Shown here: piece after piece, positions 1 through 64,000 of the stretch
Numbering within the stretch: the first letter of the stretch is position 1
Layout of the letters: each line of letters opens with the position of its first letter
Assembly: GCA_963668715.1 (NCBI GenBank)
Contig: OY764960.1
Location: forward strand, 3,953,438-4,017,437
Length of the DNA stretch: 64,000 nt
Direction: 5' to 3'
Source of the DNA: Bacteroidales bacterium
Lineage (GTDB): Bacteria; Bacteroidota; Bacteroidia; Bacteroidales; VadinHA17
Position numbers and translations under genes: made by a program
The notes under the pieces: generated by a model
Told to the model about the DNA's origin: nothing
The model's input: the letters and a program-made list of their open reading frames with translations, nothing else
The model's database searches: none

Positions 1-126
1 GTTGTGCAAACGCTTAACGCGGAACGCGGAACTCTGAACATGGAATCCGGAACCTCCTGCCCTCCGCCTTCTTCCTGTTCCCCGGCATGCAGCCGGAATA
101 CCTGGTTGTTGGCAGCAGTTTTTATT

Positions 127-693
127 TTAATAATATTTGTCAATTCCTCCAAATCCTTTAATCAGTTTATTTTGTTTTGTTTTGTCGATAAAGTTGTTTA
201 GGCGCTTTTCAAATTCCTCAGGTCTTTTCCTTGCACTATCAATGTATGCAATTCTAATCCGTTTATAAGGTTCTGAAAAGTTTTGATAATTTTCCCAAAC
301 AACTTTCTCTGATTTTAACTGAGCTATTATGTCTTCGGGAAAGATGAATTCTTGTTGAATTATTTTTAAAACTTCATTACTAATTGAGTCGTGAATCAAA
401 CTGTTTTCAAAGAGCCATTTTAAGCGTTCAATGTTTGGTTGTGAGACAGACGAGTTCTTTCTTCGTTTACGAAACCTTTGAATAGTGGTCTCTCCGTTTA
501 GTGATTTAACAGTACTGTCAATCCACCCAAAACACAAAGCTTCTTCAACTGCGTCATTATACAAGATCCGTTTTCTGCCGGTCTTCTTTATTGGATATTC
601 CAACCAAATATCATCTTCAGTCTCAAAATTAGTTTCTAGCCATTTTCTCCAATCTTTTCTGTCAACAAAATATTTAGTTGTCATTTCACCCAT
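127..693 (-). CDS. YdeI/OmpD-associated family protein (cassette C1)
   Basis: N-terminal WRKWL...W...Y.DAVEEALCFGWIDS motif and C-terminal 'YKRIRIAYIDSARKRPEEFEKRL' OmdA-type domain. Confidence 0.85.
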   Translation of the reverse strand: MGEMTTKYFVDRKDWRKWLETNFETEDDIWLEYPIKKTGRKRILYNDAVEEALCFGWIDSTVKSLNGETTIQRFRKRRKNSSVSQPNIERLKWLFENSLIHDSISNEVLKIIQQEFIFPEDIIAQLKSEKVVWENYQNFSEPYKRIRIAYIDSARKRPEEFEKRLNNFIDKTKQNKLIKGFGGIDKYY

Positions 694-711
694 TTTTTAA
701 ATTGCTGCCAA

Positions 712-875
712 TAAAGCGCTAACCGAAGTTTACTCTCTTTCCTTCGTGAGATCGCTTCGTTAAGTTCGCACTGAGGGCGAAGCCAAATTGCGTTTAGGCA
801 CGTTTTGGCTCTATGCCCGGATAAAGCTCTGTTTATTATCATAAAGTTACGAAAGCAATTTGGTTTAGCGCAGCG
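712..875. repeat. Non-coding palindromic module family B, copy 1 (degenerate)
   Basis: Shares CCAAATTGCGTTTAGGCACGTTTTGGCTC...GGATAAAGCT...CATAAAGTTAC.AAAGCAATTTGGTTTAGCG with 2949-3240 and 19120-19469. Confidence 0.85.
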
Positions 876-894
876 GCATAATACAATCTATTAA

Positions 895-1236
895 TTGCAG
901 AATTCCATTTTTTCTTTTCGGCGAGCAGTAAAGGCTTATTTATGGGTAGTTCGTTCAGTGATGGACAATTTGGTGTTTTTTCATTACGATAAAGGGTCCA
1001 GGGCCCAGAAAGTTGTCATAGAATTACTCCATAATTACAAAGATGCCGTTCAAACGGATGGTTACGATGTTTATTCTATCTATGAGGATAAACAGGCCTG
1101 TGATATTAATCCCAGGGAGTGGATGACAGATGTCCTTAACAGAATCCCGGAATATAATAACAACTACGACCTGGATCTGGCAGATTTGCTCCCTCACAAC
1201 TGGAAGAAATCCAAGTGTCAGGAAAAATCCAACTAA
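895..1236 (+). pseudogene. IS66-family transposase (TnpC) remnant, internally deleted
   Basis: YLWV...FFHYDKGSR...QTDGY core motif fused directly to the C-terminal 'INPREWMTDVL...LLPHNWK' IS66 domain; IS66-type end ...GGCTTAC at ~1327. Confidence 0.8.
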
Positions 1237-1327
1237 AGTCAACGAAAATCCGGAAATCTTTGGAGATGCTCTAACAAATCCTGGACTATCTTTGATTTTT
1301 ACTACACGCAGCAGGCCGAAGGCTTAC

Positions 1328-1517
1328 TGACGTGCCATCTCATCCTCAGCAAACACCCGCCTTAATATGCGATTCTTGTTCATCAGTACAGGATTTTGCA
1401 GTCAGGCTTCCTTCATGCGGCACCTCACGATGCAACACTTGCCTCTTGCTAGCAGTTCAGTTTACCTCTGCCTGCTCGGGACTTGCACCCTATAGTTAAT
1501 GCCCATGCCGGGCGCAC
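1328..1517 (-). mobile_element. 5' fragment (domain I) of a class C group II intron
   Basis: Minus strand begins GTGCGCCCGGCATGGGC...TATAGGGTGCAAGTCCCGA...GAAGGAAGC, matching the IIC intron 5' end (GUGYGCCCGGCAUGGG); truncated at the IS66 end; no RT ORF or domain V/VI present. Confidence 0.8.
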
Positions 1518-1706
1518 ACGGTAAATTGTATGTTGCGTAGGGCATTTCAAGGCACTTTCCTGTCAAATTGCTAAGTAGCCGAAGCGCAGGTTTGACACCT
1601 GCGAATTAAGCACACCGTCAAAGCTGCGCTTCGGCGGTGCTGAAAAGAGAGCCCAAGCTTCAAATACGGCATATCTGCCCTATGCAATATACAAAATGTT
1701 GTGCCC
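1518..1706 (-). repeat. attC-like cassette recombination site 1
   Basis: Inverted arms TTGTATGTTGCGTAGGGCA / TGCCCTATGCAATATACAA; inverse core GTTGTGCCC at 1698; core GT(T) at 1519-1518 interrupted by the intron. Confidence 0.8.
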
Positions 1707-1743
1707 AGTACTTTATCTTCATTTTCTCTGCAAGATATTCAAT

Positions 1744-2058
1744 TCATCTCGAATATGCTTGAATTTCATCAATTAAGCCTTTCTCGTATGCCTTTTTTAC
1801 AGGTTTCCACACCCCAAGCCTATTTAAGAATAAACTAGCATAATTTCTTTGTATTAAAGTACCGTTAAATAAGTAATCTGTTATACGCTCAATACCTTCC
1901 TTTTTCTCTACCAAACTCAATGCAAAATCTACATATCTGGTCATCGCCAATGTTGCATCAACAGTTAATTTATCCATTATATAATCAACATCCTTAGAAT
2001 TGCCACTTTGAGCCTTATCAATTAACACTTTTAGTTCTCCTGAAAATTGAAACTTCAT
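1744..2058 (-). CDS. Hypothetical protein (cassette C2)
   Basis: Clean 104-aa ORF, 8 bp from the upstream gene, ends just before an attC-like site. Confidence 0.7.
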   Translation of the reverse strand: MKFQFSGELKVLIDKAQSGNSKDVDYIMDKLTVDATLAMTRYVDFALSLVEKKEGIERITDYLFNGTLIQRNYASLFLNRLGVWKPVKKAYEKGLIDEIQAYSR

Positions 2059-2066
2059 TACGCTCT

Positions 2067-2297
2067 TTATTTAAGTTGAATAAGAGTGTTGGTTTCCATT
2101 CCTTTTCGTATCCAACGCATAAGTGTAATTGCTTTGTACTCTCTTTCCAGATAAGTCGTTTTTAACTCATCATCCATACTATTTATCTCCAATTGATATA
2201 GATGGTTTTCTGTTTCAATGTGATAATAAACTTTTCCTGCACAAACAAAAGACAATATTGCTTTTGTACCTTTTACAATTGTTTTTAAATTTTCCAT
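2067..2297 (-). CDS. Hypothetical protein (cassette C2)
   Basis: 76-aa ORF, co-oriented in the cassette, downstream of an FNR-type box. Confidence 0.65.
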   Translation of the reverse strand: MENLKTIVKGTKAILSFVCAGKVYYHIETENHLYQLEINSMDDELKTTYLEREYKAITLMRWIRKGMETNTLIQLK

Positions 2298-2342
2298 CGC
2301 TACTAAAATTTTTGCGAAGGAACTGTGATTAATTATATTTTC

Positions 2343-2360
2343 TTTTGATGTATATCAAAA
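2343..2360. promoter_or_regulatory. Crp/Fnr-family operator (TTTTGAT-GTAT-ATCAAAA)
   Basis: Exact TTGAT-N4-ATCAA consensus, lying between the Crp/Fnr gene and two downstream ORFs. Confidence 0.65.
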
Positions 2361-2367
2361 AATGCAA

Positions 2368-2946
2368 TCAAGCTTTTCTTATCCGGCTTAAAGTTTCTTG
2401 CGAAATACCTAATATTGACGCAATATATCCAAGTTTTGCTCTCTTTATAATCTCAGGGGAAATTTGTTGTAAATACTCATATTTTCCTTTTGCATCTCTT
2501 TGATTTAATTCTCTTGTGTGTTTGTCTATATTTGAAAATTCTTTCCCCATCATTGCATTTACAAATATCATAATCTGAGGAAATTGAGCAAGTTTCTCGC
2601 TATTTGCTTTTGTTATGCTAATAACTTCTGTATTCTCAGTCGCTTGTAAATACTCTTCGGATAAAATATTTTGTGCATAGCTTTGTAATGAAGTAAATGT
2701 TTCATTCTCTGTGTGAATCCAAGTCGTAATTTCTTTTCCGTTATGAATGTAATATTTACGAACCATCCCTGATTTTATAAACCAAATTTTATTACAACGC
2801 TGCCCTTGTTCAAGAATGTGTTCATTTTTTGTATAAATCTCAATCTTAGCAAAATCATTTAATCCTGTAACTGCATCAGAATCTAATTTCACAAATCTTT
2901 CTATGTAATCAATCAATTGTTTCACTGCGGTTTTTGTATTGGGCAC
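2368..2946 (-). CDS. Crp/Fnr-family cyclic-nucleotide-binding regulator (cassette C2); true start may be the GTG ~20 nt inside
   Basis: cNMP domain (KNEHILEQGQRCNKIWFIKSGMVRKYY) and C-terminal 'YIASILGISQETLSRIR' HTH. Confidence 0.9.
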   Translation of the reverse strand: MPNTKTAVKQLIDYIERFVKLDSDAVTGLNDFAKIEIYTKNEHILEQGQRCNKIWFIKSGMVRKYYIHNGKEITTWIHTENETFTSLQSYAQNILSEEYLQATENTEVISITKANSEKLAQFPQIMIFVNAMMGKEFSNIDKHTRELNQRDAKGKYEYLQQISPEIIKRAKLGYIASILGISQETLSRIRKA

Positions 2947-2948
2947 AA

Positions 2949-3240
2949 TGCAGCGCTAAACGAAGTTCCGCACTAAGGGCGATTCCGCAAGAGCTTGCTC
3001 TTAGCGGAAGTAAAGCCCGCAAGGGCGGAGCCAAATTGCGTTTAGGCACGTTTTGGCTCAATGCCCGGATAAAGCTGTTTATTTTCATAAAGTTACAAAA
3101 GCAATTTGGTTTAGCGCTGCGTTCGAGCACATTTTCCAAAAGACCGGGACCCCGAGAATTCGGGGGAAGGGATTTTGGTCAGCTTTAGCTGAACCGAGGC
3201 CCGGTTCCGGGCCGAGCTCGGCGAAGCCAATGTGCCTAAC
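2949..3240. repeat. Non-coding palindromic module family B, copy 2
   Basis: 12-bp inverted repeats GCAGCGCTAAAC (2950) / GTTTAGCGCTGC (~3109) and several internal hairpins; homologous to 19120-19469. Confidence 0.85.
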
Positions 3241-3368
3241 GGTCACTTGTATGTGGTCGGGCGGGATTTCTGGAAGAAATCGTGTCAGACCCGCAGGAAA
3301 GTGGGCACGAGGTCTGACTTGTCAGACCGCTAAAACCCCCGCCTGCCATATACAAATTGTTATAGCCA
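3232..3368 (-). repeat. attC-like site 2 (intact)
   Basis: GTGCCTAAC-N8-GTATG...arms TTGTATGTGGTCGGGCGGG / CCCGCCTGCCATATACAA...TATAC-N5-GTTATAGCC. Confidence 0.85.
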
Positions 3369-3381
3369 GTGGTTTTATTCA

Positions 3382-4044
3382 TTATTCAAAGTCTTGATTA
3401 AATAAATACATCTCTAATTGGTCCGCTTCGACTTGATTGTCTTTAGCCAAATTATGAATTAAACTATTAAATTTTTGATAATCTGTAAATTTTGAAGATG
3501 GACTAACATTTACAATTTCAAATATTTCTCTTGGTGTCGTTAGCTTTACTAAAGATGCTGCTACTCTAATGTCAAAAATTATTGCATAATTGTCGACATT
3601 TTTAGCTCTTGTCGCGAAGTATAATATTTTTGTCAGGTAGCTAACGCCAAGACCTTTTATTCCCTTTAATTCTTCAAAAGCGTTTTTCAGACTGTCTTGT
3701 TCGTTTTTGTTTATAAAGTCTATTGCTTTTTTTATTTTCTCTGTGTTGTCATTATTTGAGATATAATTATTCGTCCGGTGAGTTCCATAACCTGTGTCAG
3801 CAAATCCCCAAATCATTGTCAATAAAAACGCCCTCATAAAACCTTTGGAATTGTCTGAAAAATATTCTTTATAAGCGTCTATTACATTTTGTCTTGAAAC
3901 TTCCTTGTTTTCAAAGTCTGTAATTAAATTCTTGAAGTCTGCATTTAATTTTGTCCACTTTGTCGAATTGTACATAAATTTTGAGTCAGTAAGTGGATTT
4001 AATTTTAGTATTTTATTTTTTTGTTGGTCGTTTAATGTAATCAT
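3382..4044 (-). CDS. OGG-like (HhH) DNA glycosylase-family protein (cassette C3)
   Basis: 'TMIWG' motif, HhH-like 'GIKGLGVSYLTKILYF' and 'IFDIRV' motif typical of 8-oxoguanine glycosylase-like proteins. Confidence 0.65.
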   Translation of the reverse strand: MITLNDQQKNKILKLNPLTDSKFMYNSTKWTKLNADFKNLITDFENKEVSRQNVIDAYKEYFSDNSKGFMRAFLLTMIWGFADTGYGTHRTNNYISNNDNTEKIKKAIDFINKNEQDSLKNAFEELKGIKGLGVSYLTKILYFATRAKNVDNYAIIFDIRVAASLVKLTTPREIFEIVNVSPSSKFTDYQKFNSLIHNLAKDNQVEADQLEMYLFNQDFE

Positions 4045-4121
4045 ACTCTATGTTTTGTGTGTCGTTCTACCATTGGCTATAACGTGAGTCTGTACAAATA
4101 CTGTTTTATCACATAAATTTA

Positions 4122-4449
4122 TCAATTTCTACTGTTTGTCAGCGGATTTGAAGCAACTAATTTTAGATGGCACAAAAAGAGAATATCCTTATTTGACGGG
4201 AAATAATCCTTTAAAGCAAGGCTTATAATGAGTCTTAGGTCTGAAATTATAAGAAAACAGTACTCCCTGAGGAGTCTGATCAGCTTTTGTGCTCCCATAA
4301 TTGAGATACAACGGCAGATATTATACCCGGTAAACATAAGTCCGACTTCACCCATGACTTTCTCCCTGGTTCTTACAAGGGTATAAGTGAAGCCTTGTTG
4401 CCGTTTCATTGTGCCAAACATATGCTCCGTTATTTGTTGCCGTAATCTG
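4122..4449 (-). pseudogene. C-terminal part of the IS1182 transposase, split off by IS21
   Basis: 'LRQQITEHMFGTMKRQQGFTYTLVR...' matches the C-terminus of 20965..22527. Confidence 0.9.
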
Positions 4450-4581
4450 TGCATATTCCTGCGATTTCGGACACTAAATCCCGCTGAAAGCGGACAGTTG
4501 TTCCCGTTCAAAACGGACACCTGATCCCGACGAAAACGGACACTTTTCACATCGTTCATTTTCGTTTATTATTTTCTAAAA

Positions 4582-5316
4582 TTAATCATTTTTATATTTC
4601 TCTCTTAACGAGTCTCCATCGAGCTCTATTCTATGAGAACTATGCACTAATCTATCAAGGATCGCGTCAGCGATCGTAGGTTCTCCAATAACATCATACC
4701 AGCTTTTAACCGGAAGCTGTGATGTAATTATCGTTGACCTTTTACCATGCCGGTCTTCGAGTAACTCAAGCAAGAACAGCCTCTGGTTGTTATCTAATGG
4801 TTTAAGCCCGAAGTCATCAAGGATCAACAGGTCCAGTTTCTCTATCCTGTTTATTTCGCTTATATAACTGCCATCTGCCTTAGCCATTTTTAGTTGATCG
4901 AACAGTTTTGAGCAGTTACGGTAATATACTTTATATCCCTGCTGACAGGCCTGATGACCCAAAGCAGAAGCCAAAAAGCTTTTACCCAGTCCTGTGTATC
5001 CGGATATGATGATGCTTTGTTTTCTTTTGATCCATTCACAGGACGATAAACGCAGCATCTGTACTTTATCCAGTTTTCTTTTAGCGATGTAATCTATTTG
5101 TTCCATGCTCGCCTGGTAGCGGAACCTGGCGTTTTTTATTAGTCGATCCAGTCGTCGATTATATCGATCATCCCATTCTGCCTGGACAAGATGAGCAATA
5201 ACTTCATCTATGGTAAAATCTTTACTCATTCCTGATTCCTGCATTTTCCGATAGACTCTTGAGAACCCGCTCAGTCGCATCTCCTCAAGTTTCTGCATTG
5301 TTGCTGTTTGATTCAT
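4582..5316 (-). CDS. istB: IS21 helper ATPase IstB
   Basis: Walker A GYTGLGKS, Walker B LLILDDFG, TSQLP...W...IADAILDRLVH. Confidence 0.95.
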   Translation of the reverse strand: MNQTATMQKLEEMRLSGFSRVYRKMQESGMSKDFTIDEVIAHLVQAEWDDRYNRRLDRLIKNARFRYQASMEQIDYIAKRKLDKVQMLRLSSCEWIKRKQSIIISGYTGLGKSFLASALGHQACQQGYKVYYRNCSKLFDQLKMAKADGSYISEINRIEKLDLLILDDFGLKPLDNNQRLFLLELLEDRHGKRSTIITSQLPVKSWYDVIGEPTIADAILDRLVHSSHRIELDGDSLREKYKND

Positions 5317-5337
5317 AATTTTCTGCTATTAAATTTA

Positions 5338-6885
5338 TTATTTGTAATTCTCTTTTCCTCGTATGTTATGATGAAAAGGAAGTTTTATTTCTATTTGGTT
5401 TTCCTGTTCTGTTTTGTGAGTGTTATTTTTCAGGCAGTTCTTGATAAACTTGAATGAGATACAGTTGTACTCAACAGCCCTGCTGCATACTATTTCCAGA
5501 TCTTCCGGTTTATACCCTTTACTTAGGTTCAATACTCCCATGCAAGATTTAAATGCTTGCTGAGGATGTTCTTTGCTGTCCAACAGGAGTCCTATAAAAA
5601 TCTCTACGGAACCGCCCATCTTTTTGGCCCATTTTACAAAACGATCTGTATTCCAACCATCAACAAACTGATGTTCTGCAGGCATATGACCTTTCTCTGT
5701 TGTATAACCATAAGGCCTGCGGTCTCTTTTATGAAGCGCGATACGAACACTATCCTTGTATATCTCAACATTCCTGTTCGTGTAAATGGTTTTGACCTTC
5801 TGTCCGGTATATTGATAGGGCACGCTGTAATAATGCTTGTCCTCTCTTAGGTAAACATGGTGGTGAAATTCAACTTTAGACACCTGGTAACGACGGATCT
5901 CATATCGCTCTTTGGGTAGTGGTCGCAATTCATTCTTTTCTATTTCATTAAATAACTCTCTTCGACTAATATCCCGGCGCTGGAACGGAGCGTTATTTAT
6001 CTCTTCAAGCTCTTCCCGGATAGCTTCATTTAACTCTCCCAGGGAAAAGAACGTCTGGTTTCTTAGCTTAGCAAAAATGCGTTGATAGACAATGCGTACC
6101 GCATTTTCAACCAAAGATTTATCCTTTGGTTTTAAAGGACGGGTAGGAAGAACAACTGTACCATAATGCCGGGCAAGATCATCATAAGTCTCATTTAATA
6201 AGGGTTCATAATTACATGCCTTGTGAACAGCTGACTTCAAATTATCCGGGCATATCCCCCGGGTGACACCTCCATAATAACGCCAGGCATTCTCATTGGC
6301 CCAGATCCAGTCTTCAAGCTTCTGACTTTTTACTCCTTCCACATAAATCAACTGACTGGCACCAAGTATCGTAATAAATATTTCTGCCGGTTTGACCTCT
6401 CCTGTATCCGGATCAACATAATGCATCTTTTTGCCTGTAAAATCTGCATATGTCAGATCTCCGGCTTTGTGCTCTATATGCATTCCCGCTTTCAGCTTGC
6501 TCTCCCACATGCGATAATGATGACAGAACCTGGAGTAACTAAACCCTTCAGGGTTACCTTCCTTGTATTCCTCCCAAAGCAAATAGAGCGTTACGCCAAC
6601 CCGGGCAAGCTCTTTTTCATAATAAGGGAATTCATTGGATAATTCTTCATAAAGCGGATTGACTATCTTATTTCGCTTTTCAAAGACTTCTGTAAGTTCT
6701 ATGTCGTTCATTTCCAAAACATCCTGGTAGGTTAACCCGGAACGCTTATATTCTGCCAGGTACTCCCCAACACTGGTTTTGCTGACCTGGGTGGCCTCTG
6801 CAATCTGCCGGATGCTAAATCGTAATTCCTGACTAAGTCGTAATATCTCTCTTATCTTTTCCACGTTGGTCCTTTTTCTTGGCAT
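5338..6885 (-). CDS. istA: IS21 transposase IstA (start taken at MPRKRT)
   Basis: HTH N-terminus, 'YADFTG', 'PDNLKSAV', 'PKDKSLVE' rve/DDE motifs. Confidence 0.95.
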   Translation of the reverse strand: MPRKRTNVEKIREILRLSQELRFSIRQIAEATQVSKTSVGEYLAEYKRSGLTYQDVLEMNDIELTEVFEKRNKIVNPLYEELSNEFPYYEKELARVGVTLYLLWEEYKEGNPEGFSYSRFCHHYRMWESKLKAGMHIEHKAGDLTYADFTGKKMHYVDPDTGEVKPAEIFITILGASQLIYVEGVKSQKLEDWIWANENAWRYYGGVTRGICPDNLKSAVHKACNYEPLLNETYDDLARHYGTVVLPTRPLKPKDKSLVENAVRIVYQRIFAKLRNQTFFSLGELNEAIREELEEINNAPFQRRDISRRELFNEIEKNELRPLPKERYEIRRYQVSKVEFHHHVYLREDKHYYSVPYQYTGQKVKTIYTNRNVEIYKDSVRIALHKRDRRPYGYTTEKGHMPAEHQFVDGWNTDRFVKWAKKMGGSVEIFIGLLLDSKEHPQQAFKSCMGVLNLSKGYKPEDLEIVCSRAVEYNCISFKFIKNCLKNNTHKTEQENQIEIKLPFHHNIRGKENYK

Positions 6886-7128
6886 CTGTATTCTCTTGTT
6901 GGTTAATAAAGCCAACAGAGATACCGATATCCCGTGGAAAATGAATGATGTGTATGAAAGTGTCCGTTTTCAGCAAGAATCACCGTCCGCTTTCAAAAGG
7001 GGCGGCTGTCCGCTTTCCGCAGGAATCCGTGTCCGTTTTCAACAAGAATTGCTGTCCGCTTTCCGCAGGAATCCGTGTCCGCTTTCCGCAAGAATGAGTG
7101 TCCGTTTTGCGCGAGAATATGCAATCTG

Positions 7129-8372
7129 TAATAATCAGGATTGTCATTCACTCTTTGTGCATTGGCTTCAATGATATCAGCATATTCACTGCGGTCAATG
7201 TACCTTCCGTTGGCTCTGCATACAGTGCAAAGACTCCTGTTTCTACAGTTCCTGCAGTCGGGCGTAGTATATCTCTTAAACCGATATGCAGATTTCTTCT
7301 TATTCTTTCTGTCTCTGTGATTATGCCAACGTCCGTTGGTCTTCATAATGCTTCCTCCGGGACAGGTATAAAAATCATTCTTTTTATCATAGGTAAAACT
7401 ACTGACAGGATATAGTCCTGTATTTTTTGTTGATGGCTTCTTTGGAGAGACGTATGTAATAATATTATGTAAGCTGCATTCTTTCAATTGCTCGCCTGTG
7501 TGATACCCCTTATCGGACAGTACTGTCATAGTATCAACATCAAGAAGTTCTTTTGTACTTACCGCCACCGGAGCCAGTGCATGGGAATCATTCACATCTC
7601 CCGTGTCATATTCCAGCATCATTTTGTGCTTTGAATCTGATGCGGCCTGTATATTATAACCAACATTCACTATGTTCCTGTGTAATACAACGGCTTTTGA
7701 ATCAGGGTCTGTTGTTGATATCTGTTCCTGTCCGCTTTCGATCAGGTCCGCTTGTATATTTTGATACTCTGATCTCTTAAGCCTGCGTTCTGTAAGTTTC
7801 TTTTCAATGTCTTTCTTATCCTGCTCATTATCATTGGCATCCAGCAGTTCTTCATATTCACTGATCTGTTTGTCAATATATTCAATATGCCTTTTCAGTT
7901 TTGCTTCATTGAAATTATTCTTTAACGAATTGCTCCCTCTTATTTTGAAAGAATCAATTGCAACGTTTTCACCTTCTACAAGATCCCATTCCTTAAGCAG
8001 GCAAACGAATCGCCGGAATATCTCCCTGAATGCTTTTGCATTTTCTTTTCTGAAGTTAGCAATGGTCTTATATTTGGGTCTCAGTCCCGTGAGCAGCCAC
8101 ATGGCTTCGATATTTGTTTGAGCCTCTCTCTCAAGTTTTCTGGATGACCGTATTCCATACCTGTATCCATACAGGTACAGCTTAAGCAAGACTGAAGGAT
8201 GATAAGGCGGCCTCCCTTGTTCTTCACAGTTGACGTGTGCAAATCCAAAGCTTTCCAGGTCAATAACATCAACAAAAGCATCAACCACACGAACAAATGA
8301 ATCGGCAGCTATTGCATTCTCCAGGCAGAACATTAACACCTGATCCCTGTTTTCTCCCTGTTTGTGTTGGAT
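7129..8372 (-). pseudogene. N-terminal and central part of the IS1182 transposase; the start ATG of the intact copy is ATC here
   Basis: GRPPYHP...YGYRYGIRSSRKLERE (DUF772) and DDE motifs; truncated by IS21. Confidence 0.9.
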
Positions 8373-8474
8373 TGCAGTGTGTATTTGTTGAATACAAGAT
8401 ACTTAAAGTATGATCAAAGATTAAATATCGAATGAATTGGTTATCAACAAAACAGTGGGTTTTTGCACAGTCTG

Positions 8475-8740
8475 ACGGTCATCGGTATGATTCAGTAGGT
8501 GGCAACGGGCTTCAGACCGTTGTGGCGCGCTTTTTGCCTTTACCACCCAGCGTTCACGCCGGGACAGTTCACCCGTCATAATACTGTTCACTTTTCTGAA
8601 CGTTAAGTTAGTTAATTTAAGTTCACGGAATACTAGCCGTGATTATGTTTAAAATCTTCTATTCATTATACTCTTCACCCCGATAAATGCGGCTGCAAAA
8701 ACGCGTGCCAAACCTATTGATTATACCGCATGTTGTGCAT
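8475..8740 (-). repeat. attC-like site 3 (long, ~265 bp; core split by IS1182)
   Basis: (A)AC-N8-GTATG; arms CGGTATGATTCAGTAGGTGGCA / TGCCAAACCTATTGATTATACCG; TATAC-N5-GTTGTGCATAG at 8732. Confidence 0.75.
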
Positions 8741-8774
8741 AGTGATTTTTTAGAAAACATTTATCATATCATTC

Positions 8775-10079
8775 CACTAGTGTCCACTAAACTTTAAATA
8801 TAAGCTTTATAATTGTTTACAAATATGTCATTTACATCAAAATACCCGTGTCCACGATTTGAATTAATACTTTTGAATTCTAATGTGAATTTTAAAGTAT
8901 GCACACAGGAAAGTATGTATTTGCACAACTTGTCGAATTTCTTCCGCAAAAGTTTTTTCAGCGAATAGTTTTGGAATATCAAGGTGATAAATATGTGAAA
9001 TCCTTTAGCTGCTGGAACCAGTTGCTTGTAATGATGTTTGGTCAGCTTGCCGGTTGCGGTAGCCTTCGAGAACTTGTTAGCATTCTCGAAGCTCACAACA
9101 GAAAATCCTATCATCTTGGTTTTGGAAAATCCGGAATAACCCGAAGCAATCTTTCGAAAGCTAATGAGAATCGGGATTATCATATTTTCGAAAAGTTTGC
9201 CTATAAAATGATCGATATTGCTCAGAAAAAACGACTCACCAGGGAGTTTGAAATTGAGGGTCGATTTTATGCTTTTGACTCCACTACCATTGACTTGTGC
9301 TTGAGTTTTTTCTGGTGGGCAAAATTCAGAAAAACGAAGTCTGGAATTAAAATGCATACGCTTTTTGATGTTGCAACTCAGATCCCAGCTTTCATTCATA
9401 TTACAGAAGCCAAAGTCCATGATATGAATATCATGGAGGAGATCCCTTATGAGCCTAATGCTTATTATATCTTCGATAGAGGCTACTTTGATCTTGCCAG
9501 ATTGTACCAAATTGATCTTATTAAATCCAATTTTGTTATTCGGCAAAGAGGAAAACTTCAATATAAAATCATCCAGGGAGATGAGCTTCTTGAAGAACCT
9601 GACAATATCCTTTTTGATCAGGTAATAAGGCTGACCGGTCCATTGACTAAACAGAAATATCCGGGAAAACTTCGTCGTATAGTTTTTTATAGTCAAGAGC
9701 ACCGCAGAACCTTTACATATCTTTCGAACAATCTTGAAATTAAAGCATCTCAAATAGCTCTGCTTTATAAAAACAGGTGGCAAGTAGAACTCTTCTTCAA
9801 ATGGATCAAGCAACATCTGCATATCACATCATTTTGGGGTATCTCTGAGAATGCCGTTCGCATACAAATCTATAGTGCAATCACCGCCTACTGTCTGGTT
9901 GCTATTGTTGAAAATGAGCTTAAACTCGGCAAAACGACATTTGAAGTACTCCGAATTTTGAGTGCTTCGCTTCTGGATAAAACCGCTATTAAGGAACTTT
10001 TCATACATGATAAAAACGCAAACAATATGGACAATAGTTATGATTTACAATTACCTTTAATTTTTAGTGGACACTAGTG
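8775..10079 (+). mobile_element. IS4-family element (1305 bp), 17-bp TIR, 9-bp target duplication
   Basis: CACTAGTGTCCACTAAA / TTTAGTGGACACTAGTG; ATATCATTC at 8766-8774 and 10080-10088. Confidence 0.95.
8899..10077 (+). CDS. IS4-family transposase (DUF4372 + DDE_Tnp_1)
   Basis: MHTGKYVFAQL N-terminus; DSTTIDL, FDRGY, 'YKNRWQVELFFKWIKQHL' motifs. Confidence 0.95.
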   Translation: MHTGKYVFAQLVEFLPQKFFQRIVLEYQGDKYVKSFSCWNQLLVMMFGQLAGCGSLRELVSILEAHNRKSYHLGFGKSGITRSNLSKANENRDYHIFEKFAYKMIDIAQKKRLTREFEIEGRFYAFDSTTIDLCLSFFWWAKFRKTKSGIKMHTLFDVATQIPAFIHITEAKVHDMNIMEEIPYEPNAYYIFDRGYFDLARLYQIDLIKSNFVIRQRGKLQYKIIQGDELLEEPDNILFDQVIRLTGPLTKQKYPGKLRRIVFYSQEHRRTFTYLSNNLEIKASQIALLYKNRWQVELFFKWIKQHLHITSFWGISENAVRIQIYSAITAYCLVAIVENELKLGKTTFEVLRILSASLLDKTAIKELFIHDKNANNMDNSYDLQLPLIFSGH

Positions 10080-10624
10080 ATATCATTCATAAAATATAAT
10101 GCTAGGACTGTAAATGGTAAACTCAATATCATTAAAATAACAAAATTTTTGACTTTCGAAGGTTTAGAATAATCTAAGTTCTTTTCAACTATCTTCTTTT
10201 CAATGAATTCGGTCATTGCATCATTACCGAAGAATCTTTGATCCTGTTGATTTGATATAAAGGATATTTTTTTTGTTCCTCCAGTTTCTTTTTCGTTGTA
10301 TTTTATTGTTACAAACCAAGGACTGCTAAAATCGAACTTTGATATCCACTGTATATCCTTATAGTCGACAAAAGTTTCTCGTCCAAAATCCCTTATTAAT
10401 ATTCCTTGTTCTGTTGTTTCTATATTTTTTAATCTGAATGGCATTTGTATCAGAAAAATGGATATCCAGACAGTTACTGTGAGCATACCTTTTGCAAATC
10501 CTAGAGATTCAGGAGATCCTTCTGTCCATGACATATATATTCCAAAAAAAGCCCCGGCAAGCATAAAAATGGGAAAGATGAATTTAAAAATAAAGGTTAG
10601 AGAAGAACTTTTATACATGATCAT
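10064..10624 (-). CDS. Hypothetical membrane protein (cassette C4); last codons replaced by IS4 sequence
   Basis: Three hydrophobic segments; the native end NDMINVF* can be rebuilt from 8750-8774. Confidence 0.75.
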   Translation of the reverse strand: MIMYKSSSLTFIFKFIFPIFMLAGAFFGIYMSWTEGSPESLGFAKGMLTVTVWISIFLIQMPFRLKNIETTEQGILIRDFGRETFVDYKDIQWISKFDFSSPWFVTIKYNEKETGGTKKISFISNQQDQRFFGNDAMTEFIEKKIVEKNLDYSKPSKVKNFVILMILSLPFTVLALYFMNDITSVH

Positions 10625-10681
10625 AGTTTCTATTTAATTTATTAATTGGCTCTTAATCTACAACGGTTACTCAACCATTAT

Positions 10682-10815
10682 GCACAACGGTTGGTGTATG
10701 AGGCGTTGGGCATTTCGAAGCACTTCACTGTCAAACCGCTAATATGTTTATTAAATGTACTCATGCTTCAATTAACCACTTGCTGCCCAATGACTTATAC
10801 ACATTGTTGTGTGCC
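10682..10815 (-). repeat. attC-like site 4 (intact)
   Basis: GCACAAC-N7-GTATG; arms GTGTATGAGGCGTTGGGCA / TGCCCAATGACTTATACAC; TATAC-N5-GTTGTGTGCC at 10806. Confidence 0.85.
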
Positions 10816-10888
10816 CGTGCTTTATTTTCCTCAGTCAGTCTGTGCGATGGGGCAGACATACTCTTTGGCAAGTTTTGGTTTGCGGTTG

Positions 10889-10919
10889 GCTTGTGTGACT
10901 TGCCAATGTGTATGGATGC
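10889..10919. repeat. 31-bp direct repeat, copy 1
   Basis: GCTTGTGTGACTTGCCAATGTGTATGGATGC, identical at 15509-15539. Confidence 0.9.
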
Positions 10920-10926
10920 TTTCAGG

Positions 10927-12159
10927 CTAAATTCTGAAGTCATTCGGTTCAAATTCAAGTACTTTATCAATGATGTCAATATTTTGTTTTCTTTTTTTCA
11001 ACCATCGTTCTTTCCAATAATCAACTAATTCGGTTTTTGTATAATTGTTAAAATGTGGTTGTTTTGTCTCTCCATTTAAAAAAGCCTTGTATTCTTTTGC
11101 TAATGGTACAAAATAAATATTTCTTCTAAATGAGTGTTTTAATAAAAAATCACTATCAAATCCCAAAAGATCGCCTGAAGTACGAATTACACGCATTACC
11201 CAACTTGGTCCATCCCCAAATTTATGACCTACATTGATTCCTTTTGATTTTAGAAGTTGAATCATTAGTAGTATAGTTTCTTCGCTTAAATGTAACGTTC
11301 CAAAACCCTTTGTTTTCCCAATTGGTAGATATAGTAATTCATCACCAAACTTCATTCGATTGTATTGGGAGCTATTTCCATATAAACTTGTTGTAAAAAT
11401 ACCTACAAGTTTATTTGCGACTCTTTTTTCTGTAAGGGTAACTTTCCCTTGATATTTTTTACGGTAGATTTCTCTTATTTCATTGGATGCAAGAATGTAA
11501 GAAATGAGTTTCCCCCCTAATAAATAATTGTATGGTGGTAGAGCTCCAATCACGTAAGCATCTAATGTGTATATCAGATTTTTTGTCCTAGTGTTTTTAT
11601 TCCAACCTATAAAGTCATCTCTTTCAGGAATATGAATAATAGGGCTTCCTAATGCAGCAATTCCAATGACAGGTTTATTTGGTAATGCTCTGTCCCGTAT
11701 TATGAGTTTAATTCTTCTTCCGACATATTCGCTGTAAGGCGAACTCCAATAATATCTTAAAATCCTGAATAATCTATGCTGTTGCCTTGTTTCACAAACT
11801 TCTATAATTGGGTCGATATTTGAACTTAACACGTCTGTTCCTACAGCAAGGTTTTTTCTTGCAAATTCAATGTTATTATCAATCCATTTTTTATGTTTCA
11901 AAATAATTTCATCTCGTTTAAAAGACATTGATTTCTTTATAGTTTCTTTATCGTAACTTTCAGGAGGAATTAAAGTCGGATAAGCATTTTTCGTAGTTGG
12001 CAGTTTAAATTTCCACTTTAATCTTTCCAAGTCACGTCTAATACTATTAATTACCTGTTCTTCAAGTGCTGTTTCCTTTTTCTTGTTTGAAACTGCTTTT
12101 GGTATCACATTTTTAGATGTGATTTCTTTAGGTAAAATAAGTTCTGTTGATTCTTTCAT
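10927..12159 (-). CDS. DUF4338 / Druantia DruA-like protein
   Basis: 'YVGRRIKLIIRD...GIAALGSP', 'AYVIGALPPYNYLLGGKLI', 'TTSLYG.SSQYNR', 'IGKTKGFG' motifs recalled from the DUF4338 family. Confidence 0.75.
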   Translation of the reverse strand: MKESTELILPKEITSKNVIPKAVSNKKKETALEEQVINSIRRDLERLKWKFKLPTTKNAYPTLIPPESYDKETIKKSMSFKRDEIILKHKKWIDNNIEFARKNLAVGTDVLSSNIDPIIEVCETRQQHRLFRILRYYWSSPYSEYVGRRIKLIIRDRALPNKPVIGIAALGSPIIHIPERDDFIGWNKNTRTKNLIYTLDAYVIGALPPYNYLLGGKLISYILASNEIREIYRKKYQGKVTLTEKRVANKLVGIFTTSLYGNSSQYNRMKFGDELLYLPIGKTKGFGTLHLSEETILLMIQLLKSKGINVGHKFGDGPSWVMRVIRTSGDLLGFDSDFLLKHSFRRNIYFVPLAKEYKAFLNGETKQPHFNNYTKTELVDYWKERWLKKRKQNIDIIDKVLEFEPNDFRI

Positions 12160-12160
12160 T

Positions 12161-14212
12161 TCAATTCAAGATTCTTTCCCAATTACTTTTAGGAGCACAA
12201 TAAAACTTCACAATTCCTTTATCTCCATGTTCTGCTTGTTGAACTGTTATATCACATTCTAATAATATGTTGAGAATAACAGATTTTAACTCATTTTCAC
12301 TTCTAAATTCATCTTGAAACTCATCTATTTGTTTTATGTCTTTCAGAATCATGTAAAGTTGTCCGTCATATATGCCCCAAACATCATCGTCAAATGATTT
12401 TCCTGAAAGTTTTGACTTATTCTCTTTTAATTTTGCTTGTAGTGCTTCTGCTAACGCTTTGTTTCTTGCTTCTGATTTTTTTCTAATTTCTTTTGCTGCT
12501 GATTTTTCAAAAGGGACTGCATCCTTATTCTTATTAACTGTTTCTGAATAAAGCTCTTCAAAACTTCTAATTCTCACAGGCAAAACAAATGGTTGTTTTG
12601 GAGCACTCCACATATAACAGTTTCCAGATATAGGTTCACCAATTAAATGAGCAAGTACATCGTGAGAATAGTGTGAATTGTATTTGCCTAAAGTTCCAGC
12701 ATCCCCTTCTGAAAGCAAATGAAAACTAAACCAATTATCTGCTTGGCTTAATAGTTCAGGTGACATAGAACCTGGCTGTTGAGTAACTAAAATTGCACCT
12801 AAATCATATTTCCTTCCTTCCTTAACCCACTCAACAAAAGGACTTGATTCTTCCAAGTTTCTTCCTAATACACTCTGTGCTTCCTCAATTATTGATATAA
12901 CTGGAATTGGAGATTCTCCTGTGAAATTCTCTTGGTTATAATTGAAAATTCTTCTCATCAATAGACCTGCAACATTATATCCTGCAGTGGAACTTAGCAT
13001 ACTAATATCAACGACAACACAATGCCCCTCTCTAAGTGCTTCAATTGTTCCATTTAAAAGTTGGCTATTGGGGTCGTGAAGATGATTAACAACATTACTC
13101 ATATTACTTTTTGCGGCTAAAATCTCTGCCCTAGCATCAGTAGGATTTGTATATCCAAGTATTCTTCCCAATGTTGCATCATCTGCATTTAATCCATCTC
13201 GTGAAATTAAATCGACTAATTCTCTCCATCTTGCAGAGTCAAGTGATTTTAATTTAATAACGTTTTGTTGATTTTGTCGGTCTGGCGAAATAGAAATCCC
13301 AATTACGTCTCTAGAAGGTAAATCGCGAATGTCAATTCTTACATTTCCTGCTTTCCAACTATCATAATAAGGTGATGGTGATGGTCGAGAAGTAAAGACA
13401 ACAATGTGTTCTTGAAGTTGGGGTACATCGCAAAGTCCAGGTCTGTCGTTAAAATCTGGCCAAAAATATTCGCCATCAGCATCAAATATTAAAACACCTA
13501 CATCTTTGCTTCTTTCTCCTCTATCAGTCTTTGGAACACCGTCACGAAAAAGTTCACCCATTAAAAATTTAATGAGATTTGATTTTCCATATCCTGCTCT
13601 TGCAAAAACAACAGAACGCTTTGAAACGAGATTATTGATATTGAAAGTTACTTTGAGAGACGGTGAAATATGTCTTAAAACAGATTCTTGCTCGGACGTT
13701 CTGCCAGAGTAGACAAATTCACCTAAAACATAGTCGCCTAAATCTGTGTTGCCTTCGCTTAGTTGGCATAGCTCCGTAAGAACAATATCGCTTGGCAAAG
13801 CGACCTTTGCACCCAAATGAGGTAATCGTCTCTGAGAAGGAACAAATATTATTCTTTCATTTCCATTTTGAGTTACGTTTTTTACAGCCCCAAGCAGCTT
13901 AATTTGAACTTTATATTTCAGTTTCTGCTTTTTTAAATCTTCTGGGACATCTTGGTCTCGACTCTGCATAGTATTAATATAATCTTCACCTTCTGCCGAA
14001 GCGAGTAATCCAGAAGGAACAAATTTTGTAATTCTTCCTAAGGATGCTTCATCTTTTGAACTAAGTTCAATTAAAAGAAATTGACCTAATTGGGGTCGCT
14101 CAAGCATTGATGAATTATAAGGAGCAACAATTTCTGCTGCAAACTCGAATCCTCTTTCACTGAAGCCTTTGAAAGTTCCAAAGACGTTTGATTTTGCAAA
14201 TAATTCAGGCAT
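12161..14212 (-). CDS. HerA/FtsK-superfamily ATPase (HerA-like)
   Basis: N-terminal HAS-barrel-like region, Walker A ARAGYGKS, FDADGEY, Walker B IIEEAQ, arginine finger EGRKY, VTQQP. Confidence 0.9.
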   Translation of the reverse strand: MPELFAKSNVFGTFKGFSERGFEFAAEIVAPYNSSMLERPQLGQFLLIELSSKDEASLGRITKFVPSGLLASAEGEDYINTMQSRDQDVPEDLKKQKLKYKVQIKLLGAVKNVTQNGNERIIFVPSQRRLPHLGAKVALPSDIVLTELCQLSEGNTDLGDYVLGEFVYSGRTSEQESVLRHISPSLKVTFNINNLVSKRSVVFARAGYGKSNLIKFLMGELFRDGVPKTDRGERSKDVGVLIFDADGEYFWPDFNDRPGLCDVPQLQEHIVVFTSRPSPSPYYDSWKAGNVRIDIRDLPSRDVIGISISPDRQNQQNVIKLKSLDSARWRELVDLISRDGLNADDATLGRILGYTNPTDARAEILAAKSNMSNVVNHLHDPNSQLLNGTIEALREGHCVVVDISMLSSTAGYNVAGLLMRRIFNYNQENFTGESPIPVISIIEEAQSVLGRNLEESSPFVEWVKEGRKYDLGAILVTQQPGSMSPELLSQADNWFSFHLLSEGDAGTLGKYNSHYSHDVLAHLIGEPISGNCYMWSAPKQPFVLPVRIRSFEELYSETVNKNKDAVPFEKSAAKEIRKKSEARNKALAEALQAKLKENKSKLSGKSFDDDVWGIYDGQLYMILKDIKQIDEFQDEFRSENELKSVILNILLECDITVQQAEHGDKGIVKFYCAPKSNWERILN

Positions 14213-15362
14213 TTCTATATCTTATGTTAGTTAAATTTTGACCTAAGTGTTTCATTCTTAATATTTTTTCCTTCTCATCTTTTGTAAGTTTCTGTGTAAT
14301 TCCTTCAAAAAGTATATCCTGTAAAATATCCATTTCAAGACCGTTCACTTTTGCAAAATCATGAGCTTTCTGGACACACATTGGAAAATCAGGAATAGGG
14401 AAACCGGGTTGAGCATCTTTTGTCAGTTGCCCAATTATTTTTTCGGCATCGTCAAGTTGCCATTCAGCAATATCAACTGGCCACACTGGGTCGAAGGGTC
14501 TATCCCCAAACTTCACCAAAAACATTTTTCCAATAGCTTGATAACGATACGTTCCATTTTCATCTGGCTGACTTGTTTCAAGTGTGTCAAGCCAAGTTCT
14601 ATCAAAATTATAGCAATCAGCCTCAATATCATCAGGCACTTGGACATAACAGGGATATGGCTTATGTAATGCTCCTTCCAACTCAAGAGCAACAGAAAGT
14701 CTACTTAAAACCGCACTTTGTTTAGCAACTCCAACCATTGAAACTGAAATGTTTTTCTTCTTGTGGGTATTGTAGGCTTCTCTTATTAATTGGTCAATTA
14801 AAGGGAATACAGTTAGTTTAAACGATTTTGTTCTTAACATTCCCTCTCTGACAATAATTGTATCCGAACCCCATTCACGATATTTCATTAAATCATATAG
14901 AACAGCCCATTCAACAATATCCCTGTAAACCCTCACAGCACCTGTACTCTTTCCGGGTTCTTCAATTCCTTTTAGGAGATAGGATAAATCAAGAACACTC
15001 ATTGTTAAATCTTGACAAAGCTTTCTTAATGGTTCAACTAATAATGGACTACCGTGATTTGCTCGTTCATTAAAATCAGCAGCTTTCGAATTTCCTGCGA
15101 TAGCATCTAAAGCGCATTGATTTCCTCTTGAATCAACGACACGTACTAATTCAATAACCGCTGGATTAAAGTAAAGTCGGTTATCACCTCCATCAGAAGA
15201 TACAAAAGAAACGGCATTAACAGAATATGGTCTAATTGGTTTTACGTCATTCTTAATACGTCTTGCATATTCTCTGAATTTTTGCAAAATAGGGTCCTCA
15301 TTTTTGTATGCATCAAAGACTCTTTTTTTTATTTCAGTAAAGTTATCATCTGCTAATGCCAT
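14205..15362 (-). CDS. NurA-domain nuclease
   Basis: 'FVSSDGG' and 'IIVREGML' catalytic-type motifs, 'VGVAKQS', C-terminal 'GFPIP...KAHDFAKV'; overlaps the HerA gene by 8 bp. Confidence 0.8.
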   Translation of the reverse strand: MALADDNFTEIKKRVFDAYKNEDPILQKFREYARRIKNDVKPIRPYSVNAVSFVSSDGGDNRLYFNPAVIELVRVVDSRGNQCALDAIAGNSKAADFNERANHGSPLLVEPLRKLCQDLTMSVLDLSYLLKGIEEPGKSTGAVRVYRDIVEWAVLYDLMKYREWGSDTIIVREGMLRTKSFKLTVFPLIDQLIREAYNTHKKKNISVSMVGVAKQSAVLSRLSVALELEGALHKPYPCYVQVPDDIEADCYNFDRTWLDTLETSQPDENGTYRYQAIGKMFLVKFGDRPFDPVWPVDIAEWQLDDAEKIIGQLTKDAQPGFPIPDFPMCVQKAHDFAKVNGLEMDILQDILFEGITQKLTKDEKEKILRMKHLGQNLTNIRYRNA

Positions 15363-15508
15363 ATCTATTTTTTATTGTTTATAAGATTTTTCAAAGGTAA
15401 TAATATGAATTTTTCAATTTAGTTTTTTTATATTTTGATTTGTTTTAGTATTCAATCCGGGTTTCTTGCGTTGGCAAAGATTTGGCTCTTTTGCAAGCTG
15501 AAGCGTTT

Positions 15509-15539
15509 GCTTGTGTGACTTGCCAATGTGTATGGATGC
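15509..15539. repeat. 31-bp direct repeat, copy 2
   Basis: Identical to 10889-10919; lies just downstream of the gajB stop. Confidence 0.9.
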
Positions 15540-15560
15540 ATTGTGCTAGCATTGTGTTGA

Positions 15561-17213
15561 TTATTGTTTTTTCGTCTTATATCTTAATTTTTCAATATTG
15601 TTTAATAGTAAAAATTCCGAATCTCTACCTTGTCTCTTTATCATTTCATTATTGTGTCTTTCAGTACTAGAAATCAGGATACATCCTTTTCTTGCTCTTG
15701 TTAATCCAACATAATGTAAGTTTAAGTCTTGATTCCAATCTCCATAAACAGGATTATTAAAGTCATTATTCGGACCTGGTCTTTTATTTGGAAATACCCA
15801 TTCGTAAAGGTCAAGATGAATTACAACATCATATTCTAGCCCTTTTGATTTATGCAAAGTAAGTATGTTTACTTCATCATCATTCGCTGTTTGATATGAG
15901 TTAAGCTCAACCGAATTATTAAGTACAGAATCCAAAAGGTCGATGGACTCTTTACTTTCAAGATTTGGCGCAATTATTTTTGCGACATTGATAAATTCCT
16001 TTTTAAGCTCATCTAAATCAAGTGGTGAATGGTGTGAGATTTTTTCAATAGTTTCCTTGTATGTTTTCAGTTTTTTTAAATCCCTTGATGAAAATCTATC
16101 ATATGAAGTAAACACCTCTACAACATCAATAAATCTGTAGCCCTTATCGAAAACAAAGTAGAGTAAATTTGAAAATATTGCTGACCAAATATTTAAATTG
16201 AGGTCTAGCTCATTACTAACAAATAACCTATGTGGTGATTTTAAATTTTCATTTATTATGTCTGCGCTTCGATTTCCTCTTGTTAATATCGCTATTTGAT
16301 TTCTGTTTTTTACCTTAAAGATTTTCTGAATAGAATCTATTTTATCGTCAACCCATTTTGCGATGGATGTCTCATCACCATTTATCCTACTAAAGAAAAT
16401 TTGATTAATGTCTGTTTGAATTAGTTCAGTCTTTGGGTTTAATAAATAGTTCGAATAATTAATGATACTAGGATGGCATCTGTGGTTTTTATCAAGTTTA
16501 AAAAATTTAAAATTATCATCTGTTGTTAGTTCTTCTAAGTATTTTGAGTCTTTTCCCGAAAAAGCATATATTGATTGATTCAAGTCACCAACCGCAACTG
16601 CAACTATACCTAAATCGTTTATTTTCTTAAATATTTGGTGTTGCTCAAATCCTGAGTCTTGGTACTCATCTATGTAAATATGTTTGTATTTGGCTTTTAT
16701 ATATTTACGACAGGCAATTGAGTTTGTAAAAACATAGTCTGCAAAAACTCCAATTGTTTCAATAAGTATTATACCATTGCTAAAAAAAACACCTAAATCC
16801 TTTATCTTTTTTTTTTCAAGTTGTTCAAGAGTCAAATTTCTATCAACCCAATCAAATCTATCTTTATCTTCATCAGAAAGAGAAGAGTGTTTTATAATCT
16901 TTATCTCATTATTAGGAATTCCGAATATATGTTTTGCAAAAGGAACAATTATCTCTGATAAATTGAATTTGTCAATTGTACCAAAAAAAGAGCCTAAAGG
17001 TTTTTCTCCATTTGACAAGCTTCTGTTTTTTAATTCATTACTAGCTTTATTGGTGTAGGATATTGCAACCACACCTTGATGGTCGTGTAAATCTTTTAGA
17101 TTATCTTTTATTTTCTTGGACAATACAAACGTCTTCCCACTTCCAGGAGCAGCAATGACAACAGAATTGCCATCATAATCAAGAATTAAATTTTGTTGGT
17201 CAGTCGGCTTCAT
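15561..17213 (-). CDS. gajB: UvrD-like helicase, Gabija GajB-like (start taken at MKPTDQQ)
   Basis: AAPGSGKT, YTNKA, IDEYQD, GDLNQSIY, TLHKSKGLEYD, YVGLTRAR; overlaps the OLD-nuclease gene. Confidence 0.8.
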   Translation of the reverse strand: MKPTDQQNLILDYDGNSVVIAAPGSGKTFVLSKKIKDNLKDLHDHQGVVAISYTNKASNELKNRSLSNGEKPLGSFFGTIDKFNLSEIIVPFAKHIFGIPNNEIKIIKHSSLSDEDKDRFDWVDRNLTLEQLEKKKIKDLGVFFSNGIILIETIGVFADYVFTNSIACRKYIKAKYKHIYIDEYQDSGFEQHQIFKKINDLGIVAVAVGDLNQSIYAFSGKDSKYLEELTTDDNFKFFKLDKNHRCHPSIINYSNYLLNPKTELIQTDINQIFFSRINGDETSIAKWVDDKIDSIQKIFKVKNRNQIAILTRGNRSADIINENLKSPHRLFVSNELDLNLNIWSAIFSNLLYFVFDKGYRFIDVVEVFTSYDRFSSRDLKKLKTYKETIEKISHHSPLDLDELKKEFINVAKIIAPNLESKESIDLLDSVLNNSVELNSYQTANDDEVNILTLHKSKGLEYDVVIHLDLYEWVFPNKRPGPNNDFNNPVYGDWNQDLNLHYVGLTRARKGCILISSTERHNNEMIKRQGRDSEFLLLNNIEKLRYKTKKQ

Positions 17214-18966
17214 TCTGAATTTTTTCAATTATGCTTTTGCATTCAAGAAGTGGTTTTGAAATTGGGTTATCTTTTAGTTTTGTAAGTGAGTTTTTATTGT
17301 TCTTTAGAAAATCAAACATAAAGGTTGCTTTTCTTTTTTGCATTGCCTCCACTATTTCTTCTTCCTCCAATTCAGGAAAGAAATCAATTATTTCTTTTTT
17401 TATAGGACTATTGAAGAAATCATTCTCTAAATCAATTTCTGATAAATACAAGCCGTAGTACTCAAGTTCCTCAATAACAGCATTTGCAGATTCCAAATTT
17501 TCCTTTGGTGGATTAGAATCACCTGACCATTTTAGGTTTGATTCATTCTCCAATAGAATTTTTTCTGTTTCATCATCAGGATTGAAAAACTCTTTATAAT
17601 AGGAAATACATCTTTGAATACCTGCAAAACGATGTTTTTCTTTTTTAGGTACTTTAAATATATCATTGTCTGTTCTAAGTACCCAATCAATTTCTAGGCT
17701 ATTTAATATTTGAATGTATGTTGAAAATCCTATTCCATCCACCATAAGAACACTGATATTTAGTCTATCTAAATCAATTCCTATTTGTGTCGATAATGTT
17801 TTATAGAATAGTTCTTCTGATGGTCCCTCAATTAACAAAACAGCATCTGAAAAGAAGGCTTCTGATGTAATAATACTCTTACGATAACCAAAATCAACAA
17901 ATGCATCATCTATAATTTTTGAACAACCATTTGATGCTGCTTTTGTAGCGTCTTTTTTATTTAATAAACGAACTATTGAATTTGGGCTAAATTCAGAAGT
18001 TATTTGTGATGAGTGAGAAGTCAATAATACTTGACCATTTAGAGAGGAATTAAGATAATCAGCTAATTTTCTTTGTTGATGTGGGTGTAAATGTGCTTCT
18101 GGCTCTTCAATACAAAATATTGTAACTTCTGTCAAGCTTTCTTCAGTTATTCCATTTCTTGAAGTCCATAAAGCTAAATATATCTGATTCAAACGACCAT
18201 CTCCACCAATAACAACATTCTCTCCATTACTTTTTGATGCAATTGCTACATTTTTTACAAAGCTATCTGCATTAGATGTACTGGCATCAAAAAGTACTTC
18301 TTGTTTTTTATGATGTAAAGACAACTTAGAAAGTTCGTTGTTGATTGTATTAGTAGCATTTGCAATAAAATTTAGTTTTGGGATTTTTTCATCGACTTTT
18401 TTTAAATCATCTTGAATTTCAGAGAATAACTTGTCGTCAGAGTCAGTTTGCTCATCAGTTCTATCTTCTTTCGCAATCTGAAATAAATAATTTCTTTCGT
18501 TTCGAATATAATTATTAAAATCTCTCTTGCTACTTATATATTTTACATTAAGAACTTTTCTGTAGTATCTATCTTCAATTTCTTCAATATCTTCATATGA
18601 TTTTCCAGCAAACAGTTTATAAGATTTAGCACCTGTCGATTTTTCCCTAATACCTTTATAAACCAAAACTAACATATCATCATCACTAATCTTCCCTTTC
18701 AATTTCGCCACAACGCAATCATCAACAACATCTTCAAAAAACAGTGTAATTTCAAATTCGTTTGTTTCTTCATATGCATAAAAGTCAGAATCTCTAGGCT
18801 CAATATCATAGTCAGATAAACTTCTATCTAATAAAAGTCTAATCGCCCACATTAAATTTGTTTTACCAACATCATTTGAGCCAATGACTAAAGATTTCTT
18901 GGTTAAATTTATTTTAGCCTTTTTGAAATTCCGAAAACCCTTAAGATTTAAAGTCTTTAGTATCAT
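17200..18966 (-). CDS. gajA: OLD-family ATP-dependent nuclease (ABC ATPase + TOPRIM), Gabija GajA-like
   Basis: GFRNF, GSNDVGKTN, IEEPEAHLHP, TSHS; TOPRIM 'LIEGPSE' and 'TDND'. Confidence 0.85.
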   Translation of the reverse strand: MILKTLNLKGFRNFKKAKINLTKKSLVIGSNDVGKTNLMWAIRLLLDRSLSDYDIEPRDSDFYAYEETNEFEITLFFEDVVDDCVVAKLKGKISDDDMLVLVYKGIREKSTGAKSYKLFAGKSYEDIEEIEDRYYRKVLNVKYISSKRDFNNYIRNERNYLFQIAKEDRTDEQTDSDDKLFSEIQDDLKKVDEKIPKLNFIANATNTINNELSKLSLHHKKQEVLFDASTSNADSFVKNVAIASKSNGENVVIGGDGRLNQIYLALWTSRNGITEESLTEVTIFCIEEPEAHLHPHQQRKLADYLNSSLNGQVLLTSHSSQITSEFSPNSIVRLLNKKDATKAASNGCSKIIDDAFVDFGYRKSIITSEAFFSDAVLLIEGPSEELFYKTLSTQIGIDLDRLNISVLMVDGIGFSTYIQILNSLEIDWVLRTDNDIFKVPKKEKHRFAGIQRCISYYKEFFNPDDETEKILLENESNLKWSGDSNPPKENLESANAVIEELEYYGLYLSEIDLENDFFNSPIKKEIIDFFPELEEEEIVEAMQKRKATFMFDFLKNNKNSLTKLKDNPISKPLLECKSIIEKIQNEAD

Positions 18967-19119
18967 GATTTATTATGTTTTAAAGTCTTTATGTTCATTT
19001 TAATTATCCTCTTCATTGGGTAGGTAAAAAATAGCTCTTTTGTTTTTTTAATTTGCATGTGTGTCGGCAAAAAACAAATGTGCTATTTGTGCTGTGGGCT
19101 GTTTTAGCATGGCACACAA

Positions 19120-19469
19120 TGCAGCGCTAAACGAAGTTCCGCACTGAGGGCGAAGGCTGCCGAGCTTGCTCGAGCAGACTGTAAAGCCCGCAAGGGCGGG
19201 ACCAAATTGCGTTTAGCGTCCATGTTCTGACACGTTTTGGCTCGATGCCCAGGTAAAGCTGTTTATTATCATAAAGTTACTAAAGCAATTTGGTTTAGCG
19301 ACTTGTTCTTGCACGTTTGGGCTCGATGCCCGGATAAAGCTGTTTATTATCATAAAGTTACAAAAGCAATTTGGTTTAGCGCTGCATTCGAGCACATTTT
19401 CCAAAAGACCGGGACCCCGAGAATTCGGGGGTAGGGATTTTGGTCAGCTTTAGCTGAATGTGCTCGAAC
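19120..19469. repeat. Non-coding palindromic module family B, copy 3, with an internal 81-82 bp tandem duplication
   Basis: TGCAGCGCTAAAC (19120) / GTTTAGCGCTGCA (19374); duplicated unit across 19211-19381; TTCGAGCACATT / AATGTGCTCGAA inverted pair across 19388-19468. Confidence 0.9.
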
Positions 19470-19597
19470 GTACACATGTATGAAATGTTTGGGGTTTGCG
19501 GGCTCGTCTCTGTCAACCGTTACAAAAGCGGATGCGGAGGAGAATATTTCGAGTAAACACTAAGCCCCCAAATATTTTATACATGATGTTATGGTGC
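19463..19597 (-). repeat. attC-like site 5
   Basis: CGAAC-N8-GTATG; arms CATGTATGAAATGTTTGGGG / CCCCAAATATTTTATACATG; TATAC-N5-GTTATGGTGC at 19588. Confidence 0.85.
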
Positions 19598-19607
19598 GTT
19601 TGTCTTG

Positions 19608-20324
19608 TCATTCCAGTTTTATGTCTTTAATTTTCAAGTCTTTCTTCTGACGGTTTACTCTTGCTTGAAACGAACGTCCTAAATTCAAGTCCTTTTTTAC
19701 GATTCTCAAATTCGCTTTGTCTTGATGATACTTTCTAAATTCCTGTTTTAGTTTATCGTCTTTGAGTTCATTTGGTCCACCGTCAACTTGGATATACTCA
19801 ATTTTTTCAATGTTAATATTATTCAACTCTATAAATCGGTCAACGATTACTGAAAAAGTATTTGGTTGTCTATGGTCAACGTTTAGTTCTTCGTATTTCG
19901 CAAGCTCTTTTGATTCTTGGCATTTAACCTGTCCTTCTTTTGAGTGTTCTTCAAAATAGTCAAGTTTAACACTCCTTAAATCGTCTTGAATTGCTTGTCT
20001 GCACGCTTCTCGGAATTTTGTAAAGTCTGTCTTTGGTGCGTTTATTCGTTTTGTGTACGAAAAAAATTCTGTCGAACCGTCAATTCTTACCAACTCAAAG
20101 GATTTCGTGTTATACTGAACTTTTGCAACTCTTACTTTTTCAATCCCGACCCCAATTTTTTCTTTTACTCTTGGGTGAGTTTCAAGCAAGTTCATAATGT
20201 CATTAAAGTCGTTCGTATTCAATTCTTCTCCAAAGTCGTAAGCGTTCAAAATAGTCTTGAAGTGAGTTAAAGCGTCCTTTTTAGTAGCAAATTCAATTTC
20301 TCCTATTTTGATTGGTTTTCTCAT
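19608..20324 (-). CDS. DCL/DUF3223-like protein with an HNH-like C-terminal motif (cassette C6)
   Basis: N-terminal 'F.TKKDALTHFK.IL', 'FELVRIDGSTEFFSY..', then 'KCQES...LNVDHRQP'. Confidence 0.6.
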   Translation of the reverse strand: MRKPIKIGEIEFATKKDALTHFKTILNAYDFGEELNTNDFNDIMNLLETHPRVKEKIGVGIEKVRVAKVQYNTKSFELVRIDGSTEFFSYTKRINAPKTDFTKFREACRQAIQDDLRSVKLDYFEEHSKEGQVKCQESKELAKYEELNVDHRQPNTFSVIVDRFIELNNINIEKIEYIQVDGGPNELKDDKLKQEFRKYHQDKANLRIVKKDLNLGRSFQARVNRQKKDLKIKDIKLE

Positions 20325-20330
20325 AAAAAA

Positions 20331-20894
20331 CTATTGTTTAAAGATGTCTTTTAACTCGCTGAAATCATTAATGTTTACCCGTATAAAAAAATTGTTCATT
20401 ATTGAATGAAGCATTTTAACGTAGTCATTAAAAACAATTTTAAGTTCTTCAAATTCTTCATCTGTTGCAATAATGATATCTTGAATAGATTTTGGGTGAA
20501 CTAATTTATCTCTCTTTTTCTTGATAATTTTCAGGGATTTATATTTTGAGTCAAGATAGTTTTGAATGATTTCTTCTTTGTCCCAAGTTTTACATATTTG
20601 TTTAAATGTTTTCTTGAATTTGTCTTCAAATGAATGTTTATCAGAATACCCTTCATATGAGTCAAGTTGATTTAAACCAAATATATCCGATTCAACTAAC
20701 GAAAAAAAGCCTTTTAAAGACGCTCTAAATTGTGTATTAAATTTTTCTTTATCACCCTTGAAGGTCTCGGTAATATCTAATAGCAGTTCGTAGTCCTTCC
20801 GTAATATGTTATGTCTTCTTTGATATTCAGTCAATGCAAGACTTGCCTTCCTAAACTCTTCTTTATCTTTGTATTCCTTTGAATGTTCAGTCAT
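20331..20894 (-). CDS. Hypothetical protein with HEPN-like RxxxxH motif (cassette C6)
   Basis: Helical protein with 'KRDKLVHPK' near the C-terminus. Confidence 0.55.
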   Translation of the reverse strand: MTEHSKEYKDKEEFRKASLALTEYQRRHNILRKDYELLLDITETFKGDKEKFNTQFRASLKGFFSLVESDIFGLNQLDSYEGYSDKHSFEDKFKKTFKQICKTWDKEEIIQNYLDSKYKSLKIIKKKRDKLVHPKSIQDIIIATDEEFEELKIVFNDYVKMLHSIMNNFFIRVNINDFSELKDIFKQ

Positions 20895-20927
20895 TTTGTT
20901 GGTTGTCTTTTAAATGCACCATAACGG

Positions 20928-22629
20928 GAGTCTGTGCAAAAACTGCTTTCATCACATAAATTTATCAATTTCTACTATTTGTAAGTGGTTTAAAAGCAAT
21001 TAATTTCAAATGGTAGCACAAATTATTTGACGGGAAATAATCCTTTAAAGCGAGGCTTATAAAGCATCTCAGGTCTGAAATTGTAAAAAAACAGTACTCC
21101 CTGAGGAGTCTGATCAGCTTTTGTGCTCCCATAATTGAGATACAACGGCAGATATTATACCCGGTAAACATAAGTCCGACTTCACCCATGACTTTCTCCC
21201 TGGTTCTTACAAGGGTATATGTGAAGCCTTGTTGCCGTTTCATTGTGCCAAACATATGCTCCGTTATTTGTTGTCGTAATCTGTAATAATCAGGATTGTC
21301 ATTCACTCTTTGTGCATTGGCTTCAATGATATCAGCATATTCACTGCGGTCAATGTACCTTCCGTTGGCTCTGCATACAGTGCAAAGACTCCTGTTTCTA
21401 CAGTCCCTGCAGCCAGGCGTAGTATATCTCTTAAACCGATATGCAGATTTCTTCTTATTCTTTCTGTCACTGTGATTATGCCAACGTCCGTTGGTCTTCA
21501 TAATGCTTCCTCCGGGACAGATATAAAAATCATTCTTTTTATCATAGGTAAAACTACTGACAGGATATAATCCTGCATCTTTTGTTGATGGCTTCTTTGG
21601 AGAGACGTATGTAATAATATTATGTAAGCTGCATTCTTTCAATTGCTCGCCTGTGTGATACCCCTTATCGGCAAGTACTGTCATAGTATCAACTTTAAGA
21701 AGTTCTTTTGTACTTACCGCCACCGGTGCCAGTGCATGGGAATCATTCACATCTCCTGTGTCATATTCCAGCATCATCTTGTGCTTTGAATCTGATGCGG
21801 CCTGTATATTATAACCAACATTCACTACTTTCCTGTGTAGTACAACGGCTTTTGAATCAGGGTCTGTTGTTGATATCTGTTCCTGTCCGCTTTCGATCAG
21901 GTCAGCTTGTATATTTTGATACTCTGATCTCTTAAGCCTGCGTTCTGTAAGTTTCTTTTCAATGTCTTTCTTATCCTGCTCATTGTCATTGGCATCCAGC
22001 AGTTCTTCATATTCACTGATCTGTTTGTCAATATATTCAATATGCCTTTTCAGTTTTGCTTCATTGAAATTATTCTTTAACGAATTGCTCCCTCTTATTT
22101 TGAAAGAATCAATTGCCACGTTTTCACCTTCTACAAGATCCCATTCCTTAAGCAGGCAAACGAATCGCCGGAATATCTCCCTGAATGCTTTTGCATTTTC
22201 TTTTCTGAAGTTAGCAATGGTCTTATATTTGGGTCTCAGTCCCGTGAGCAGCCACATAGCTTCGATATTGGTTTGAGCCTCTCTCTCAAGTTTTCTGGAT
22301 GACCGTATTCCATACCTGTAACCATACAGGTACAGCTTAAGCAGGACCGAAGGATGGTAAGGAGGCCTCCCTTGTTCTTCACATTTTACATGATCAAATC
22401 CAAAGCTTCCCAGGTCAACTACATCAACAAAGGCATCAACCACACGGACAAATGAATCGGCAGCTATTGCATTCTCCAGGCAGAACATTAGCATTTGGTT
22501 CCTGTTTTCTCCCTGTTTGTGTTGCATTACAGTGTTTATTTGTTGAATACAAGATACTTAAAGTATGATCAAAAATTAAATATCGAATGAATTGGTTATC
22601 AACAAAACAGTAGGTTTTTGCACAGTCTG
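20928..22629 (-). mobile_element. IS1182-family element copy 2 (intact, 1702 bp), 4-bp target duplication ACGG
   Basis: GAGTCTGTGCAAAAAC / GTTTTTGCACAGTCTG ends; ACGG at 20924-20927 and 22630-22633. Confidence 0.9.
20965..22527 (-). CDS. IS1182-family transposase
   Basis: DUF772 'GRPPYHP', 'IDSFKI', 'ADKGY', 'EHMFGTMKR' motifs. Confidence 0.95.
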   Translation of the reverse strand: MQHKQGENRNQMLMFCLENAIAADSFVRVVDAFVDVVDLGSFGFDHVKCEEQGRPPYHPSVLLKLYLYGYRYGIRSSRKLEREAQTNIEAMWLLTGLRPKYKTIANFRKENAKAFREIFRRFVCLLKEWDLVEGENVAIDSFKIRGSNSLKNNFNEAKLKRHIEYIDKQISEYEELLDANDNEQDKKDIEKKLTERRLKRSEYQNIQADLIESGQEQISTTDPDSKAVVLHRKVVNVGYNIQAASDSKHKMMLEYDTGDVNDSHALAPVAVSTKELLKVDTMTVLADKGYHTGEQLKECSLHNIITYVSPKKPSTKDAGLYPVSSFTYDKKNDFYICPGGSIMKTNGRWHNHSDRKNKKKSAYRFKRYTTPGCRDCRNRSLCTVCRANGRYIDRSEYADIIEANAQRVNDNPDYYRLRQQITEHMFGTMKRQQGFTYTLVRTREKVMGEVGLMFTGYNICRCISIMGAQKLIRLLREYCFFTISDLRCFISLALKDYFPSNNLCYHLKLIAFKPLTNSRN

Positions 22630-22760
22630 ACGGATGGCAATATGCGGAGGCCGGGATTTCGAAGCTCCAACTTGTCAAGCCGTTGCGAATTTGAGTAAAT
22701 GTACAAAAGTTCAAATTACCCACAACCCCCGGCTTACGTATATTGCGTGTTAGGCATTGG
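22630..22760 (-). repeat. attC-like site 6 (core split by IS1182)
   Basis: (A)AC-N8-ATATG; arms GCAATATGCGGAGGCCGGG / CCCGGCTTACGTATATTGC; N5-GTTAGGCA at 22749. Confidence 0.85.
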
Positions 22761-22763
22761 CCC

Positions 22764-23831
22764 TTATTCTTCAGCTAATTTCAAAGCCATATTTATAAAA
22801 TCACCTATTGATCTGCCTACTATTGCTACTCCCGCATCATGCACAGATGTCAAGTTAAATCTACCTTGAGCAGCACCATTTAAAGCATAATCATGCCCAT
22901 CTATCTCTACTACACACCAATGCTTTTGACGGCACTCAATAATAACCTCACTGGCATAAAAAGGCCAATCACCATTATATTCCGTTTTTTTAATCTTTTG
23001 GTGTTTATAGTCTGAATTATTTTTCCTTTTGATCTTATCAAATATGGTTCTCTATCGAACTTTTGTTTCTTTCTTTTTAAATCTTGTTGTTTCTTTTCTA
23101 TAGTCAATTATCCCAATCTGATTGTCAGATAACATAATGAAGTCATAATATACCGATGAAAATTGTTGAGCTTTTTGTCCTAATCTACCTAATGTGAATT
23201 GTCGGCTTATCCCACGAACAAATCTTTCCAGTTTGCTTATAATGGATTGCGTCACAAAAGCATTAACCTCATTTTGATATTCAAAGTCCGTTAGCTTCTC
23301 TAATAATTTGGTAGCTGCAAGAACTATTTTAGTTTCATAATCCGACCATAATTGCTTTACATCAATGCTTGGTTTAATCGCTGATGTTATAATATCCAAA
23401 TTGTGATATCTTGCATATTTCCCAAATTCTGATAATAGATAAATTAATTGTTGCAAGTCATTATCATTGGTTATAAATTCTTTATCAGCCATCAAAGCTG
23501 GAATACCATTACTTTTAAAATAGTCTGAAAGTATTTTTCCCTTTAATTCGGTTAAATCATGTCCATTCCTTCCACCGCAATTTTTCAGAGTTCTACTGTC
23601 AGGATATTCATTATTTAATTCAAGAAAACCCAAACAAATATGACATTTCATAAGTCTTTCCAATCCACTTGATAACAGATGGAAAGGTAAATGATAAAAA
23701 TCATTCCCCAAATCGAGGTTCTGTAACTCTCCAAATCCAAGTTTTATTAACTTAATTGAAGTTGTCAACTCATCATGCAAGTATATGTCTTTTAATACTC
23801 TGTCACTCATTTTACGTGATTTGTGAATCAA
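22764..23831 (-). pseudogene. 355-codon reading frame with a single in-frame TAG at 23052-23054; C-terminus resembles DUF2511/YebY
   Basis: Frame continues past the TAG as [45 protein letters not shown]...KLAEE*, ending next to attC-6. Confidence 0.7.
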
Positions 23832-23845
23832 AATATGATTCTAAG

Positions 23846-24493
23846 CTAATCTAGTTTATCAAGGTTCTCAGTCACAAAAAGTAAAACTGATAAATATTTG
23901 TAGCATATAACTTTTTCTCCGTAGTCGACCGAAACCCCATGCACTATATCATGTCTATTTACTTTTGATGGATTTCCTGAGTCTTGATTTCTTGAATATT
24001 CCCATACTGTATCAACAGGGTGTAATAACATTTGCTGAAAATACTTGATTTCTTTTGATGCAAGAATTTGTTTTAGTTTGGGTTCATTATTTCTTGTTCC
24101 AAAGAATCTAATTCCAGTTTTATCCTCTGTAATTCCTTCTATCTGACTTATAATAGTTGGTATCACCAAATAGAACAGTTGTTTTTCAATTCCATAAAAT
24201 ATCTGACTTACAATAGTTTCCCTTTTAGTATTCTTTTTAATCAACAGTTTCTTAAACTTGTCAATATTTGCTGCAAAATGATTTTCAAAGAATAAATCAA
24301 TTCCAATGTTATTGCTATTCTTGATTAATTCAGCTAGCTCATTTATCTCATATGGATTTAATTGATTAATATACATCCAATCATAAAAACAAGCTTTTTT
24401 CGCTATCTCAGAGAGCCTATCAAATATCTTTTCAGTTTGCTGTTGTCTTTCTAGTCTCTGACTTATTATTTGACTTAATTCTTTTGACATCAT
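23846..24493 (-). CDS. Hypothetical protein with HEPN-like motif (first gene of cassette C7)
   Basis: 'VIPTIISQIEG' and 'NRHDIVHG' RxxxxH motif. Confidence 0.6.
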   Translation of the reverse strand: MMSKELSQIISQRLERQQQTEKIFDRLSEIAKKACFYDWMYINQLNPYEINELAELIKNSNNIGIDLFFENHFAANIDKFKKLLIKKNTKRETIVSQIFYGIEKQLFYLVIPTIISQIEGITEDKTGIRFFGTRNNEPKLKQILASKEIKYFQQMLLHPVDTVWEYSRNQDSGNPSKVNRHDIVHGVSVDYGEKVICYKYLSVLLFVTENLDKLD

Positions 24494-24517
24494 GATTTAT
24501 GTTTGCAGGATTTCCTT

Positions 24518-24625
24518 GGGCTTATGCCTAACATTTGGCTATATGTATACATATATTTTTACTATATCTCCTGTTTTAATTACATATACCCCTTAATTTT
24601 TAGAGTGTATATGTATACATAATAC
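24518..24625 (-). other. Candidate attI-like site at the head of the array
   Basis: GCCTAAC-N8-ATATG half-site with no partner hairpin arm or inverse core; TATATGTATACATA repeated at ~24540 and ~24607. Confidence 0.45.
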
Positions 24626-24797
24626 TTTTTCATAATGCCTATAATACCAAATAATTATTCTTTTCAAAAAATATACTTTCCCTGAAAATCCCTGCCGGAT
24701 ATGGTCCCGGCACCTTCCCTTTTTTGATTGCAATATGAAAATTACACAAATTCCGGCAACCGGGCAATTTTTTATAACAAATGGGACGAACGACAAA

Positions 24798-24818
24798 CCC
24801 TTCGACAGGCTCAGGACG
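24798..24818. repeat. CGTC-tagged REP-like palindrome (CGTCCTGAGCCTGTCGAAGGG on the - strand)
   Basis: Recognised CTGAGC.TGTCGAAG repeat; variant copy with the same flanks at 34267-34285. Confidence 0.7.
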
Positions 24819-24934
24819 GGCGACAAACGGCGAACGGTTTGTTGAATAGTGTATCGTTAAACGATTTAACGACTTAACGACTCAACCTTATTCAGGCATG
24901 GCCTCATTGCAGAATGAGGACTGTGGATTGCAGA

Positions 24935-25630
24935 CTAATTTAATTTTCCTACAGGACAAACAGAGACGCATATTCCGCATACTGACAAATCGGAATTTAA
25001 AATGGTTTTGGCCAGTTCCCTGCATTTGTCCCTGCATTTATGCGGATTGAAAAAGTAATCCCTGTCGGTATGGATATCCCATAAGCTGCCTGTTGCCGCG
25101 CCTGCCGGACAACTGACAACACACTTATCGCAATTGCCGCATCTGCTTTTTTCTACCGGAGACCCTGATACCGGAAGAGGATAATCTGTCAAGAGGCTGA
25201 CTAATCTTAATCTCGGCCCGAACCTTTTCGATATAAACAGGTCCGTTTTACCTATCCAGCCCAAACCGGCACGCGTGGCAATCATCTTGTGCGAGACAGG
25301 CGTCCGCAAGGTTGTATTGTAATATTTATCCGTAATATCAGAATCATTTATTGTAGGTTCAATAATCCTGCATGTATATCCCATGCCGGATATCTGATTC
25401 CCAATATTATGTATCAAAGCAGACAACTCGCTGTTCATTGCCCTGTAATGATTTAAATATTCAAGTGTGGGGCCGCCGGCAATAGCATCTACTATCCTGT
25501 TATCCAGTTGTCTGCCTATAACAATACCATACCTTAATGAAGAGCCGGCTATTAATCCTTCCATATCTGCAAAGCCGGTGATATAATCATCAGAGCTGCC
25601 TGTACAGTTTTGAATTATCTTTTCAATCAT
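24935..25630 (-). CDS. Epoxyqueuosine reductase (QueG)-like 4Fe-4S protein
   Basis: 'SHKMIATRAGLGWIGK...FGPRLRL' and CxxCxxCxxxCP plus a second Cys cluster. Confidence 0.85.
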   Translation of the reverse strand: MIEKIIQNCTGSSDDYITGFADMEGLIAGSSLRYGIVIGRQLDNRIVDAIAGGPTLEYLNHYRAMNSELSALIHNIGNQISGMGYTCRIIEPTINDSDITDKYYNTTLRTPVSHKMIATRAGLGWIGKTDLFISKRFGPRLRLVSLLTDYPLPVSGSPVEKSRCGNCDKCVVSCPAGAATGSLWDIHTDRDYFFNPHKCRDKCRELAKTILNSDLSVCGICVSVCPVGKLN

Positions 25631-25702
25631 TTCCCGGAATGTTCCTTTTACATCACACAAGTAGGTCTCCCGGCGATTCAGAGAGTCTCATGTGCATTTA
25701 TT

Positions 25703-26431
25703 TCATCCTACAGTTACATTAAACAGATACCCTACCAAAGCAGTAAATCCCATAGCGACAGTGCCCCAGAATGTTATTCTTATTACTGCCTTAGATATGC
25801 CTGAACCTCCTGCTTTAGCTGCTAAAGCACCTAAAATGATCAGAAAGAAAATGGAGGATCCATACAGATAATATTCCATGCCTTTCAAGGGCAGAAACAG
25901 GGAAACTAATAAAGGCAGGATCCCTCCTACTGTAAAGGAAGCGCCGGAAGCAAAAGCAGCCTGAATCGGATTTGCCCGGTTTATTTCATTAATCCCCAAT
26001 TCATCCCTGACATGTGCACTTAAGGCATCTTTCTCCGTTAATTCTTTTGCTACCAGGAGAGCAGTCTCTTTCTTCAAACCTCTTCTTTCATAAATCTCCG
26101 ATAATCGTTGTAACTCTATGTCAGGCATTTCTATTAATTCCTGCCTTTCTCTCTCAATATCAGCTTTCTCTATATCCGTCTGAGAACTCACAGATACGTA
26201 TTCCCCCGCTGCCATCGACAAAGCTCCTGCCACCAGTCCTGCTATGGCTGCCAGCATAACCGCTTCCCTGGTATCGCTGGCAGCAGCCACACCAATCGCA
26301 ATACTTGCTGTTGATAAGATCCCATCATTTGCTCCCAGTACAGCCGCTCTCAGCCAGTTACTGCGGGTAATGAAATGAGGGCTCAAATAGTCATCCAGAG
26401 GGTCCGTATTTTCTTCCGTTTTTTTAGTCAT
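25703..26431 (-). CDS. VIT1/CCC1-family iron/manganese transporter
   Basis: 'WLRAAVLGANDGI', 'SMAAGEYVSVSSQ'. Confidence 0.95.
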   Translation of the reverse strand: MTKKTEENTDPLDDYLSPHFITRSNWLRAAVLGANDGILSTASIAIGVAAASDTREAVMLAAIAGLVAGALSMAAGEYVSVSSQTDIEKADIERERQELIEMPDIELQRLSEIYERRGLKKETALLVAKELTEKDALSAHVRDELGINEINRANPIQAAFASGASFTVGGILPLLVSLFLPLKGMEYYLYGSSIFFLIILGALAAKAGGSGISKAVIRITFWGTVAMGFTALVGYLFNVTVG

Positions 26432-26528
26432 GATTATATCATCATTAATGTATTATTTCTATCTGGCGATAACTTTCAACCAGCGGCAAGCATCTTCAGG
26501 CGCACAACGTATTTCCCGTGACATAATG

Positions 26529-26876
26529 CTACTGATATTTGCCATACGCATTTTTCCAGTTATCAGCTATCTCAAAAAACTTCTCATATCCGTTTTCTTT
26601 TATGAAATAAACCGCTTCTTTATACTTTTTATACTTATATCCATTCTTTGAATACCATTCACCTATAATCTTACATGATCCCAATTCAGAACAATCCGCA
26701 CATGTATCAAGATTCCTGTCTCTAAAACAGCATAATTTTATTTTACATTTTGCTTTATCAATATCCCGTTCACCTGTATCAAAACCGATCTTACAGCCTT
26801 TACATGCCCCGTCAATAAATGGCTTGCATGTCTTACAGTATGCACCGCAACATCCGGCATAACGGTTTGGATTCAT
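26529..26876 (-). CDS. DUF3795-like Cys-rich protein
   Basis: CGAYCKTC...CKGC...CKIKLCC...CADC...C pattern. Confidence 0.8.
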   Translation of the reverse strand: MNPNRYAGCCGAYCKTCKPFIDGACKGCKIGFDTGERDIDKAKCKIKLCCFRDRNLDTCADCSELGSCKIIGEWYSKNGYKYKKYKEAVYFIKENGYEKFFEIADNWKNAYGKYQ

Positions 26877-26943
26877 GATAAACTTCTCTTTTTCATTATG
26901 TTCCGGAAAATATACCGTATAACAGTTCGCATGTATGCGCCCG

Positions 26944-27765
26944 TTAGTCCTGGTATTTGATTTTTCTTTTGTATGTATTATTTAATTTCTTATTTGACAA
27001 CCCGCCGTCATCTTTTAAAACTACATCATATTCTTTTCTGACAATCCAATTTCCAAAACTATCATATTTATATTCAAATATACGGCAGTTATTCCCATTT
27101 AATGGAATAAGAGCCTTATCTCCAAATTTATTATACTTCGTTCCCGGGTTTTTATCACTTATAAGTCTGAGAGTTTCAGATCCGGGTCTCCTGGCGCTTT
27201 CGATGGTATATATATATTCATTATTCTTATAATCATACTTTGCTCCTTCCACACCAACTATATGACCAGTTGAATCTTTAATAACCATTTTTACCGGATT
27301 GCCATGATCGTCAGATGTGATCGTATAAGTTAAAAAGATCGTGTTGTCAGATCTTCGACTAACGATGGAGCTTAAAATATTATTGTTATAGCAATAATTT
27401 ATGGTGTCTGTCAGGAGTTTCCCATCGGGCGTTGTCATATACTTAATTATTCTCTTAGGTTGATAACGTTCATTAAGAAAGATATCTCTGTTGAGTAGCA
27501 GATCTCCATAAGAATCCTGCTTTTCATTGAATATGAAATTGTCTGAGTCACATTTCAATTGATAAGATAATCTGGAACCACCGGTCGAAAGGGTACAATT
27601 AATTTTTGAAACTCTTTTATCTCTTAGTTCTAAATAATCAAATTTATTATTAATAAGCCGGGGGATTGTTGGTTCATCAGTTTTCACATTAAAAAGAGTG
27701 ACAGGTTGCCCGAATACAGTTGCTGTGGATAAGACCAACAGACAGTATAATATATATTTCTTCAT
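26944..27765 (-). CDS. Hypothetical secreted protein
   Basis: Signal peptide MKKYILYCLLVLSTATVFG; 'EYKYDSFGNWI' motif. Confidence 0.75.
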   Translation of the reverse strand: MKKYILYCLLVLSTATVFGQPVTLFNVKTDEPTIPRLINNKFDYLELRDKRVSKINCTLSTGGSRLSYQLKCDSDNFIFNEKQDSYGDLLLNRDIFLNERYQPKRIIKYMTTPDGKLLTDTINYCYNNNILSSIVSRRSDNTIFLTYTITSDDHGNPVKMVIKDSTGHIVGVEGAKYDYKNNEYIYTIESARRPGSETLRLISDKNPGTKYNKFGDKALIPLNGNNCRIFEYKYDSFGNWIVRKEYDVVLKDDGGLSNKKLNNTYKRKIKYQD

Positions 27766-27831
27766 ATGAATAATAATTGATAGTTAATCATTTGCCTGAC
27801 AGCCGGCACTTCAACGGGCGCAGGGCCCTTA

Positions 27832-28737
27832 TTAAAGCCAGCTTACGCTTCTCAGGTTTCTTTTTATTCCCCTTTGATACCTGTACCTGGGGTATCCTAT
27901 TATCAATGATGTTATTACCTCCCTGTCTTCCTGAATACCGAACATCTTCCGCAGTTCTTTATCCTTATTGACAGCAGGTGGGATAATATCCATAACAGAG
28001 CCTCCCAGCCCGAGAGAATGTGATGCCAGCATTCCGTATGTCGCAGCAATTGAAATATCCTGGCTTATGTCTTCCCCGTTTTTATCCGCAATAAACAGTA
28101 TCATTGCGGGAGCATTACGGGCGAGTGTGTCTTCCGTTCCGTCTTTTAAAGCAGGCAGCCTGCTTATTAACAAAGGAATCAGATGTTCCTGCATTGTCCT
28201 GAACTTCTTATCTCCCACCTCTCTTTTTATAAAAAATCTGAATACAGGCTTTTTCATCATTCTTACCAGACTGTCATATAAACGTATCATATAAGGCAAT
28301 GACTCTCTGATAAGCTCAGTATTTTCAACAACAATGATCTCTGTCTTTAACGGAGGAAAGCCCGGAGGTGCAAATGTGACAGCCTCAACAATCTTCTCAA
28401 GTAATGCTTTTGGAACGGGTTTATCCTTAAAGTTACGTACAGCCCTCCTGGAACGGATCAGTTCAAAAAAAGGTTTAGCCAGATTGCCTGGCTCATATAC
28501 AGGTAATTCCAAAAAATCAGTTTCATATGACAGTCCGTCAATAGTAATTGACTTTGTCCGGCAAACAGCCATGCAATGCCCGCATTTGAAGCAAAGACCG
28601 ACCCTTTCGGAGATGAATGTTGTTTCGCTTGAATCATTAACGGTCAATATTTTATTAGGACAGACTTCTGTGCATAGCCTGCATTTACTACATGTTAACT
28701 GGTCAATACGGATAGTATCTTCCATAGTATCTGTCAT
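27832..28737 (-). CDS. Nitroreductase-family protein with an N-terminal 4Fe-4S ferredoxin domain
   Basis: Two CxxCxxCxxxC clusters; 'SRRAVRNF' FMN motif; start taken at MTDTMED. Confidence 0.9.
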   Translation of the reverse strand: MTDTMEDTIRIDQLTCSKCRLCTEVCPNKILTVNDSSETTFISERVGLCFKCGHCMAVCRTKSITIDGLSYETDFLELPVYEPGNLAKPFFELIRSRRAVRNFKDKPVPKALLEKIVEAVTFAPPGFPPLKTEIIVVENTELIRESLPYMIRLYDSLVRMMKKPVFRFFIKREVGDKKFRTMQEHLIPLLISRLPALKDGTEDTLARNAPAMILFIADKNGEDISQDISIAATYGMLASHSLGLGGSVMDIIPPAVNKDKELRKMFGIQEDREVITSLIIGYPRYRYQRGIKRNLRSVSWL

Positions 28738-28879
28738 CGGGTAATTACTTGTAACGGTCCGTACAAGATACATGTTTAAGACAAACCTGCAAGCGATGAA
28801 CAGATAAATGTGCAGTTTCAACAAATAATTATTTCACCACTGTGAATCAGTGACAAATGACAAGTGACAGTGACAAACA

Positions 28880-28918
28880 AAAGTAAACGGCCAGGATGAA
28901 TCCCGGCCGTTTACCTTT
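28880..28918. terminator. Intrinsic terminator hairpin
   Basis: GTAAACGGCC / GGCCGTTTAC stem with A/T tracts. Confidence 0.65.
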
Positions 28919-28994
28919 AGTCGTTTGAAGTAATCATTCCGTATTCTTTGAGAATACTCAAAGAAGTAATGCTATTTCATATTGCCCGGTGATA

Positions 28995-29351
28995 CTATTT
29001 TGAACTTAAGCGGGCAATCAGGAAATACACCAGGAAGCCAAGCGAAACAGCTATTAGCTCAATTCCGACAGACATATAAGATTCGAAAATACGGCTATAG
29101 CTATTAATAATGTCGCTCTTACTTAAGAACGCTATAACCAGGAGGCCCAGTCCTGCAAACAGGGCTACAAGTCCCCATTTCAGAGTAGGATAACTGCTCT
29201 CCTCTTTATTCTTTGGCGCGGTATTCAATATTTCCGTTTTATCGACATTCCCGGTATTGATGAGCTTTCTCTTTAACAGATAATCTGTAAAAATCTTTAT
29301 CAGATAATAAATACCTCCAAAAACAACCAGTGTTATTAATGCATCTTCCAT
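28995..29351 (-). CDS. DUF6249-like membrane protein
   Basis: Three TM segments, 'LKWGLVALFAGLGL'; divergent from the ECF sigma gene. Confidence 0.75.
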   Translation of the reverse strand: MEDALITLVVFGGIYYLIKIFTDYLLKRKLINTGNVDKTEILNTAPKNKEESSYPTLKWGLVALFAGLGLLVIAFLSKSDIINSYSRIFESYMSVGIELIAVSLGFLVYFLIARLSSK

Positions 29352-29474
29352 AATTGATAATTATTTAATTATTACAGCCAATAAGTCGTTATAAATTCAT
29401 AAATGTTGCAGAAATATTATTTTTTTTCGTCATTGTGAAACATTTTATCCGTTTATAAGACTAATTTGCTGTAG

Positions 29475-30056
29475 ATGGATGATAAGACACTAATAGATAA
29501 AATCAATAAGGGTGATCTGTCAGCTATCAGGTTCATGGTGGAAGAATACAAGAATCTGGTCTGGCATATAATCATCACAGTGTCCGGACAAAACAGCGAC
29601 AGCGAGGATCTGTTCCAGGAGGTATTTCTAAGGGTTTTCAAGGGGATCAGGTCCTTCAGGTCTGACTCGCGCCTGTCGACCTGGATAGGTTCTATTGCTC
29701 ATCATGTATGTGTCGATTATCTCCGGAAAAAGAAAAAGATGACTAATTTTCAAAACAGTGAATCTGATCAAAATATTGCTTCCGGCCTTACCTGGGATAA
29801 AAGCTGGGAAATACCTGAAAACAAAGACCTTAATCAGATAATAATTGAAACTATCGACAGATTGCCGGCCGATTATCGTACTGCTGTAACATTGTATCAT
29901 CTTGATGAATATTCATACCGGGAGATATCTGAAATAACCGGTATGCCTGAAGGTACTGTTAAGAGTCATATCAGCCGGGGAAGGATCATGTTGCGAAAAA
30001 TGCTGACTGCAATTGTTCCGGATTTAACGGAAATACTTGATGATTTTAACGGATAA
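29475..30056 (+). CDS. ECF (sigma-70 group 4) sigma factor
   Basis: Region 2 'EDLFQEVFLRVF...LSTWI' and region 4 'SYREISEITGMPEGTVKSHISRGR'. Confidence 0.95.
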   Translation: MDDKTLIDKINKGDLSAIRFMVEEYKNLVWHIIITVSGQNSDSEDLFQEVFLRVFKGIRSFRSDSRLSTWIGSIAHHVCVDYLRKKKKMTNFQNSESDQNIASGLTWDKSWEIPENKDLNQIIIETIDRLPADYRTAVTLYHLDEYSYREISEITGMPEGTVKSHISRGRIMLRKMLTAIVPDLTEILDDFNG

Positions 30057-30072
30057 CGAATAATTTTGTGAA

Positions 30073-30441
30073 ATGACAACAGATAAAACAAATAACATCA
30101 AGCCGGACAGACTGATACGTAGTGCTCTTGAATCGGATATTAAATTAACAATCCCTCCCGGCTTATCTGACAGTATCATACGTAAGCTGGAGAAAAGAGT
30201 TATCCTGCGAAATTTAATCCTTGAGTTAAGCTATAAAGCCGGGTTGGTACTTGCCAGTATAGCTATACTGACCACTATTTTTGTATTGTTCAACGGCAAC
30301 AGCGTCCTTGACGGACTGCTTGCTCACCTGTCCGATAATTACCGGATAGTCCTTCCTCTGCTGTCCGCCGGCATTATTACCATTCTCATTGACCAGATCG
30401 GGCTAAAGTTCTATCAGACATCAGGGAAGGAACATGTCTGA
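30073..30441 (+). CDS. Putative membrane anti-sigma factor
   Basis: Directly follows the ECF sigma gene; two C-terminal TM helices. Confidence 0.65.
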   Translation: MTTDKTNNIKPDRLIRSALESDIKLTIPPGLSDSIIRKLEKRVILRNLILELSYKAGLVLASIAILTTIFVLFNGNSVLDGLLAHLSDNYRIVLPLLSAGIITILIDQIGLKFYQTSGKEHV

Positions 30442-30710
30442 TGGAATAATGGAATAATGGAATAATGGAGTACTGGAATACTGGAATACTGGAATACTGG
30501 AATACTGGAGTACTGGAGTACTGGAGTACTGGAGTACTGGAGTACTGGAGTACTGGAGTACTGGAGTACTGGAGTACTGGAATACTGGAATACTGGAATA
30601 CTGGAATACTGGAATACTGGAATACTGGAATACTGGAATACTGGAATACTGGAACACTGGAATACTGGAATACTGGAATACTGGAATACTGGAACACTGG
30701 AATACTGGAA
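30442..30710. repeat. 8-bp tandem array 1 (TGGAATAC; variants TGGAGTAC, TGGAACAC, TGGAATAA), about 33 units
   Basis: Read directly from the sequence. Confidence 0.98.
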
Positions 30711-30715
30711 GAATT

Positions 30716-30910
30716 GAACCGAGGAGCCTGATCCCGGGGCTTCCGGGAGAAAGTGACGAACTCGCGAGTCCCGAATCTGCGATTCGAGCCTGCCTGCCGG
30801 CAGGCAGGCAGGCTCGAAAAAGCCAAGGCTTTTTCGGGACGGAAGGTGATTGTGGTCAGTGGGGGCGAGCAATGATGGAATACCTGATCATATTTACTGA
30901 ATGTTACAAA
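30716..30910 (+). repeat. Conserved non-coding module following array 1, with a nested CCTGCCTGCCGGCAGGCAGG palindrome
   Basis: GAACCGAGGAGCCTGAT...GTGACGA.CTCGCGAGT...GGTGATT.TGGT.AGTGGGGGCGAG shared with 34034-34130 and, inverted, with 41084-41205. Confidence 0.85.
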
Positions 30911-30932
30911 TTGAAATATAGTGGGGCTTTTT

Positions 30933-31532
30933 TTATTTCGTTTCAATTAAAGACAATATCTGGTCAACCGATTTGTTACACAGGTCTAGTGATTCCGAAA
31001 TACTTTCAAACACCAGTATGGCGTCAATAACAGCTCCGTCAATCAGTATTCCAATATGGTAACTCAACAAATCAACATCAATATCCTGAGATATCTGTCT
31101 TTCTTTTTGGGCGTTATTAAAAATATCACGAAATACTTCTATCAACCTTTCGAAATATCCTATACTCTTTTTCTTCAGATCTTCATTATTAGGATATTCT
31201 GCAAGAATATTGATATAATTCAAAGTTTCCTCTCTGGATATAGTCTCACTAATGCGTTGAAAAGGCTCAAAGACTGCATAGATAAGCATTCTCATCTTTT
31301 CATTCAGAGTCAGGTCAGGATTTTGTACAATCTCGTCAAATTGCCTGTAATTTTTAAAGAAAAAATCATCAATTGTATCGATAAATAACTCTCCTTTTCT
31401 TTTAAAATGATGATAAAATGCTCCTTTTGAAGTGTTTGCCTGTTCGATAATTTCATTTATACCAACAGAATATCCCTTTTGCAGAAATAAGCGCAAGGCA
31501 GTTTCTTTTATCCTTTTTTTGGTATCATTCAT
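30933..31532 (-). CDS. TetR/AcrR-family regulator
   Basis: HTH 'LFLQKGYSVGINEIIEQANTSKGAFYHHF'. Confidence 0.95.
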   Translation of the reverse strand: MNDTKKRIKETALRLFLQKGYSVGINEIIEQANTSKGAFYHHFKRKGELFIDTIDDFFFKNYRQFDEIVQNPDLTLNEKMRMLIYAVFEPFQRISETISREETLNYINILAEYPNNEDLKKKSIGYFERLIEVFRDIFNNAQKERQISQDIDVDLLSYHIGILIDGAVIDAILVFESISESLDLCNKSVDQILSLIETK

Positions 31533-31590
31533 CTGTAATCTATGTAAATAAATTGAATTGGCATTTCAGGGCTTAAAATTATACTATTAT

Positions 31591-33015
31591 TTAAACTGCA
31601 TATTCCTTATCCCATACTTTTTGTGTTACTTTATGTAACTCTTCATCATATTTTAGCATATTCCTATAATATTCATCATCAAGCAGTATTTCGTCAGCTA
31701 TACTGTCAGCACCTTTTGTTCCAGGTACAATGATATTCTTTCTGAAATTATCGTAATGGTCACGTATTGAACATGGCATCAGCAGATTATCAGACGTCTT
31801 CCTGTCTTTAAGCTGTGTTTCGTACTGCCATTTACGCCCTTTTACCATCATAGGTGCATTAAGCACATCAAGTAATCTTTTATTGTTGGCATACAACCTG
31901 TTTACATTATCGATGACATACGGAACAAAGACACAAGGCATAATATTTCCATTCCAGTCGATATAGAAATAACCGCCATTACGACCATAAGCTATACAAC
32001 CGTTGGTAAGCATACCCCCATTCCAGAAATCGGCCATGGGATATTTCTTTTTTTCGAGCAGGTTTTCCCATTTACGGAAAAGTTCCAAACGCGATTTGGG
32101 ATCGGGCACATTTTCGAAAGCCGATTTACCGCGTCCTATCGGCATTAACTGGAACTGCCACATGAAGGTTGCACCAATTTCATCAAAACAGTATTCATAA
32201 AACTCATCCGAAAGCAAAATGTCGACATTTTGTTTTGTCGCGGTTAAAGATAATATGAAAGGTACGCCGTATTTCTTAAGATTATCAGTAGCACTGATAA
32301 TTCTTTTGAATACGCCTTTACCCCTACGCCTGTCAGTCTCACTTTCATAGCCCTCAATCGATATAGCAGGTAAGGCATTACCTGCTTCCAGAAGGCGAAG
32401 CGCCGTCTTATCATCGATAAGTGTGCCATTCGTATAAAACATGAAGAGCATATCCTGATGTTTTTCAAAAATATCGAACAATGTTTTATCTCCATCTTTG
32501 TACATTAACGGCTCTCCACCGCTTATCACAATAAACCGCCCGACAGCATCGTCCCAAAATTCTTTTACCATTTTATCAAACACTTCAAACGATAAATAAG
32601 GTGTTGTTTTTTTGTCGCTGCATGCATAACAATCCGCACAATTCAGATTGCACCGCTGTGTCGGCGATATAACAAGGAAACTGGGAGGCTGTGTTCCATA
32701 ATTTTTCTCATATTCCCGTATTTTCCGCCGGTAAGCGTCCCTGTCAGCATGAAAAGCTCCTTCTATAAGGACATATATCAATCTATCCAGTACTTTTTTC
32801 GATATATAGCCCTTATTAAAATTAATGATTGTACGACGAAAAAGGGAATCGACCCATTGATACTTCCGCATCTTAACCAGGTGTATTTCGTTGTCCACAT
32901 CCAAAACAATAGATTTGTATAACCTCCTGCCAAGCCTTTTTAGCAGGATTTCCCTGCCAAGCCTGGAATCAACAATCGACTGAGTAGTTTTTACCAAATA
33001 AGTTATGTTATTCAT
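31591..33015 (-). CDS. Radical SAM protein with a C-terminal SPASM/Twitch-like region
   Basis: CNLNCADC, 'ISGGEPL', 'FYTNGTL', 'GCIAYGR...YIDWNGNIMPCVF'. Confidence 0.9.
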   Translation of the reverse strand: MNNITYLVKTTQSIVDSRLGREILLKRLGRRLYKSIVLDVDNEIHLVKMRKYQWVDSLFRRTIINFNKGYISKKVLDRLIYVLIEGAFHADRDAYRRKIREYEKNYGTQPPSFLVISPTQRCNLNCADCYACSDKKTTPYLSFEVFDKMVKEFWDDAVGRFIVISGGEPLMYKDGDKTLFDIFEKHQDMLFMFYTNGTLIDDKTALRLLEAGNALPAISIEGYESETDRRRGKGVFKRIISATDNLKKYGVPFILSLTATKQNVDILLSDEFYEYCFDEIGATFMWQFQLMPIGRGKSAFENVPDPKSRLELFRKWENLLEKKKYPMADFWNGGMLTNGCIAYGRNGGYFYIDWNGNIMPCVFVPYVIDNVNRLYANNKRLLDVLNAPMMVKGRKWQYETQLKDRKTSDNLLMPCSIRDHYDNFRKNIIVPGTKGADSIADEILLDDEYYRNMLKYDEELHKVTQKVWDKEYAV

Positions 33016-33048
33016 GATTTTATTTTGTTATGTTATTATTTCGACCAG

Positions 33049-33062
33049 ACAGACCGGTCTGT
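33049..33062. promoter_or_regulatory. Candidate TetR operator, perfect 14-bp palindrome ACAGACCGGTCTGT
   Basis: Perfect palindrome 34 bp upstream of the radical SAM start; a TetR gene lies in the same unit. Confidence 0.55.
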
Positions 33063-33145
33063 ATATACAAAATAAATAAAAACATCACAAATTAACAGCT
33101 GAAAATCAAAATATTTTACAGATTGCTGATTAAGAGGTGGTTGTA

Positions 33146-34036
33146 TAATACTGGAATACTGGAATACTGGAATACTGGAATACTGGAATACTGGAATACT
33201 GGAATACTGGAATACTGGAATACTGGAATACTGGAGTACTGGAGTACTGGAATACTGGAATACTGGAATACTGGAATACTGGAGTACTGGAGTACTGGAG
33301 TACTGGAATACTGGAATACTGGAATACTGGAATACTGGAGTACTGGAGTACTGGAGTACTGGAATACTGGAATACTGGAATACTGGAATACTGGAATACT
33401 GGAATACTGGAGTACTGGAGTACTGGAATACTGGAATACTGGAATACTGGAATACTGGAGTACTGGAGTACTGGAGTACTGGAATACTGGAATACTGGAA
33501 TACTGGAATACTGGAATACTGGAATACTGGAATACTGGAATACTGGAATACTGGAATACTGGAATACTGGAATACTGGAATACTGGAATACTGGAGTACT
33601 GGAATACTGGAGTACTGGAGTACTGGAGTACTGGAGCACTGGAATACTGGAATACTGGAGTACTGGAGTACTGGAGTACTGGAGTACTGGAGTACTGGAG
33701 TACTGGAGTACTGGAGTACTGGAGCACTGGAGTACTGGAATACTGGAATACTGGAGTACTGGAATACTGGAGTACTGGAGTACTGGAGTACTGGAGTACT
33801 GGAGTACTGGAGTACTGGAATACTGGAATACTGGAATACTGGAGTACTGGAGTACTGGAATACTGGAATACTGGAGTACTGGAATACTGGAATACTGGAA
33901 TACTGGAATACTGGAATACTGGAATACTGGAGTACTGGAATACTGGAATACTGGAATACTGGAATACTGGAATACTGGAGTACTGGAGTACTGGAATACT
34001 GGAATACTGGAGCACTGGAGCACTGAAATAATGGAA
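33146..34036. repeat. 8-bp tandem array 2 (TGGA[A/G]TAC), about 110 units with higher-order periodicity
   Basis: Read directly; 33301-33360 is identical to 33421-33480. Confidence 0.98.
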
Positions 34037-34130
34037 CCGAGGAGCCTGATTCCGAGGCTTCGGGAGAAGGTGACGAGCTCGCGAGTGGCAGGTGATTATG
34101 GTTAGTGGGGGCGAGTAATGATGTAATGAT
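34034..34130 (+). repeat. Conserved non-coding module, copy 2, following array 2
   Basis: Homologous to 30716-30890, without the nested palindrome. Confidence 0.85.
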
Positions 34131-34307
34131 GGAATGATAGTAAGTAGAAGGGATCAGGGATTAAGCACGGATCTGGAGATCCGCGCCAGCAAATAGGATA
34201 AGGGATTAGGCGGAGGGCGGAAGGGTTTAGATGATTGATAATGAATTTAATGAGACGAAAGACAAACCCTTCGACGAGCCTCAGGCGGGCGACTAAAGAC
34301 GAAATAT

Positions 34308-34883
34308 TCAAAAAATAAAATCAAATCTTATTTCCGGGTTTCCGTAAATCTCATACTCATCGGGTGTAACGGCCCACAGAAAGGAGATATTGACAGATGA
34401 CCGCATTCCCAGTCCCTGACTGATACCCAGTCCCGCAAGACCCGTATGTTCCCAGAACCGTGATCTGCCGGAATAACCCAGCCAGAAATCCGATCTCAGG
34501 CTAAGGGCTTCGTATTCTCCCTGCACATAGAAACCCAGTTTCATACCCAGGGGAATGAACTGGCTGATATCATTGATAAAATAAAACCTCATGTATGTCC
34601 TGCCTCCGTAGATATCAGTATTAGTATACTGGTTACGAAAATACTGATATTTGGGGCCGGCAGCCACGGCAAGTCTCGGCAGGAGCCAGAACCCGGCAAC
34701 AGGCGACACTTCCAGGTTGGTAACAGTACCGAACTGTAAACCGAAACTACCACCGTAGAAAAGCCTTTCTGCAAAAGGAGGGGCTTCAGTCCTTCGCCCG
34801 TCACGCTGTGCATTCAGGGGATGACCACACAGAACTGTCAGCGTTAAAATTGCTATTATATAATGTTTTGATAAACCGGACAT
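34308..34883 (-). CDS. Outer-membrane beta-barrel-like protein
   Basis: Signal peptide from MSGLSKHY; alternating aromatic/Gly strands; terminal Phe. Confidence 0.75.
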   Translation of the reverse strand: MSGLSKHYIIAILTLTVLCGHPLNAQRDGRRTEAPPFAERLFYGGSFGLQFGTVTNLEVSPVAGFWLLPRLAVAAGPKYQYFRNQYTNTDIYGGRTYMRFYFINDISQFIPLGMKLGFYVQGEYEALSLRSDFWLGYSGRSRFWEHTGLAGLGISQGLGMRSSVNISFLWAVTPDEYEIYGNPEIRFDFIF

Positions 34884-34962
34884 TTCTCTGCAGGGCAAAA
34901 TAATTTTTAAATTTGCATGCAATAATACGAAATTTGGATAAATAAACGGAAACACAAGGCGT

Positions 34963-35658
34963 ATGAATATAATTATCACCGGAGCCAGCAGGGGTATCGG
35001 AAGAGATATAAGCCTGTTACTGGCCGGGAGCAGGGAAAACAGGATACTGGCCGTAGCAAGATCTGAAAAGGAGCTCAGGGAGCTTTCTGAAGAGACCGTG
35101 CACAATAATATAAGCTATATGGCTTCCGATATCAATAAAAGCCTTAAAAGCCCTGAAAAGCTGCTAAAAGAGGTCGATAAGGTATTCGACAGTATTGATA
35201 TACTGGTCAATAATGCAGGTATACTCTTTCATAAGTCACTGGATGAACTTAAGGAAGATGAGATAAGGCTTATGAACGAGACCAATTTTATCAGCCCTCT
35301 GTTACTGATAAAGCTTCTTTCCGGCAAATTTACAAGAGGTTCTCATATTTTAAATATCAGCAGCATGGGCGGTTTCCAGGGAAGTTCAAGGTACCAGGGT
35401 ATGGCTGTTTACAGTGCAACAAAGGCGGCTTTGGCCAATCTTACCGAAAGCCTGGCAGCAGACTATGCAGACCGTGGTATCTTTTTCAACTGCCTTGCTC
35501 TTGGTGCCGTGCAGACGGAGATGCTGGAGGAGGCCTTCCCGGGGTATAAAGCGCCGGTCAGCTCAAAGGATATGGCTGAATTCATAAGCTGGTTTGCAAT
35601 GGAAGGAAAGAAATTCTTCAACGGTAAGGTACTGCCTGTATCAGTCAGTAATCCTTAG
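34963..35658 (+). CDS. SDR-family oxidoreductase
   Basis: TGASRGIG, NNAG, YSATK. Confidence 0.95.
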   Translation: MNIIITGASRGIGRDISLLLAGSRENRILAVARSEKELRELSEETVHNNISYMASDINKSLKSPEKLLKEVDKVFDSIDILVNNAGILFHKSLDELKEDEIRLMNETNFISPLLLIKLLSGKFTRGSHILNISSMGGFQGSSRYQGMAVYSATKAALANLTESLAADYADRGIFFNCLALGAVQTEMLEEAFPGYKAPVSSKDMAEFISWFAMEGKKFFNGKVLPVSVSNP

Positions 35659-35720
35659 AATTCAGAATATGATCCTGATTTTCTCCGGGGCAGTGATGAA
35701 AGCCGTGCCCGTGGCCAGAC

Positions 35721-36794
35721 TTATTTATACTCTTTGATCTTCAGCCTGTTGTCTATAGCCATCAGTCCGCTGTGAGCAAGCGCTTTTAACTCGTCTTCAC
35801 CGGGATATACAACAATTGCGGCAATAAAGCCTGTCATTACCCTGATACGTTCGACATGCTGTTCCTGGTAAGCCATTCCTCCCGTGAGTATGATGGCATC
35901 AACCTCTCCCCCAAGCACTGCAGCAGCAGCTGCTATCTCCCTGGCTATCTGGTATGACGACGCTTCGCGAACAAGCTTTGCCTCTTCATCCCCTTCATCG
36001 GCTCTCCTGCATACCTCACTGAAATCATTTGTATTAAGGTATGCAACCATACCTCCCTGACCTGTGATCATTTTCAATACCTGCTCTTTTGAATAACGGC
36101 CGCTGAAGCACAACCCGGCAAGCTGAGCTGCCGGCAGAGAGCCTGATCGTTCCGGTGAAAAAGGCCCGTCGCCGTTGAGGGCATTATTAACATCGATAAC
36201 CCTGCCCTTCCTGTGTACGCCTATGCTTATCCCTCCTCCCATATGGGCAACAATAAGATTCATATCTTCATATTCCTTCCCTGTCTCCTCCGCATATGCT
36301 CGTGCCACTGCTTTCTGGTTCAGGGCATGGAACACAGACCTCCTGGGAAGAAGAGGGTGCCCCGACAATCTGGCCACATCCTGCAACTCGTCAACCACAA
36401 CAGGGTCAACGATAAAGGCTTTGGCCCCCTTTATATCACCGGCTATATCATAGGCTATCAATCCCCCAAGGTTACTGGCATGTTCTCCTCTTTCCGCCAG
36501 TTTAAGCTCTTTCAGCATAAGGTCGTTTACCTCATAAACGCCCGACTCAATAGGTTTCAGCATTCCGCCTCTTCCTACTACGGCCTTTATCTCGTCAGGA
36601 TCGATATCATGATCAGCCAGTTCCTTCATTATCAATTCTTTCCTGAACAAAAACTGATCACTTACCCTTATATAGGCGGACAGCTCATCTGCACTGTGCC
36701 GTATTGTTGATTCAAACAGGAGCTCATCATTAGAATATACACCCAGCTTGGTTGATGTTGAACCGGGATTAACGGCCAGTATCAATCTTCTCAT
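35721..36794 (-). CDS. buk: Butyrate kinase
   Basis: NPGSTSTK, GRGG, HASNLG, HALNQKA, AHMGGGIS. Confidence 0.97.
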   Translation of the reverse strand: MRRLILAVNPGSTSTKLGVYSNDELLFESTIRHSADELSAYIRVSDQFLFRKELIMKELADHDIDPDEIKAVVGRGGMLKPIESGVYEVNDLMLKELKLAERGEHASNLGGLIAYDIAGDIKGAKAFIVDPVVVDELQDVARLSGHPLLPRRSVFHALNQKAVARAYAEETGKEYEDMNLIVAHMGGGISIGVHRKGRVIDVNNALNGDGPFSPERSGSLPAAQLAGLCFSGRYSKEQVLKMITGQGGMVAYLNTNDFSEVCRRADEGDEEAKLVREASSYQIAREIAAAAAVLGGEVDAIILTGGMAYQEQHVERIRVMTGFIAAIVVYPGEDELKALAHSGLMAIDNRLKIKEYK

Positions 36795-36797
36795 AAC

Positions 36798-37715
36798 TTA
36801 CTGTTTTTCTGTCATCAGGCAGGCAAGAGCTATACAATAAAACTTTGATTTTTCACTTTCACTTCTTGACATAAGGACCACAGGTACCTCAGTACCCATA
36901 AGCATACCCGCCAGCTCTCCCCTGCCGAAGAGCATAAGTCCTTTATAAAAGGGATTACAAGATTCGAGGGATGGAAAAAGAAGGATATCGGCATCACCTC
37001 CTACAGGTGTGTCTACTCCCTTTATTATTACACTTTCGCTGTCGCATGCCAGAAAAATATCAAGCGGTCCGTCCATTATACACGGGCTTATCTGTCCTCT
37101 CTGGGCCATTTTACACATAATGGCATAATCCACAGAATTCTGAAAATGCCTGCTCATCTTTTCCGATGCGCCTATAAGCGCTACTTTGGGTTTCTCTATA
37201 CCGAATTTCGATGCCATACCTATAGCATATTCGGCCATTGCCACCTTCTGTTCCAGGTCGGGAAAAGGGAGCACCGCCGTGTCGGTAATAAAGAGCAACT
37301 TATGATAGCCGGGCAGGCCGACAGCGCATACATAGCTTAATACCGCTCCCGGTTTCATCAGGCCTTTTTCTTTATCCAGTACCGATTTCAAAAATTTATC
37401 GGTACCTATCAGTCCCTTCATCAGTATATCCGCATCCCCCGACTTCACCATCCTTACAGTCTCTGCTGCCGCCTCCTTTTCATCCTTTACATGCTCTATA
37501 CTGAAAAGGCCCGTATCAATTCCCATTCCGGCAGCAGTCTTTTCTATCTCTTCTTTGTCTCCATACAGGTAAGCATCAACAAGGCCCTCTTTTACCGCTT
37601 TTTCCACTGCGCCGAGGGTATTCTCATCCTGGGCCCATGTAACAACCAGCACGGGCTTATCTTTTCTGTCTTTTACAGCATCAACAAGTTGATCGAGAGA
37701 TTTTATCATACGCAT
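36798..37715 (-). CDS. Phosphate butyryltransferase-like (PTA_PTB), paralogue 2
   Basis: 'ILMKG', 'DGPL', 'MSRSES'; next to buk. Confidence 0.85.
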   Translation of the reverse strand: MRMIKSLDQLVDAVKDRKDKPVLVVTWAQDENTLGAVEKAVKEGLVDAYLYGDKEEIEKTAAGMGIDTGLFSIEHVKDEKEAAAETVRMVKSGDADILMKGLIGTDKFLKSVLDKEKGLMKPGAVLSYVCAVGLPGYHKLLFITDTAVLPFPDLEQKVAMAEYAIGMASKFGIEKPKVALIGASEKMSRHFQNSVDYAIMCKMAQRGQISPCIMDGPLDIFLACDSESVIIKGVDTPVGGDADILLFPSLESCNPFYKGLMLFGRGELAGMLMGTEVPVVLMSRSESEKSKFYCIALACLMTEKQ

Positions 37716-37716
37716 A

Positions 37717-38619
37717 TTATTTAGCTGTTGCAGCAGCCAGCATTATACTATCGTATTTGGCCTGTTCGCTGTCGGAACGTGATGTAAGCACTATAGGCGC
37801 CGAGGCTCCCAGTATCATGGATGCCACCTTGGCCTGAGCAAAGAAGACAAGAGATTTATACAGCACATTACCAACTTCAATATCAGGTATCAACAGCAGA
37901 TCGGTATCTCCTGCAACTTCAGACCGTATGCCTTTTTGAACCGACGATTCCAGGCTGACTGCATTATCGAAGGCAAGCGGACCGTCGATAATACAATTTT
38001 TTATCTGGTCGCGCTGGTTCATTTTTGATAACAAAGCAGCATCAAGGGTTGCCTGCATGCTTTCATTGACCATCTCAACAGCCCCCAGAACAGCTACTTT
38101 CGGCATTTCGATACCAAGCGTATTGAGACAGTAAACCGAGTTATTGACAATAGCGATCTTATCCTGCAGGCTGGGTGAGATATTCATTGCCACATCGGCC
38201 ACAGCAATCAGCTTATGGTATGTACCTACTTCAAACAAAGCTATATGTGATAACAGTTTACCTGTTCTCAAGCCCCATTGCTTATTAAGCACAAGCTTTA
38301 ATACGGTGGAAGTACCCACTTTACCTTTCATGAGTACATCAGCCTCTTTGCTGCTTACCATTTTTATAGCCAACTCGGTGCATTTTTCAGGATCAGACTC
38401 ATGAATGATCTTTACACCATCAATATTAAATTTGTATTCTGCAGCTATTCTCTTAATTTCTTTTTCATTTCCAATGAGCACAGGCACAATAACTTTATCT
38501 TCAGCTGCTTTAAGAACTGCACCCAGCGACTGACGGTCGTGTGCCGATGCCAATACAAGTCGCCTTACCGGTTTATCTCCCAGTAATTTTTTTAGTTCAC
38601 TTAGTTTCTTCAGGGTCAT
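37717..38619 (-). CDS. ptb: Phosphate butyryltransferase
   Basis: 'LMKG', 'DGPLAFDNAVS', 'GNVLYKSL', 'LTSRSDS'. Confidence 0.9.
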   Translation of the reverse strand: MTLKKLSELKKLLGDKPVRRLVLASAHDRQSLGAVLKAAEDKVIVPVLIGNEKEIKRIAAEYKFNIDGVKIIHESDPEKCTELAIKMVSSKEADVLMKGKVGTSTVLKLVLNKQWGLRTGKLLSHIALFEVGTYHKLIAVADVAMNISPSLQDKIAIVNNSVYCLNTLGIEMPKVAVLGAVEMVNESMQATLDAALLSKMNQRDQIKNCIIDGPLAFDNAVSLESSVQKGIRSEVAGDTDLLLIPDIEVGNVLYKSLVFFAQAKVASMILGASAPIVLTSRSDSEQAKYDSIMLAAATAK

Positions 38620-38652
38620 GGGTCAAATGGGTTTTATTATATTACAATAATA

Positions 38653-39867
38653 TTATGTTTTTTTCTTTTCTGATACAATATTTTTAGTATCAGTGGCAAT
38701 AACCAACTCTTCGTCCGTTGTTATTGTCATAACGGTAACTGACGATGAAGGTTTGGATATAACAAGATCAAGTCCTCTCTGTTCATTATTCGTTTCTTCG
38801 TCGAATTCTATACCCAGGAATTCCATATCCTTACAGATCATTCTTCTCATATTATGATCATTCTCTCCTATTCCTCCCGTAAAAACAAGTATGTCGAGAC
38901 CGTTCAGTGCGGCAGCATATGCCCCGATAAACTTTTTCACCTTGTAGGCATACATATCAAGGGCCAGGACAGCCCTTTTATTTCCCTCAGCAGCAGCGCT
39001 TTCCAGGTCTCTCATGTCAGACGACAGGTTTGTAATACCCATCATGCCACTCTTCTTATTGATCATATTACTAACACCCTGAACGTTGAGATTCTCTTTA
39101 TCAGCAATATAGATAAGCACTCCGGGATCTATCTCTCCTGTTCTGGTACCCATTATCAGTCCGTCGACAGGAGTAAAGCCCATAGATGTATCGATCGATT
39201 TACCGTTTTTTATAGCAGCTACCGATGCTCCATTGCCCAGGTGACAGGTCACTATCTTTAGTTTACCGATATCTTTCCCAAGAATGCCGGCTGCTTTTTT
39301 TGCCACAAACTTATGGCTTGTTCCGTGAAATCCGTATTTTCTTATACGGTACTTATTATAATAATCATAAGGTATGGCATACATATATGCATAGTCGGGC
39401 ATAGTCTGATGGAAGGAAGTGTCAAAAACAGCAACCTGGGGAACCCCGGGCACCAGTTTTTCAACGGACAGTATACCTTTCAGGTTTGCCGGGTTATGCA
39501 GGGGAGCCAGTTCGCAGCACTTCTCAATATCTTTTTTAACCTTACTGTCTATCAATACACTTTCAGTAAAGTTCTCGCCTCCGTGGGCCACTCTGTGTCC
39601 TACTGCCATTATATCCCTTACATCTTTTATAACGCCCCATTCCTTATGTGTAAGGGCTTCTATAACCAGGTTTATGCCTATTGTATGGTCAGGTATATCC
39701 GTTACAATTTTTTTAGGATCCTTACCGTCTGGTTTATGAGTAAGTATACTGTCACTTATCCCTATCCTTTCAACAAGGCCGCTGGCTGTTACCCTGGCGT
39801 CATTGCTTATGTCAAAAACTTTATATTTTATTGAGGAGCTACCGCAGTTGAGAACGAGAATTACCAT
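38653..39867 (-). CDS. ackA: Acetate kinase (start taken at MVILVLNCGSSS)
   Basis: NCGSSSIK, GHRVAHGG, LAPLHNP, YGFHGTSH, HLGNGAS, FTGGIGEN. Confidence 0.97.
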   Translation of the reverse strand: MVILVLNCGSSSIKYKVFDISNDARVTASGLVERIGISDSILTHKPDGKDPKKIVTDIPDHTIGINLVIEALTHKEWGVIKDVRDIMAVGHRVAHGGENFTESVLIDSKVKKDIEKCCELAPLHNPANLKGILSVEKLVPGVPQVAVFDTSFHQTMPDYAYMYAIPYDYYNKYRIRKYGFHGTSHKFVAKKAAGILGKDIGKLKIVTCHLGNGASVAAIKNGKSIDTSMGFTPVDGLIMGTRTGEIDPGVLIYIADKENLNVQGVSNMINKKSGMMGITNLSSDMRDLESAAAEGNKRAVLALDMYAYKVKKFIGAYAAALNGLDILVFTGGIGENDHNMRRMICKDMEFLGIEFDEETNNEQRGLDLVISKPSSSVTVMTITTDEELVIATDTKNIVSEKKKT

Positions 39868-39963
39868 ATGCGTCAGATTATTTTTTAATATTATTTTAAA
39901 TATAATAATTAAGATCAGAATGTACCAATACAACCGTCTTAAAACACAATAAAATTTGTATTA

Positions 39964-40959
39964 TCAGGCAGACTGGTTTGCCGTTATTGCCACGAGGCTT
40001 ACTATATCGCTTACAGAACAACCTCTTGACAGGTCATTTATAGGAGCAGCCATACCCTGAAGGACCGGTCCTATGGCTTCTGCCTTTCCCATTCTCTGAA
40101 CAAGCTTATACGCCACATTACCGACCTCAAGTGAAGGAAAGATCATCACATTAGCCCTTCCTGCTATAGGGCTGCCAGGAGCTTTCTGCTTTCCTATCGC
40201 TTCCACAATTGCCGCATCCGCCTGCAATTCACCATCAATCTGCAGATCAGGAGCCATTTCCTTTGCCATTTCCGTTGCTCTGACAACCTTATCAACCATT
40301 TCATGACTGGCGCTCCCCTTGGTGCTGAAGCTTATCATTGCCACCCTAGGCTCTATGCCGAGTATCGACCTTGCTGTTCCGGCAGTGGCAACTGCTATTT
40401 CGGCCAGTTCCCTGTCGGTAGGATCAGGATGAACGGCACAGTCAGCAAAAACCATAACACCATTATCACCGAATGACGGATCGGGGTGTATCATAATAAA
40501 TGAACCGGAAACAACCGATATCCCCGGCCTGGTCTTAACATACTGAAAAGCCGGTCTTAATACATCGCCGGTAGCATTGTCAGCACCGGCAACCTCGCCG
40601 TCAGCATCTCCGTTCTTGATCATCATAACCGACAGGTAAAGAGGGTTCTCTATAAGCTTCAATGCTTCTTCCCGTGTCAGTCCCTTATGTTTTCTCAGTT
40701 CCACCATCATATCAACATAATGATCCTTCATCTTATGCGACAAAGGATTGACAATCTCTGCCCTGTCTATATTCTTCAGACCATAGTCTGCTGCCAGTCT
40801 GCTTATCTCACCGGGATCGCCGATAAGAATGATCTTCGCAATGTTGCCGGCAATAATCTCGTCAGCCGCTTTCAGTGTTCTTTCCCCTGTTCCTTCCGGT
40901 AATACTATCGTTTTGTTAAGCTTACGTGCCTTTTCTTTTATATCATCTATCAATTTCAT
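39964..40959 (-). CDS. pta: Phosphate acetyltransferase
   Basis: IVLPEG, FADCAV, SFSTKGS, DGELQADAA, GPVLQG, NDLSRG. Confidence 0.97.
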   Translation of the reverse strand: MKLIDDIKEKARKLNKTIVLPEGTGERTLKAADEIIAGNIAKIILIGDPGEISRLAADYGLKNIDRAEIVNPLSHKMKDHYVDMMVELRKHKGLTREEALKLIENPLYLSVMMIKNGDADGEVAGADNATGDVLRPAFQYVKTRPGISVVSGSFIMIHPDPSFGDNGVMVFADCAVHPDPTDRELAEIAVATAGTARSILGIEPRVAMISFSTKGSASHEMVDKVVRATEMAKEMAPDLQIDGELQADAAIVEAIGKQKAPGSPIAGRANVMIFPSLEVGNVAYKLVQRMGKAEAIGPVLQGMAAPINDLSRGCSVSDIVSLVAITANQSA

Positions 40960-41083
40960 TGTAAATCAGTTATTTATGTCAAAAAATATAATTCACTAAA
41001 AGTACAAAAAAAGCTTGATATATCAATTTAAAAATCACATGATTAATGTCAGGAAACGACAAACGGCAAAAGGCAAACGACGA

Positions 41084-41250
41084 ATGGAATACCTGATTTG
41101 TATCATTCAGTAAATATGATCAGGTATTCCATCATTGTTCGCCCCCACTAACCACAATCACTATCTCCTCACGAGCTCACCCCGGAGTGCTCGGGGTTCG
41201 GTTCCAGCATTCCAGTATTCCATTGCTCCAGCTTTTCATTACTCCGGCTT
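41084..41250 (-). repeat. Conserved non-coding module, copy 3 (inverted), with a short degenerate 8-mer tail and a 14-bp hairpin
   Basis: ATGGAATACCTGAT / ATCAGGTATTCCAT stem; CGCCCCCACTAACCACAATCAC; tail TTCCAGCATTCCAGTATTCCATTGCTCCAGC. Confidence 0.75.
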
Positions 41251-41327
41251 TCAGAGCGATAATGTGTCGTACAATAGCTAACTAATTCGTAATTATATAT
41301 ATTTTTACTTTCCAAAATCAGCAAAGA

Positions 41328-44273
41328 ATGGATAGACCGGCATCACTCGACAAGCTTTCCCGGCAGCTCAGGGGAGACCTGAAATATGACAAAATAACCA
41401 AAACCATTTACAGTACCGATGCCTCAATGTATAAGGAAGAACCGGAGGCAGTGGTCTGGCCCGAAGATAAAGATGACCTTAAGAAACTCATTGCTTTTGC
41501 ACATGAAGAGGGCGCCAGTCTCATTATGAGAGGCGCCGGCACTTCACTTGCCGGGCAGGTTGTAGGGCCGGGCATAGTTGTTGACCTGAGCCGCCATATG
41601 AACAAAATACTGGAAATAAACAAAGAAGAACGATGGGTAAAGGTAGAGCCGGGAGTTGTGCTGGAAGAGATGAACCGGGAGCTTTACGGATACGGCCTGT
41701 TTTTCGGCCCTGAAACATCTACAGCAAACAGGTGTACGATAGGAGGCATGATCGGGAACAATGCATGCGGATTACATTCGTTGAGATACGGCAGCACGCG
41801 TGAGCATACCCTGGAAGTCGAAGCTCTGCTCAGTGACGGAAGTGAGGTGACCTTCAGTCCCCTGTCTGCTGATGAATTCAGGAAAAAATGTAAGCAGGAC
41901 AGCCTTGAAGGAAGCATCTACCGGTTCCTCGACGTCAATCTTAGCAACAGTGACATTGCCAAAGATATTATCAATGAATATCCCGATCCTGAAGTACCCA
42001 GAAGGAATACCGGCTATGCACTTGACATATTGCTAAAGACAAGCGCTTTCGACACAGATGAACAGAAAAAAATAAATCTTTCCACGCTTATGGCAGGTTC
42101 GGAAGGCACGCTGGCAGTGATAACTGCGGCAAAGCTGAACCTTCTTCCTCTGCCTCCCCGGCATAAAGCATTATGCTGTGTGCACCTTAAAAACAGGAAT
42201 GAAGCATATCTTGCAAACCTTATTGCATTACGTTTCGACCCGGATGCAGTGGAAATGATGGACGACAAGATACTCGAACTGACAGGTAATAATATTGAAC
42301 AGAGGAAAAACAGGTTCTTCCTGGAAGGAAAGCCGGGAGCGATACTGATAGTTGAGTTTGCCCGTGAGACAAAAAAGGAAATAGAAAAACTGTGTGATAA
42401 TATGGAAGAAGCCATGATCAAAGAAGGTTACGGCTACGCTTTCCCCAGGATATGGGGAGATGACATATCCAGGGTATGGAACCTGAGAAAAGCGGGACTG
42501 GGTGTGCTGTCAAACATGAAAGGAGATTCCAAGCCTGTAAGCCTTCTTGAAGATACGGCTGTCAGTGTGAACAAGCTTCCTGCATATATGAAAGATTTTG
42601 ATAATATGCTGGCAAAATATAATAAGGAATGTGTTTACCATGCCCATATAGGGACAGGCGAGCTTCATCTCAGACCTATACTGAATCTTAAGGACAGTAA
42701 AGATGTCGGGCTGTTCCATACTCTTGGGCAGGAAACCGCAGGCCTGGTAAAACGCTACCGGGGATCCCTCAGCGGAGAGCATGGCGACGGCAGGTTAAGA
42801 GGCGAATTTATCCCGATGATGCTGGGAGAAAAAATATATGAGAAACTCAGGGAACTGAAATATACCTGGGACCCGGATGCCATACTCAATCCCAATAAGA
42901 TAGTGGACACCCCTCCTATGAGCACATCACTGAGATATGATGCCGGCCAGGCCATCAGGGAAATACAAACATATTTCAGGTTTGAGGATACCGGCGGTTA
43001 TATAAGAGCCGCTGAAAAATGCAACGGTTCGGGCGATTGCCGTAAATCGGCAAAGATAGGCGGAACCATGTGTCCCAGCTATATGGCTACAAGAGATGAG
43101 ATGAATACCACCAGGGCCAGGGCGAATGTCCTGAGGGAATTTCTGAACGGTTCGGACGGCAGCAACTGGGCTGCCCCGGAGATATATGAGATCCTGGATC
43201 TTTGTCTTTCATGTAAGGGTTGCAAAAGCGAATGCCCTTCAAACGTCGATATGGCAAAGATGAAAACCGAATTTATGCAGAAATGGTATGACAGTCATGG
43301 CATACCGCTCAGAACGCGTCTTATTGCCTATATAAGCACTATAAACAAAATAGGCTCGCTTCTGCCGGGTGTTTTCAATTTCTTCCTTAAAAACAGGCTG
43401 TTTTCAAATACATTCAAAGGAATAATCGGTTTTGCCAGGAACAGATCAATACCTTTGCTTTACCGTGTGACACTTAAAAGATGGGCAGGGAAAAACCTGC
43501 GTATTCTGAATCCGGCACAGCCCAGGAAAAATGTTTACCTCTTTGCGGATGAGTTTACAAACTATAATGACACACTTACGGGCATTGAAGCAATAAAGCT
43601 ACTTACATCACTGGGATACAGTGTGAATATTCCCGATCACAATCTTAGTGGCAGGACTTTCCTCTCAAAGGGCTTATTGAGAAAAGCGAGAAAGATAGCG
43701 ACCGACAACGTAGTAAAACTGTCGCCTGTGATTAATAAGGATAACCCTCTGCTGGGTATAGAACCTTCCGCTATCCTGGGCTTCAGGGATGAATTTCCCG
43801 GTCTCGTTCCGGAGGAATACCGTAAGCAGGCTGAAGAGCTTTCACTAAATACCATGCTTATCGATGAGTTTATCAGCAGTGAATACAAAGAAGGCAATAT
43901 CAGTCAGGAGCTGTTTACCGGGGAGCACAGAAAAGTATTGTTACACGGGCATTGTCAGCAAAAGGCGGTAGCCGATACCACATGTACCATAGAAATGCTT
44001 TCCATTCCGGCTAACTATACTGTTGAAGAAATAAAATCAGGCTGTTGCGGCATGGCGGGATCCTTCGGGTATGAAAAGGAACATTATGATCTTTCAATGA
44101 AGGTAGGCGGGCTGGTATTATTCCCCTCCGTAAAAAACGCCGGTGCGGATACTATCATAGCAGCTTCAGGCACAAGCTGCAGGCACCAGATAAAAGACGG
44201 AACAGGAAGACAGGCATTACATCCGGTACAGATATTATATCAGGCCTTATCAGTCGGTATCAAAGGAAAATAG
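41328..44273 (+). CDS. FAD-binding/Fe-S oxidoreductase (GlcD-GlcF/YdiJ type; D-lactate dehydrogenase-like)
   Basis: RGAGTSLAGQ, SGEHGDG, CNGSGDC...CP, CLSCKGCKSECP, HGHCQQK, CCGMAGSFG. Confidence 0.92.
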   Translation: MDRPASLDKLSRQLRGDLKYDKITKTIYSTDASMYKEEPEAVVWPEDKDDLKKLIAFAHEEGASLIMRGAGTSLAGQVVGPGIVVDLSRHMNKILEINKEERWVKVEPGVVLEEMNRELYGYGLFFGPETSTANRCTIGGMIGNNACGLHSLRYGSTREHTLEVEALLSDGSEVTFSPLSADEFRKKCKQDSLEGSIYRFLDVNLSNSDIAKDIINEYPDPEVPRRNTGYALDILLKTSAFDTDEQKKINLSTLMAGSEGTLAVITAAKLNLLPLPPRHKALCCVHLKNRNEAYLANLIALRFDPDAVEMMDDKILELTGNNIEQRKNRFFLEGKPGAILIVEFARETKKEIEKLCDNMEEAMIKEGYGYAFPRIWGDDISRVWNLRKAGLGVLSNMKGDSKPVSLLEDTAVSVNKLPAYMKDFDNMLAKYNKECVYHAHIGTGELHLRPILNLKDSKDVGLFHTLGQETAGLVKRYRGSLSGEHGDGRLRGEFIPMMLGEKIYEKLRELKYTWDPDAILNPNKIVDTPPMSTSLRYDAGQAIREIQTYFRFEDTGGYIRAAEKCNGSGDCRKSAKIGGTMCPSYMATRDEMNTTRARANVLREFLNGSDGSNWAAPEIYEILDLCLSCKGCKSECPSNVDMAKMKTEFMQKWYDSHGIPLRTRLIAYISTINKIGSLLPGVFNFFLKNRLFSNTFKGIIGFARNRSIPLLYRVTLKRWAGKNLRILNPAQPRKNVYLFADEFTNYNDTLTGIEAIKLLTSLGYSVNIPDHNLSGRTFLSKGLLRKARKIATDNVVKLSPVINKDNPLLGIEPSAILGFRDEFPGLVPEEYRKQAEELSLNTMLIDEFISSEYKEGNISQELFTGEHRKVLLHGHCQQKAVADTTCTIEMLSIPANYTVEEIKSGCCGMAGSFGYEKEHYDLSMKVGGLVLFPSVKNAGADTIIAASGTSCRHQIKDGTGRQALHPVQILYQALSVGIKGK

Positions 44274-45026
44274 ATCGGCATCAAGCCATGCCGGGAACTT
44301 CTCCCTGAAGCTCTTCAGTTTACCGGAAGATATCTCACTGGTGATTATCTCTTCCCTGTTGAGTTGTGCCTCAGCCAGTTTTTCTCCTGTGGGATCTATT
44401 ATTACCGTATCGCCGCAGTAGTCTATACCGTTTTCGTCATTACCCACCCTGTTGACGCCAAGCACGTAAGCCTGATTCTCTATTGCCCTGGCCTGTAGTA
44501 AAGTATTCCATACATTCCTTCTTACGGCAGGCCAGTTAGCCACATAGACAAGCACATCATAGGCGTTATTCCTGTTTCTGCTCCACACAGGGAACCTCAG
44601 GTCATAGCATATCTGCAGGAAAAAGTTCATACCCCTGAAGGATTCAATAATATGACGGTTTCCCTTCATGTAAAACATATTTTCCTTTTCCATTCTGAAA
44701 AGATGTCCTTTATCATATGTTACATAGTTACCGTCAGGTTTCATAAAGACGAGCCTGTTATAATACCTTCCGGCATCTCTGACAATATAGCTCCCCATAA
44801 GTCCGAAATCGTATTCCGATGATATCCTTCTCATCCACTGCAGTGTGTCGCCGCACATACTCTCGGCCATCTTTTCCGAATTCATGGTAAATCCGGTGTT
44901 GAACATCTCAGGCATAACCACCAGGTCGGTATGTCCCTTCAGCCCTGTTATCAGTGATTCATATTTCCTGAAATTGGATTCCTTATTTTCACAGGTGATA
45001 TCCGCCTGGACCAAACTTACTTTCAT
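44250..45026 (-). CDS. Nitrilase-family amidohydrolase (YafV/omega-amidase-like)
   Basis: PEMF, YDKGHLF, QICYDLRFP, ARAIENQ. Confidence 0.92.
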   Translation of the reverse strand: MKVSLVQADITCENKESNFRKYESLITGLKGHTDLVVMPEMFNTGFTMNSEKMAESMCGDTLQWMRRISSEYDFGLMGSYIVRDAGRYYNRLVFMKPDGNYVTYDKGHLFRMEKENMFYMKGNRHIIESFRGMNFFLQICYDLRFPVWSRNRNNAYDVLVYVANWPAVRRNVWNTLLQARAIENQAYVLGVNRVGNDENGIDYCGDTVIIDPTGEKLAEAQLNREEIITSEISSGKLKSFREKFPAWLDADLFSFDTD

Positions 45027-45037
45027 AATTTAAACGC

Positions 45038-45067
45038 AAAAAAAACAGGCTGTTGTGAACAGCCTGT
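45038..45067 (-). terminator. Intrinsic terminator
   Basis: ACAGGCTGTT / AACAGCCTGT stem followed by a U-tract on the - strand. Confidence 0.65.
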
Positions 45068-45090
45068 ACACAGTCAATCAACAATATATA

Positions 45091-46242
45091 TTATTCCTTA
45101 CTAAGATAATAATCATTAAGTATACCCGACAGCAGCGGTTTATAATACAGCCAGAAAAAACGTCTGGTATCGTTAACATCTTCTTCGCTGTACAAGAATC
45201 CTTTGATCATATTCAGAGATCCGAAACAGGCTGTCCATGGAGGAATATTGCTTGTTGCAAAATCGCCGCAGAAATATGTGGAGATGATGTCTCCCTGGTT
45301 AGCTATTACAGCAGGAAATTCCGACTGCAGGAAATGCCTGTCGAGCAGCATATCTCCTTCTTCGGTTGTTTGCAGTTTAAACGTGGATAAAACCTGGTTA
45401 TCCCTTGCATCAACTATATCGAAGGTTTTATCGAAGGCTACCTGAGAGACAAGGCCATAACGGCCGGCCGTTTCTTCTCCTGTTGTAATGAAAGGTATTC
45501 CTTTTTCAAGGTGTGTCCCTTCTTCCAGCACAAGTATCTCGTTTTCACCCTTCAGCAGAACGATACCCGGATTTTTAAATGTCCATGGAGCCCTGTTTGC
45601 CTTTTTATAAAGACTGACTATCCATGGCGGCAGATCGGCGCTTGCCGAATCAAGCGAAGCATAATACCGGCCTGTCCATCCTGTGGATTTGAAGCCCAGC
45701 AACTCCTCCACGCGATATCTTTCGTATGCATCGGTCGGATAATCGAACGTATTATATTCAAGTATTACCAGTTTCTCCCGTTTCTTCATCTCGGACATCA
45801 GCAGATAGTCGTTATTATTCAAGCCTCCATAGAGTTTTCGCGAGCGTCTGCTTCTGTTTATTCCCTGGTACCAGTCGTTGAAAAACACTCCGTAAGTATC
45901 TGCATAATAGATAGCATCGTTATTATCAGCTATATTGATCAGTTCGGCCAGCCGGAAGTCATTTCTTCTGAACTGTTTAGACCGCAACGGTTTAATAGGA
46001 TAAAAGCCATAATAATCTTTTCTGAGATAATACTTTTGCTTATTTTCCTTAACAAACCTGCTGTTGGCAAGTACCCAGGTAAGCGATCTGTGCTTAACCC
46101 GGTCAAGAGTATGAACTGTTTTATCCAGTATAACTATATCAATTGGTTTTTTCTCCTTAAACAGCCATCCGAAAAACCCGAAAGCCGGTAGTATCAGGAT
46201 GAGAACCAAAACGATGATAAGGATTATCAGAGGTTTTTTCAT
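45091..46242 (-). CDS. Hypothetical membrane-anchored protein
   Basis: N-terminal TM anchor; 383-aa ORF. Confidence 0.8.
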   Translation of the reverse strand: MKKPLIILIIVLVLILILPAFGFFGWLFKEKKPIDIVILDKTVHTLDRVKHRSLTWVLANSRFVKENKQKYYLRKDYYGFYPIKPLRSKQFRRNDFRLAELINIADNNDAIYYADTYGVFFNDWYQGINRSRRSRKLYGGLNNNDYLLMSEMKKREKLVILEYNTFDYPTDAYERYRVEELLGFKSTGWTGRYYASLDSASADLPPWIVSLYKKANRAPWTFKNPGIVLLKGENEILVLEEGTHLEKGIPFITTGEETAGRYGLVSQVAFDKTFDIVDARDNQVLSTFKLQTTEEGDMLLDRHFLQSEFPAVIANQGDIISTYFCGDFATSNIPPWTACFGSLNMIKGFLYSEEDVNDTRRFFWLYYKPLLSGILNDYYLSKE

Positions 46243-46371
46243 ATTACAGCTATTTGAAACTATTCAAATATTTATCTGGTTATTATGGTTTCAATTCATA
46301 AAAGTATTAATTTATTTCATTTAATGAAAAAAAAACCTGTGTATTTAATAAAAAGATAATAAAAAACAATT

Positions 46372-48084
46372 TCAGTAACCACAGGCTGTATCGTCACCTC
46401 TGGGGTCGGCTCCTGCCTCCAGAAGTCCGTCTTCCGTCAGCCTTATTGCATCCACTCTTCCGATAGGAACCCTGAGTTCTATCTTATGACCCATATTTTC
46501 AAGTTTTTGAATCAGTGATGAATCTGCACTTCCCTTTTCAAAATAAATCAGGTCGGGTTTCCACTGATGGTGAAAACGCGGTGCTTCCACGGCTTCCTGC
46601 ATGTTCATTCCGAAATCAAGTACGTTGATCACGGTCTGAAAGACCGAAGTGATTATTGTGGATCCTCCGGGCGAGCCGACAACCATATATAGCTTACCTT
46701 CCCTTGTTATTATAGTCGGGGTCATTGAGCTGAGCATTCTCTTGCCCGGTTGAATTGAGTTGGCTTCGCCTCCAACCAGACCATATATATTAGGATAACC
46801 GGGTTTGGATGAAAAATCATCCATTTCATTATTCAGCAGGAATCCTGCTCCCTCCACAACAATACCATTTCCATAGCTGCTATTGAGGGTAGTGGTCATA
46901 GACACGGCATTGCGGTCCCTGTCCACTACTGAAAAGTGGGTGGTCTGTTCGCTCTCCGGTACCTGTAATACGCCGTGTGATATATCATCAGATGATGATG
47001 CCCTGGCAGGGTTATAACCGGACATTCTTTCGGCAAGATAATCCGGGTCAACAAGGTCTTCTACAGGTATACTTATATAATCGGGGTCTCCCAGGTAATA
47101 TGCCCTGTCGGCATATACCCTTCGTTCGGCCTCGGTAAAAAGGTGAATACATTCGGGCGAATAAAACCCGTAATTACCGTCCAGCCTGTTTTCTACTATC
47201 CCAAGCAGTTGAAGCAGCGCCACGCCGCCACTTGACGGGGGCGGCATAGATATTATCTCATATCCTGAATAGTTACCTTTCACCGGTTCTCTCCATACCG
47301 GCTTATATGACTGAAGGTCATCATCCGTAATAAGGCCGTTGCCCTTATTCATCTCTGCCACTATCAGCTCTGCGGTCTCTCCCTTATAGAAACCGTCGGC
47401 GCCCATGTCCCTTATCCTTTCCAGGGTTGCAGCCAGGTCCTCTTGTTTGAGCGTATCGCCCTTATGCCATGGTTTATCCTTTACAAAAGCAACGGGATGA
47501 TCGTTCCTTTCAATAAAAAGCTTTCTTGTACTGTTAAGGGATCCAGCCTGTTTTTCCGCTACGGGAAAACCATCCCTGGCCAGGTCAATTGCCGGCTGAA
47601 TGATCTTTTCAAGTTCAAGTATACCATAATCAGAGTGCATCGCAAGTATTCCTGCGACAGAGCCCGGCACGCCACTGGCAGCCAGTGTCGCGGTACTCAT
47701 CCCTTTTATAATATCACCGGTATCATCCACATACATGTCACGATCCGATGCAGCAGGGGCTACTTCCCTGCAATCAAGAGCATTAGAGCTCCCGTCCGGC
47801 TTCCGGATCAGTATCAGTCCTCCCCCTCCGATATTTCCTGCATTAGGATAACAAACGGCCAGGGCAAAGGCAGTCGCAGCAGCTGCATCGAAAGCATTAC
47901 CTCCTTCCATAAGTATCTCCGTACCGGCCCTCGATGCCTCGGGGTGTGCCGATACAACCATCCCATTTGGGGAAGCGATGCCTCTTCCGCTTATTATTTT
48001 ATAATCGTCCCGGTTGCATGACGAAACCGGGATTAACATCAATAACAGAGTAACTGCCAACAGTTTTTGAATTCCTTCTTTCAT
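46372..48084 (-). CDS. ggt: Gamma-glutamyltransferase
   Basis: GGNAFDAA, GNIGGGG, TTHFSVVD, LNNEMDDF, LSSMTP, GSPGG. Confidence 0.97.
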   Translation of the reverse strand: MKEGIQKLLAVTLLLMLIPVSSCNRDDYKIISGRGIASPNGMVVSAHPEASRAGTEILMEGGNAFDAAAATAFALAVCYPNAGNIGGGGLILIRKPDGSSNALDCREVAPAASDRDMYVDDTGDIIKGMSTATLAASGVPGSVAGILAMHSDYGILELEKIIQPAIDLARDGFPVAEKQAGSLNSTRKLFIERNDHPVAFVKDKPWHKGDTLKQEDLAATLERIRDMGADGFYKGETAELIVAEMNKGNGLITDDDLQSYKPVWREPVKGNYSGYEIISMPPPSSGGVALLQLLGIVENRLDGNYGFYSPECIHLFTEAERRVYADRAYYLGDPDYISIPVEDLVDPDYLAERMSGYNPARASSSDDISHGVLQVPESEQTTHFSVVDRDRNAVSMTTTLNSSYGNGIVVEGAGFLLNNEMDDFSSKPGYPNIYGLVGGEANSIQPGKRMLSSMTPTIITREGKLYMVVGSPGGSTIITSVFQTVINVLDFGMNMQEAVEAPRFHHQWKPDLIYFEKGSADSSLIQKLENMGHKIELRVPIGRVDAIRLTEDGLLEAGADPRGDDTACGY

Positions 48085-48089
48085 TTTTA

Positions 48090-48821
48090 TTATCCTATTT
48101 CTGAGAGTACTTTTATCAGATCGTTCGAGAGTATTTTTATATGCTTACCCTCAAGATCTATTATCTTATCATTTTTAAATTCGTTAAGTGTTCTGATCAG
48201 GCTCTCCTTGGTCGTACCTATCAGTTCGGCCATCTCCTGCCTTGTGAGAGAAACGGTGAATTCCGGGCTTTTGTATACTTCTTCCGAAAAATACCTTATT
48301 AGATCGGCAACCCTGCCGGGAAGCTGTTTCATCGAAAAAGTCACGAGCTTGTCGGAAATATCTATTACCTCACCACCTAATATATTAAGCAGGGAGACGG
48401 AGAACAGCCCGTTCTTTTTTGCTATATCCCTTAATGTTTCCTTTCTTATCATTAATGCTTCAGTATCCTCTATGGCTGCCGCAGAATTACGATATACACC
48501 TGAAGCATAAGCGCTTGACAGTGCAGCAAAACTACCGGGGCCTACAAGCCTGATACAGACCACCCTGTCGCCCCTGCCTCCGCTGTACACCTTAATAAGA
48601 CCGCTTAAAACATATACTATATGGTCAGAAGGCATATTCTGCTTAAAAAGAATATCCTGCCTTTCAAAGGTCATAAGTGTTACACCTGCCGACAGCCTGA
48701 GTTTCTCTTCCTTTGTAAGGTAATTGAATATACCATCATCAGGAATAAGGTTATGAGGATCACTGTATACGGAATTTCTGCTGAAATCTTTCATTAACGG
48801 TTTTCTGTTCAATTTCTGCAT
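48090..48821 (-). CDS. Crp/Fnr-family transcriptional regulator
   Basis: cNMP domain plus 'LTRQEMAELIGTTKESLIRTL' HTH. Confidence 0.93.
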   Translation of the reverse strand: MQKLNRKPLMKDFSRNSVYSDPHNLIPDDGIFNYLTKEEKLRLSAGVTLMTFERQDILFKQNMPSDHIVYVLSGLIKVYSGGRGDRVVCIRLVGPGSFAALSSAYASGVYRNSAAAIEDTEALMIRKETLRDIAKKNGLFSVSLLNILGGEVIDISDKLVTFSMKQLPGRVADLIRYFSEEVYKSPEFTVSLTRQEMAELIGTTKESLIRTLNEFKNDKIIDLEGKHIKILSNDLIKVLSEIG

Positions 48822-48858
48822 GTAACGGACAAAAATATTATTTTTTTTTCAGTAATGA

Positions 48859-48870
48859 TGATCTAAATCA
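48859..48870. promoter_or_regulatory. Possible Crp/Fnr-type site TGAT-N4-ATCA
   Basis: TGATCTAAATCA upstream of the crp/fnr gene. Confidence 0.35.
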
Positions 48871-48958
48871 CCATAAAACGGTGATATTTTTTTCTGAAAG
48901 GGGGATATAATGTGCCCTATTTATTATAATCTTTATCCCGATTTGGAAATTACTGTTT

Positions 48959-49330
48959 ATGAATAAAAAGAACATACTTATCATTGACGATTCCAATACC
49001 AACCTTGTGCTTCTCGAATCCCTGTTCAAAAGGAGCGGGTATAAGGTTTATTCCGCTCTGAGTGCAAAAGAAGGGCTGGAATCAATAAAAGAAGATATTC
49101 CCGACCTCATCTATCTTGATCTCAGAATGCCCGAGCTCGACGGCTTTGGATTCATTGAGATATTAAGAAAAAACAATGAATGGAAAAACATACCTGTAGT
49201 TATCCTGTCGGCTGTATCCGACAGGGACTCCATAGCACAGGGAATAGAACTCGGAGTGACCGATTATCTCACAAAACCCCTTGACATAACAAGGGTTATC
49301 TCACTGACTAAAAACATATTAAGAAATTGA
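48959..49330 (+). CDS. Stand-alone response regulator receiver
   Basis: IIDD, LDLRMP.LDG, KP. Confidence 0.93.
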   Translation: MNKKNILIIDDSNTNLVLLESLFKRSGYKVYSALSAKEGLESIKEDIPDLIYLDLRMPELDGFGFIEILRKNNEWKNIPVVILSAVSDRDSIAQGIELGVTDYLTKPLDITRVISLTKNILRN

Positions 49331-49446
49331 ATTCTTTCAGGTCACGATTGTATAAGACACCTATTACTTAACAAAAACTTAACATTAAATTAATTATTAG
49401 ATGAGATTTGCTGGATACTTTTGCGCATATTTCATTTAATTCTTTT

Positions 49447-51690
49447 ATGGAGAAGTTCTATATCTTCGTTGTTGGCATTTTGTTCCTCCTTGCAATTTCC
49501 GATCTTATAGTAGGAGTAACCAATGATGCCGTAAATTTCCTTAATTCAGCCATCGGATCAAAAGTAGCTCCTTTTAAAATAATATTGCTTATTGCGACCA
49601 TAGGCATAATTACAGGCGCAACTTTTTCAAGCGGTATGATGGAAGTGGCGCGGAAAGGTATTTTCAATCCCGGCGAATTCTTTTTCGCCGATCTGATGAT
49701 AATCTTTCTTGCCGTCATGCTGACCGATATTATACTGCTTGACCTCTTCAACACATTCGGACTGCCTACCTCCACTACTGTTTCCATAGTGTTTGAACTG
49801 CTGGGGGCATCGGTAGGTATAGCCATTGTTAAGCTAATGGGCGATCCTGACAGTGCTAATACACTTGGTACGTATATTAACTCGAGCAAAGCCCTGGCGA
49901 TCATTTCGGGTATACTCCTGTCCATTGTGGTGGCATTTACAGCCGGTGCTTTAATAATGTATATCACCAGGATACTTTTCAGCTTCAACTATAAGAAGAA
50001 CATGAAATATTTCGGTTCTCTATGGGGAGGGCTGGCAATAACCGTGATAACCTACTTCATACTTATAAAGGGAGCCAAGGGAGCATCATTCATGTCGGAT
50101 GAGGTAACAACCTGGATAGCAGAGAATACCCTGATGCTGATGCTTTACAGTTTTGCAGGATGGACTGTTCTCCTTCAGATACTGATCTGGTTATTCAGGA
50201 TTAACATCCCGAGAATAATTGTGCTGGTAGGCACTTTCTCACTGGCCATGGCATTTGCAGGTAACGATCTTATTAACTTCATAGGTGTTCCTCTTGCCGG
50301 GTTTGAATCATTCAAAGCCTGGGCTTCGTCGGGCGTCTCACCCGATGCCTTCCCTATGACAGCGCTTGCGGGACAGATAAAGACACCCACGATATTCCTG
50401 CTGGCAGCAGGGCTTATTATGGCTCTTGCCCTGTGGTTCTCCAAAAAGTCAAGGACTGTTACAAAAACCGAGATAAACCTTGCCCGTCAGGATGAAGGAA
50501 CGGAAATGTTCAAATCACTTGGTCTGGCAAGGTCGCTTGTAAGATTAGGCAGCGCAATAGCCGTAAATGTCAAACGAATAATACCGGCAAAAACAAAAAA
50601 ATGGGTCAACAGCCGTTTCAACACAAGCTTTATCAAAAAAAGCACTAAAGGGCAGGATGATGCATCATTCGACCTGCTCAGGGCTTCCATCAATATGGTA
50701 GTTGCCAGTATTTTAATTGCCCTTGGTACCTCATTGAAGCTTCCACTGTCAACAACCTATGTTACTTTTATGGTTGCCATGGGTACCTCACTGGCAGACA
50801 GGGCCTGGGGCAGGGAAAGCGCAGTATACAGAATATCCGGTGTCATGGTTGTGATAACAGGCTGGTTCTTTACAGCTCTCGCCGCCTTTACCGTGTCATT
50901 CCTTCTGGCCCTGCTGATAAACTGGCTGGGACTTGCCGGTATACTGGTAATAATAGTGATGATGCTGGCAATACTTTTCAGCAGTTATAAGGCACACAAG
51001 GGCAGGATCAAAAAAGCCGAAGATGAAGAAGCAGAAGTTAAAGCTATTGAGAATGAGGCAACAATAACCGAAATAACAAGGGATATGCTGATCAAGCAAC
51101 TTATTTCCCTCTCGTCATTATATGACAAGACTATTCTGGCTCTGCTGGGTGAGCATCTCAGAACGCTTCGTAACCTCAAAAAGGATATAAAGCATTTCGA
51201 TATATCGGCCAAGCTGAAAAAAGACAATGTCCAAAAGTTCATCAGAAAGCTGGATGATTCGAAAATAGGCGCAGGCCCGTATTATGTACAGGTTCATGAC
51301 TATCTCAGGGAAAGCGCACATTCGCTGTCATATGTTTTCGAGCCGGCATTCAGACATGTCGATAACCACCACCAGCCCCTCAATCCGGAACAGCAGGAAG
51401 ACCTTAAGGTGTTAAGCAGGGAACTGGGTGAATACCTGAACTACCTGATTGCAATATTAAAATCCAATAATTTCGATGATATAAGAGCTTCTTTCAGCAA
51501 ACAGGATAAGCTTATCGAATATATCGAATCGATACGTAAAAACCAGATAAAACGCATCAAGAAAGGTGTTTCAGGAACCAAGGCCACTATTTTATACCTG
51601 GATGTGCTTACTGAAACAAAAAACCTTATTCTGCAGACGGGTAATATTCTCAAGGCATACCGGGATTTTACCAATGTAATGATGAAATAA
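49447..51690 (+). CDS. PiT-family inorganic phosphate transporter with a PhoU-like C-terminus
   Basis: GVTNDAVNF, GLPTSTT, AGNDLINF, LPLSTT; start taken at MEKFY. Confidence 0.9.
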   Translation: MEKFYIFVVGILFLLAISDLIVGVTNDAVNFLNSAIGSKVAPFKIILLIATIGIITGATFSSGMMEVARKGIFNPGEFFFADLMIIFLAVMLTDIILLDLFNTFGLPTSTTVSIVFELLGASVGIAIVKLMGDPDSANTLGTYINSSKALAIISGILLSIVVAFTAGALIMYITRILFSFNYKKNMKYFGSLWGGLAITVITYFILIKGAKGASFMSDEVTTWIAENTLMLMLYSFAGWTVLLQILIWLFRINIPRIIVLVGTFSLAMAFAGNDLINFIGVPLAGFESFKAWASSGVSPDAFPMTALAGQIKTPTIFLLAAGLIMALALWFSKKSRTVTKTEINLARQDEGTEMFKSLGLARSLVRLGSAIAVNVKRIIPAKTKKWVNSRFNTSFIKKSTKGQDDASFDLLRASINMVVASILIALGTSLKLPLSTTYVTFMVAMGTSLADRAWGRESAVYRISGVMVVITGWFFTALAAFTVSFLLALLINWLGLAGILVIIVMMLAILFSSYKAHKGRIKKAEDEEAEVKAIENEATITEITRDMLIKQLISLSSLYDKTILALLGEHLRTLRNLKKDIKHFDISAKLKKDNVQKFIRKLDDSKIGAGPYYVQVHDYLRESAHSLSYVFEPAFRHVDNHHQPLNPEQQEDLKVLSRELGEYLNYLIAILKSNNFDDIRASFSKQDKLIEYIESIRKNQIKRIKKGVSGTKATILYLDVLTETKNLILQTGNILKAYRDFTNVMMK

Positions 51691-51767
51691 ACAAAGAGTT
51701 ACTCAAATGTCAGCATACTGACAGGTCTTTTTTGCCATCATTTGTTAATTTTGCATAAAACAGAATT

Positions 51768-53069
51768 ATGCTTTCAAATAAACCGTTGGCGGAAAGAATG
51801 CGTCCTGTAAAGCTATCCGGCTATATCGGGCAGGATCACCTTACCGGTGATAATTCGACGTTCAGGAGAAACATCGAATCGGGCAGTATCCCGTCATTCA
51901 TCCTGTGGGGCCCTCCGGGGGTCGGCAAAACAACTCTTGCCGGTATTATAGCATCAATGCATAACCGGCCTTTCTATCAGCTCAGCGCTGTTCACTCGGG
52001 AGTTAAGGATATAAGGGAGACAATAGAAAAAGCAAAAAAACAACAGTTCTTCGATAATCCCAATCCTGTTCTTTTTATTGATGAGATACACAGGTTCTCA
52101 AAATCACAGCAGGATTCACTGCTGGGAGCTATAGAAAAGGGCATCATAACACTCATCGGGGCCACAACGGAAAACCCGTCGTTTGAGATCATCTCCCCTC
52201 TTCTTTCCCGTTGTCAGGTCTATGTACTGAAACCCCTCGGTGATGAACACCTGAAGATACTGGCGGATAAAGCATTAAAAGAAGATATATACCTGAAGGA
52301 ACTCAATATAGAGATCAGGGAATACGAAGCACTTGTAAGAAGTTCGGGCGGAGATGCGAGAAAACTGTACAATGCCCTTGAACTGGCGGTTACCTCGGAA
52401 AAACAGTCACCGGAAGATAAAAGCGCAAGGATCGTTCTGGATAATAAAAAAGTACTCGCTCACATACAGAACAATATTGCATTGTACGACAAAGGAGGAG
52501 AACAGCATTATGATATTATTTCAGCTTTTATCAAATCTGTCAGGGGCAGTGATCCGAATGCTGCCGTATACTGGCTTGCCAGGATGACTGAAGGAGGTGA
52601 AGATGTCAAGTTTATTGCCAGAAGGCTGCTTATTCTTGCAGCCGAAGATATAGGACTTGCCAATCCAAACGCCCTGCTTATTGCTCAGGCCTGCTTTGAT
52701 GCGGTACACCTCACCGGCTGGCCGGAAGCAAGGATAATACTTTCCGAAGCAACCATATACCTTGCCTGCTCGCCAAAAAGCAATTCGGCATATATGGCCA
52801 TAGAAAATGCTATTGCGGAAGTTAAGAGATCAGGCGACAAGCCTGTTCCCCTTCATCTTCGCAATGCACCTACCGGGCTTATGAAAGACCTGGAGTATGG
52901 TAAAGATTATAAGTATGCTCACTCTTATGAAGGACATTTTGTAGAAGAAGAGTATCTTCCGAAAGACCTTGGCGGTACCGTCTTTTACTCTCCCGGAGAA
53001 AACAGCAGGGAAAAAGAACTGGCTGCAAGGCTTAAAATACTCTGGAAAAAATATTACGGGAAGGGCTAA
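51768..53069 (+). CDS. rarA: Replication-associated recombination protein A
   Basis: GPPGVGKTT, DEIHRF, ATTENP, KSVRGSD, EDIGLA, KSNSAY. Confidence 0.96.
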   Translation: MLSNKPLAERMRPVKLSGYIGQDHLTGDNSTFRRNIESGSIPSFILWGPPGVGKTTLAGIIASMHNRPFYQLSAVHSGVKDIRETIEKAKKQQFFDNPNPVLFIDEIHRFSKSQQDSLLGAIEKGIITLIGATTENPSFEIISPLLSRCQVYVLKPLGDEHLKILADKALKEDIYLKELNIEIREYEALVRSSGGDARKLYNALELAVTSEKQSPEDKSARIVLDNKKVLAHIQNNIALYDKGGEQHYDIISAFIKSVRGSDPNAAVYWLARMTEGGEDVKFIARRLLILAAEDIGLANPNALLIAQACFDAVHLTGWPEARIILSEATIYLACSPKSNSAYMAIENAIAEVKRSGDKPVPLHLRNAPTGLMKDLEYGKDYKYAHSYEGHFVEEEYLPKDLGGTVFYSPGENSREKELAARLKILWKKYYGKG

Positions 53070-53109
53070 ACGCATTTGAAACTATAATCTTACCTTTACA
53101 AATAAAAAT

Positions 53110-53937
53110 ATGATCCCGGATATAGCTGGAATAAAATATGCCGATACTAATAATTTCTTTCTTCTGGCAGGACCATGCGTTGTCGAGAGCAGGGAGATCC
53201 TCGATGAAGTGGCGCGGAAAGTTGCCGGCATATGCGATAAATACGGAATACCACTGGTACTGAAAGCTTCATACAGGAAAGCAAACAGATCAAGGTACGA
53301 TTCCTTTAAAGGTATAGGCGACAGTAAAGCTCTGGAGATACTTGCCGAAACCGGCAGGAAATATTCAGTACCTGTCATAACCGATATCCATACGCCTGAT
53401 GAGGTTGAAATGGCAGCCGGATATGCCGATGTTCTGCAAATACCTGCATTCCTCTGCAGGCAGACCGAGCTGCTTGCAGCTACCGCCGTTACGGGCAAAT
53501 GGATAAATATCAAAAAAGGCCAGTTTCTTTCGGGAGAATCAATGAAATATGCTGCAGATAAAATAAGACAAAACGGAAACAACAGGATAATACTGACTGA
53601 CAGGGGAAATATGTTCGGCTATTCCGACCTTGTGGTAGATATGAGAAATATCCCGATCATGAAAAAACACGGGACGCCTGTGGTGATGGATATAACCCAT
53701 TCTCTTCAGAAGCCCAATCAGCCGGGCGGAATATCAGGGGGTGACCCTGAAATGATAGAAACAATTGGTCGCGCTGCCATTGCTGCAGGGGCCGACGGCA
53801 TTTTCCTCGAGACACACCCGGAGCCTGCCAGGGCGCTGTCTGACGGTGCAAACATGCTACATCTGGACATGCTCGACGATTTGCTACACGGATTATGTGA
53901 AATAAGAAAAACAATAATAACCATTGAAAATACGTAA
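53110..53937 (+). CDS. kdsA: KDO8P synthase
   Basis: AGPCVVE, KANRS, QIPAFLCRQT, NIKKGQF, DITHSLQ, ETHP. Confidence 0.97.
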   Translation: MIPDIAGIKYADTNNFFLLAGPCVVESREILDEVARKVAGICDKYGIPLVLKASYRKANRSRYDSFKGIGDSKALEILAETGRKYSVPVITDIHTPDEVEMAAGYADVLQIPAFLCRQTELLAATAVTGKWINIKKGQFLSGESMKYAADKIRQNGNNRIILTDRGNMFGYSDLVVDMRNIPIMKKHGTPVVMDITHSLQKPNQPGGISGGDPEMIETIGRAAIAAGADGIFLETHPEPARALSDGANMLHLDMLDDLLHGLCEIRKTIITIENT

Positions 53938-53938
53938 A

Positions 53939-54640
53939 ATGAAAAAATCACTCTTTGTTCTGTCAGCCCTGTTGCTGACAATATATGCCGGCGGGCAGGA
54001 TCTCGACAATATCGTAAAAAAACATCTGAAAGCTATAAATGCCGCGAAGCTTTCCGAATTCAAATCGCTCATGGTAAAGGGATCTCTCAGCCAGCAAGGT
54101 ATGATACTTGACATGCTTATGTATGAAAAAGCCCCTGATAAACTCAAGGCCGTCACTACATTCAACGGCATGGATATAGTACAAATTGTCAACGGTGACA
54201 AGGGAATAATGATAAACCCCATGATGGGATCAACCGAACCCGTCAATATTCCCCCCGACCAGATCGAATCAATAAAAAGCAGCAGCATGCTGGGAAGCAG
54301 CATAGAGAAGGAATACAAGGCCGGTAATCTTGAAACGGACGGCGAAGGTGAGGTAGACGGAAGTCCTGCATATAAGATAAAAGTAAAGTCGCCCGTAGGA
54401 GACAGAACTGTCTATATTGACAAAAAAACATACTATATCACGCAGATAAGTATGAGTGTAAGCCAGATGGGAACGGACTATGACGTGGATATGAAAATGA
54501 GCAATTTTGAAACTATTGACGGGGTACCGCTGGCCAAAACAATAGACACATATATGAACGGAATGGCTGCGGGCAGTCTGACCTATGACAGCATACAGTT
54601 CAACGTGAGTATAGACGATTCGGAATTTGATATTAAATAA
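53939..54640 (+). CDS. Secreted LolA-like / outer-membrane lipoprotein-sorting-type protein
   Basis: Signal peptide MKKSLFVL...; beta-rich; C-terminal 'IQFNVSIDDSEF'. Confidence 0.7.
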   Translation: MKKSLFVLSALLLTIYAGGQDLDNIVKKHLKAINAAKLSEFKSLMVKGSLSQQGMILDMLMYEKAPDKLKAVTTFNGMDIVQIVNGDKGIMINPMMGSTEPVNIPPDQIESIKSSSMLGSSIEKEYKAGNLETDGEGEVDGSPAYKIKVKSPVGDRTVYIDKKTYYITQISMSVSQMGTDYDVDMKMSNFETIDGVPLAKTIDTYMNGMAAGSLTYDSIQFNVSIDDSEFDIK

Positions 54641-54641
54641 A

Positions 54642-55013
54642 GCAGCAAACCTGTAAGCCGGATTCTGTAACCCGGTCTGCTGTCTCACAGAGATAATCGG
54701 CCGGGCTTTCTGCCATTTATCTGGGCCATCCATCACTGGGTGGCTCTAACGACCTACCCCCCGGCATCGGACGAGCAATCCTCAAAGCCGGTATACATGG
54801 TCTTTCAACCCATAAGACGTACGGCGCGAAGTGTTGCCACCCCGCCCGGTGAGCTCTTACCTCACCTTTTCACCCTTACCCCGAGTGATCGGGGCGGTTA
54901 TTTTCTGTTACGCTGCTATACCCTCAGGGGTATCTTCCCGTTAGGAAGTATGGCGCTCTGCGTTGTCCGGACTTTCCTCCCCGGGTGTCCGGGGCGGCAG
55001 AACGGTTTGCTGC
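54642..55013 (-). ncRNA. rnpB: RNase P RNA (type A)
   Basis: - strand GAGGAAAGTCCGG...AGAGCGCCA...GAATCCGGCTTAC; P1 ends GCAGCAAACC / GGTTTGCTGC. Confidence 0.97.
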
Positions 55014-55040
55014 ACTGCAAAAGTAATCAATTGCCGGGAA

Positions 55041-56405
55041 TCAGAAGACCGTTACGGTCTTAATATTCACAAATTCAAGTATTCCGTATTCCGACAGTTC
55101 CCTTCCATATCCCGAACTCTTCACTCCACCGAACGGAAGTGCCGGGTCCGATTTGGTAAAACCGTTGAACGTGACGGTGCCCGTATCGATATCAGCCTGT
55201 AACTTATCCATCAGTTTCCTGTCGGAAGTAAAGACCGAACAGCCCAGCCCGAATCTTGATTCGTTAACCCTGCAAATGAGCTCTTCATAATCCTTAAAGC
55301 TGAATACGGGCAGGACAGGCCCGAAAACCTCCTCGGTAGCCAGAGGGCTGTCATAAGGCACGTTAACCAGCACAGACGGCTCATAGAATCCCTTACGGGG
55401 GTAGTCTATCCTTCCGCCTGTTACTACCACGGCCCCCATTTCTATTGTTTTTCTTACCTGCCTGTCAAGTTCATCGGCAGCTTTCCAGTTAACCATAGGA
55501 CCTATGAAAGTATCTGCTAATGAAGGATCGCCGCAGGGAAGCGCCTTTACCCTTCCCGTAATAAGATTTAAAAACTCAGGGTAAACGCGTTCATGAACAA
55601 ATAATCTTTTTGAAGCAATACAGCTCTGTCCCGTATTCTGAAACCTCCCCTGAACAAGTGCCTCGGCAGCCTTTTCAAGGTCTGCATCGCCGAAAACAAT
55701 AAAAGGATCGTTTCCTCCCAGTTCAAGCACAAGTTTCTTTGTGCTGGCCCCTGCAACAGAAGCAACCTTTTCGCCTGCAATATTGCTGCCTGTCAGGCTC
55801 ACTGTCCTTACATATTCAGACTCAATAACTCTCTTCACCTGGTCGTGGTCAATAAACAGGTTCCTGAATACATCAACGGGAAATCCGGCCTTAACAATGG
55901 CATTTTCAATATTCTCCGCACAGCCTGGCACATTAGATGCATGCTTCAGCACCACACAATTACCCGCGACAAGAGCAGGCGCCAGGCATCTTATAACCTG
56001 CCAGTACGGAAAATTCCATGGCATCACTGCGAATACTATACCCTGTGGGTCATACCTGAGATAAGAAGTACCGGATGAAGAAGAATGCCTGACCGTCCTG
56101 AGAAATTCATCCGCCCTTTCGGCATAATACCTGCAGGCTAAAGCGCTTTTCTCAACCTCAGCCAGCGACTGAGTGACCGGCTTACCCATCTCCGTGGTAA
56201 TTGCAGCAGCATGATACTCCTTCTCTATTTCAAGCAGACCGGCCAGCTTCATAAGCAAATCCTGCCTTTCTTCGATGCCTGTCTTCCTCCATCTCCTGAA
56301 TGCACGGGAAACGGTAAAAAGGATATTGTCAAGCTCACTGTCGCTTATAAAGTTATAATTCTTTATCAGCCTGCCTGTATAGGGATTAATACTTTTATAT
56401 GCCAT
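55041..56405 (-). CDS. NAD(P)-dependent succinate-semialdehyde dehydrogenase family
   Basis: MPWNFP, LKHAS, TGS, LELGG, GQSC, EEVFGP, PFGGVKSSG. Confidence 0.92.
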   Translation of the reverse strand: MAYKSINPYTGRLIKNYNFISDSELDNILFTVSRAFRRWRKTGIEERQDLLMKLAGLLEIEKEYHAAAITTEMGKPVTQSLAEVEKSALACRYYAERADEFLRTVRHSSSSGTSYLRYDPQGIVFAVMPWNFPYWQVIRCLAPALVAGNCVVLKHASNVPGCAENIENAIVKAGFPVDVFRNLFIDHDQVKRVIESEYVRTVSLTGSNIAGEKVASVAGASTKKLVLELGGNDPFIVFGDADLEKAAEALVQGRFQNTGQSCIASKRLFVHERVYPEFLNLITGRVKALPCGDPSLADTFIGPMVNWKAADELDRQVRKTIEMGAVVVTGGRIDYPRKGFYEPSVLVNVPYDSPLATEEVFGPVLPVFSFKDYEELICRVNESRFGLGCSVFTSDRKLMDKLQADIDTGTVTFNGFTKSDPALPFGGVKSSGYGRELSEYGILEFVNIKTVTVF

Positions 56406-56501
56406 TCCTGTTTGTATGTTTGTTTTTAATTACTGTCTGGAACAAATTTAGTTATTTTTGTCCAGCCGGAAGATTGCAGTGGTAGTATAAAATCAAAATC
56501 G

Positions 56502-57725
56502 TTGAAGCAAGTGGAAAAGGATCCCAGAAATATCAGACTTGAAGATTACACATATGAGTTGCCCGATGAAAAGATCGCGAGGTATCCTCTCAGGGAACGT
56601 GATTCATCAAAGCTGCTGATTTACAGGTCAGGCAATATAAGCCAGGATATATTCAGAAATATAGGTAATTACCTTAATACAGGTGACGTTCTGGTCTGTA
56701 ACAGGACAAAAGTGATCAGGGCCCGTCTGATATTCAGAAAAAAGACAGGTTCATCGATTGAAATATTCTGTCTTGAACCTGTATATCCTCAAGGATATGA
56801 AAGAAATTTCTCGTCCGGATCGCCTGTAGAATGGAAATGTCTTGTAGGGAACCGTAAAAAATGGAAAGAGGGAACGTTAAGCATGTCTGTTGCTGTTAAC
56901 GATACGGAACTACTGCTTACAGTGAAGGAGGTTACCAGGGCCGGCGCCGAATCAATCCTCAGGTTTTCCTGGGATAGCAGCGGTTATTCTTTCAGTGATA
57001 TACTTGATGCTGCCGGACATATCCCTGTTCCGCCATACCTGAAGAGGGAGGACGAGGAAATAGACAGGACACGGTATCAGACAGTCTACTCCATGGAGGA
57101 AGGTTCGGTAGCCGCACCAACGGCAGGCTTGCATTTCACTGACAATATACTTAAAGGGTTAAACTCAGCCGGGATAGACATCAGGGCTGTAACCCTTCAT
57201 GTAGGGGCCGGCACCTTCAGACCGGTAAAGACAGACACGATAGGAGAACACGAAATGCATATCGAACATTTCAGAGTTGAAAAAAGTGTGCTTGAATCAA
57301 TCAGATACCGGCGTGTGATAGCTGTCGGCACAACATCATTGAGAACTCTTGAAAGCCTTTACTGGATAGGCCATAAGATAAGTCATGAAGGTTTGAAAGA
57401 CCATAAGGGTATCTTTATGGAGCAGTGGTATCCTTACGACAATAACAGTGATGCGGGCTTTGAAGAGTATGTTGATATTATACTTGATTATATGAGAAAA
57501 AAGGGCCTTGATTATCTTGAAGCACGTACGGCCATAATTATTGTTCCCGGATACAGGATAAGGGTGGCCAAAGGCCTCATTACCAATTATCATATGCCCG
57601 GGAGCACTCTTCTGTTACTGGTAGCCGCCCTGGCAGGTGACAATTGGAGGGATATTTACGATTATTCCCTTAAAAATGACTTCAGGTTTCTGAGCTATGG
57701 CGACAGTTCCCTTTTACTTCCGTAG
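56502..57725 (+). CDS. queA: SAM:tRNA ribosyltransferase-isomerase
   Basis: PVPPY, YQTVY, GSVAAPTAGLHF, LHVGAGTF, FLSYGD. Confidence 0.96.
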   Translation: MKQVEKDPRNIRLEDYTYELPDEKIARYPLRERDSSKLLIYRSGNISQDIFRNIGNYLNTGDVLVCNRTKVIRARLIFRKKTGSSIEIFCLEPVYPQGYERNFSSGSPVEWKCLVGNRKKWKEGTLSMSVAVNDTELLLTVKEVTRAGAESILRFSWDSSGYSFSDILDAAGHIPVPPYLKREDEEIDRTRYQTVYSMEEGSVAAPTAGLHFTDNILKGLNSAGIDIRAVTLHVGAGTFRPVKTDTIGEHEMHIEHFRVEKSVLESIRYRRVIAVGTTSLRTLESLYWIGHKISHEGLKDHKGIFMEQWYPYDNNSDAGFEEYVDIILDYMRKKGLDYLEARTAIIIVPGYRIRVAKGLITNYHMPGSTLLLLVAALAGDNWRDIYDYSLKNDFRFLSYGDSSLLLP

Positions 57726-57727
57726 GA

Positions 57728-58783
57728 TCATCCGTCATACCTGTTCATTTTTTCACGCAGAAGGCCGGCAAATCCTTCAATATCCTTTTGCGTGGTATCC
57801 CAGCTTGTCATAAGCCTGTATTCGGATAATTCCTCATTCCAGGGGTAGAAAAAATATTCTTTCTGCATGGCGGATGCAACCTCGCCAGGGATGATAACAA
57901 ATACACCGTTAGACTGAACTTCCTGGGTTATACGCACTCCATCGATACCCGATATCTGTTCTGCAAGCCTCTGCCCCATCCTGTTGGCATGTCTTGCATT
58001 CTGAAGCCACAGGTCATTTTTAAAATATGTAATAAACTGTGCGGAGATATATCTCATTTTTGATGCAAGCTGCATACCTTGTTTCCTGATATATTTGAAG
58101 CCGTCAGAAAGGCCTTCACGCAGAAAACATACTGCTTCGCCATACATCATACCGTTCTTTGTCCCTCCGAATGATAAAATATCGACACCCGCCTCTGTTG
58201 TAAAATCCCTGAAAGGAAGATCGAGTGAAGCAGCTGCATTTGCAATCCTTGCTCCGTCCATATGCAATAACATGTCATGATCATGTACAAAGCCGGCAAC
58301 ATCCCTTATCTCATCCGGAGTATATATGGTACCCATCTCCGTTGCCTGTGTAACAGACACCACTTTGGGCTGTGAATGATGTTCGAAATCAAAGCCGTGT
58401 AAATGCTTTGCAAGATATTCTTTCCTCAGCTTGCCGTCGGGAGTATCCACAGTTAGTATCTTACAACCCGTAAACTTTTCAGGCGCTCCGCATTCATCCT
58501 GTTCTATATGGGCCGTAAAGGCTGTTATGATCGAATTATATGAACGTGTTATTGCACTTAATCCCAGAACATTGGCTGCTGTCCCGGTGAATGCGAAAAA
58601 TACTTCCGTGCCCGCCCCGAAAATAATACGGAACAATTCTTCGGCTTCCCTTGTATACCTGTCATCCCCGTAACCTATAACATGGCCTTTGTTTGCCCTT
58701 TCCAGTTCCTTCAGTATATCGGGATGCACGCCTGCATTATTATCACTGGCAAATCCCCTTGAAATATTTCCGCTTTTCTCCAT
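57728..58783 (-). CDS. ltaE: Low-specificity L-threonine aldolase
   Basis: FASDN, YGDD, HMDGAR, SFGGTKNG, KQGMQL. Confidence 0.9.
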   Translation of the reverse strand: MEKSGNISRGFASDNNAGVHPDILKELERANKGHVIGYGDDRYTREAEELFRIIFGAGTEVFFAFTGTAANVLGLSAITRSYNSIITAFTAHIEQDECGAPEKFTGCKILTVDTPDGKLRKEYLAKHLHGFDFEHHSQPKVVSVTQATEMGTIYTPDEIRDVAGFVHDHDMLLHMDGARIANAAASLDLPFRDFTTEAGVDILSFGGTKNGMMYGEAVCFLREGLSDGFKYIRKQGMQLASKMRYISAQFITYFKNDLWLQNARHANRMGQRLAEQISGIDGVRITQEVQSNGVFVIIPGEVASAMQKEYFFYPWNEELSEYRLMTSWDTTQKDIEGFAGLLREKMNRYDG

Positions 58784-58794
58784 AGACAGTTAAT

Positions 58795-58830
58795 TACCGG
58801 CAGGGAAGAATATATATTACCCTGCCGGTA
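58795..58830. terminator. Hairpin, probable terminator
   Basis: TACCGGCAGGG / CCCTGCCGGTA stem. Confidence 0.5.
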
Positions 58831-58846
58831 TTATTTTTTAATATTA

Positions 58847-59053
58847 TTATCCTTTCTTTCTGCTTTTCTTAAAAGCAAAGAACAGGAATACCAGACCAAA
58901 CACCAGCATTATCAGGCCCATGATCAGGTTTACATTAAAACCCAGTGATTTCTGATACATTGCAGCATCCGAGCCGGTAAAAATGCCGAATACAGTGATC
59001 AGCACTCCTATTATCGTGAACATTAATCCTATAGGGAATCTTATATCTACCAT
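58847..59053 (-). CDS. Small two-TM protein accompanying the symporter
   Basis: 'MVDIRFPIGLMF...N...G..ML.FG' pattern; directly downstream of the SSS gene. Confidence 0.75.
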   Translation of the reverse strand: MVDIRFPIGLMFTIIGVLITVFGIFTGSDAAMYQKSLGFNVNLIMGLIMLVFGLVFLFFAFKKSRKKG

Positions 59054-59065
59054 TTGTATTTCCTC

Positions 59066-60790
59066 CTACCAGAATATTATACTTAGTATTACACATATCA
59101 CTATAACAAGTAAGGCCAGGCTCACAGGTCTCTTATGCCATGGCAGGTCCTTATCCACCTCGTGTGGTGTAAGTGAATAAACCAGCCCTGTCAGCTGGTC
59201 ATCCGTCTTTTTCTGTTTTGTCAGCAAGGTAAGGCCTACCGTTATTATCGTACTCGCCAAAAAGGCTATAATAGCAGTCCAGAAATTCTGAGCCATCTCT
59301 ACCGGATATGTATGTAGTGTAGTTATCCAGCCCCCTTTCACCAGCGTTGTCGAGCCTTCGGGGGAAGTAAGGCCATGATGAAGCAATGCCATCAGGAATC
59401 CCATCAAAAGTCCCCAGAAAGCGCCGTGCCCTGTTGTTCTCTTCCAGAACATACCCAGGAAAATAACAGCAAACAGAGGAGCATTGATCATGGAAAATAT
59501 CGTTTGCAGAAAATCCATTATATTTCCGAACTTGCTGGCAATGTATGCTGCAGCTATGCTCAGCAGTACCCCTACCACGGTAGTCAATCTTCCAACAGTA
59601 AGGTAATGTTTGTCATCAGTTTCCTTATTATCTGTTGCCGGCCTTAAATAGCTCTGGTATATATCATATGTCCATACCGTATTGAAAGCCGACACATTTC
59701 CTGCCATTCCCGACATAAAGGAGGCCAGAAGAGCAGTAATACCCAATCCCAGCACGCCTGCAGGCAGGTATTGCTTCAGCAACATTATAATGGTATAGTC
59801 ATAAATCGGCTGACCTGCATCATCCAACGGCAATACGAAATTCTTTGCGGGATCATTAAGGAGCACTATAGCTATTACGCCCGGTATGATTATAAGAAAA
59901 GGAATGAACATTTTAGGCAGAGCGCCTATCAGCGGTACTTTTCTTGCTGCTATTTTCGACTCTGCGGCAAAGGCTCTCTGTACAATCAGGAAATTGGTAC
60001 ACCAGTATCCGAAGGCAAGGACAAAGCCCAGTCCGAACAGTATCCCGTACCACTGTACGCCAAGCGGGTTTGCCGAGGCATCACCGGTATATTTCCATGT
60101 TGTCATCATTGTGTCGGGGGCATAACCCTGTGCTTCGGCAACAGGGGCAAGCCCTTCCTTAAGCCCTGACCAGCCTCCCACATCATGAAGGCTCAGGAAG
60201 ACTAGAGGCAATAAACCTATTACAATAATAAAAAACTGCAACACTTCATTGTATATGGCGGATGACAGTCCTCCCAGATAGGTATATGCCAGCACTATAA
60301 GCGCCGATATCCAGAGGCTCAGGTTGAAATCCCATCCCAGTATCTTTTCCATAAGTATGGCAAGGGCATACATGGATATTCCTGATGCAAGGATGGTCAT
60401 TACTGCAAAAAGGATGGCATTAAGCCCCCTTGTTTTTTCGTCATATCTCAATTTCAGGAACTCAGGTACCGATCTTGCTTTCGATCCATAGTAAAACGGC
60501 ATCATAAAAAGTGCAAGAAAGATCATGGCAGGAATCGCTCCTATCCAGTAAAAATGCGTTGTTAACATCCCGTATTTAAGACCCGAACCGGTCATACCCA
60601 TCACTTCGAGGGCCCCAAGGTTAGTCGAGATAAAAGCCAGCCCGGCCACCCAGGCAGGAATGGACCTGCCTGCTTCAAGAAAAGCATTGGCGTTTTTCAT
60701 ATACTTTCTCAGGAACCAGCCTATACCCAATACGAAAGCAAAGTAGATTATCATTATAAGATAATCTATCCAACTTAAATCGACCTTCAT
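59066..60790 (-). CDS. Sodium:solute symporter (sugar-type)
   Basis: AGRS, STNLG, YTYLGG, QR..AA, ASFMSG; about 14 TM segments. Confidence 0.93.
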   Translation of the reverse strand: MKVDLSWIDYLIMIIYFAFVLGIGWFLRKYMKNANAFLEAGRSIPAWVAGLAFISTNLGALEVMGMTGSGLKYGMLTTHFYWIGAIPAMIFLALFMMPFYYGSKARSVPEFLKLRYDEKTRGLNAILFAVMTILASGISMYALAILMEKILGWDFNLSLWISALIVLAYTYLGGLSSAIYNEVLQFFIIVIGLLPLVFLSLHDVGGWSGLKEGLAPVAEAQGYAPDTMMTTWKYTGDASANPLGVQWYGILFGLGFVLAFGYWCTNFLIVQRAFAAESKIAARKVPLIGALPKMFIPFLIIIPGVIAIVLLNDPAKNFVLPLDDAGQPIYDYTIIMLLKQYLPAGVLGLGITALLASFMSGMAGNVSAFNTVWTYDIYQSYLRPATDNKETDDKHYLTVGRLTTVVGVLLSIAAAYIASKFGNIMDFLQTIFSMINAPLFAVIFLGMFWKRTTGHGAFWGLLMGFLMALLHHGLTSPEGSTTLVKGGWITTLHTYPVEMAQNFWTAIIAFLASTIITVGLTLLTKQKKTDDQLTGLVYSLTPHEVDKDLPWHKRPVSLALLVIVICVILSIIFW

Positions 60791-60968
60791 ATCATTAGAT
60801 TTTAGTTAAGACATAATGAACCTGACTAATGTCCGGAAGTTCAATTAACAAAAATACTGTTTACGGTGAATTATCAAACATCAACAGGCTATTTTATACA
60901 ATTACATACTCAAATATTGCTATGTCTGCCTGTTCTTATAAATTAACGTTCTTCAAGATATAGTATAT

Positions 60969-61748
60969 TTGCCAGATATGAGCACAGGCAAAAGATATTT
61001 CATTTCTCTGGCCTATGACGGGACGGAGTACCACGGCTGGCAGGTTCAGCCCGGCAGGATTACAGTACAGGCTAAGATAACGGAAGCCTTATCCCTTATA
61101 TTACGCGAAGAAGCAGGGGTTACCGGCGCAGGCCGTACCGATACCGGTGTGCATGCCCGGTCGTTCACAGCTCATTTCAACAGCATACGCAGGGACCTGG
61201 ACAGGAACAGGGAACTGATCTTCAATATGAACTCGTTCCTGCCGAAAGATATTGCCGTAACTGATATATCAGAGGTAGAGCCCGGGGCTCATGCACGTTT
61301 CAATGCAAAAAGCAGAACATACAGATATTATATCAGCCTGAAGAAAGATCCTTTCAACAACAGGTATGCATGGGAACGACATGATATTCCGGATGTTGAT
61401 GCAATGAACATGGCAGCTTCATATTTACTTAACTATGACGACTTTACCAGTTTCAGCAAGTCGCACACACAGGTAAAAACAAATATCTGCAGGTTATACA
61501 GGGCCGAATGGATAAAAGAAGGTGATCAGTTGATCTTTACAATTAAAGCCGACCGTTTTCTGAGAAATATGGTCCGCGCCATTGTAGGCACGATGGTTGA
61601 TATCGGTACGGGAAAGAAAGCTGCCGGGGATATAAAAGAGATCATCTCATCCCGTAACAGGTCTGAAGCCGGTATGTCGGCCCCGGCAAAAGGGCTCTTT
61701 CTTGAAGAAATAGAATATCCTCAGGACATATTTATCAGGAATGATTAA
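60969..61748 (+). CDS. truA: tRNA pseudouridine(38-40) synthase
   Basis: YDGTEYHGWQ, GAGRTDTGVHA, HARF, FLRNMVR. Confidence 0.97.
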   Translation: MPDMSTGKRYFISLAYDGTEYHGWQVQPGRITVQAKITEALSLILREEAGVTGAGRTDTGVHARSFTAHFNSIRRDLDRNRELIFNMNSFLPKDIAVTDISEVEPGAHARFNAKSRTYRYYISLKKDPFNNRYAWERHDIPDVDAMNMAASYLLNYDDFTSFSKSHTQVKTNICRLYRAEWIKEGDQLIFTIKADRFLRNMVRAIVGTMVDIGTGKKAAGDIKEIISSRNRSEAGMSAPAKGLFLEEIEYPQDIFIRND

Positions 61749-62485
61749 TCATTCCATATCTCCCATGCTTTTTCAGCCTGTATTTGTAACATCTCAAGAC
61801 CGTTCTTCACAATACAACCCCTTTCCCTGCCCAGTTTCATAAAAGCGGTCTCTTCAGGGTTATAAACAAGGTCATAAAGTACAGTGCCTTCTCCGAGCAT
61901 ATCGTATGGCAAAGGAGGATATGAGGCCGTATCGGGGTACATTCCCAGAGGCGTGGTATTCACTATTAAGCCGAAGCCGGTTATGATACCTGCTTCCATA
62001 TCAGAATATGTAAGACCGTCCTTATCCGGCGACCTTGAGACAGTGATATATTCAATGCCCAGGTAAGTAAGCGCTGTCTTTACCGCACCTGCGGCTCCTC
62101 CCGTACCCAGTATCATTGCTCTCCTGATCCTCCTGTTCAGCAACGGTTTTAAAGAAAGGAGAAACCCGTCAATATCCGTATTGAATCCTTCAAGCCTCCG
62201 CATTTTTCCCTTTCCTCTTATCCTGATAACGTTAACTGCATTTGCTGCATCAGCTTTTTCTTCAATACCGTGCAGATACGTCAATACTGCTTTCTTATAT
62301 GGAATAGTAACATTAAGTCCCTCAAGATCAGGATTATCATCAAGAACAGCTTCCAGTTCGTCTATCGATTGTAACGGATAATTCATATATTTCGCATCAA
62401 TAGCTTCACGTATGAATTTCGAGTTAAAATATTCAGATGAAAACGAATGTTCCAGCGGATATCCTATAAGACCGAATTTTCTCAT
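61745..62485 (-). CDS. aroE: Shikimate dehydrogenase
   Basis: HSFS, NVTIPYK, NTDIDG, GTGGA, NTTPLGM, DLVYNP. Confidence 0.95.
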   Translation of the reverse strand: MRKFGLIGYPLEHSFSSEYFNSKFIREAIDAKYMNYPLQSIDELEAVLDDNPDLEGLNVTIPYKKAVLTYLHGIEEKADAANAVNVIRIRGKGKMRRLEGFNTDIDGFLLSLKPLLNRRIRRAMILGTGGAAGAVKTALTYLGIEYITVSRSPDKDGLTYSDMEAGIITGFGLIVNTTPLGMYPDTASYPPLPYDMLGEGTVLYDLVYNPEETAFMKLGRERGCIVKNGLEMLQIQAEKAWEIWND

Positions 62486-62486
62486 A

Positions 62487-63410
62487 TTATCTTTTGCTTA
62501 CCCTGTCCAGCACCAACACAATAATAACAGCCAGTACCATCAGTAAGACAGCAGGTATTATGGCCGGTTCCGATCCCGTTATTTCAGCAAATGCACCGGG
62601 CATAATGTTTTTTTGCAAAACAGGTATAGTCTCGCCGTGAGAGTTCACAGTTGTGGTAAGTGTTTCCTTCCAGGGCCATATCTTGTTCAGCGAACCTATA
62701 ATAAAGCCTGACATCACCGATATTGTCAGGTCATGATACTTATGAAAGAGCCATGCCAGCAGGTTTGCGAAGCTTAATAATCCGCACACGACACCCAGGC
62801 CAAAGATCAGTAATACAGGTATATTGAGTTCACCCACGGCACCCAGGATATACTGGTACTTACCCAGCAGTAACAGTATGAAGGCTCCCGATATCCCGGG
62901 TAACACCATTGCACATATTGCTATGGCACCTGCTAAAAACACATACCACCATGCATCCGTTGTATGTACAGGTGTGAATCTTGTTATCAGGAACATGACG
63001 GCAGCGCCCGCTATCAGTCCGGATACAGTAGCCGCATTCCATGAACCTATCTTTCGTGTCACCACAAATGCAGAAGCCAGTATCAGCCCGAAAAAGAAAG
63101 ACCATATAAGTACAGGGTGTTCCTGCATAAGCCATTCCAGCAGGCGGGCCAGAGAGAATACACTCAGCAGTATACCTCCGAACACAGCCAGAAGAAAATT
63201 ACCGTTTATCCTGTTCCAGAATAATCTGAGCCTGAGCCTCAGTAATAGCTTCAGTGCTTCAATATCAATATTTTTAACTGAGTTTATCAGCTCCTCATAT
63301 ATTCCTGTGATAAATGCTATTGTACCTCCTGAGACACCGGGTACAACATCGGCTGCACCCATTCCTATTCCTTTCACCAAAAGGAGGAGATAATCCTGTA
63401 TTTTACGCAT
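62487..63410 (-). CDS. DUF368 membrane protein
   Basis: GMGAADVVPGVSGGT, AMVLPGISG. Confidence 0.93.
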   Translation of the reverse strand: MRKIQDYLLLLVKGIGMGAADVVPGVSGGTIAFITGIYEELINSVKNIDIEALKLLLRLRLRLFWNRINGNFLLAVFGGILLSVFSLARLLEWLMQEHPVLIWSFFFGLILASAFVVTRKIGSWNAATVSGLIAGAAVMFLITRFTPVHTTDAWWYVFLAGAIAICAMVLPGISGAFILLLLGKYQYILGAVGELNIPVLLIFGLGVVCGLLSFANLLAWLFHKYHDLTISVMSGFIIGSLNKIWPWKETLTTTVNSHGETIPVLQKNIMPGAFAEITGSEPAIIPAVLLMVLAVIIVLVLDRVSKR

Positions 63411-63416
63411 AACCCT

Positions 63417-64000
63417 TTATTTGCCCGGAAGGAACTGGAAAAAAGTATCGCCTCTCAGGCCGTTTCTAAGCGATTCCAGGGCAATGATCTCGGCAGGCGC
63501 TATATTTCCAAGGTTCACATTTGCACCGAAATGTGTAATAAACCATACCTGTTGTGATTTAAGGGGGGCCTCCCATATAATTCGTTCAAGTCCCACTTCC
63601 GAGCTGATCTTTTCTATTAACGCGGTATTTACGGATCCATCGCTGTTATAGATGCCCGTAGTTCCGCTTTCCCTTGCCTCCGCTATTACTTTCTCAGATC
63701 CTGCTTCAAGTTCCGACACCATCATCTCAACCCATTCCTCAGGACTGTATACAACATCCTTCTTCTTTGATCCCACCTCGGAAAGAACATAGTATCTTTC
63801 AGCCAGTCTTGAAATATATTCCAGTTTTATTTCCTGTTCCATTTCGAATGAGCCATCCGACACTTCAACGGTCTTAATGCCGGTCTGATCCAGAAGGCTG
63901 ACATAGTCGTCAAACATATCTCTTATTATAAATGCCTCGAAAAGAGTACCTCCGAGATATGTCCTTACTCCTGCCTCCTCATATACTTTTACCTTACTTT
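63417..64000 (-). CDS. comA: Phosphosulfolactate synthase (ComA family), 5' end beyond the window
   Basis: Frame is open to the window edge (…YLGGTLFE…); VEVSDG, SEVGSK, EARESG, WEAP, NVNLGN. Confidence 0.88.
   Translation of the reverse strand, partial: SKVKVYEEAGVRTYLGGTLFEAFIIRDMFDDYVSLLDQTGIKTVEVSDGSFEMEQEIKLEYISRLAERYYVLSEVGSKKKDVVYSPEEWVEMMVSELEAGSEKVIAEARESGTTGIYNSDGSVNTALIEKISSEVGLERIIWEAPLKSQQVWFITHFGANVNLGNIAPAEIIALESLRNGLRGDTFFQFLPGK

What the first reader, a model, noticed from the sequence alone, without database searches (positions are those of the whole stretch)
108..24532. Each cassette's start is the reverse complement of its own downstream inverse core: a signature of circular excision
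Seen for all seven coding units: C1 GTTGGCAGCAG (108) vs TTGCTGCCAA (702-711); C2 GTTGTGCCCAGTAC (1698) vs GTATTGGGCACAA (2936-2948); C3 GTTATAGCCAGTG (3359) vs CATTGGCTATAAC (4071-4083); C4 GTTGTGCATAGTG (8732) vs CATTATGCACAAC (10676-10688); C5 GTTGTGTGCCCGTGCT (10806) vs AGCATGGCACACAA (19106-19119); C6 GTTATGGTGC (19588) vs GCACCATAAC (20916-20925); C7 GTTAGGCATTGGCCC (22749) vs GGGCTTATGCCTAAC (24518-24532). The match extends 9-15 bp beyond chance and is specific to each cassette, not to its neighbour. Known: in integrons the site is fully paired only in the circular cassette and crossover occurs at G^TT. Inference: these units excise and integrate as circles, and the rule fixes their boundaries exactly.
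Basis: seen in the sequence. Interest (0 to 1): 0.85.

Follow-up and report, generated by a model that had tools for sequence, protein, structure and literature searches.

The report
Cassette ends pair: integron-like excision signature
Each mobile gene unit in this Bacteroidales array carries two ends that pair with each other. This is the footprint expected if the units leave and re-enter the chromosome as circles, as in an integron, but here the matching recombinase lacks the domain that defines integron integrases.

Summary
All seven coding units are bounded by a unit-specific inverted repeat of 13-15 nt (GTT... / ...AA[C/T]). Own-with-own is the single best of 5040 possible pairings. Joining each unit's own ends in silico stabilises the junction hairpin by 7-9 kcal/mol over the array form.

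The circle interpretation is supported, but the polarity is reversed. The array is read on the minus strand, from an attI-like site at 24533-24640. Each unit owns the hairpin site at its lower-coordinate side.

Own-end pairing is textbook integron logic. What is unusual is the platform:
- No recombinase lies in the window.
- The same attI abuts a co-oriented 383-aa Xer/XerA-like recombinase at 1.736 Mb, which lacks the IntI-specific domain.
- 51-61% homologues head similar arrays in Tangfeifania, Saccharicrinis and a metagenome-assembled genome. This resembles the rAID-1 clusters of gut Bacteroidales.

New details are an R stem extended to about 14 bp and a near-invariant position 11 (T·G wobble on the antisense strand, A·C mismatch on the sense strand). 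The spacer bulge lies on the arm opposite to that of classical attC sites.

Homologous cassettes occur elsewhere with different neighbours.

The parts
24533..24640 (-). attI-like head of the array. It holds two copies of TATATGTATACATA and ends ..CCAAAT G|TT at the first cassette.
   Evidence: 81% identical over 108 nt to genome 1736304-1736410, which runs from the recombinase stop codon to its first cassette. 90% identical over 59 nt to a third copy at 2669546. The alignment is conserved up to the G|TT junction and diverges after it.
20925..24531 (-). Cassette C7, first in the array. Head 24518-24531; two genes of unknown function (23846-24493, 23052-23831); inverse-core extension 22749-22763; hairpin site 22632-22748 plus base 20925, split by an IS1182-family element (20926-22631).
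   Evidence: Own-end pairing of 15 nt. Circle fold -30.4 vs array -21.0 kcal/mol. The transposase has DUF772 and DDE_Tnp_1 domains.
19469..20924 (-). Cassette C6. Head 20911-20924; a 187-aa gene and a DUF3223/HamC-like gene; inverse-core extension 19588-19601; hairpin site 19469-19587.
   Evidence: The DUF3223 protein is 51% identical to a cassette gene in the Tangfeifania array, which has other neighbours.
19120..19468 (-). ORF-less cassette Y (TTCGAGCACATTC ... AATGTGCTCGAAT) followed by a long 'type B' junction site (19120-19395) that contains a duplicated 81-nt module.
   Evidence: The same ORF-less cargo is found behind another hairpin at 3122-3239 and directly behind the third attI-like site at genome 2669423-2669538.
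10688..19119 (-). Cassette C5 (8.4 kb). Gabija gajA (17200-18966) and gajB (15561-17228), then a 385-aa gene, a HerA-like gene and a DruA-like gene (10927-15362). Head 19106-19119; inverse-core extension 10806-10821; hairpin site 10688-10805.
   Evidence: GajA 734 bits, GajB 624 bits, DruA 265 bits (Pfam). Own ends pair over 10+5 nt. Circle fold -27.7 vs array -19.4 kcal/mol. An internal 38-nt repeat follows each operon.
4083..10687 (-). Cassette C4. Head 10675-10687; a 186-aa gene cut by an IS4-like element (8775-10082, 9-bp target duplication); inverse-core extension 8732-8744; 255-nt hairpin site (8478-8731 plus base 4083), split by an IS1182 copy that is itself broken by an IS21 (4084-8477).
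3240..4082 (-). Cassette C3. Head 4069-4082; OGG-fold gene 3382-4044; inverse-core extension 3359-3373; hairpin site 3240-3358.
   Evidence: A 76% homologue in another Bacteroidetes genome keeps the identical ACCACTGGCTATAAC end and has a hairpin site but other neighbours.
2949..3239 (-). ORF-less cassette X with a type B junction site (2949-3121).
   Evidence: Homology among dozens of type B copies in the genome starts and stops at the AA|T and G|TT boundaries.
1520..2948 (-). Cassette C2. Head 2936-2948; a Crp-like gene and two small genes; inverse-core extension 1698-1711; hairpin site about 1522-1697. Its 3' core is interrupted after GT by a group II intron 5' fragment.
712..1521 (.). Debris between C2 and C1: group IIC intron 5' fragment (about 1315-1521, minus strand), an IS66 transposase fragment (895-1236, plus strand) and a type B junction site (712-880).
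   Evidence: Rfam RF02001, 44.7 bits. DDE_Tnp_IS66. Repeats.
1..711 (-). Cassette C1, last in the array. Head 702-711; YdeI/OmdA-like gene 127-693; inverse-core extension 108-118. What follows (107 to 1 and beyond the window) is a degenerate site replaced by short tandem repeats.
24647..24837 (.). A ~190-nt sequence that recurs as a direct repeat just beyond the far end of the array (genome 3953003-3953193, about 250-430 nt left of window base 1).
   Evidence: 94.8% identity over 192 nt (sequence).

Best explanation
**What it is.** Window 1-24640 is an integron-type gene-cassette array of a Bacteroidales genome. It is read on the minus strand from an attI-like site at 24533-24640. It holds seven coding cassettes and at least two ORF-less cassettes, each followed by a hairpin-forming site that plays the role of attC.

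**How the ends come to match.**
- Recombination crosses over between the first base and the TT of the 3' core (G|TT, or A|TT at type B sites) on the gene-sense strand.
- An integrated cassette therefore begins with TT plus a cassette-specific head. It ends with its own ..AAC inverse core, the hairpin body and the final G.
- In the array each outer stem is chimeric: one cassette's inverse core faces the next cassette's head.
- Only in the excised circle do a cassette's own head and inverse-core extension meet. There they form a stem of about 14 bp.
Its cassette-by-cassette covariation shows that the circular form is under selection (inference).

**Likely reactive strand.** It is probably the antisense strand (plus strand in the window), folded as single-stranded DNA and cleaved at AA^C. 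That is the only polarity which places heads next to attI. That strand also folds better, because of G·T wobbles that include a near-invariant one at position 11.

**Likely enzyme.** The candidate is the 383-aa Xer/XerA-like tyrosine recombinase encoded next to an identical attI at 1.736 Mb, acting in trans on this recombinase-less array.

**Shown:** the anatomy, the covariation, the fold energies, the attI identity, the recombinase-array linkage in relatives, and cassette homologues with other neighbours.

**Inferred:** actual excision and integration, the strand used, and the enzyme.
For: **Own-end pairing**
- Own-own pairing is the unique best of 5040 permutations.
- Circular joints are 7-9 kcal/mol more stable than array joints or joints with foreign heads, in all five testable cassettes.

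**Hairpin sites**
- The sites between units have ..AAC/GTT.. cores and conserved arms.

**attI and polarity**
- The attI-like sequence is shared with the recombinase locus and with a third locus. It is conserved up to G|TT and diverges after it.
- Homologues of the recombinase (51-61% identity) are followed by attI, by G|TT heads and by co-directional cassettes in Tangfeifania diversioriginum, a Saccharicrinis carchari homologue's contig and a metagenome-assembled genome. A 36% homologue in genome G027 is followed by a mercury-resistance cassette with own-complementary ends.

**Strand bias and position 11**
- The plus strand folds more stably than the minus strand in 11 of 14 sites and in all five circles.
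- Position 11 is A (head) against G (reverse complement of the inverse-core extension) in 7 of 7 cassettes here.
- It is A/G in 14 of 15 further head-partner pairs in this genome. Fifteen of 43 heads have a partner, against 74 of 2150 control windows.
- The same A/G is seen in the relatives.

**Evidence of mobility**
- ORF-less cargo occurs behind three different sites, one of them an attI.
- The C3 gene is absent from 40 relatives. A 76% homologue in another genome has the identical inverse-core extension, its own hairpin and other neighbours.
- The C6 DUF3223 gene is 51% identical to a Tangfeifania array cassette.
- Cassette G+C is 29-33%, against 40% for the genome.
Against: - No recombinase lies in the window or within 11 kb, so activity in trans is assumed.
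- No circle or deletion junction could be shown. Only assembled contigs of the source runs are held, and their joints reflect repeats.
- The palindromic signal cannot by itself fix the polarity.
- Two features mirror classical integrons the wrong way round. The extra spacer bases lie on the arm that would be cleaved, 5-6 nt against 3 nt. The group IIC intron fragment is sense to the genes, whereas classical IIC-attC introns insert into the bottom strand (PMC3001079).
- The recombinase lacks the IntI insertion that classical single-strand attC recombination needs.
- An 85% homologue of the C3 gene sits in an ordinary, non-cassette context.
- The last site of the array is degenerate.
Confidence: 0.8

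Rival explanations
1. The array is read on the plus strand, each unit starts at the plus-strand G^TT (108, 1698, 3359 ...), and each unit owns the hairpin on its high-coordinate side. Genes would then be antisense to the array.
For: - The own-end pairing is symmetric and fits this reading equally well.
- The longer spacer arm and the orientation of the group IIC intron would then match classical attC rules.
Against: - The conserved attI-like sequence abuts a cassette head with no hairpin between them. In this reading C7 would lack a site of its own.
- At 1.736 Mb and in three other genomes the recombinase and attI lie at the gene-upstream end, and the far end of the Tangfeifania array closes with a complete hairpin.
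- The ORF-less cargo is linked to the low-coordinate type B site in both window copies, while the high-coordinate hairpins differ.
- The G·T wobbles favour folding of the plus strand, which is the antisense strand.
Confidence: 0.08
2. The inverted ends act at the RNA or transcription level, for example as 5'/3' stems or terminators that insulate each unit. They would not be recombination footprints, and the units would be static.
For: - The hairpins lie just after stop codons and could terminate transcription.
- No excision product has been observed.
Against: - On the sense strand, and so on the mRNA, position 11 is an A·C mismatch. The stems are weaker there than on the antisense strand.
- Homology between junction-site copies starts and stops exactly at AA|C and G|TT.
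- The same cargo is found behind different sites and behind an attI.
- Cassette homologues have different neighbours in other genomes.
- The arrays are linked to a tyrosine recombinase.
Confidence: 0.05
3. The units are transposon-like elements with terminal inverted repeats, or are mobilised through their hairpins by a transposase (for example an IS200/IS605-type enzyme) rather than by a tyrosine recombinase.
For: - Each unit has terminal inverted repeats.
- IS elements are abundant in the array.
Against: - The repeats differ from unit to unit apart from GTT/AAC, so no single transposase could recognise them.
- There are no target-site duplications at unit ends.
- No HUH or TnpA-type gene is associated with the array.
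- The IS1182, IS21, IS4-like and IS66 elements have their own ends and interrupt the sites.
Confidence: 0.03

Closest known systems
Integrons, especially sedentary chromosomal integrons and recombinase-less arrays (CALIN). Defined by IntI, attI and attC cassettes with crossover at G^TT. Sources: Hall et al. 1991 and Stokes et al. 1997 (own knowledge); Cury et al. 2016, PMC4889954.
   Same: - Co-directional array of mostly promoter-poor accessory genes.
- Each gene unit is followed by an imperfect palindrome with ..RYYYAAC / GTTRRRY.. cores.
- Array sites are chimeric, and a cassette's own ends complete the outer stem in the circle.
- An attI with repeated motifs sits next to the recombinase gene.
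- IS elements and group II introns target the sites.
- The cargo includes anti-phage defence genes.
   Different: - The recombinase lacks the IntI-specific additional domain: 30 residues stand where VchIntIA has 73. It scores below the integron-integrase cut-off (183.8 vs 265 bits).
- It has an extra ~100-residue N-terminal region.
- It is co-oriented with the cassettes.
- The spacer is asymmetric, 5-6 nt on the cleaved arm against 3 nt on the other. No extrahelical bases are evident in the inner stem.
- The outer stem extends to about 14 bp, with a fixed T·G wobble at position 11.
- A second, 175-nt 'type B' site class has a fully paired core.
- The group IIC intron lies on the gene-sense strand.
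rAID-1, the recombinase-associated acquired interbacterial defence clusters of gut Bacteroidales (Ross et al. 2019; preprint 10.1101/471110).
   Same: - A XerD-family tyrosine recombinase at the 5' end.
- Long arrays of co-directional, low-G+C accessory genes.
[quoted passage not shown]
- Bacteroidales hosts.
   Different: - rAID-1 was defined by its cargo of type VI secretion immunity genes. Here the cargo is anti-phage defence (Gabija, a HerA/DruA-like set, HamC-like), regulators and unknown genes.
- That paper reported motif enrichment only. It described no hairpin sites, no crossover point and no circular-cassette signature.
- Identity to the B. fragilis reference recombinase could not be measured here.
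Xer/dif-type modules, such as the pdif modules of Acinetobacter plasmids and XerA of archaea.
   Same: - The recombinase is closest in sequence to XerA-type enzymes: PDB 4a8e at 123 bits and 5hxy at 119 bits; NF040815 at 213.9 bits.
- A duplex arm of about 11-14 bp next to the cleavage point fits a Xer-like binding arm.
   Different: - pdif modules are bounded by 28-bp double-stranded sites of conserved sequence in alternating orientation.
- The sites here are 120-260-nt hairpins with cassette-specific outer arms, arranged as a one-directional array headed by an attI.

Membership tests
Integron (as defined by IntegronFinder and the field) | The integrase is a tyrosine recombinase carrying the IntI-specific additional domain (I2 helix, near patch III). 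| tested here: not met
   - No PF00589 hit lies in the window.
- No genome hit reaches the TIGR02249 cut-off.
- The attI-linked recombinase scores 183.8 bits against a cut-off of 265, in two pieces that skip model positions 178-239.
- Against VchIntIA (2a3v), 30 residues stand in for 73.
Integron (as defined by IntegronFinder and the field) | attC sites: imperfect palindromes with RYYYAAC ... GTTRRRY outer cores and paired inner arms, one per cassette, downstream of the ORF. | tested here: met
   Six type A sites were aligned and folded. Cores are GCACAAC/GTTGTGT, GCCTAAC/GTTATAG and similar. Each lies 3' of its gene on the minus strand.
Integron (as defined by IntegronFinder and the field) | Extrahelical bases in the L box, on the R''-L'' arm of the folded bottom strand. 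| tested here: not met
   The inner stems pair without bulges. The only one-sided extra bases lie in the spacer next to the R box, on the opposite (cleaved) arm: 5-6 nt vs 3 nt.
Integron (as defined by IntegronFinder and the field) | Crossover at G^TT, so that a cassette's head complements its own inverse core and array sites are chimeric. | tested here: met
   Homology among site copies ends at AA|C and G|TT. The attI alignment diverges after G|TT.
Integron (as defined by IntegronFinder and the field) | An attI site adjacent to the integrase gene, at the head of the array. | tested here: met
   This is met at genome 1736304-1736410. In the window the same attI is present without the gene.
Integron (as defined by IntegronFinder and the field) | Excision of cassettes as circles and their integration at attI. 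| not testable with these tools
   Only assembled contigs of the source runs are held, and their joints reflect repeats.
rAID-1 (criteria of Ross et al. 2019) | A 5' XerD-like recombinase with at least 44% identity to B. fragilis BF9343_RS08045. | not testable with these tools
   The reference sequence could not be obtained here. Sources name the family 'XerD', 'site-specific integrase' or 'tyrosine recombinase/integron integrase' in Bacteroidales.
rAID-1 (criteria of Ross et al. 2019) | Two or more co-directional downstream genes with G+C of 41% or less. | tested here: met
   All cassette genes are on the minus strand. Cassette G+C is 29-33%, against 40.3% for the genome.
rAID-1 (criteria of Ross et al. 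2019) | Cargo enriched in interbacterial (type VI secretion) immunity genes. | tested here: not met
   The cargo is Gabija, a HerA/DruA-like set, a HamC-like gene, an OGG-fold gene, a Crp-like gene, a YdeI-like gene and unknowns. Immunity-family profiles were not searched specifically.

The most novel reading that the evidence does not exclude
Bacteroidales and Marinilabiliales carry their own class of integron, in which a Xer-like recombinase without the IntI I2 domain recombines folded single-stranded cassette sites.

Strand choice would not be set by extrahelical bases. It would be set by:
- a full-length R arm of about 14 bp that is complete only in the circular cassette;
- an obligatory T·G wobble at position 11, present on the reactive antisense strand only;
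- a one-sided spacer bulge on the cleaved arm.

The own-end pairing seen here would then be a functional requirement of a Xer-type binding arm, not just a by-product of the crossover position.
Probability: 0.35. Interest if true: 0.8.

Novelty: new variant of a known kind. Interest (0 to 1): 0.6.

Why it matters
- Integrons are held to be nearly absent from Bacteroidota (IntegronFinder 2.0 preprint, 10.1101/2022.02.28.482270). The IntI additional domain is treated as essential for recombining folded attC sites.
- This array shows the most diagnostic footprint of integron-type cassette exchange in a system whose only candidate enzyme lacks that domain.
- The arrays carry complete anti-phage defence systems.
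- The finding gives the rAID-1-type arrays of Bacteroidales a concrete, testable mechanism: the crossover point, the strand, the circle junction sequences and a position-11 wobble that can be mutated.
- It bears on how single-strand recombination evolved from Xer-type enzymes.
- The rule also gives exact cassette boundaries for annotating such arrays, once the polarity is set from the attI end.

Tried and rejected
- **Polarity.** I dropped this once the attI-like site was matched to the recombinase locus and the gene order was seen in relatives.
- **First base of the core.** I considered that the G or A at position 1 covaries with the neighbouring site type and so fixes the crossover side. I rejected this. 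Type B sites are palindromic to their last base (T...A), so the argument is symmetric.
- **Replication direction.** The origin is near 1.58 Mb and the terminus near 3.74 Mb. The genome's arrays show no consistent orientation relative to the fork, so this gives no evidence on the folding strand.
- **Read evidence.** The isolate's runs are held only as Logan contigs, and all joints sit in repeats.
- **Searches that found nothing.** The search for related loci with the single recombinase returned only an unrelated hit. The exact-sequence look-up of the recombinase returned nothing.
- **Free search for end pairs.** Searching whole intergenic regions of the relatives for the best end pair was too noisy to separate own from other (mean 10.6 vs 9.2 of 13). 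The individual true pairs were still clear.
- **Literature.** Full-text searches for a published description beyond rAID-1 found none in the held library. This does not prove that none exists.

Full report
**Observation**

- Over positions 4-16, leaving out the GTT/AAC common to all, each left end matches the reverse complement of its own right end at 7-11 of 13 positions. Non-own pairs average 3.95 of 13.
- The own-own assignment is the single best of all 5040 permutations.
- Allowing one fixed wobble or mismatch, pairing runs for 13-15 nt. In C5 it is 10+5 nt with a one-base bulge.
- At position 11 the left end always has G and the reverse complement of the right end always has A. The only further differences there are a one-base bulge in C5 and a neighbouring mismatch in C7.

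**What lies between the units**

All genes of 1-24.5 kb are on the minus strand. Two kinds of junction element lie between them.
- Type A sites are imperfect palindromes of 120-260 nt. They have ..AAC and GTT.. outer cores and conserved inner arms (..GTAT.. / ..ATAC..). They lie at 1522-1697, 3240-3358, 8478-8731, 10688-10805, 19469-19587 and 22632-22748.
- Type B sites are about 175 nt, of the form T-GCAGCGCTAAAC ... GTTTAGCGCTGC-A/G. They lie at 712-880, 2949-3121 and 19120-19395. Dozens of further copies lie at cassette junctions elsewhere in the genome. Their mutual homology starts and stops at the AA|T and G|TT boundaries.

Several mobile elements interrupt the sites.
- Two copies of an IS1182-family element sit immediately after ..AAC of a site, at 20926-22631 and at 4084-8477. 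The second is broken by an IS21. A third copy at genome 1.733 Mb sits in a site in the same way.
- An IS4-like element interrupts the C4 gene.
- A group II intron 5' fragment and an IS66 fragment lie between C2 and C1.

**Polarity**

A palindromic signal cannot say which strand is 'top'. Three lines of evidence fix the polarity.
- The sequence at 24533-24640 holds two copies of TATATGTATACATA and ends ..CCAAAT G|TTAGGC. It recurs at genome 1736304-1736410, where it spans exactly from the stop codon of a 383-aa tyrosine recombinase to the first downstream gene unit. It recurs again at 2669546. The three copies align up to G|TT and diverge after it. This is an attI-like head, so the array runs leftward on the minus strand.
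- Homologues of that recombinase (51-61% identity) are numerous in Bacteroidales/Marinilabiliales. In Tangfeifania diversioriginum, a Saccharicrinis carchari homologue's contig and a metagenome-assembled genome they are followed by about 100 nt of attI. Then come G|TT-head, gene..AAC, hairpin and G|TT-head, all co-directional. The Tangfeifania array ends with a complete hairpin. A 36% homologue in genome G027 is followed by a mercury-resistance cassette with own-complementary ends.
- The ORF-less cargo TTCGAGCACAT... is linked in both window copies to the type B site on its low-coordinate side, while the hairpins on the other side differ. It also sits directly behind the third attI.

The crossovers lie at 711|712, 2948|2949, 4082|4083, 10687|10688, 19119|19120, 20924|20925 and 24531|24532. 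Each gene unit owns the site on its low-coordinate side.

**Circularisation test**

This was run for the five cassettes whose site is readable; in two of them (C4, C7) the IS was first removed in silico. Joining a cassette's own head to its site lowers the plus-strand DNA folding energy by 7-9 kcal/mol relative to the array form:

| Cassette | Circle | Array |
|---|---|---|
| C5 | -27.7 | -19.4 |
| C3 | -38.6 | -31.3 |
| C6 | -32.4 | -24.2 |
| C7 | -30.4 | -21.0 |
| C4 | -47.8 | -40.1 |

- Heads of the six other cassettes give no gain.
- The plus (antisense) strand is more stable than the minus strand in all five circles, and in 11 of 14 sites across the genome. The reason is G·T pairs that become A·C mismatches on the sense strand.

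**Position 11**

- The head has A and the reverse complement of the inverse-core extension has G in 7 of 7 cassettes here.
- The same A/G holds in 14 of 15 further head-partner pairs next to type B sites in this genome. Fifteen of 43 heads have a partner within 10 kb on the expected side, against 74 of 2150 control windows.
- It also holds in the clear pairs of the three related arrays.
- The outer stem of the circle is thus about 14 bp long, with a fixed T·G wobble on the antisense strand.

**The enzyme**

- No tyrosine recombinase lies in the window, and none in the genome reaches the integron-integrase cut-off.
- The attI-linked protein scores 213.9 bits on NF040815 (XerA type, cut-off 220). 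It scores 183.8 bits on TIGR02249 (cut-off 265), in two pieces.
- Against VchIntIA (2a3v), residues 275-304 (30 aa) stand where IntI has residues 176-248 (73 aa). The I2/additional domain is therefore missing.
- The best solved relatives are archaeal XerA proteins.
- About 100 N-terminal residues have no Pfam match.

**Mechanism**

Given the junction attI-G|TT-head, standard tyrosine-recombinase polarity applies: cleavage 3' of the arm on the strand that reads ..RYYYAA^C. This requires the exchanged cassette strand to be the antisense one. Reaction of the sense strand would place a hairpin between attI and the first head, which is not seen (inference and established mechanism). The stronger folding of the antisense strand agrees with this.

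Two features stay unexplained, because they mirror classical attC sites.
- The extra spacer bases (5-6 nt against 3 nt) lie on the cleaved arm.
- The group IIC intron fragment is inserted at GT^T of the 3' core on the gene-sense strand. A 96.6% identical junction lies at 2.414 Mb. Classical IIC-attC introns insert into the bottom strand instead (PMC3001079).

Orientation relative to replication gives no help.

**Mobility**

- The C3 gene is absent from all 40 relatives searched.
- A 76% homologue in a Bacteroidetes metagenome-assembled genome keeps the identical ACCACTGGCTATAAC extension, a related head (GTTATGGGCAATTG), a hairpin of its own and different neighbours. An 85% homologue lies in an ordinary context without such ends.
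- The DUF3223/HamC-like protein of C6 is 51% identical to a cassette in the Tangfeifania array, which has other neighbours and its own complementary ends.

**Comparison with what is known**

- That array sites are chimeric, and that a cassette's own ends complete the site, is standard integron knowledge (Cury et al. 2016; Hall 1991 and Stokes 1997, own knowledge).
- The platform is not a canonical integron. The IntI domain and the L-box extrahelical bases were both tested and not met.
- The closest published system is rAID-1 of gut Bacteroidales, which has a XerD-like recombinase, co-directional low-G+C arrays and 'intergenic sequences reminiscent of integrons'. For rAID-1 no site structure or crossover has been described.
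- IntegronFinder 2.0 reports no integrons in Bacteroidales. My searches found no fuller description.
- Earlier notes of this scan reach the same reading in other Bacteroidota genomes. I treated them as leads and re-derived the points here.

**Verdict**

- The circle interpretation is supported, with the polarity and boundaries corrected.
- The own-end rule itself is ordinary for integrons.
- The setting (a recombinase without the IntI domain, an extended stem, a fixed wobble) makes this a new variant of a known kind.
- Direct evidence of excision is still lacking.

Noticed in passing
window 20926-22631, 4084-8477; genome 1731394-1733132, 916876-918605, 2397671-2399389: An IS1182-family element (520-aa transposase) is repeatedly inserted at the same point of cassette sites, right after ..AAC. 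In another Bacteroidetes genome (L034), ~150-nt MITE derivatives with the same ends flank a homologous cassette. It appears to be a site-specific parasite of these hairpins, comparable to the IS1111-attC elements of classical integrons.
   Followed up: partly
window 712-880, 2949-3121, 19120-19395, and more than 40 copies genome-wide: The 'type B' junction site has a 12-bp perfect stem directly abutting the core, with no unpaired spacer. It carries an inner GCTAAAC/GTTTAGC pair and 81-nt modules that can be duplicated. It is the commonest junction element of this genome and differs in build from the type A hairpins.
   Followed up: partly
window 1315-1521 (-) and genome 2414240-2414444: Two copies of a group IIC intron 5' end (the copy in the window is only a fragment) are inserted at GT^T of the 3' core of a cassette site, in the same sense as the cassette genes. 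This is the opposite of classical IIC-attC introns.
   Followed up: partly
window 24647-24837 vs genome 3953003-3953193; also 3947603-3947850: The whole array plus attI is bracketed by a ~190-nt direct repeat. A third copy, carrying half of the attI, lies 6 kb further left, next to an identical IS4-like element. This suggests duplication or rearrangement, or loss of the recombinase gene by recombination.
   Followed up: no
window 10885-10922 and 15505-15542: A near-identical 38-nt sequence with a TTGGCAAG/CTTGCCAA hairpin follows both operons inside the 8.4-kb cassette C5. It may be a terminator, or the relic of a site that once separated two cassettes.
   Followed up: no
window 10927-15362: A three-gene set (a 385-aa protein of unknown family, a HerA-like ATPase and a DruA/DUF4338-like protein) lies next to a complete Gabija system. 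It may be an undescribed defence system.
   Followed up: no
genome 3939378-3942610 and 477448-480203: Two identical copies of a tyrosine-recombinase trio element are present. One lies 11 kb left of the window, inside fragmentary array DNA.
   Followed up: no
window 54638-55013 (-): RNase P RNA, bacterial class A (243.5 bits). This is an ordinary housekeeping gene.
   Followed up: no

Follow-up and report, generated by a model that had tools for sequence, protein, structure and literature searches.

Predicted branched attC-type recombination sites and a small gene-less cassette in a probable integron-like array of a Bacteroidales genome

Three related non-coding modules lie in a window of 64,000 nucleotides (the whole stretch of DNA analysed) from the 4.27-Mb genome of an uncultured Bacteroidales bacterium. 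They are most probably attC-type folded DNA recombination sites of an integron-like cassette array, and modules 2 and 3 in addition carry a tiny gene-less cassette. With good confidence, the modules can also be assigned to a known kind of element in an unusual, long and branched form, for which cutting is predicted at A^TT as well as at G^TT. The window would form part of such an array, with its genes on the minus strand and an attI-like start at approximately 24.5 kb. Each module contains a part A; in modules 2 and 3 this is followed by a part B, and the two together are referred to here as B+A.

Genomic setting of the module family

Modules 1, 2 and 3 are mutually homologous, and a genome-wide blastn search recovered 73–74 loci of the same family in approximately ten clusters. 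Such a search had been proposed in the initial annotation, and the copies were found only in low-GC cassette arrays, not scattered at unrelated loci. The clusters have a GC content of 34–39% (most 34–36%) against 40.3% for the genome, and the arrays, which sum to several hundred kb in this environmental lineage, hold defence-type and miscellaneous genes. Module orientation is uniform inside each cluster; of the 73 loci, 63 have both adjacent ORFs on the other strand from the module, and every locus has at least one such ORF. This clustering and uniform polarity are far above chance. Within the same Bacteroidales family, further species and genera also carry A and B (73–85% identity), always beside different genes.

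High copy number and the 13-bp inverted repeats formed by the termini of A (TGCAGCGCTAAAC...GTTTAGCGCTGCA) would be in keeping with a MITE-like, non-autonomous transposon, served by a transposase in trans and targeted to attC, and the AAC position is here a target for other elements too, namely an IS and a group II intron. We nevertheless regard this explanation as extremely improbable. No copy is flanked by a target-site duplication, copies have one orientation per cluster, antisense to the flanking genes, and occur in arrays only, and most loci offer no other attC into which an element could insert. Moreover, the flanks keep the end-matching rule of cassettes (see below), and the changes in the terminal repeat are compensatory, as in a paired stem. 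The lack of duplication, the strict polarity and the clustering likewise speak against a dispersed repeat of the MITE or REP type.

Part A as a probable attC site

Part A is approximately 172 bp long, or approximately 190 nt when counted with its boxes, and its left edge, AA^C or AA^T, is an exact cassette junction. The left edges given in the initial annotation (GCCAA/TAAAGCGCTAAC at 711/712, GCACAA/TGCAGCGCTAAAC at 2948/2949 and CACACAA/TGCAGCGCTAAAC at 19119/19120) were confirmed, as were the coordinates and the inverted repeats GCAGCGCTAAAC/GTTTAGCGCTGC and CCAAATTGC/GCAATTTGG. Its claim that the modules lie exactly at the crossover position was borne out by end matching, in which, for each of the 19 complete A copies, the 8 nt preceding A were joined to a C and reverse-complemented, and the exact 9-mer was sought. 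The 9-mer recurs 0.45–4.8 kb downstream in 12 copies, and module 3, with its match at 8.3 kb, brings the number to 13 of 19; in the control direction there were none (0/19). All matches fall on the GTT end of an ordinary attC, and in these 13 cases the cassette begins with bases exactly reverse-complementary to its own inverse core. The modules had been described as abutting the start of a cassette; part A is instead the attC of the preceding cassette, and the only such site in most of the 73 loci.

At many ORF–ORF junctions A is the sole candidate recombination site. These A-only junctions have canonical attC ends, AA^Y-GCNGC-GCTAAAC ... GGTTTAGC-(1–4 nt)-GTTRRRY, followed by the ORF stop, and several match their ends on the other side as well. 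In the subtype found with ORF cassettes, an R box and an L box of 7 bp are separated by a spacer measuring 5 nt on one side and 1–4 nt on the opposite side; the central spacer of the B-linked subtype is paired along its whole length, with covariation. To the right of several A-only copies (e.g. C1:914934, 959771) no GTT inverse core was recognisable, and these may be dead sites. Across A-type sites the cut-side base is C in 14 of 37 and T in 23 of 37. The A^TT junction (T for C on the plus strand), which the initial annotation had put forward as an alternative recombination site, appears from its recurrence and its covariation with the pairing partner to be a real variant, and presumably it is cut in vivo.

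We propose that part A would serve as the 3'-terminal attC-type site of a cassette, its bottom strand folding into a three-way junction. In the outer stem, AA^Y with the cut site would pair with RTT, followed by a spacer of 5 bp (GCNGC/GCNGC) and by the box GCTAAAC/GTTTAGC; from the junction would extend a conserved side branch, A1, and an inner stem of 8–9 bp capped by a conserved loop, A2. The substrate is presumed to be single-stranded DNA, which a tyrosine recombinase would cut between AA and the next base before strand exchange with attI or another attC.

Covariation was assessed in 21 distinct copies from at least six species. In this set 97.3% of cells pair, compared with 90.1% in shuffles and 31–46% when the partner is slid, and twelve pairs of the A fold have changed at both bases. 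Next to the cut, eight copies have C-G and seven T-A, and a spacer pair is A-T in nine, C-G in seven and T-A in two. When part A of module 2 was folded as DNA, the plus strand gave −44.9 kcal/mol (z −4.9) and the minus strand −36.9 kcal/mol (z −3.2), and the G·U/G·T wobbles of helix 2 are compatible with the plus strand only, pointing to the bottom strand (antisense to the genes, plus in the window) as the probable folding strand. No single-base bulge that could serve as an extrahelical base was found in the outer or inner stem of the consensus fold, which has a branch of approximately 70 nt on its 5' arm in place of extrahelical bases. Conservation of the A1 and A2 sequences across genera exceeds what folding alone needs, so that A may have a second function.

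The same covariation, with G·U pairs specific to the plus strand, might instead reflect RNA structure, A (or A+B) being a structured non-coding RNA made from the plus strand, antisense to the cassettes. A hairpin of GCAA tetraloop-like form (GCCC-GCAA-GGGC) and a structure conserved across genera are consistent with this; however, the plus strand is also the expected folding strand of an attC, and the edges of the element coincide to the base with recombination junctions, its ends forming the R and L boxes. Hairpin insertions, truncations and an 81-bp duplication are all accommodated in the interior, no promoter motif was seen, and no Rfam family matched even at E ≤ 1. We consider an RNA origin of the signal improbable, and return to part A as a DNA site in describing the copies of the window.

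Module 1 (712–875, plus strand), recognized by homology to the family, is a degenerate A-type attC with the A1a variant of the branch and without part B; the plus strand here is the folding (bottom) strand, with cassettes on the minus strand. Its repeats are TAAAGCGCTAACC on the left and GGTTTAGCGCAGCG on the right, and its left flank TGCTGCCAA (703–711) is the reverse complement of GTTGGCAGCA at 108–117, the inverse core after the ORF at 127–693. Its fold is no better than those of shuffles (z −1.2), and its right side is broken by an IS66 fragment and an intron fragment. Part A of module 2 (2949–3121, plus strand) is a complete A-type attC by its fold, covariation and flank match, with the crossover at 2948/2949 (AA^T). 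The predicted outer stem of 13 bp pairs 2949–2961 with 3109–3121 and is followed by the A1 branch with its hairpins; the predicted inner stem, CCAAATTGC/GCAATTTGG, pairs 3031–3039 with 3100–3108 and carries the A2 loop. The left flank GGGCACAA exactly matches GTTGTGCCC at 1699–1707. This is the right end, pairing with the flank at 2941–2948, of the N-type attC (1512–1706, plus strand; end match and model R1) that belongs to the cassette starting at module 2. Part A of module 3 (19120–19386, plus strand) is an A-type attC by homology and by the same three-way junction. Its crossover lies at 19119/19120 (AA^T), the crossover T pairing with A at 19386, and its A2 unit is an 81-bp tandem duplication (19224–19304 and 19305–19385); A and B together fold with a z of −7.0. 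Its left flank GGCACACAA matches GTTGTGTGCC at 10806–10815, the end of an 8.3-kb cassette that starts at module 3 and whose N-type attC occupies 10680–10814 (plus strand; covariance model R1, 112.7 bits).

Part B and the gene-less cassette

Part B is 84–119 bp long and is present in approximately 15 whole or partial copies genome-wide; the B+A cassette of 255–350 bp contains no gene. Complete copies of B have self-complementary ends, the true partner of the B end being the B start (TTCAGGCAC...GTGCCTGAAC in other copies), and they adjoin an ordinary attC, an attI-like sequence or an IS end. The cassette, TTCAGGCAC...GTGCCTGAA with a C or T and then part A, is inserted after N-type attCs or attI-like sites: it follows nine of the 27 N-type attCs, takes the first cassette position at the attI-like sites of C1:2669 kb and 4212 kb, and never follows an A-type attC. 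Judged from these sequences, with two crossover junctions, an attC of its own and a start complementary to the inverse core, B+A is a genuine gene-less cassette. As a minimal cassette it would undergo repeated excision and re-insertion at attI-like sites and ordinary attCs.

Part B of module 2 (3122–3239, plus strand), recognized from the other B copies of the genome, is a gene-less cassette body of hairpins only, with an optional third hairpin (CCGAGGCCCGGTTCCGGGCC...). With A it makes up the cassette 2949–3239, read on the minus strand, and the second crossover is at 3239/3240 (AA^C). Part B of module 3 (19387–19468, plus strand; TTCGAGCAC...GTGCTCGAA) is a short form, assigned by end complementarity, that folds as its own closed hairpin; the cassette runs from 19120 to 19468 on the minus strand, with the second crossover at 19468/19469. 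These cassettes are inserted in N-type attCs at 3232–3367 (87.6 bits) and 19460–19596 (97 bits), respectively, both on the plus strand and both found with covariance model R1. The initial annotation had both copies roughly obeying the end-matching rule. This holds for copy 3, in which the B ends are perfectly complementary, but not for copy 2, in which they are mismatched (TTCGAGCAC versus GTGCCTAA, GTGCCT-AAC). The pairing suggested for copy 2, of GTGCCTAAC (3232) with GTTTAGGCAC (3040), is probably coincidental, since many copies have GTTTAGGCAC as an invariant segment inside A.

No credible ORF had been reported in the modules, and we agree: the ORFs overlapping them (2909–3139, 2934–3188 and 3053–3397) are not conserved, because the copies differ by hairpin-sized indels, and B+A as a whole has no conserved ORF, its copies again differing by indels. 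The description of the modules as gene-less cassettes is apt for the B+A of modules 2 and 3 and not for copy 1, which is a degenerate A only. Likewise, of the suggested MITE-like parasites of the recombinase, the MITE part falls with the missing duplications, strict polarity and restriction to arrays, while B+A does appear parasite-like toward the recombinase because it has kept end matching and has spread to many sites.

The initial annotation had also suggested that the modules might supply promoters, terminators or small RNAs, for which no promoter, terminator or Rfam signal was obtained. A regulatory role for B+A, as a gene-less cassette providing a promoter, terminator or insulator to the downstream cassette, would be compatible with its being mobile and would account for its alternation with ORF cassettes, seen at C1:958–965 kb. 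In keeping with this reading, the next ORF always starts a few to a few tens of bases beyond the end of B+A. Most gene-less cassettes of Vibrio hold sense promoters that are unpredictable in silico (PMC11014356). However, B contains no sigma-70-like promoter and no terminator-like site, and no Bacteroidetes-type TTTG...TAnnTTTG promoter was seen on either strand (one relaxed match only). In A there is one weak terminator-like hairpin (3016–3029, minus strand), the total for the region not exceeding that of shuffles. The alternation is equally well explained by a preference for insertion at an N-type attC, an attI-like sequence or an IS end and never at an A-type site, and we think a regulatory role rather unlikely.

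Candidate recombinase and known systems

The sole candidate recombinase is XerA/IntI-like and encoded at C1:1736418–1737566, and is presumably the enzyme acting on these sites. It scores 183.8 bits against TIGR02249 (cut-off 265), in two stretches, and 213.9 bits against NF040815 (cut-off 220); it is without the IntI-specific insertion (30 residues versus 73 in VchIntIA, 2a3v), and its best relatives of solved structure are XerA 4a8e and 5hxy. At C1:1695–1737 kb the recombinase gene is upstream of, and co-oriented with, an array of 35.5% GC. The same layout is seen in a genome of another genus (G019), in which B+A lies directly behind a recombinase homologue (38% identity) in the order integrase, 120 nt, G^TTCAGGCAC.... 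The attI-like sequence at the upstream end of the window's array (24527–24634, plus strand) was assigned from 81% identity to the stretch of approximately 100 bp behind the stop codon of the XerA/IntI-like gene; no recombinase gene was found beside it, and a further copy is present at C1:2669546–2669606.

It is tempting to speculate, though we hold this only as one tentative possibility, that environmental Bacteroidales possess a Xer-type integron-like platform in which an A-type DNA branch has replaced extrahelical bases and A^TT and G^TT are both tolerated provided that the cut-side base is paired. B+A would then be a self-propagating 'empty' cassette, a true parasite, in a third of ordinary attCs and in attI-like sites. 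If so, the recombinase would operate without the domain by which integron integrases read extrahelical bases.

As in the VCRs of Vibrio cholerae, sedentary chromosomal integrons and CALINs, the site is 3'-terminal in its cassette and forms a homogeneous family per genome, with several arrays lacking an adjacent integrase. It also shares with VCRs and chromosomal integron attCs an imperfect palindrome with AAC/GTT boxes and crossover at the first GTT base, a cassette start that complements the inverse core of the same cassette, and a bottom strand that is predicted to fold. Textbook attCs have an R''-L''...L'-R' architecture with an unpaired central spacer and, in the L box, extrahelical bases that govern strand choice. 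They are usually 57–141 nt long, a range outside which the approximately 190-nt part A falls; A-type sites further differ in the three-way junction, the conserved branch on the 5' arm, the lack of evident extrahelical bases and the T/A at the cut side in 23 of 37 sites, and the B-linked subtype in its fully paired spacer. Unlike chromosomal integrons, the arrays contain a second, unrelated attC family (N-type, approximately 135 nt), and the recombinase, which lacks the IntI-specific insertion, shares the orientation of the cassettes. Vibrionaceae superintegrons likewise contain, among the ORF cassettes of large chromosomal arrays, gene-less cassettes that have an attC of their own but no ORF. 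Those of Vibrio are diverse and mostly promoter-bearing (Blanco et al. 2024, PMC11014356), whereas here a single hairpin-only cassette of 255–350 bp, in about 15 copies and conserved across genera, is often first after an attI-like site and has no detectable promoter motif.

The rAID-1 (recombinase-associated acquired interbacterial defence) loci of gut Bacteroidales are defined by a XerD-like recombinase at the 5' end, with 44% or more identity to B. fragilis BF9343_RS08045, at least two co-oriented downstream genes and a GC content of at most 41%, and have intergenic repeats 'reminiscent of integrons', with no sites, junctions or folds resolved (Ross et al. 2019; bioRxiv 10.1101/471110). Common to both systems are a 5' XerD/XerA-like recombinase, a co-oriented low-GC array of unrelated genes and repetitive intergenic sequence, and the want of an IntI-specific insertion likewise recalls arrays of the rAID-1 type. 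The likeness is one of layout, orientation and GC, all three of which are found at C1:1695–1737 kb, the window's own array having the attI-like end only; here there are approximately ten clusters and several hundred kb in an environmental lineage. Integron-like arrays and gene-less cassettes are known, and what is unusual is the long branched attC with its A^TT junction.

Like IS1111-attC elements and group IIC-attC introns, the modules occupy the attC crossover region; unlike them, neither A nor B encodes anything or has transposase-type termini with duplications, and by every test made they appear to move as a cassette. In the window, one IS and one group II intron fragment sit exactly at the attC crossover position.

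Anatomy and distribution of the modules

The three palindrome-rich modules of the window are mutually homologous, and comparison of copies divided them into two parts. Part A, of about 172 bp, runs from [T/C]GC[A/T]GCGCTAAAC to GTTTAGCGC[T/A]GC[A/G] and encloses a branch region, A1, in which several hairpins are optional, a stem (CCAAATTGC/GCAATTTGG) and a conserved loop, A2, roughly 80 nt long. Part B, 79–122 bp long among the catalogued copies (84 and 119 bp in the window), runs from TTC[A/G][G/A]GCAC to GTGC[C/T][T/C]GAA and is built solely of hairpins, one of them variable in sequence and another, 38 nt long, optional. Module 1 (712–875) is a worn part A with no B, module 2 consists of A (2949–3121) and B (3122–3239), and module 3 consists of A (19120–19386), with an 81-bp duplicated A2 unit, and B (19387–19468). 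As described in the initial annotation, the modules start right after ...CAA, with T in place of the C of the AAC core, and carry both the 12–13-bp and the 9-bp inverted repeats. The suggestion that they are MITEs was not borne out and was rejected, as was the pairing of the sequences at 3232 and 3040 as a cassette end match, which probably reflects the constant A2 sequence. On sequence evidence, we regard the modules as recombination sites together with an empty cassette (B+A), and not as a new class of element.

When the 4.27-Mb genome, a single contig (C1, with the window at 3953438–4017437), was searched by blastn with modules 1 to 3 as queries, 73–74 family loci emerged, in about ten clusters at 315, 718, 881–965, 1695–1730, 2395–2441, 2660–2669, 3157–3183, 3551–3565, 3931–3972 and 4212 kb. 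Copies within a cluster share one orientation; at 63 of 73 loci the module is flanked on both sides by ORFs of the opposite strand, and at all 73 by such an ORF on at least one side. The GC content of the clusters is 34–39% (34–36% in most), against 40.3% for the whole genome. Clustering, uniform polarity, opposite-strand ORFs and low GC therefore argue against a REP-like scatter of the family.

A perfect 22-nt palindrome, GAGACGCCATGCATGGCGTCTC, lies within A2 of five A-family sites (C1:888822, 893321, 896602, 2667813 and 3949170) and looks like a small hairpin module spreading within these sites. At an orphan locus (C1:4212475–4212553), an attI-like sequence and part B are accompanied by an A reduced to TGCAGCGCTTCA, the two terminal repeats fused, so the entire interior of A can be lost.

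Part A as a probable attC-type site

Array genes in the window are read on the minus strand; the plus strand therefore corresponds to the integron bottom strand, with the crossover (^) written AA^C. End matching was examined in 19 complete A copies: the 8 nt flanking A on the left, with C added, were reverse-complemented, and the resulting 9-mer was sought. It was found exactly, 0.45–4.8 kb downstream, for 12 copies and for none in the control direction; the partner of module 3 lies 8.3 kb away, bringing the end matches to 13 of 19. In the window, 703–711 matches 108–117 (module 1), 2941–2948 matches 1699–1707 (module 2) and 19111–19119 matches 10806–10815 (module 3). Each partner forms the GTT terminus of an ordinary palindromic site that directly follows an ORF stop. 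These exact matches indicate that the next cassette was joined at the left edge of A. Because the inverse core of a cassette is always GTT, the edge base, T or C, is part of A rather than of the adjoining cassette.

In the majority of the 73 loci, A is the sole candidate site separating two ORF cassettes. Such sites have canonical ends: AA^Y is followed by the spacer GCNGC (5 nt) and a 7-bp box (GCTAAAC ... GGTTTAGC), then by 1–4 unpaired nt and GTTRRRY adjoining the ORF stop. Several right-hand GTTRRRY boxes match the next junction rightward, where a recognisable site start follows. This right-side match is absent in several A-only copies, and a looped-out AGCGC that would restore it was dropped, its support being too weak.

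Ordinary attCs of another family (N-type; about 135 nt, AAC-N6-TGTATG...ATACA-N3-GTT) were counted with a covariance model, R1, whose 28 matches across the 420 kb of arrays are a lower bound because the model is weak (only six base pairs, from a poor seed alignment) and leaves other attC types uncounted; an nhmmer census of ordinary attCs was too insensitive, with only 25 matches. Even allowing for the weak N-type model, the A family is a major site type of the arrays and no intruder. The site at 1–126, which ends the cassette of ORF 127–693, is of a third kind, packed with short repeats resembling AACGCGGAAC.

As single-stranded DNA, the plus strand of module 2 is predicted to form a three-way junction (−44.9 kcal/mol, z −4.9; minus strand −36.9 kcal/mol, z −3.2). 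The same architecture is predicted for module 3 (z −7.0); the degenerate module 1 gives z −1.2. An alignment of 21 distinct full A copies, from the host genome and MAGs representing five or more further species, has standard pairs in 97.3% of cells (90.1% in shuffles, 31–46% with the partner slid) and two-sided changes at 12 pairs. The stem-closing pair beside the cut is C-G in eight copies and T-A in seven; for the middle pair of the spacer the counts are nine A-T, seven C-G and two T-A, with GGAGC/GCTCC in one copy; and six pairs covary in the A1 hairpin. Helix 2 contains G·U/G·T wobbles that read as A·C mismatches on the opposite strand, which points to the plus strand as the one under selection to fold. 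Fold and covariation are thus consistent with a bottom-strand attC, and a plus-strand RNA would fit them equally well.

Among A left ends recognisable in the arrays, 23 have AA^T and 14 AA^C, and the T-A pair covaries, in agreement with the A^TT junction proposed in the initial annotation. N-type sites mostly have AA^C, with T in only three, and in related species the cut-side base is mainly C with a G partner, with one T-A case. At cassette insertion the cut-side base travels with the attC, and at least eight different cassettes have a T-A-bearing B+A copy upstream. These sequences are most simply read as the outcome of repeated cutting and joining at A^TT sites; alternatively, T-A may have spread by gene conversion among copies.

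The empty cassette

The two ends of part B are mutually complementary, which is what end matching demands of a cassette with A as its attC. B+A follows 9 of 27 N-type sites, alternates with ORF cassettes at C1:958–965 kb, and is the first cassette beside an attI-like sequence at C1:2669 kb and at the small orphan locus at 4212 kb. In a related genome from a different genus, the recombinase gene is followed after 120 nt by G^TTCAGGCAC-B-A and then G^TT.... The complementary B ends and the many positions after N-type and attI-like sites uphold the earlier idea of a gene-less cassette parasitising the recombinase. Among the copies, none had B+A directly after an A-type site, which could reflect partner preference or the loss of A-B-A by homologous recombination. 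An excised B+A circle would carry a junction of GTTTAGCGCTGCA with TTCAGGCAC.

No Rfam family matched the modules, either in a search of the whole window at gathering thresholds or in one of 650–3450 at E <= 1, the only matches being RNase P and a group II intron fragment outside them. A scan for sigma-70 promoters and terminators gave nothing above shuffles in the modules, and the Bacteroidetes promoter pattern TTTG-N17-23-TAnnTTTG gave a single relaxed match over both strands of all three. As an empty cassette in multiple copies, B+A makes a concrete candidate selfish cassette, or alternatively a candidate regulatory cassette of a non-obvious kind, and is small enough for direct testing.

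Candidate recombinase and other elements at the sites

The best IntI-like gene of the genome (C1:1736418–1737566) lies upstream of the 1695–1730 kb array and is co-oriented with it. Its product scores 213.9 bits on NF040815 (XerA/integron integrase; cut-off 220) and 183.8 bits on TIGR02249 (cut-off 265), the latter match being in two pieces, and the nearest solved structures are archaeal XerA (4a8e, 5hxy). It has 30 residues in place of the 73 of the integron integrase VchIntIA (2a3v), and so is without the IntI-specific insertion; its extra N-terminal region of about 105 residues matched no Pfam family. Adjacency in two genomes makes this enzyme a candidate for acting on the sites. The approximately 100 bp following its stop codon (C-ATTTGTGTATATGTATACATATATTTTTACTATATCTC...; C1:1736304–1736410) recur at window 24527–24634 and C1:2669546–2669606, where they head two recombinase-less arrays; the array of the window therefore starts at an attI-like site without an adjoining recombinase.

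Integron recombination is thought to need the folded shape of attC, with its unpaired spacer and extrahelical bases, which is read by the integrase-specific domain. The cassette platform described here, as judged from sequence, appears to work without that domain, and its sites differ from integron attCs in shape and in the variant cut-site base, a combination that amounts to a natural experiment on the true requirements of an attC. Unusual features are the long, branched site without extrahelical bases (the spacer being paired in one subtype), the fact that this site is conserved between genera, a variant cut-side base whose pairing is kept by covariation, and the success of the empty cassette. 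Standard integron finders probably overlook arrays of this kind; surveys with IntegronFinder found almost no integrons in Bacteroidetes (PMC9024848).

Other elements also lie at attC sites. An IS of about 1.7 kb occurs right after the AAC of ordinary attCs in at least five places, and so appears to target the crossover; copies are at window 20927–22636 and 4084–8483, C1:916883, C1:2399383 and about 1708, 1720 and 1730 kb. It encodes a 520-aa transposase (DUF772 + DDE_Tnp_1) and has ends G[T/G]GAGTCTGTGCAAA...TTTGCACAGTCTGAC. The copy at 4084–8483 is split by a nested IS21 (istA 5338–6915, istB 4582–5316), and 5–7 tandem 23-bp units of GTGTCCGCTTTCCGCAGGAATCC (6954–7120) lie at the start of the split transposase ORF (6993–8339). 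A group II intron truncated to its 5' part (1260–1519, minus strand; RF02001 at 1315–1434), beginning GTGCGCCCGG, has inserted into the attC at 1512–1706, at its crossover end, and adjoins an IS66-family transposase fragment (895–1236, plus strand); the same intron end is found in a second attC at about C1:2414 kb. Within the 8.3-kb cassette, a 38-nt repeat (10885–10922 and 15505–15542, 95% identical) may be a shared regulatory sequence.

Follow-up and report, generated by a model that had tools for sequence, protein, structure and literature searches.

Organization of the Locus

Close to the left end of the window (the whole 64,000-nt stretch of DNA analysed, from a Bacteroidales genome hereafter called G000), the last ORF of a cassette is followed by a long imperfect palindrome, a 5' fragment of a group IIC intron, a remnant of an IS66-family element and a palindrome-rich repeat module (Table 1). 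The ORF ends with a stop codon at 1744-1746, and 226 nt separate this codon from the intron junction downstream on the same strand. On the minus strand, the 3' arm of the palindrome, the spacer and the GT are read in this order and are followed by GTGCGCCCGGCATGGGC from 1517; the intron fragment is co-oriented with the cassette genes and begins right after the GT of the expected GTT core, 3' of the attC-like palindrome. An earlier sequence-only reading had placed a group IIC fragment at GT^T (the caret marks the insertion point) within 1328-1545; these coordinates are accurate, and the assignment agrees with the match reported below to RF02001, the same Rfam type as that of the published IIC-attC introns.

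Table 1. Features at the left end of the window (window coordinates; a slash marks an exon-intron junction).
Feature	Position	Strand	Remarks
Palindrome-rich repeat module	716..875	minus	directly adjoins the IS remnant; dozens of copies in array regions
IS66-family remnant cutting the intron	878..1327	plus	terminal repeat ends at 1327; left boundary approximate
Intron 5' fragment, 190 nt	1328..1517	minus	GTGCG at 1517-1513; EBS1 loop ACGT at 1333-1330
IBS1 CGT	1520-1518	minus	same position reads ..CGT/ in 15 relatives
Spacer TTTACC (1525-1520) and GT (1519-1518), the first two bases of the expected GTT core	1518..1525	minus	read from sequence
3' arm (L'-like) TGCCCTACGCAACATACAA	1526..1544	minus	pairs with 1676-1694
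Inner G+C-rich hairpin in the variable centre	1578..1635	minus	19-nt arms, 95% complementary
5' arm (L''-like) TTGTATATTGCATAGGGCA	1676..1694	minus	19 nt, 89% complementary to the 3' arm
Inverse-core-like box GGGCACAAC (R''-like)	1698..1706	minus	5' base of the palindrome
Last cassette ORF, 104 aa	1744..2058	minus	no Pfam match; the 3' site of its cassette carries the intron

The minus strand from 1517 to 1328 corresponds to the first 190 nt of a group IIC intron, as identified by Rfam and by a match to a full copy elsewhere in the genome. Rfam model RF02001 (group-II-D1D4-3, gathering score 32) matches the minus strand from 1434 to 1315 with 44.7 bits (E 8.7e-6 over the whole window), so that the fragment scores as group II RNA, which the sequence-only reading had set as a test. 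The last 13 nt of this match (1327-1315) are a forced alignment onto the end of the IS, because intron homology stops at 1328. The intron boundaries are of the 5' GUGYG/3' AY type, with GTGCG at window position 1517 and ..CTCGAT at the ends of full copies. The stump lacks distal domain I, domains II-VI and the reverse-transcriptase gene, and the window has neither its D5/D6 nor any part of that gene. A modest score and an alignment that partly runs onto IS DNA are what a chance resemblance or a non-intron repeat might produce, but over its 190 nt the stump shares 97-98% identity with the 5' end of the full intron at G000:2414255, a copy that carries a reverse-transcriptase gene, D5 and D6. This identity rules out such an origin, the probability of which we regard as negligible.

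Identity to the full intron ends at 1328, and the sequence from 1327 (GTAAGCC..., the minus strand reading GTAAGCCTTCGGCC...) is the end of an IS66-family element that recurs at G000:24374. On the plus strand, positions 895-1236 hold an internally deleted transposase ORF with matches to Pfam DDE_Tnp_IS66 and IS66_C. The stump is dead because the IS66-family remnant cuts the intron off 2 nt past the exon-binding (EBS1) loop, and the window locus has lost the 3' half of the split core and every 3' part of the intron. The window copy is a dead, inert remnant. After the intron inserted, an IS66-family element would have landed 2 nt past EBS1, and a subsequent deletion would have taken away the remaining intron sequence together with the TRRRY half of the core and the greater part of the IS.

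Further window copies of the adjoining palindrome-rich module are found at 2947-3240 and 19120-19470, and in the genome the module is confined to six array regions, at about 0.88-0.97, 1.70-1.73, 2.40-2.43, 2.66, 3.16-3.18 and 3.93-3.97 Mb. Elsewhere in the window, a bacterial RNase P RNA of class A is found on the minus strand at 54638-55013 (243.5 bits).

A Full Copy of the Intron in the Same Genome

The full copy occupies G000:2414255-2417974 on the plus strand, i.e., positions 1256-4975 of the extracted locus L010 (G000 2413000-2423000). It scores 121 bits on RF02001 and 39 bits on RF01998, and its D5/D6 at L010 4896-4975 scores 37.1 bits on RF00029 (E 1.8e-5), just under the gathering score of 40. 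Its junctions read TTTAAC GT/GTGCG...CTCGAT/TGGGT, removal of the intron restores GTTGGGT, and GCCCAAC is found at the other base of the L010 palindrome. The upstream neighbour, a glyoxalase-family gene, and the downstream genes are all on the strand of the intron. The reverse-transcriptase ORF is in two pieces (RVT_1 and GIIM), as another, distinct group II intron (L010 2432-4297) interrupts it immediately behind the YADD codons; this second intron matches the Rfam D1D4-2 model and has its own 427-aa reverse transcriptase and a D5/D6 of 55 bits. Given this nested second intron with its own protein, the L010 element is a twintron. The genome holds two copies of the intron, the window stump and the interrupted L010 copy, and neither is intact.

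A relative of the nested intron is found on the minus strand of locus L012 at about 3407-5275 (G000 ~910.4-912.3 kb). On the 5' side it is flanked by the 3' arm of an attC-like palindrome (..TCCCAACGTTTCATAC/GTGTGCC), and on the 3' side by the portion of yet another reverse-transcriptase gene that comes after YADD. From these flanks, the L012 element looks like a chimeric product of recombination between intron copies.

A Clade of Introns Inserted at CGT^T

Searches with the N-terminal 222 aa of the reverse transcriptase yielded 79 loci from genomes (one genome per species) and 80 from metagenomes. Fifteen of them form a clade: six genome copies with 74-82% and nine metagenome copies with 63-81% reverse-transcriptase identity. 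The genome copies are those of L010, Carboxylicivirga linearis, a Marinoscillum MAG and three Bacteroidales/Bacteroidetes MAGs, and all named hosts are Bacteroidota. The intact introns are 1834-1871 nt long, plus one of 1955 nt, and full members score 119-125 bits on RF02001, compared with 131.7 bits for reference IIC-attC introns. The protein, exemplified by that of L013, is 420 aa long and has RVT_1 and GIIM domains and no endonuclease domain. Its nearest named relatives are those of IIC-attC introns and of IIC introns of IncC plasmids, with 55-62% identity in the N-terminal region and 43% over the full length.

The 5' exon ends in CGT in all 15 members. The 3' exon starts with T at 10 of the 11 readable junctions (TGGGT, TGGCA, TATAC, TAGTG, TAGGC, TATTG, TAGCA, TATGG, TATAG and TGGGG), and the eleventh junction adjoins another intron. 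At each of the six genome loci, the closest ORF upstream (137-403 aa) shares the strand of the intron and stops 109-139 nt short of the junction; the genes downstream have the same orientation. The sequence-only reading had proposed that relatives be tabulated by insertion site and orientation; the tabulation places every one of the 15 at ..CGT^T.. of attC-like palindromes rather than after ordinary terminators, and all six genome copies in the sense of the neighbouring genes. In our full-text literature searches, no description was found of a Bacteroidota lineage with a sense-strand attC-type habit.

Two members lie next to other introns. On the metagenome contig L098 (1995 onward), the clade intron is directly followed by the 5' end of another group II intron (..CTCGAT/GTGTGCCCTGCATG), an arrangement of tandem or nested introns. 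In Carboxylicivirga linearis, a D5/D6 of another group II intron (L013 3159-3234; RF00029, 66.8 bits) is found just before the gene that precedes the clade intron, so that two neighbouring cassette boundaries may carry introns.

The Host Palindromes are attC-Like

The host sites have the architecture of attC, i.e., an imperfect R''-L''...L'-R' palindrome with conserved AAC and GTT, and are found at the 3' ends of unrelated co-oriented genes. Their lengths, 103-199 nt, are at or above the classical attC range. At most sites, the 3' arm ends 2-7 nt before the junction, and its best partner lies 103-178 nt upstream with AAC before it. The arms of the window site pair in the minimum-energy fold of single-stranded DNA (z -3.2 against shuffles; duplex z -4.9). 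Among L014, L015, L104 and the window site, the arms are wholly different in sequence, yet complementary (duplex z -2.4 to -9.9). Other sites are A+T-rich, and several of the palindromes fold no better than shuffled sequence (z about 0). In a subfamily of homologous sites, 78% of cells pair in register when the full arms are specified, against 26-51% when the partners are slid; RNAalifold applied to eight of these sites predicts only the inner G+C part of the stem, and covariation in the subfamily is no better than in shuffles, a weakness that stems from the conservation of the subfamily. Support for the stem comes mainly from the non-homologous sites. Scans for AAC...hairpin...GTT were uninformative both in the genome (24 matches per strand against 32 in a reversed-sequence control) and in the window.

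Within the window, an intact analogue of the split core reads ..CAACC GTTGTGC (~10692-10697). As for the ends of cassettes, the cassette start TTGTGCCC (~2937-2944) matches its own inverse core GGGCACAAC, and the same end-matching is found in two more window cassettes (TTATAGCC with GGCTATAAC and TTGGCAGC with GCTGCCAAC), for a total of three. An IS1182-type element (window ~8476 and ~4084; second copy at ~20905-22633) also appears to lie between the ..ACC and GTT of a like core, with junctions ..GATGACC/GTCAGACTG...CAGACTCAC/GTTATAGCC; its insertion point is 2 nt upstream of the GT^T used by the intron. The GTT core is a point of convergence for several mobile elements.

Paralogous empty sites served as the comparison for occupied ones, and no unoccupied copy of the window's own cassette was found in 60 relatives or in the host genome. 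Sites with 70-82% identity to the occupied L010 site are unoccupied in the same array region (G000 2.408, 2.422 and 2.433 Mb), with ends reading ..AAACGT^TCAGGC, ..CAACGT^TCAGGC and ..AACCGT^TGGCGG, and in an alignment of occupied and empty sites drawn from different genomes the mean identity is 73%. By these alignments, the palindromes are resident sites and not cargo of the intron.

No canonical integron integrase was found in the genome above the TIGR02249 cut-off. The best integrase-like gene encodes a 383-aa Xer-like tyrosine recombinase (G000 1736.4-1737.6 kb; L004 1189-2340, minus strand) that scores 184 on TIGR02249 (cut-off 265) and 214 on the XerA/integron model (cut-off 220), and is without the IntI-specific insert that aligns to IntI1 residues ~205-258. 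This gene lies a few kb from the array region at 1.695-1.730 Mb, which is rich in the palindrome-rich repeat module. As attC architecture, location at gene ends and end-matching are present, yet the genome has no IntI, we call the sites attC-like.

The missing IntI, the position of the sites just 3' of genes on the sense strand and the weak folding of several of them also raise the question of whether the palindromes are terminator-like or REP-like gene-end structures and the intron an ordinary terminator-targeting IIC intron. Such introns are found among its relatives: those with 65-78% identical 5' RNA from the same genus or family (L183, L186, L188, L190 and L192) are inserted after Rho-independent terminators in the sense orientation. 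However, the stems of the clade sites are not followed by a T-run, the sites extend over 103-199 nt and have AAC at one base of the stem and GTT at the other, the starts of three cassettes match their own inverse core, the arrays contain unrelated co-oriented genes, and the insertion is fixed at GT^T whatever the sequence of the arms. We therefore consider this explanation improbable and retain the attC-like reading of the sites.

Recognition of the Target by EBS1

In an alignment of the first 300 nt of introns from all clades, EBS1 was located as the loop of a hairpin about 185 nt from the intron start; the 4-bp stem that closes the loop covaries, and the loop complements the end of the 5' exon in every clade. 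The EBS1/IBS1 pairs are ACG(U)/(A)CGU in the CGT clade, ACGA/UCGU in L104 and L105, ACAA/UUGU in the integron references and their relatives, AACA/UGUU in a Desulfatiglandales-type clade, GUAU/AUAC in the Endozoicomonas introns, CAU/AUG in L093, UAC/GUA in L092 and CAAG/CUUG in L090. The covariation of EBS1, the stem 2-7 nt upstream of the junction and the T at +1 are the stem-loop and short IBS1/IBS3 expected of an IIC target; EBS3 was not located in the intron. These comparisons show that CGT is read by the clade through a predicted EBS1-IBS1 pairing of 3-4 bp, which is a partial recognition. The sense strand of the sites reads CGT^T, and the complementary strand reads TGT^T in all nine sites read. 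As ACG could wobble-pair (G-T) with TGT, pairing alone does not fully explain the choice of strand, to which stem geometry probably contributes.

The Desulfatiglandales-type introns (L046-L056, L028, L036 and others, from Desulfatiglandales and other MAGs) form a large IIC clade whose members follow the ..TGTT/ of short AAC...GTT palindromes and for the most part run against the direction of the nearest ORF. From its sites and its EBS1, AACA, this clade looks like a further case of attC-type targeting, at GTT^, one base off the classical position.

The Strand of the Intron and the Strand of Recombination

The sequence-only reading had suggested that these sites might differ from classical attC in strand preference. 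For the intron lineage this is what is found, as all 15 members use the gene-sense strand. In 11 of 15 sites, however, the fold of the bottom strand is at least as stable as that of the top strand, and in the four window sites it is the more stable by 5-7 kcal/mol. With no canonical integrase in the genome and a bottom strand that usually folds better, the strand chosen by the intron says nothing firm about the strand that recombines.

The uniform use of the sense strand might instead be a property of the sites, such that in an integrase-poor Bacteroidota system the gene-sense strand folds and recombines, and the intron simply tracks the folded strand. That the best recombinase lacks the IntI-specific insert and falls below both cut-offs would fit with such a system, to which classical attC rules need not apply. 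The folding energies just given point the other way, as do the spacers, whose asymmetry (a short R'' side and 5-6 nt on the R' side) has the polarity of the aadA1 attC, and the relatives of the intron in the same genus and family, which are terminator-targeting IIC introns and sense-oriented by habit. We judge it very unlikely that the sites dictate the strand, and favour a strand habit of the intron lineage.

The orientation relative to replication was also considered. Cumulative GC skew is lowest near 1.6 Mb and highest near 3.76 Mb, and gene-strand bias broadly agrees; dnaA is at 4.05 Mb and not at the skew minimum. By both measures, the two intron copies (plus strand at 2.41 Mb and minus strand at 3.95 Mb) are in the leading-strand sense, as would be expected of an intron that has no endonuclease and enters the lagging-strand template by reverse splicing (PMC4424553). 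The support from this agreement is weak (n = 2), and the arrays of the genome are not uniformly oriented to replication.

Proposed Mechanism and Implications

Based on sequence comparison and analogy with known IIC introns, we propose with considerable confidence that the window stump is a relic of a Bacteroidota IIC clade that retrohomes into the gene-sense strand of attC-like palindromes, at GT^T of the distal core. The insertion point would separate the GT from the T of this core and lie 2-7 nt beyond the 3' arm; as known from the behaviour of IIC introns, the DNA stem-loop may substitute for IBS2, and the endonuclease-less reverse transcriptase may take its primer from nascent DNA at the replication fork. 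Given its shared orientation with the cassettes, an intact member of the clade could be carried in the array transcript and then be spliced from it, whereas classical antisense IIC-attC introns presumably could not be spliced from array transcripts. Being spliced out, such introns could reside in arrays without blocking read-through.

The simplest history may be that a terminator-targeting Bacteroidota IIC intron moved to cassette-end palindromes and kept its ancestral sense orientation. We lean towards the view that the clade gained its specificity for cassette sites independently of the IIC-attC introns, probably from terminator-targeting ancestors, and came to use the gene-sense strand at the same GT^T position. 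The attachment of IIC introns to integrons is otherwise known only as the bottom-strand, antisense habit of one lineage and from one clinical case. If a second lineage uses the same base on the opposite strand and in a different phylum, this would demonstrate that the palindrome with its GTT core is a general landing pad for elements that seek single strands, and that the top strand too is accessible as a hairpin. If true, both strands of cassette sites would be exposed as hairpins in vivo, and sense introns would be spliceable from array transcripts, in the orientation that is needed by the gene-to-attC joining model of cassette genesis. The clade also offers a natural set of EBS1-IBS1 variants for testing strand choice by IIC introns. 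The interest of the window copy itself is limited to its having led to the clade and to the succession of insertions at one site that it records.

Comparison with Known Intron Systems

The IIC-attC introns are a monophyletic lineage that inserts into the bottom strand of attC, in the R'' box at TTGT/T, opposite to cassette transcription (PMC3001079; PMC7923331). The sequence-only reading had likewise placed them on the bottom strand, opposite to the cassette gene, and its account is confirmed by these two papers and by two plasmid integrons that were re-examined. The class 1 integron of Pseudomonas putida plasmid pVIM_Pse-KSS14 (L094) contains two reference introns among aac(6')-Ib', blaVIM-2, fosE, aadA1 and qacEdelta1, and a third reference intron is found beside blaIMP-4 (L096). 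All are antisense to the cassettes, start with GTACG and follow ..GAATTGT/ of the folded bottom strand, and reference 5' exons read ATTGT/ or TTTGT/. Introns of IncC and IncF plasmids, also tried as attC references, turned out to be terminator-type IIC introns.

Like the IIC-attC introns of the S.ma.I2/Kl.pn.I3 type, the CGT clade has a class C ribozyme that matches the same two Rfam D1-D4 models (RF02001 and RF01998), a protein without an endonuclease domain, with the full-length identity of 43% given above, a recombination-site palindrome as its target, a short EBS1-IBS1 pairing, a T at +1 and an insertion point that splits the GTT core after GT, directly 3' of a stem. They differ in that the clade is found in the top strand, on the R' side and in the sense orientation, whereas the classical introns are in the bottom strand, on the R'' side and antisense; CGT/T, EBS1 ACG(U) and 5' GUGYG of the clade also stand against TTGT/T, EBS1 ACAA and 5' GUACG of the classical introns. 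In maximum-likelihood trees of the 222-aa region, the 15 rows of the CGT clade (SH-aLRT 90-98) are separate from the reference clade (97-98), and the backbone between the two is without resolution. An AU test rejects uniting them (p 3e-36), a value of limited weight as it comes from a quick search with groups named after the tree had been seen. The CGT clade, which is probably of class C, falls outside the classical IIC-attC lineage in these trees, whose reference proteins are all from class C.

With the terminator-targeting IIC introns, i.e., those of the B.h.I1 type (Robart et al., 2007, as cited in PMC4424553), the clade shares the sense orientation and insertion a few bases beyond a stem-loop located downstream of a gene. 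Terminator-targeting introns follow a G+C-rich stem and a T-run and have a variable IBS1 (TTA, ATT, GTT or GGG), whereas the clade follows long imperfect palindromes with no T-run and is always at CGT^T.

Two further cases involve the sense orientation. According to PMC7923331, a group IIC intron of Enterobacter cloacae was found in the top strand of attC, in the sense orientation (Rodriguez-Martinez et al., 2012); as it is described there, this is a single insertion in a clinical class 1 integron, in contrast to the 15 or more independent insertions of the CGT clade, and the two are compared by description only. UHB.I2, a group IIB intron located just downstream of attC in cassette orientation (PMC7923331), resembles the clade in being in the sense orientation beside attC in an array without a nearby integrase; it differs in belonging to class IIB1/CL1 and in having no conserved flanking exon sequence reported (PMC7923331).

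Follow-up and report, generated by a model that had tools for sequence, protein, structure and literature searches.

IS1182-family insertion sequences very probably insert site-specifically into the core of attC-like cassette sites in Bacteroidota integron-like arrays

Cassette arrays are gene-capture devices in which the recombination sites alone must stay intact for cassettes to move. Two insertion sequences (IS) in such an array, within a 64,000-nucleotide stretch of a Bacteroidales genome (GCA_963668715.1, contig OY764960.1; here, “the window”), raise the question of whether a transposon can specialize on those sites. The original prediction was that both belong to the IS1182 family and were inserted independently at one base of the cassette core site, that their lineage targets such sites by sequence or hairpin structure, and that each insertion should immobilize the adjacent junction. 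Here, we examine these two copies, the rest of the genome, and relatives in other genomes and metagenomes, and we conclude that an IS1182-family DDE element very probably inserts site-specifically, in one orientation, into the core of the attC-like sites that bound cassettes in Bacteroidota integron-like arrays.

Both copies lie on the minus strand. W2 (20928-22629; 1,702 bp) is intact, with a minus-strand transposase gene (20965-22527) that forms a single ORF of 520 aa and retains the Pfam domains. W1 (4086-8474) is split by an IS21-family element, and its minus-strand transposase is split into two ORFs (6993-8339 and 4122-4559), between which DUF772, DDE_Tnp_1, and DDE_Tnp_1_6 are divided. 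Alignment of W1 to W2 by blastn covers 1-357 and 351-1702; without IS21, W1 measures 1,710 bp and is 95.65% identical to W2, which in turn is 99.94% identical to a genome copy at 1731427-1733128. The element measures 1.70 to 1.71 kb and combines a single transposase gene, of 520 to 523 aa, with 16-bp terminal inverted repeats (in W2, GAGTCTGTGCAAAAAC / CAGACTGTGCAAAAAC, matched at 14 of 16 positions). Assignment to IS1182 held: the W2 transposase scores 337 bits against the curated IS1182 model NF033551 (cut-off, 270), IS5 models score far under their own cut-offs, and the DDE transposase matches PF05598 (67.5 bits), PF13751 (46 bits), and PF01609 (45.7 bits) in the IS1182 layout, with DUF772 N-terminal and DDE_Tnp_1 / DDE_Tnp_1_6 C-terminal. 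The nested IS21 (4450-7123, minus strand; NF033546, 230 bits; PF01695, 227 bits) encodes istA (5338-6915) and istB (4582-5316), has the ends TGCATATTC...GAATATGCA and 23-nt subterminal repeats at 6954-7120, and is flanked by a 5-bp target duplication, ATCTG (4445-4449 and 7124-7128).

The junctions read as originally described. On the left of W1, ...ccattggctata-ACGT (4082-4085) is followed by GAGTCTGTAC, with the first IS base at 4086; on the right, GCACAGTCTG (ending at 8474) is followed by ACGG (8475-8478)-tcatcggtatg, so that the fourth base of the right target duplication differs from that of the left. For W2, ...gcaccata-ACGG (20924-20927) precedes GAGTCTGTGC (first IS base, 20928), and GCACAGTCTG (ending at 22629) precedes ACGG (22630-22633)-atggcaatatg, a perfect match to the left duplication. 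The left duplications lie directly behind AAC at 4081-4083 (W1) and behind AAC at 20923-20925 (W2). ACGK thus borders both copies, immediately behind the AAC of one end of an attC-like hairpin site; the nucleotide of insertion and the direction are the same in the two.

The remainder of each target site follows its IS on the plus strand. That of W1 (8479-8734) belongs to a long variant of about 261 nt, in which the L arm TCATCGGTATGATT pairs with ...GATTATACCG-CAT-GTT (GTT at 8732-8734); when the site is reconstructed without the IS, both arms are paired and the folding energy is -88.2 kcal/mol. That of W2 (22634-22751) belongs to a reconstructed, folded site of 123 nt, in which the L arm CAATATGCGGAGGCCGGG pairs with CCCGGCTTACGTATATTG and the site end is CGT-GTTAGGC. 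The nhmmer match to this site (3976067-3976192 of the contig) begins at model position 8, immediately after the IS, and the site is 89% identical to an empty one at genome 2412722-2412843. Empty plus-strand sites of the same family also occur in the window at 3238-3361 (GCCTAAC-GG-TCA-CTTGTATG...CATATACAAAT-TGTTATAGCC) and, as site-model matches, at 10686-10808 and 19467-19590, the last of which folds at -55.6 kcal/mol on the plus strand and -32.3 on the minus strand. The array head (24527-24635, minus strand) is attI-like, GCCTAAC|ATTTGG..., with neither a partner arm nor an IS, and is ~88% identical to genome 1736304-1736411, directly behind the stop codon of a Xer/IntI-like recombinase gene.

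A separate observation concerns the minus-strand feature at 1315-1704, another window site, whose core position, the same one, is held by a group II intron fragment (1315-1434; RF02001, 44.7 bits) ending in ...GGCGCACAC|GGTAAATTGTATG. The remainder of that site is 1518-1704, where nhmmer matches begin at model position 8; the group II intron was the sole match in an Rfam scan of window positions 1-30000.

These sites are attC-like and structured, and differ from canonical integron attC sites served by a hallmark IntI. Across 12 sites, RNAalifold recovered 19 stem pairs, 15 with compensatory changes, and the attC feature of an imperfect L''/L' palindrome conserved in structure over sequence is present. 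AAC and GTT are invariant at the site ends and GCCTAAC / GTTAGGC is common, while many ends (GTTATGG, GTTGTGT, GTTACCA) fit the RRRY of RYYYAAC ... GTTRRRY only loosely. In canonical attC geometry, as in VCR or attCaadA7, the R''/L'' arm carries extrahelical bases and the unpaired spacer is symmetric. Neither feature was found here; the extra bases form a 3-nt bulge on the arm beside the R' core, and two G:T wobbles are conserved. Against TIGR02249, with its cut-off of 265, the best match in the genome reaches 183.8 bits and is broken in two, leaving model positions 178-239 uncovered, and its protein has no insertion between KDR and HxLRH; recombinases adjacent to arrays in a related genome, G001, give the same sub-cut-off picture. 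No IntI with the hallmark IntI-specific additional domain was found in the source genome.

Placement at site cores is not a matter of chance. The genome inventory by blastn comprises 5 full copies and 7 fragments, and at 12 of 12 junctions the adjoining sequence is R-box-like, either (GCC)TAAC or a variant of it, always in the same orientation; beyond this the flanks are unrelated. AACG(G/T) precedes nine of the 12; in the decayed p3, p5, and p1, the corresponding words are GCG, AATGT, and ACGA. Chance is excluded because 2/2 window copies and 12/12 genome junctions sit at site ends despite 11,052 AACGK words in the genome, compared with only about 30 sites. If about 11 junctions are counted as independent site-core events, although the rest of the site is still in place in only 5 to 6 of them, the genome-wide p is about 6e-29. 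In the window array outside the IS, 6 of 41 AACGK words are at site cores, and two of two insertions at cores corresponds to a p of about 0.02. The insertions were also independent, as had been suggested: W1 and W2 differ by 4.35%, represent two length subtypes, have unrelated neighboring cassettes, and occupy sites of unequal length (about 261 and 123 nt), and the L arms beside A, B, C, W1, W2, and p1 of the inventory are all distinct (TTGACAATATC, TCAGCGGTATGG, TCAGCGGTATAT, TCATCGGTATGA, ATGGCAATATGC, and GCAGCTGTATGA).

Relatives were gathered from 26 loci in genomes and 72 in metagenomes, and their flank pattern is NCGT|IS|NCGT-T. In the close clade, CGT^T is invariant in 31 unique left and 29 unique right flanks, and transposases in the targeting clade, which is deep, are 36 to 100% identical. 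A hairpin partner lies at 122 to 124 nt in at least 12 loci and at 128 to 129 nt in two more. With a site HMM built from the source genome, 32 matches on related loci begin precisely where the IS ends, in each case at model position 8, and all 54 matches are oriented alike with respect to the transposase gene. In 57 full copies taken from genomes and metagenomes of Bacteroidota, the 4-bp duplication (NCGT) is perfect 45 times; its outer base is matched in 0.79 of cases, compared with 0.42 expected by chance. The outer base is mismatched in the other 12, W1 included, for which a simple fixed 4-bp stagger does not account.

The claim that the lineage targets cassette sites, at one position in all source-genome copies, is thus borne out when flanks are scored against the site model, and copies off such sites count against it only marginally. 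One copy from a related Bacteroidales genome, L024, lies inside an open frame of at least 1,208 codons, with the duplication TCGT and CGTT...GGCAA kept on its right and with no CATA box or hairpin detected on its left. A distant subclade uses a different palindromic target in both orientations, and no hairpin was demonstrated around the insertion point of some distant relatives (Chitinophagaceae-type contigs). Elsewhere, CCGT flanks each element of a tandem IS plus MITE. In G001, the IS occupies 14 of the 17 sites that belong to one subtype, and certain flanks appear repeatedly; part of the spread in that genome is therefore due to IS and cassette being duplicated together, not to new insertion.

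Read in the cassette sense, a site ends in ...L' arm-spacer-NCGT^TAGGC; the IS separates the T's of the GTT core on entry and duplicates NCGT, which appears as ACGK on the window plus strand. The direction of the transposase gene is always that of the cassette genes. By standard DDE chemistry, the cut would be a 4-bp stagger, with bottom-strand transfer presumably at A^AC, one base off the canonical integron crossover. On roughly even odds, we suggest that recognition by the transposase probably depends mainly on the duplex sequence surrounding the core, chiefly on the cassette-start side (CGTT-R-K-G-N3-M-A-T). Insertion would displace the R' core by 1.7 to 4.4 kb from the L' arm, and at that distance the junction is predicted no longer to fold or recombine, which makes the expected immobilization of each junction plausible.

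Sequence and structure readings of the target are inseparable, because every conserved target position is also conserved in the site family. The main alternative, possible if doubtful, is that the transposase recognizes the site in its folded form, hairpin or cruciform, and makes its cut beside the 3-nt bulge, where the R stem has its base, in the manner of IS1272. That element (IS1272/TnSha1, also of the IS1182 family) enters hairpin stems with little primary sequence specificity, and other IS1182 members target palindromes according to Siguier et al. 2015 as cited in these reports (PMC4923244, PMC5678879). Here, too, L-arm sequences vary freely while pairing is retained. The insertion point falls within the paired AACGK/MTGTT stem beside the conserved bulge; yet its position is unchanged as arm spacing, and with it site length, ranges from 123 to about 261 nt, a hint of a sequence half-site. 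L024, with its undetectable hairpin, and the tandem IS plus MITE, whose second insertion entered a half-site with the partner arm already displaced, likewise favor a sequence half-site, and unlike IS1272 the element makes a duplication, deletes nothing, and keeps a strict orientation.

The other rivals to site-specific insertion by the transposase dispense with its targeting, with the independence of the copies, or with transposition itself. That the IS enters any ACGK-type word and survives only in harmless cassette junctions is close to refuted: accessory arrays do tolerate insertions, and L024 sits inside a gene, but both window copies are at site cores although 18.4 kb of non-essential array DNA offers 99 ACGK and 41 AACGK words, 12/12 genome junctions share the site-end flank and orientation, the cut falls on one and the same model position in 32 junctions from other genomes, and selection has no means of fixing an insertion to one nucleotide and one orientation. 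Duplication of an ancestral unit of IS plus site, or shuffling of flanks by IS-IS recombination, is barely credible as a general account. It draws on the recurring units of G001 (flank aaaactgtgcccaac occurs three times), on the common flank of source-genome fragments p6 and p7, and on the mismatched outer duplication bases that IS-IS recombination could yield; against this stand the differing L arms and unrelated far flanks of A, B, C, W1, W2, and p1, the unequal sites of W1 and W2, and the 31 distinct left flanks of the close clade. It is also highly unlikely that the array tyrosine recombinase places an excised IS circle (NCGT junction) at the core, the shared core mimicking a duplication. 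The insertion point is at most 1 base from the canonical integron crossover, core exchange between two partners would account for the occasional outer-base difference, and GT joined to the IS end (GT-CAGAC) bears a loose likeness to GTTRRRY. However, no recombinase gene adjoins the window array and the genome has only one Xer/IntI-like candidate, the IS itself carries classical inverted repeats together with an intact DDE transposase, L024 carries the matching rare duplication TCGT within a gene, and the rare outer bases T and G match on both sides, as gap repair predicts.

We found no published account in the literature of IS1182 elements at attC sites. We lean slightly toward regarding this deep IS1182 DDE clade, with its MITE derivatives, as a third class of mobile elements specialized on cassette sites, apparently undescribed so far, after IS1111-attC elements and group IIC-attC introns. 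In the source genome, about 27 sites have an AACGK-type core that is either intact or IS occupied, and the IS accounts for roughly 12 of these. If the reading is correct, the IS would be a major agent of decay, duplication, and fragmentation in non-canonical Bacteroidota integron-like arrays and might draw on cassette transcription to express its own gene. A transposon of the conventional cut-and-paste type that homes to the crossover core would be a parasite of the capture machinery that can freeze cassette boundaries, supplies homology for array rearrangement and orphan array formation, and puts a gene in the cassette direction at each boundary. The system is simple, comprising a single protein, a 30-bp target, and stem variants that occur naturally, and could reveal how a DDE transposase attains near-absolute target specificity, whether through sequence or DNA fold. 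IS junctions also mark cassette boundaries in Bacteroidota arrays, which standard integron tools may overlook given the non-canonical sites and lack of IntI; IntegronFinder 2.0 reported almost no integrons in Bacteroidetes.

Among known systems, the sites resemble integron attC in their terminal AAC...GTT cores and covariation-maintained imperfect palindrome and resemble Vibrio cholerae repeats (VCRs) in family-wide length homogeneity, and the arrays resemble sedentary chromosomal integrons/CALINs in their co-oriented cassettes and an attI-like head beside a tyrosine recombinase gene. They differ from integrons in the placement of the extra bases, which form a 3-nt bulge of the R'-side arm instead of being extrahelical on R''/L'', and in having two conserved G:T wobbles in the stem and a recombinase that falls below the IntI cut-off, lacks the IntI-specific insertion, and is encoded in the same orientation as the cassettes. 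IS1272/TnSha1 of Staphylococcus shares with the element its IS1182 family and an inverted-repeat (hairpin) DNA target, but it makes no duplication, deletes part of the hairpin, has no primary sequence preference, and inserts in either orientation (PMC4923244, PMC5678879), whereas the element here makes a 4-bp duplication without deletion at an invariant CGT^T core in fixed orientation. We rejected the IS1272 mode of insertion (no duplication, partial loss of the target, either orientation), given the 4-bp duplication, the fixed orientation, and reconstructed sites that are complete (123 nt, as in empty ones). Group IIC-attC introns are likewise a monophyletic attC-homing lineage of a mobile element family, but they are retroelements that rely on RNA-DNA pairing, and published ones insert into the bottom strand, antisense to cassettes (PMC3001079). 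IS1111-attC elements (ISPa21, ISPst6, and ISKpn4; IS110/IS1111 family) insert at a fixed position in one orientation at one attC end (PMC11187229, PMC3001079) and are, like the IS1182 element, specialized on cassette recombination sites, although they belong to a different family. They have a DEDD transposase, a seekRNA guide, and subterminal repeats, lack classical terminal inverted repeats and a classical duplication, and lie near the attC 5' end, antisense to cassettes (PMC3001079). Membership in that group was rejected, as the IS1182 element has instead an IS1182-type DDE transposase, terminal inverted repeats, and a 4-bp duplication, and it occupies the 3' (R') core in the sense of the cassettes.

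The second of the two IS1182-family copies in the window (W2; 20928-22629, 1,702 bp, minus strand; NF033551, 337 bits against a cut-off of 270) carries a single intact transposase gene (20965-22527, minus strand, 520 amino acids [aa]) with DUF772 and DDE domains, and its 16-bp terminal inverted repeats agree at 14 positions. The first copy (W1; 4086-8474) is the same element, interrupted by a nested IS21-family element (4450-7123) that has istA (525 aa), istB (244 aa), TG...CA ends, a 5-bp duplication (ATCTG), and 23-nt subterminal repeats at 6954-7120. Without the IS21, W1 measures 1,710 bp and is 95.65% identical to W2. Open reading frames sized as those of the nested element (244 and 525 aa) also occur at genome positions 1722476-1724809, beside an IS1182 fragment. 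The original prediction placed both copies at the same base of the cassette core, and their junctions read as it gave them: ...GCTATA-ACGT/IS/ACGG-TCATCGGTATG for W1 and ...CCATA-ACGG/IS/ACGG-ATGGCAATATG for W2. We take the feature to span from the first base of the W1 duplication to the last base of the W2 duplication.

The target sites belong to a family of 121- to 125-nt imperfect hairpins that includes three unoccupied sites in the window (3238-3361, 10686-10808, and 19467-19590), the reconstructed W2 site, and others genome-wide. Sites were found by banded, wobble-aware alignment of the arms followed by nhmmer; stricter site finders (an exact 8-mer arm match, or 12/14 ungapped) detected almost none. 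A profile of 12 sites, run over the 4.27-Mb genome, recovered 28 sites in four clusters, the window array among them. On the plus strand, the layout is (GCC)TAAC-GK-(3-nt bulge)-L arm ... L arm-(A/C)T-GTTAxxG. Because the cassette genes lie on the minus strand, the gene-sense site begins RYYYAAC and ends ...NCGT-TAGGC, which is attC-like. The 12-site alignment contains a 19-bp stem in which 15 pairs have changed on both sides with pairing retained, and long variants at W1 (∼261 nt) and at genome copy B (∼240 nt) have unchanged arms. Two stem G:T wobbles are conserved on the plus strand in 11 of the 12 aligned sites (e.g., 3238-3361 and 19467-19590). These become C·A mismatches on the gene-sense strand, a conserved strand asymmetry in folding, and because of them the plus strand folds better than the minus strand (−55.6 versus −32.3 kcal/mol for 19455-19600). 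Vibrio cholerae repeats (VCRs) and attCaadA7 have their extra bases on the arm opposite to the R′-side arm, whereas here the extra bases are on the R′-side arm itself. Non-coding repeat modules (families D3, D6, and D7; copies 81 to 97% identical) lie immediately left of two unoccupied sites, at 2927-3193 and 19098-19458, and also occur at 794-888.

Searching the host genome with blastn yielded five full IS copies, namely, the two in the window plus A (916882-918591), B (1731427-1733128), and C (2397675-2399384), and seven fragments; the transposase frame is intact in four of the full copies. At all 12 junctions, an R-box-like flank, (GCC)TAAC or a variant, is faced by the identical IS end. 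AACG(G/T) is present at nine, and the decayed junctions p3, p5, and p1 have GCG, AATGT, and ACGA, respectively. On the opposite side of the IS, ACG(G/T/A) precedes an L arm that varies between copies. Given 11,052 AACGK words genome-wide versus ∼30 site cores, placement at cores by chance has a P value of ∼6e-29, with ∼11 junctions taken as independent events; in the window array, 6 of the 41 AACGK words in 18.4 kb of non-IS DNA are at cores. About 15 unoccupied sites retain an AACGK core, so that up to 12 of ∼27 usable sites are already occupied by the IS. Crude pattern searches (regular expressions) with each half-site motif matched 140 and 78 places in the genome, mostly non-array and all unoccupied, and a pattern combining both half-sites had zero genome matches because spacing differs by 1 nt among sites; we give these counts no weight. 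Among 40 relatives, we found no orthologous empty junction, only paralogous sites.

Related transposases, at 36 to 84% identity, were recovered from 26 loci in species genomes (Bacteroidales, Lentimicrobium, Chitinophagaceae, and others) and 72 metagenome loci. Oriented by the transposase, their flanks give the consensus ...CATA-N5-RA-NCGT/CAGNCTGT...IS...ACAGACTS/NCGT-T-R-K-G-N3-M-A-T. Within the close clade, CGT^T is invariant over 31 unique left and 29 unique right flanks, and the stem positions are nearly information-free. Among metagenome loci with at least 150 nt of flank, at least 12 have an AAC-starting partner arm 122 to 124 nt upstream and two more have one at 128 to 129 nt; such an arm is likewise upstream in the Bacteroidales genome loci. 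We scored these flanks, as the original prediction had proposed for its claim that the lineage targets cassette sites, with a profile built solely from the sites of this genome. All 54 hits have a single orientation relative to the transposase gene, and 32 start at model position 8, at zero distance from the IS end, matching the truncation of IS-occupied sites in the host genome; every other hit is an entire neighboring site. A distant subclade (ends CAGACTGTGCGAAAAC) has the target TCGT^TGTGTCACTCAC, used in both orientations. We consider targeted DDE transposition into the site core to be well supported.

In the related complete Bacteroidales chromosome OY782677.1 (G001), occupancy reaches 14 of 17 sites in one subtype, and certain units of IS plus cassette are found repeatedly, which suggests IS-driven duplication within its arrays. 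The left flanks of the 40% clade are nearly identical, which raised the alternative that the hairpin is cargo of the IS. We reject it because G001 has unoccupied sites of the same family, because the upstream cassette ends differ, and because neither the inverted repeats nor the duplication include the hairpin.

The target duplication, read on the cassette-sense strand, is a perfect 4-bp NCGT in 45 of 57 full copies. Its outer base is mismatched in 12 (21%), W1 (4082-4085 and 8475-8478) and C included, and the outer-base match rate across the 57 is 0.79, compared to a chance expectation of 0.42. Where the two sides disagree, the transposase-5′ side usually has C and the 3′ side A, and in this genome the base beside the IS correlates with IS subtype. 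We reject a 3-bp duplication next to one base owned by the IS in view of the rare outer bases T and G, which agree on both sides across the 57 copies and thus indicate a 4-bp duplication; neither side exceeds the other in phylogenetic signal (16 and 17 changes). Variable stagger, a carried-over base, or IS-IS recombination may account for the mismatches.

The transposase may read either the sequence or the fold of the site, since all conserved positions of the target are likewise characteristic of the site family itself. Recognition of the folded site has a precedent in IS1272, a family relative that targets hairpins; however, IS1272 makes no duplication, deletes part of its target, and inserts in either orientation (PMC4923244, PMC5678879). 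The distance between the arms varies two-fold while the insertion point is constant, which favors reading of the sequence of the cassette-start half-site. Also favoring it is a G001 copy (L024) inserted within an open frame at least 1,208 codons long, with the duplication TCGT: downstream, CGTT...GGCAA is retained, and upstream there is neither a CATA box nor a hairpin. At another place in G001, a full IS and a ∼110-bp MITE stand in tandem, each flanked by CCGT, so that the second event struck a half-site, again in favor of sequence reading. The ∼110-bp MITE has IS-like ends (CAGACTGTCTAAAAACTGTTTCGCG...) and is found at several G001 sites, including L035 (2168858-2168985).

After insertion, the next cassette still begins with an unbroken NCG-TTAGGC, and this R′ core is displaced from its L′ arm by 1.7 kb (W2) or 4.4 kb (W1). 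From this arrangement, it is fair to infer that an occupied junction would no longer fold and, with folding lost, would no longer recombine.

The window array has an attI-like head (24527-24635), without a partner arm, and no recombinase gene. The head is ∼88% identical to the sequence (1736304-1736411) right after the stop codon of a recombinase gene elsewhere in the genome. This Xer/IntI-like gene (1736415-1737566, 383 aa) is co-oriented with its own array; its product scores below every curated cut-off (TIGR02249 [IntI], 183.8 bits versus 265; NF040815, 213.9 versus 220) and lacks the IntI-specific insertion. Both G001 arrays adjoin the two best IntI-model matches of that chromosome, which are likewise below the IntI cut-off and without the insertion, and neither this genome nor G001 yielded an integrase above the cut-off of the IntI model. 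Because the recombinases are below cut-off and lack this insertion, we call the sites attC-like: they are sites of an integron-like system and not canonical attC. In Bacteroidetes, IntegronFinder 2.0 reported hardly any integrons. Tyrosine recombinase genes lie side by side in threes (recombinase-in-trio type elements) at 3939747-3942496 (∼11 kb before the window), at 477454-480203, and at five other loci. Whole-genome cumulative GC skew has its minimum at ∼1.60 Mb and maximum at ∼3.75 Mb; cassette genes are co-oriented with replication in the arrays at 0.9, 2.4, and 3.95 Mb but not in the array at 1.71 to 1.74 Mb, beside the recombinase.

Full-text literature searches returned no description of IS1182-attC elements. 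A group II intron fragment in the window (region 1315-1704, which also holds the rest of its site; minus strand; RF02001, 44.7 bits) ends at GGCGCACAC/GGTAAATTG, at the IS core position or no more than one or two bases from it but at a different site, and an identical intron junction occurs at a site of the 2.41-Mb array (2414129-2414260). The attC-homing elements described so far are IS1111-attC elements and group IIC-attC introns, both of which insert close to the attC 5′ end, in antisense orientation relative to the cassettes (PMC3001079, PMC11187229). Unlike the published IIC-attC introns, the group II intron here is on the cassette-sense strand, and unlike both classes, the present lineage is a DDE element of the IS1182 family that inserts at the 3′ core, in sense with the cassettes.
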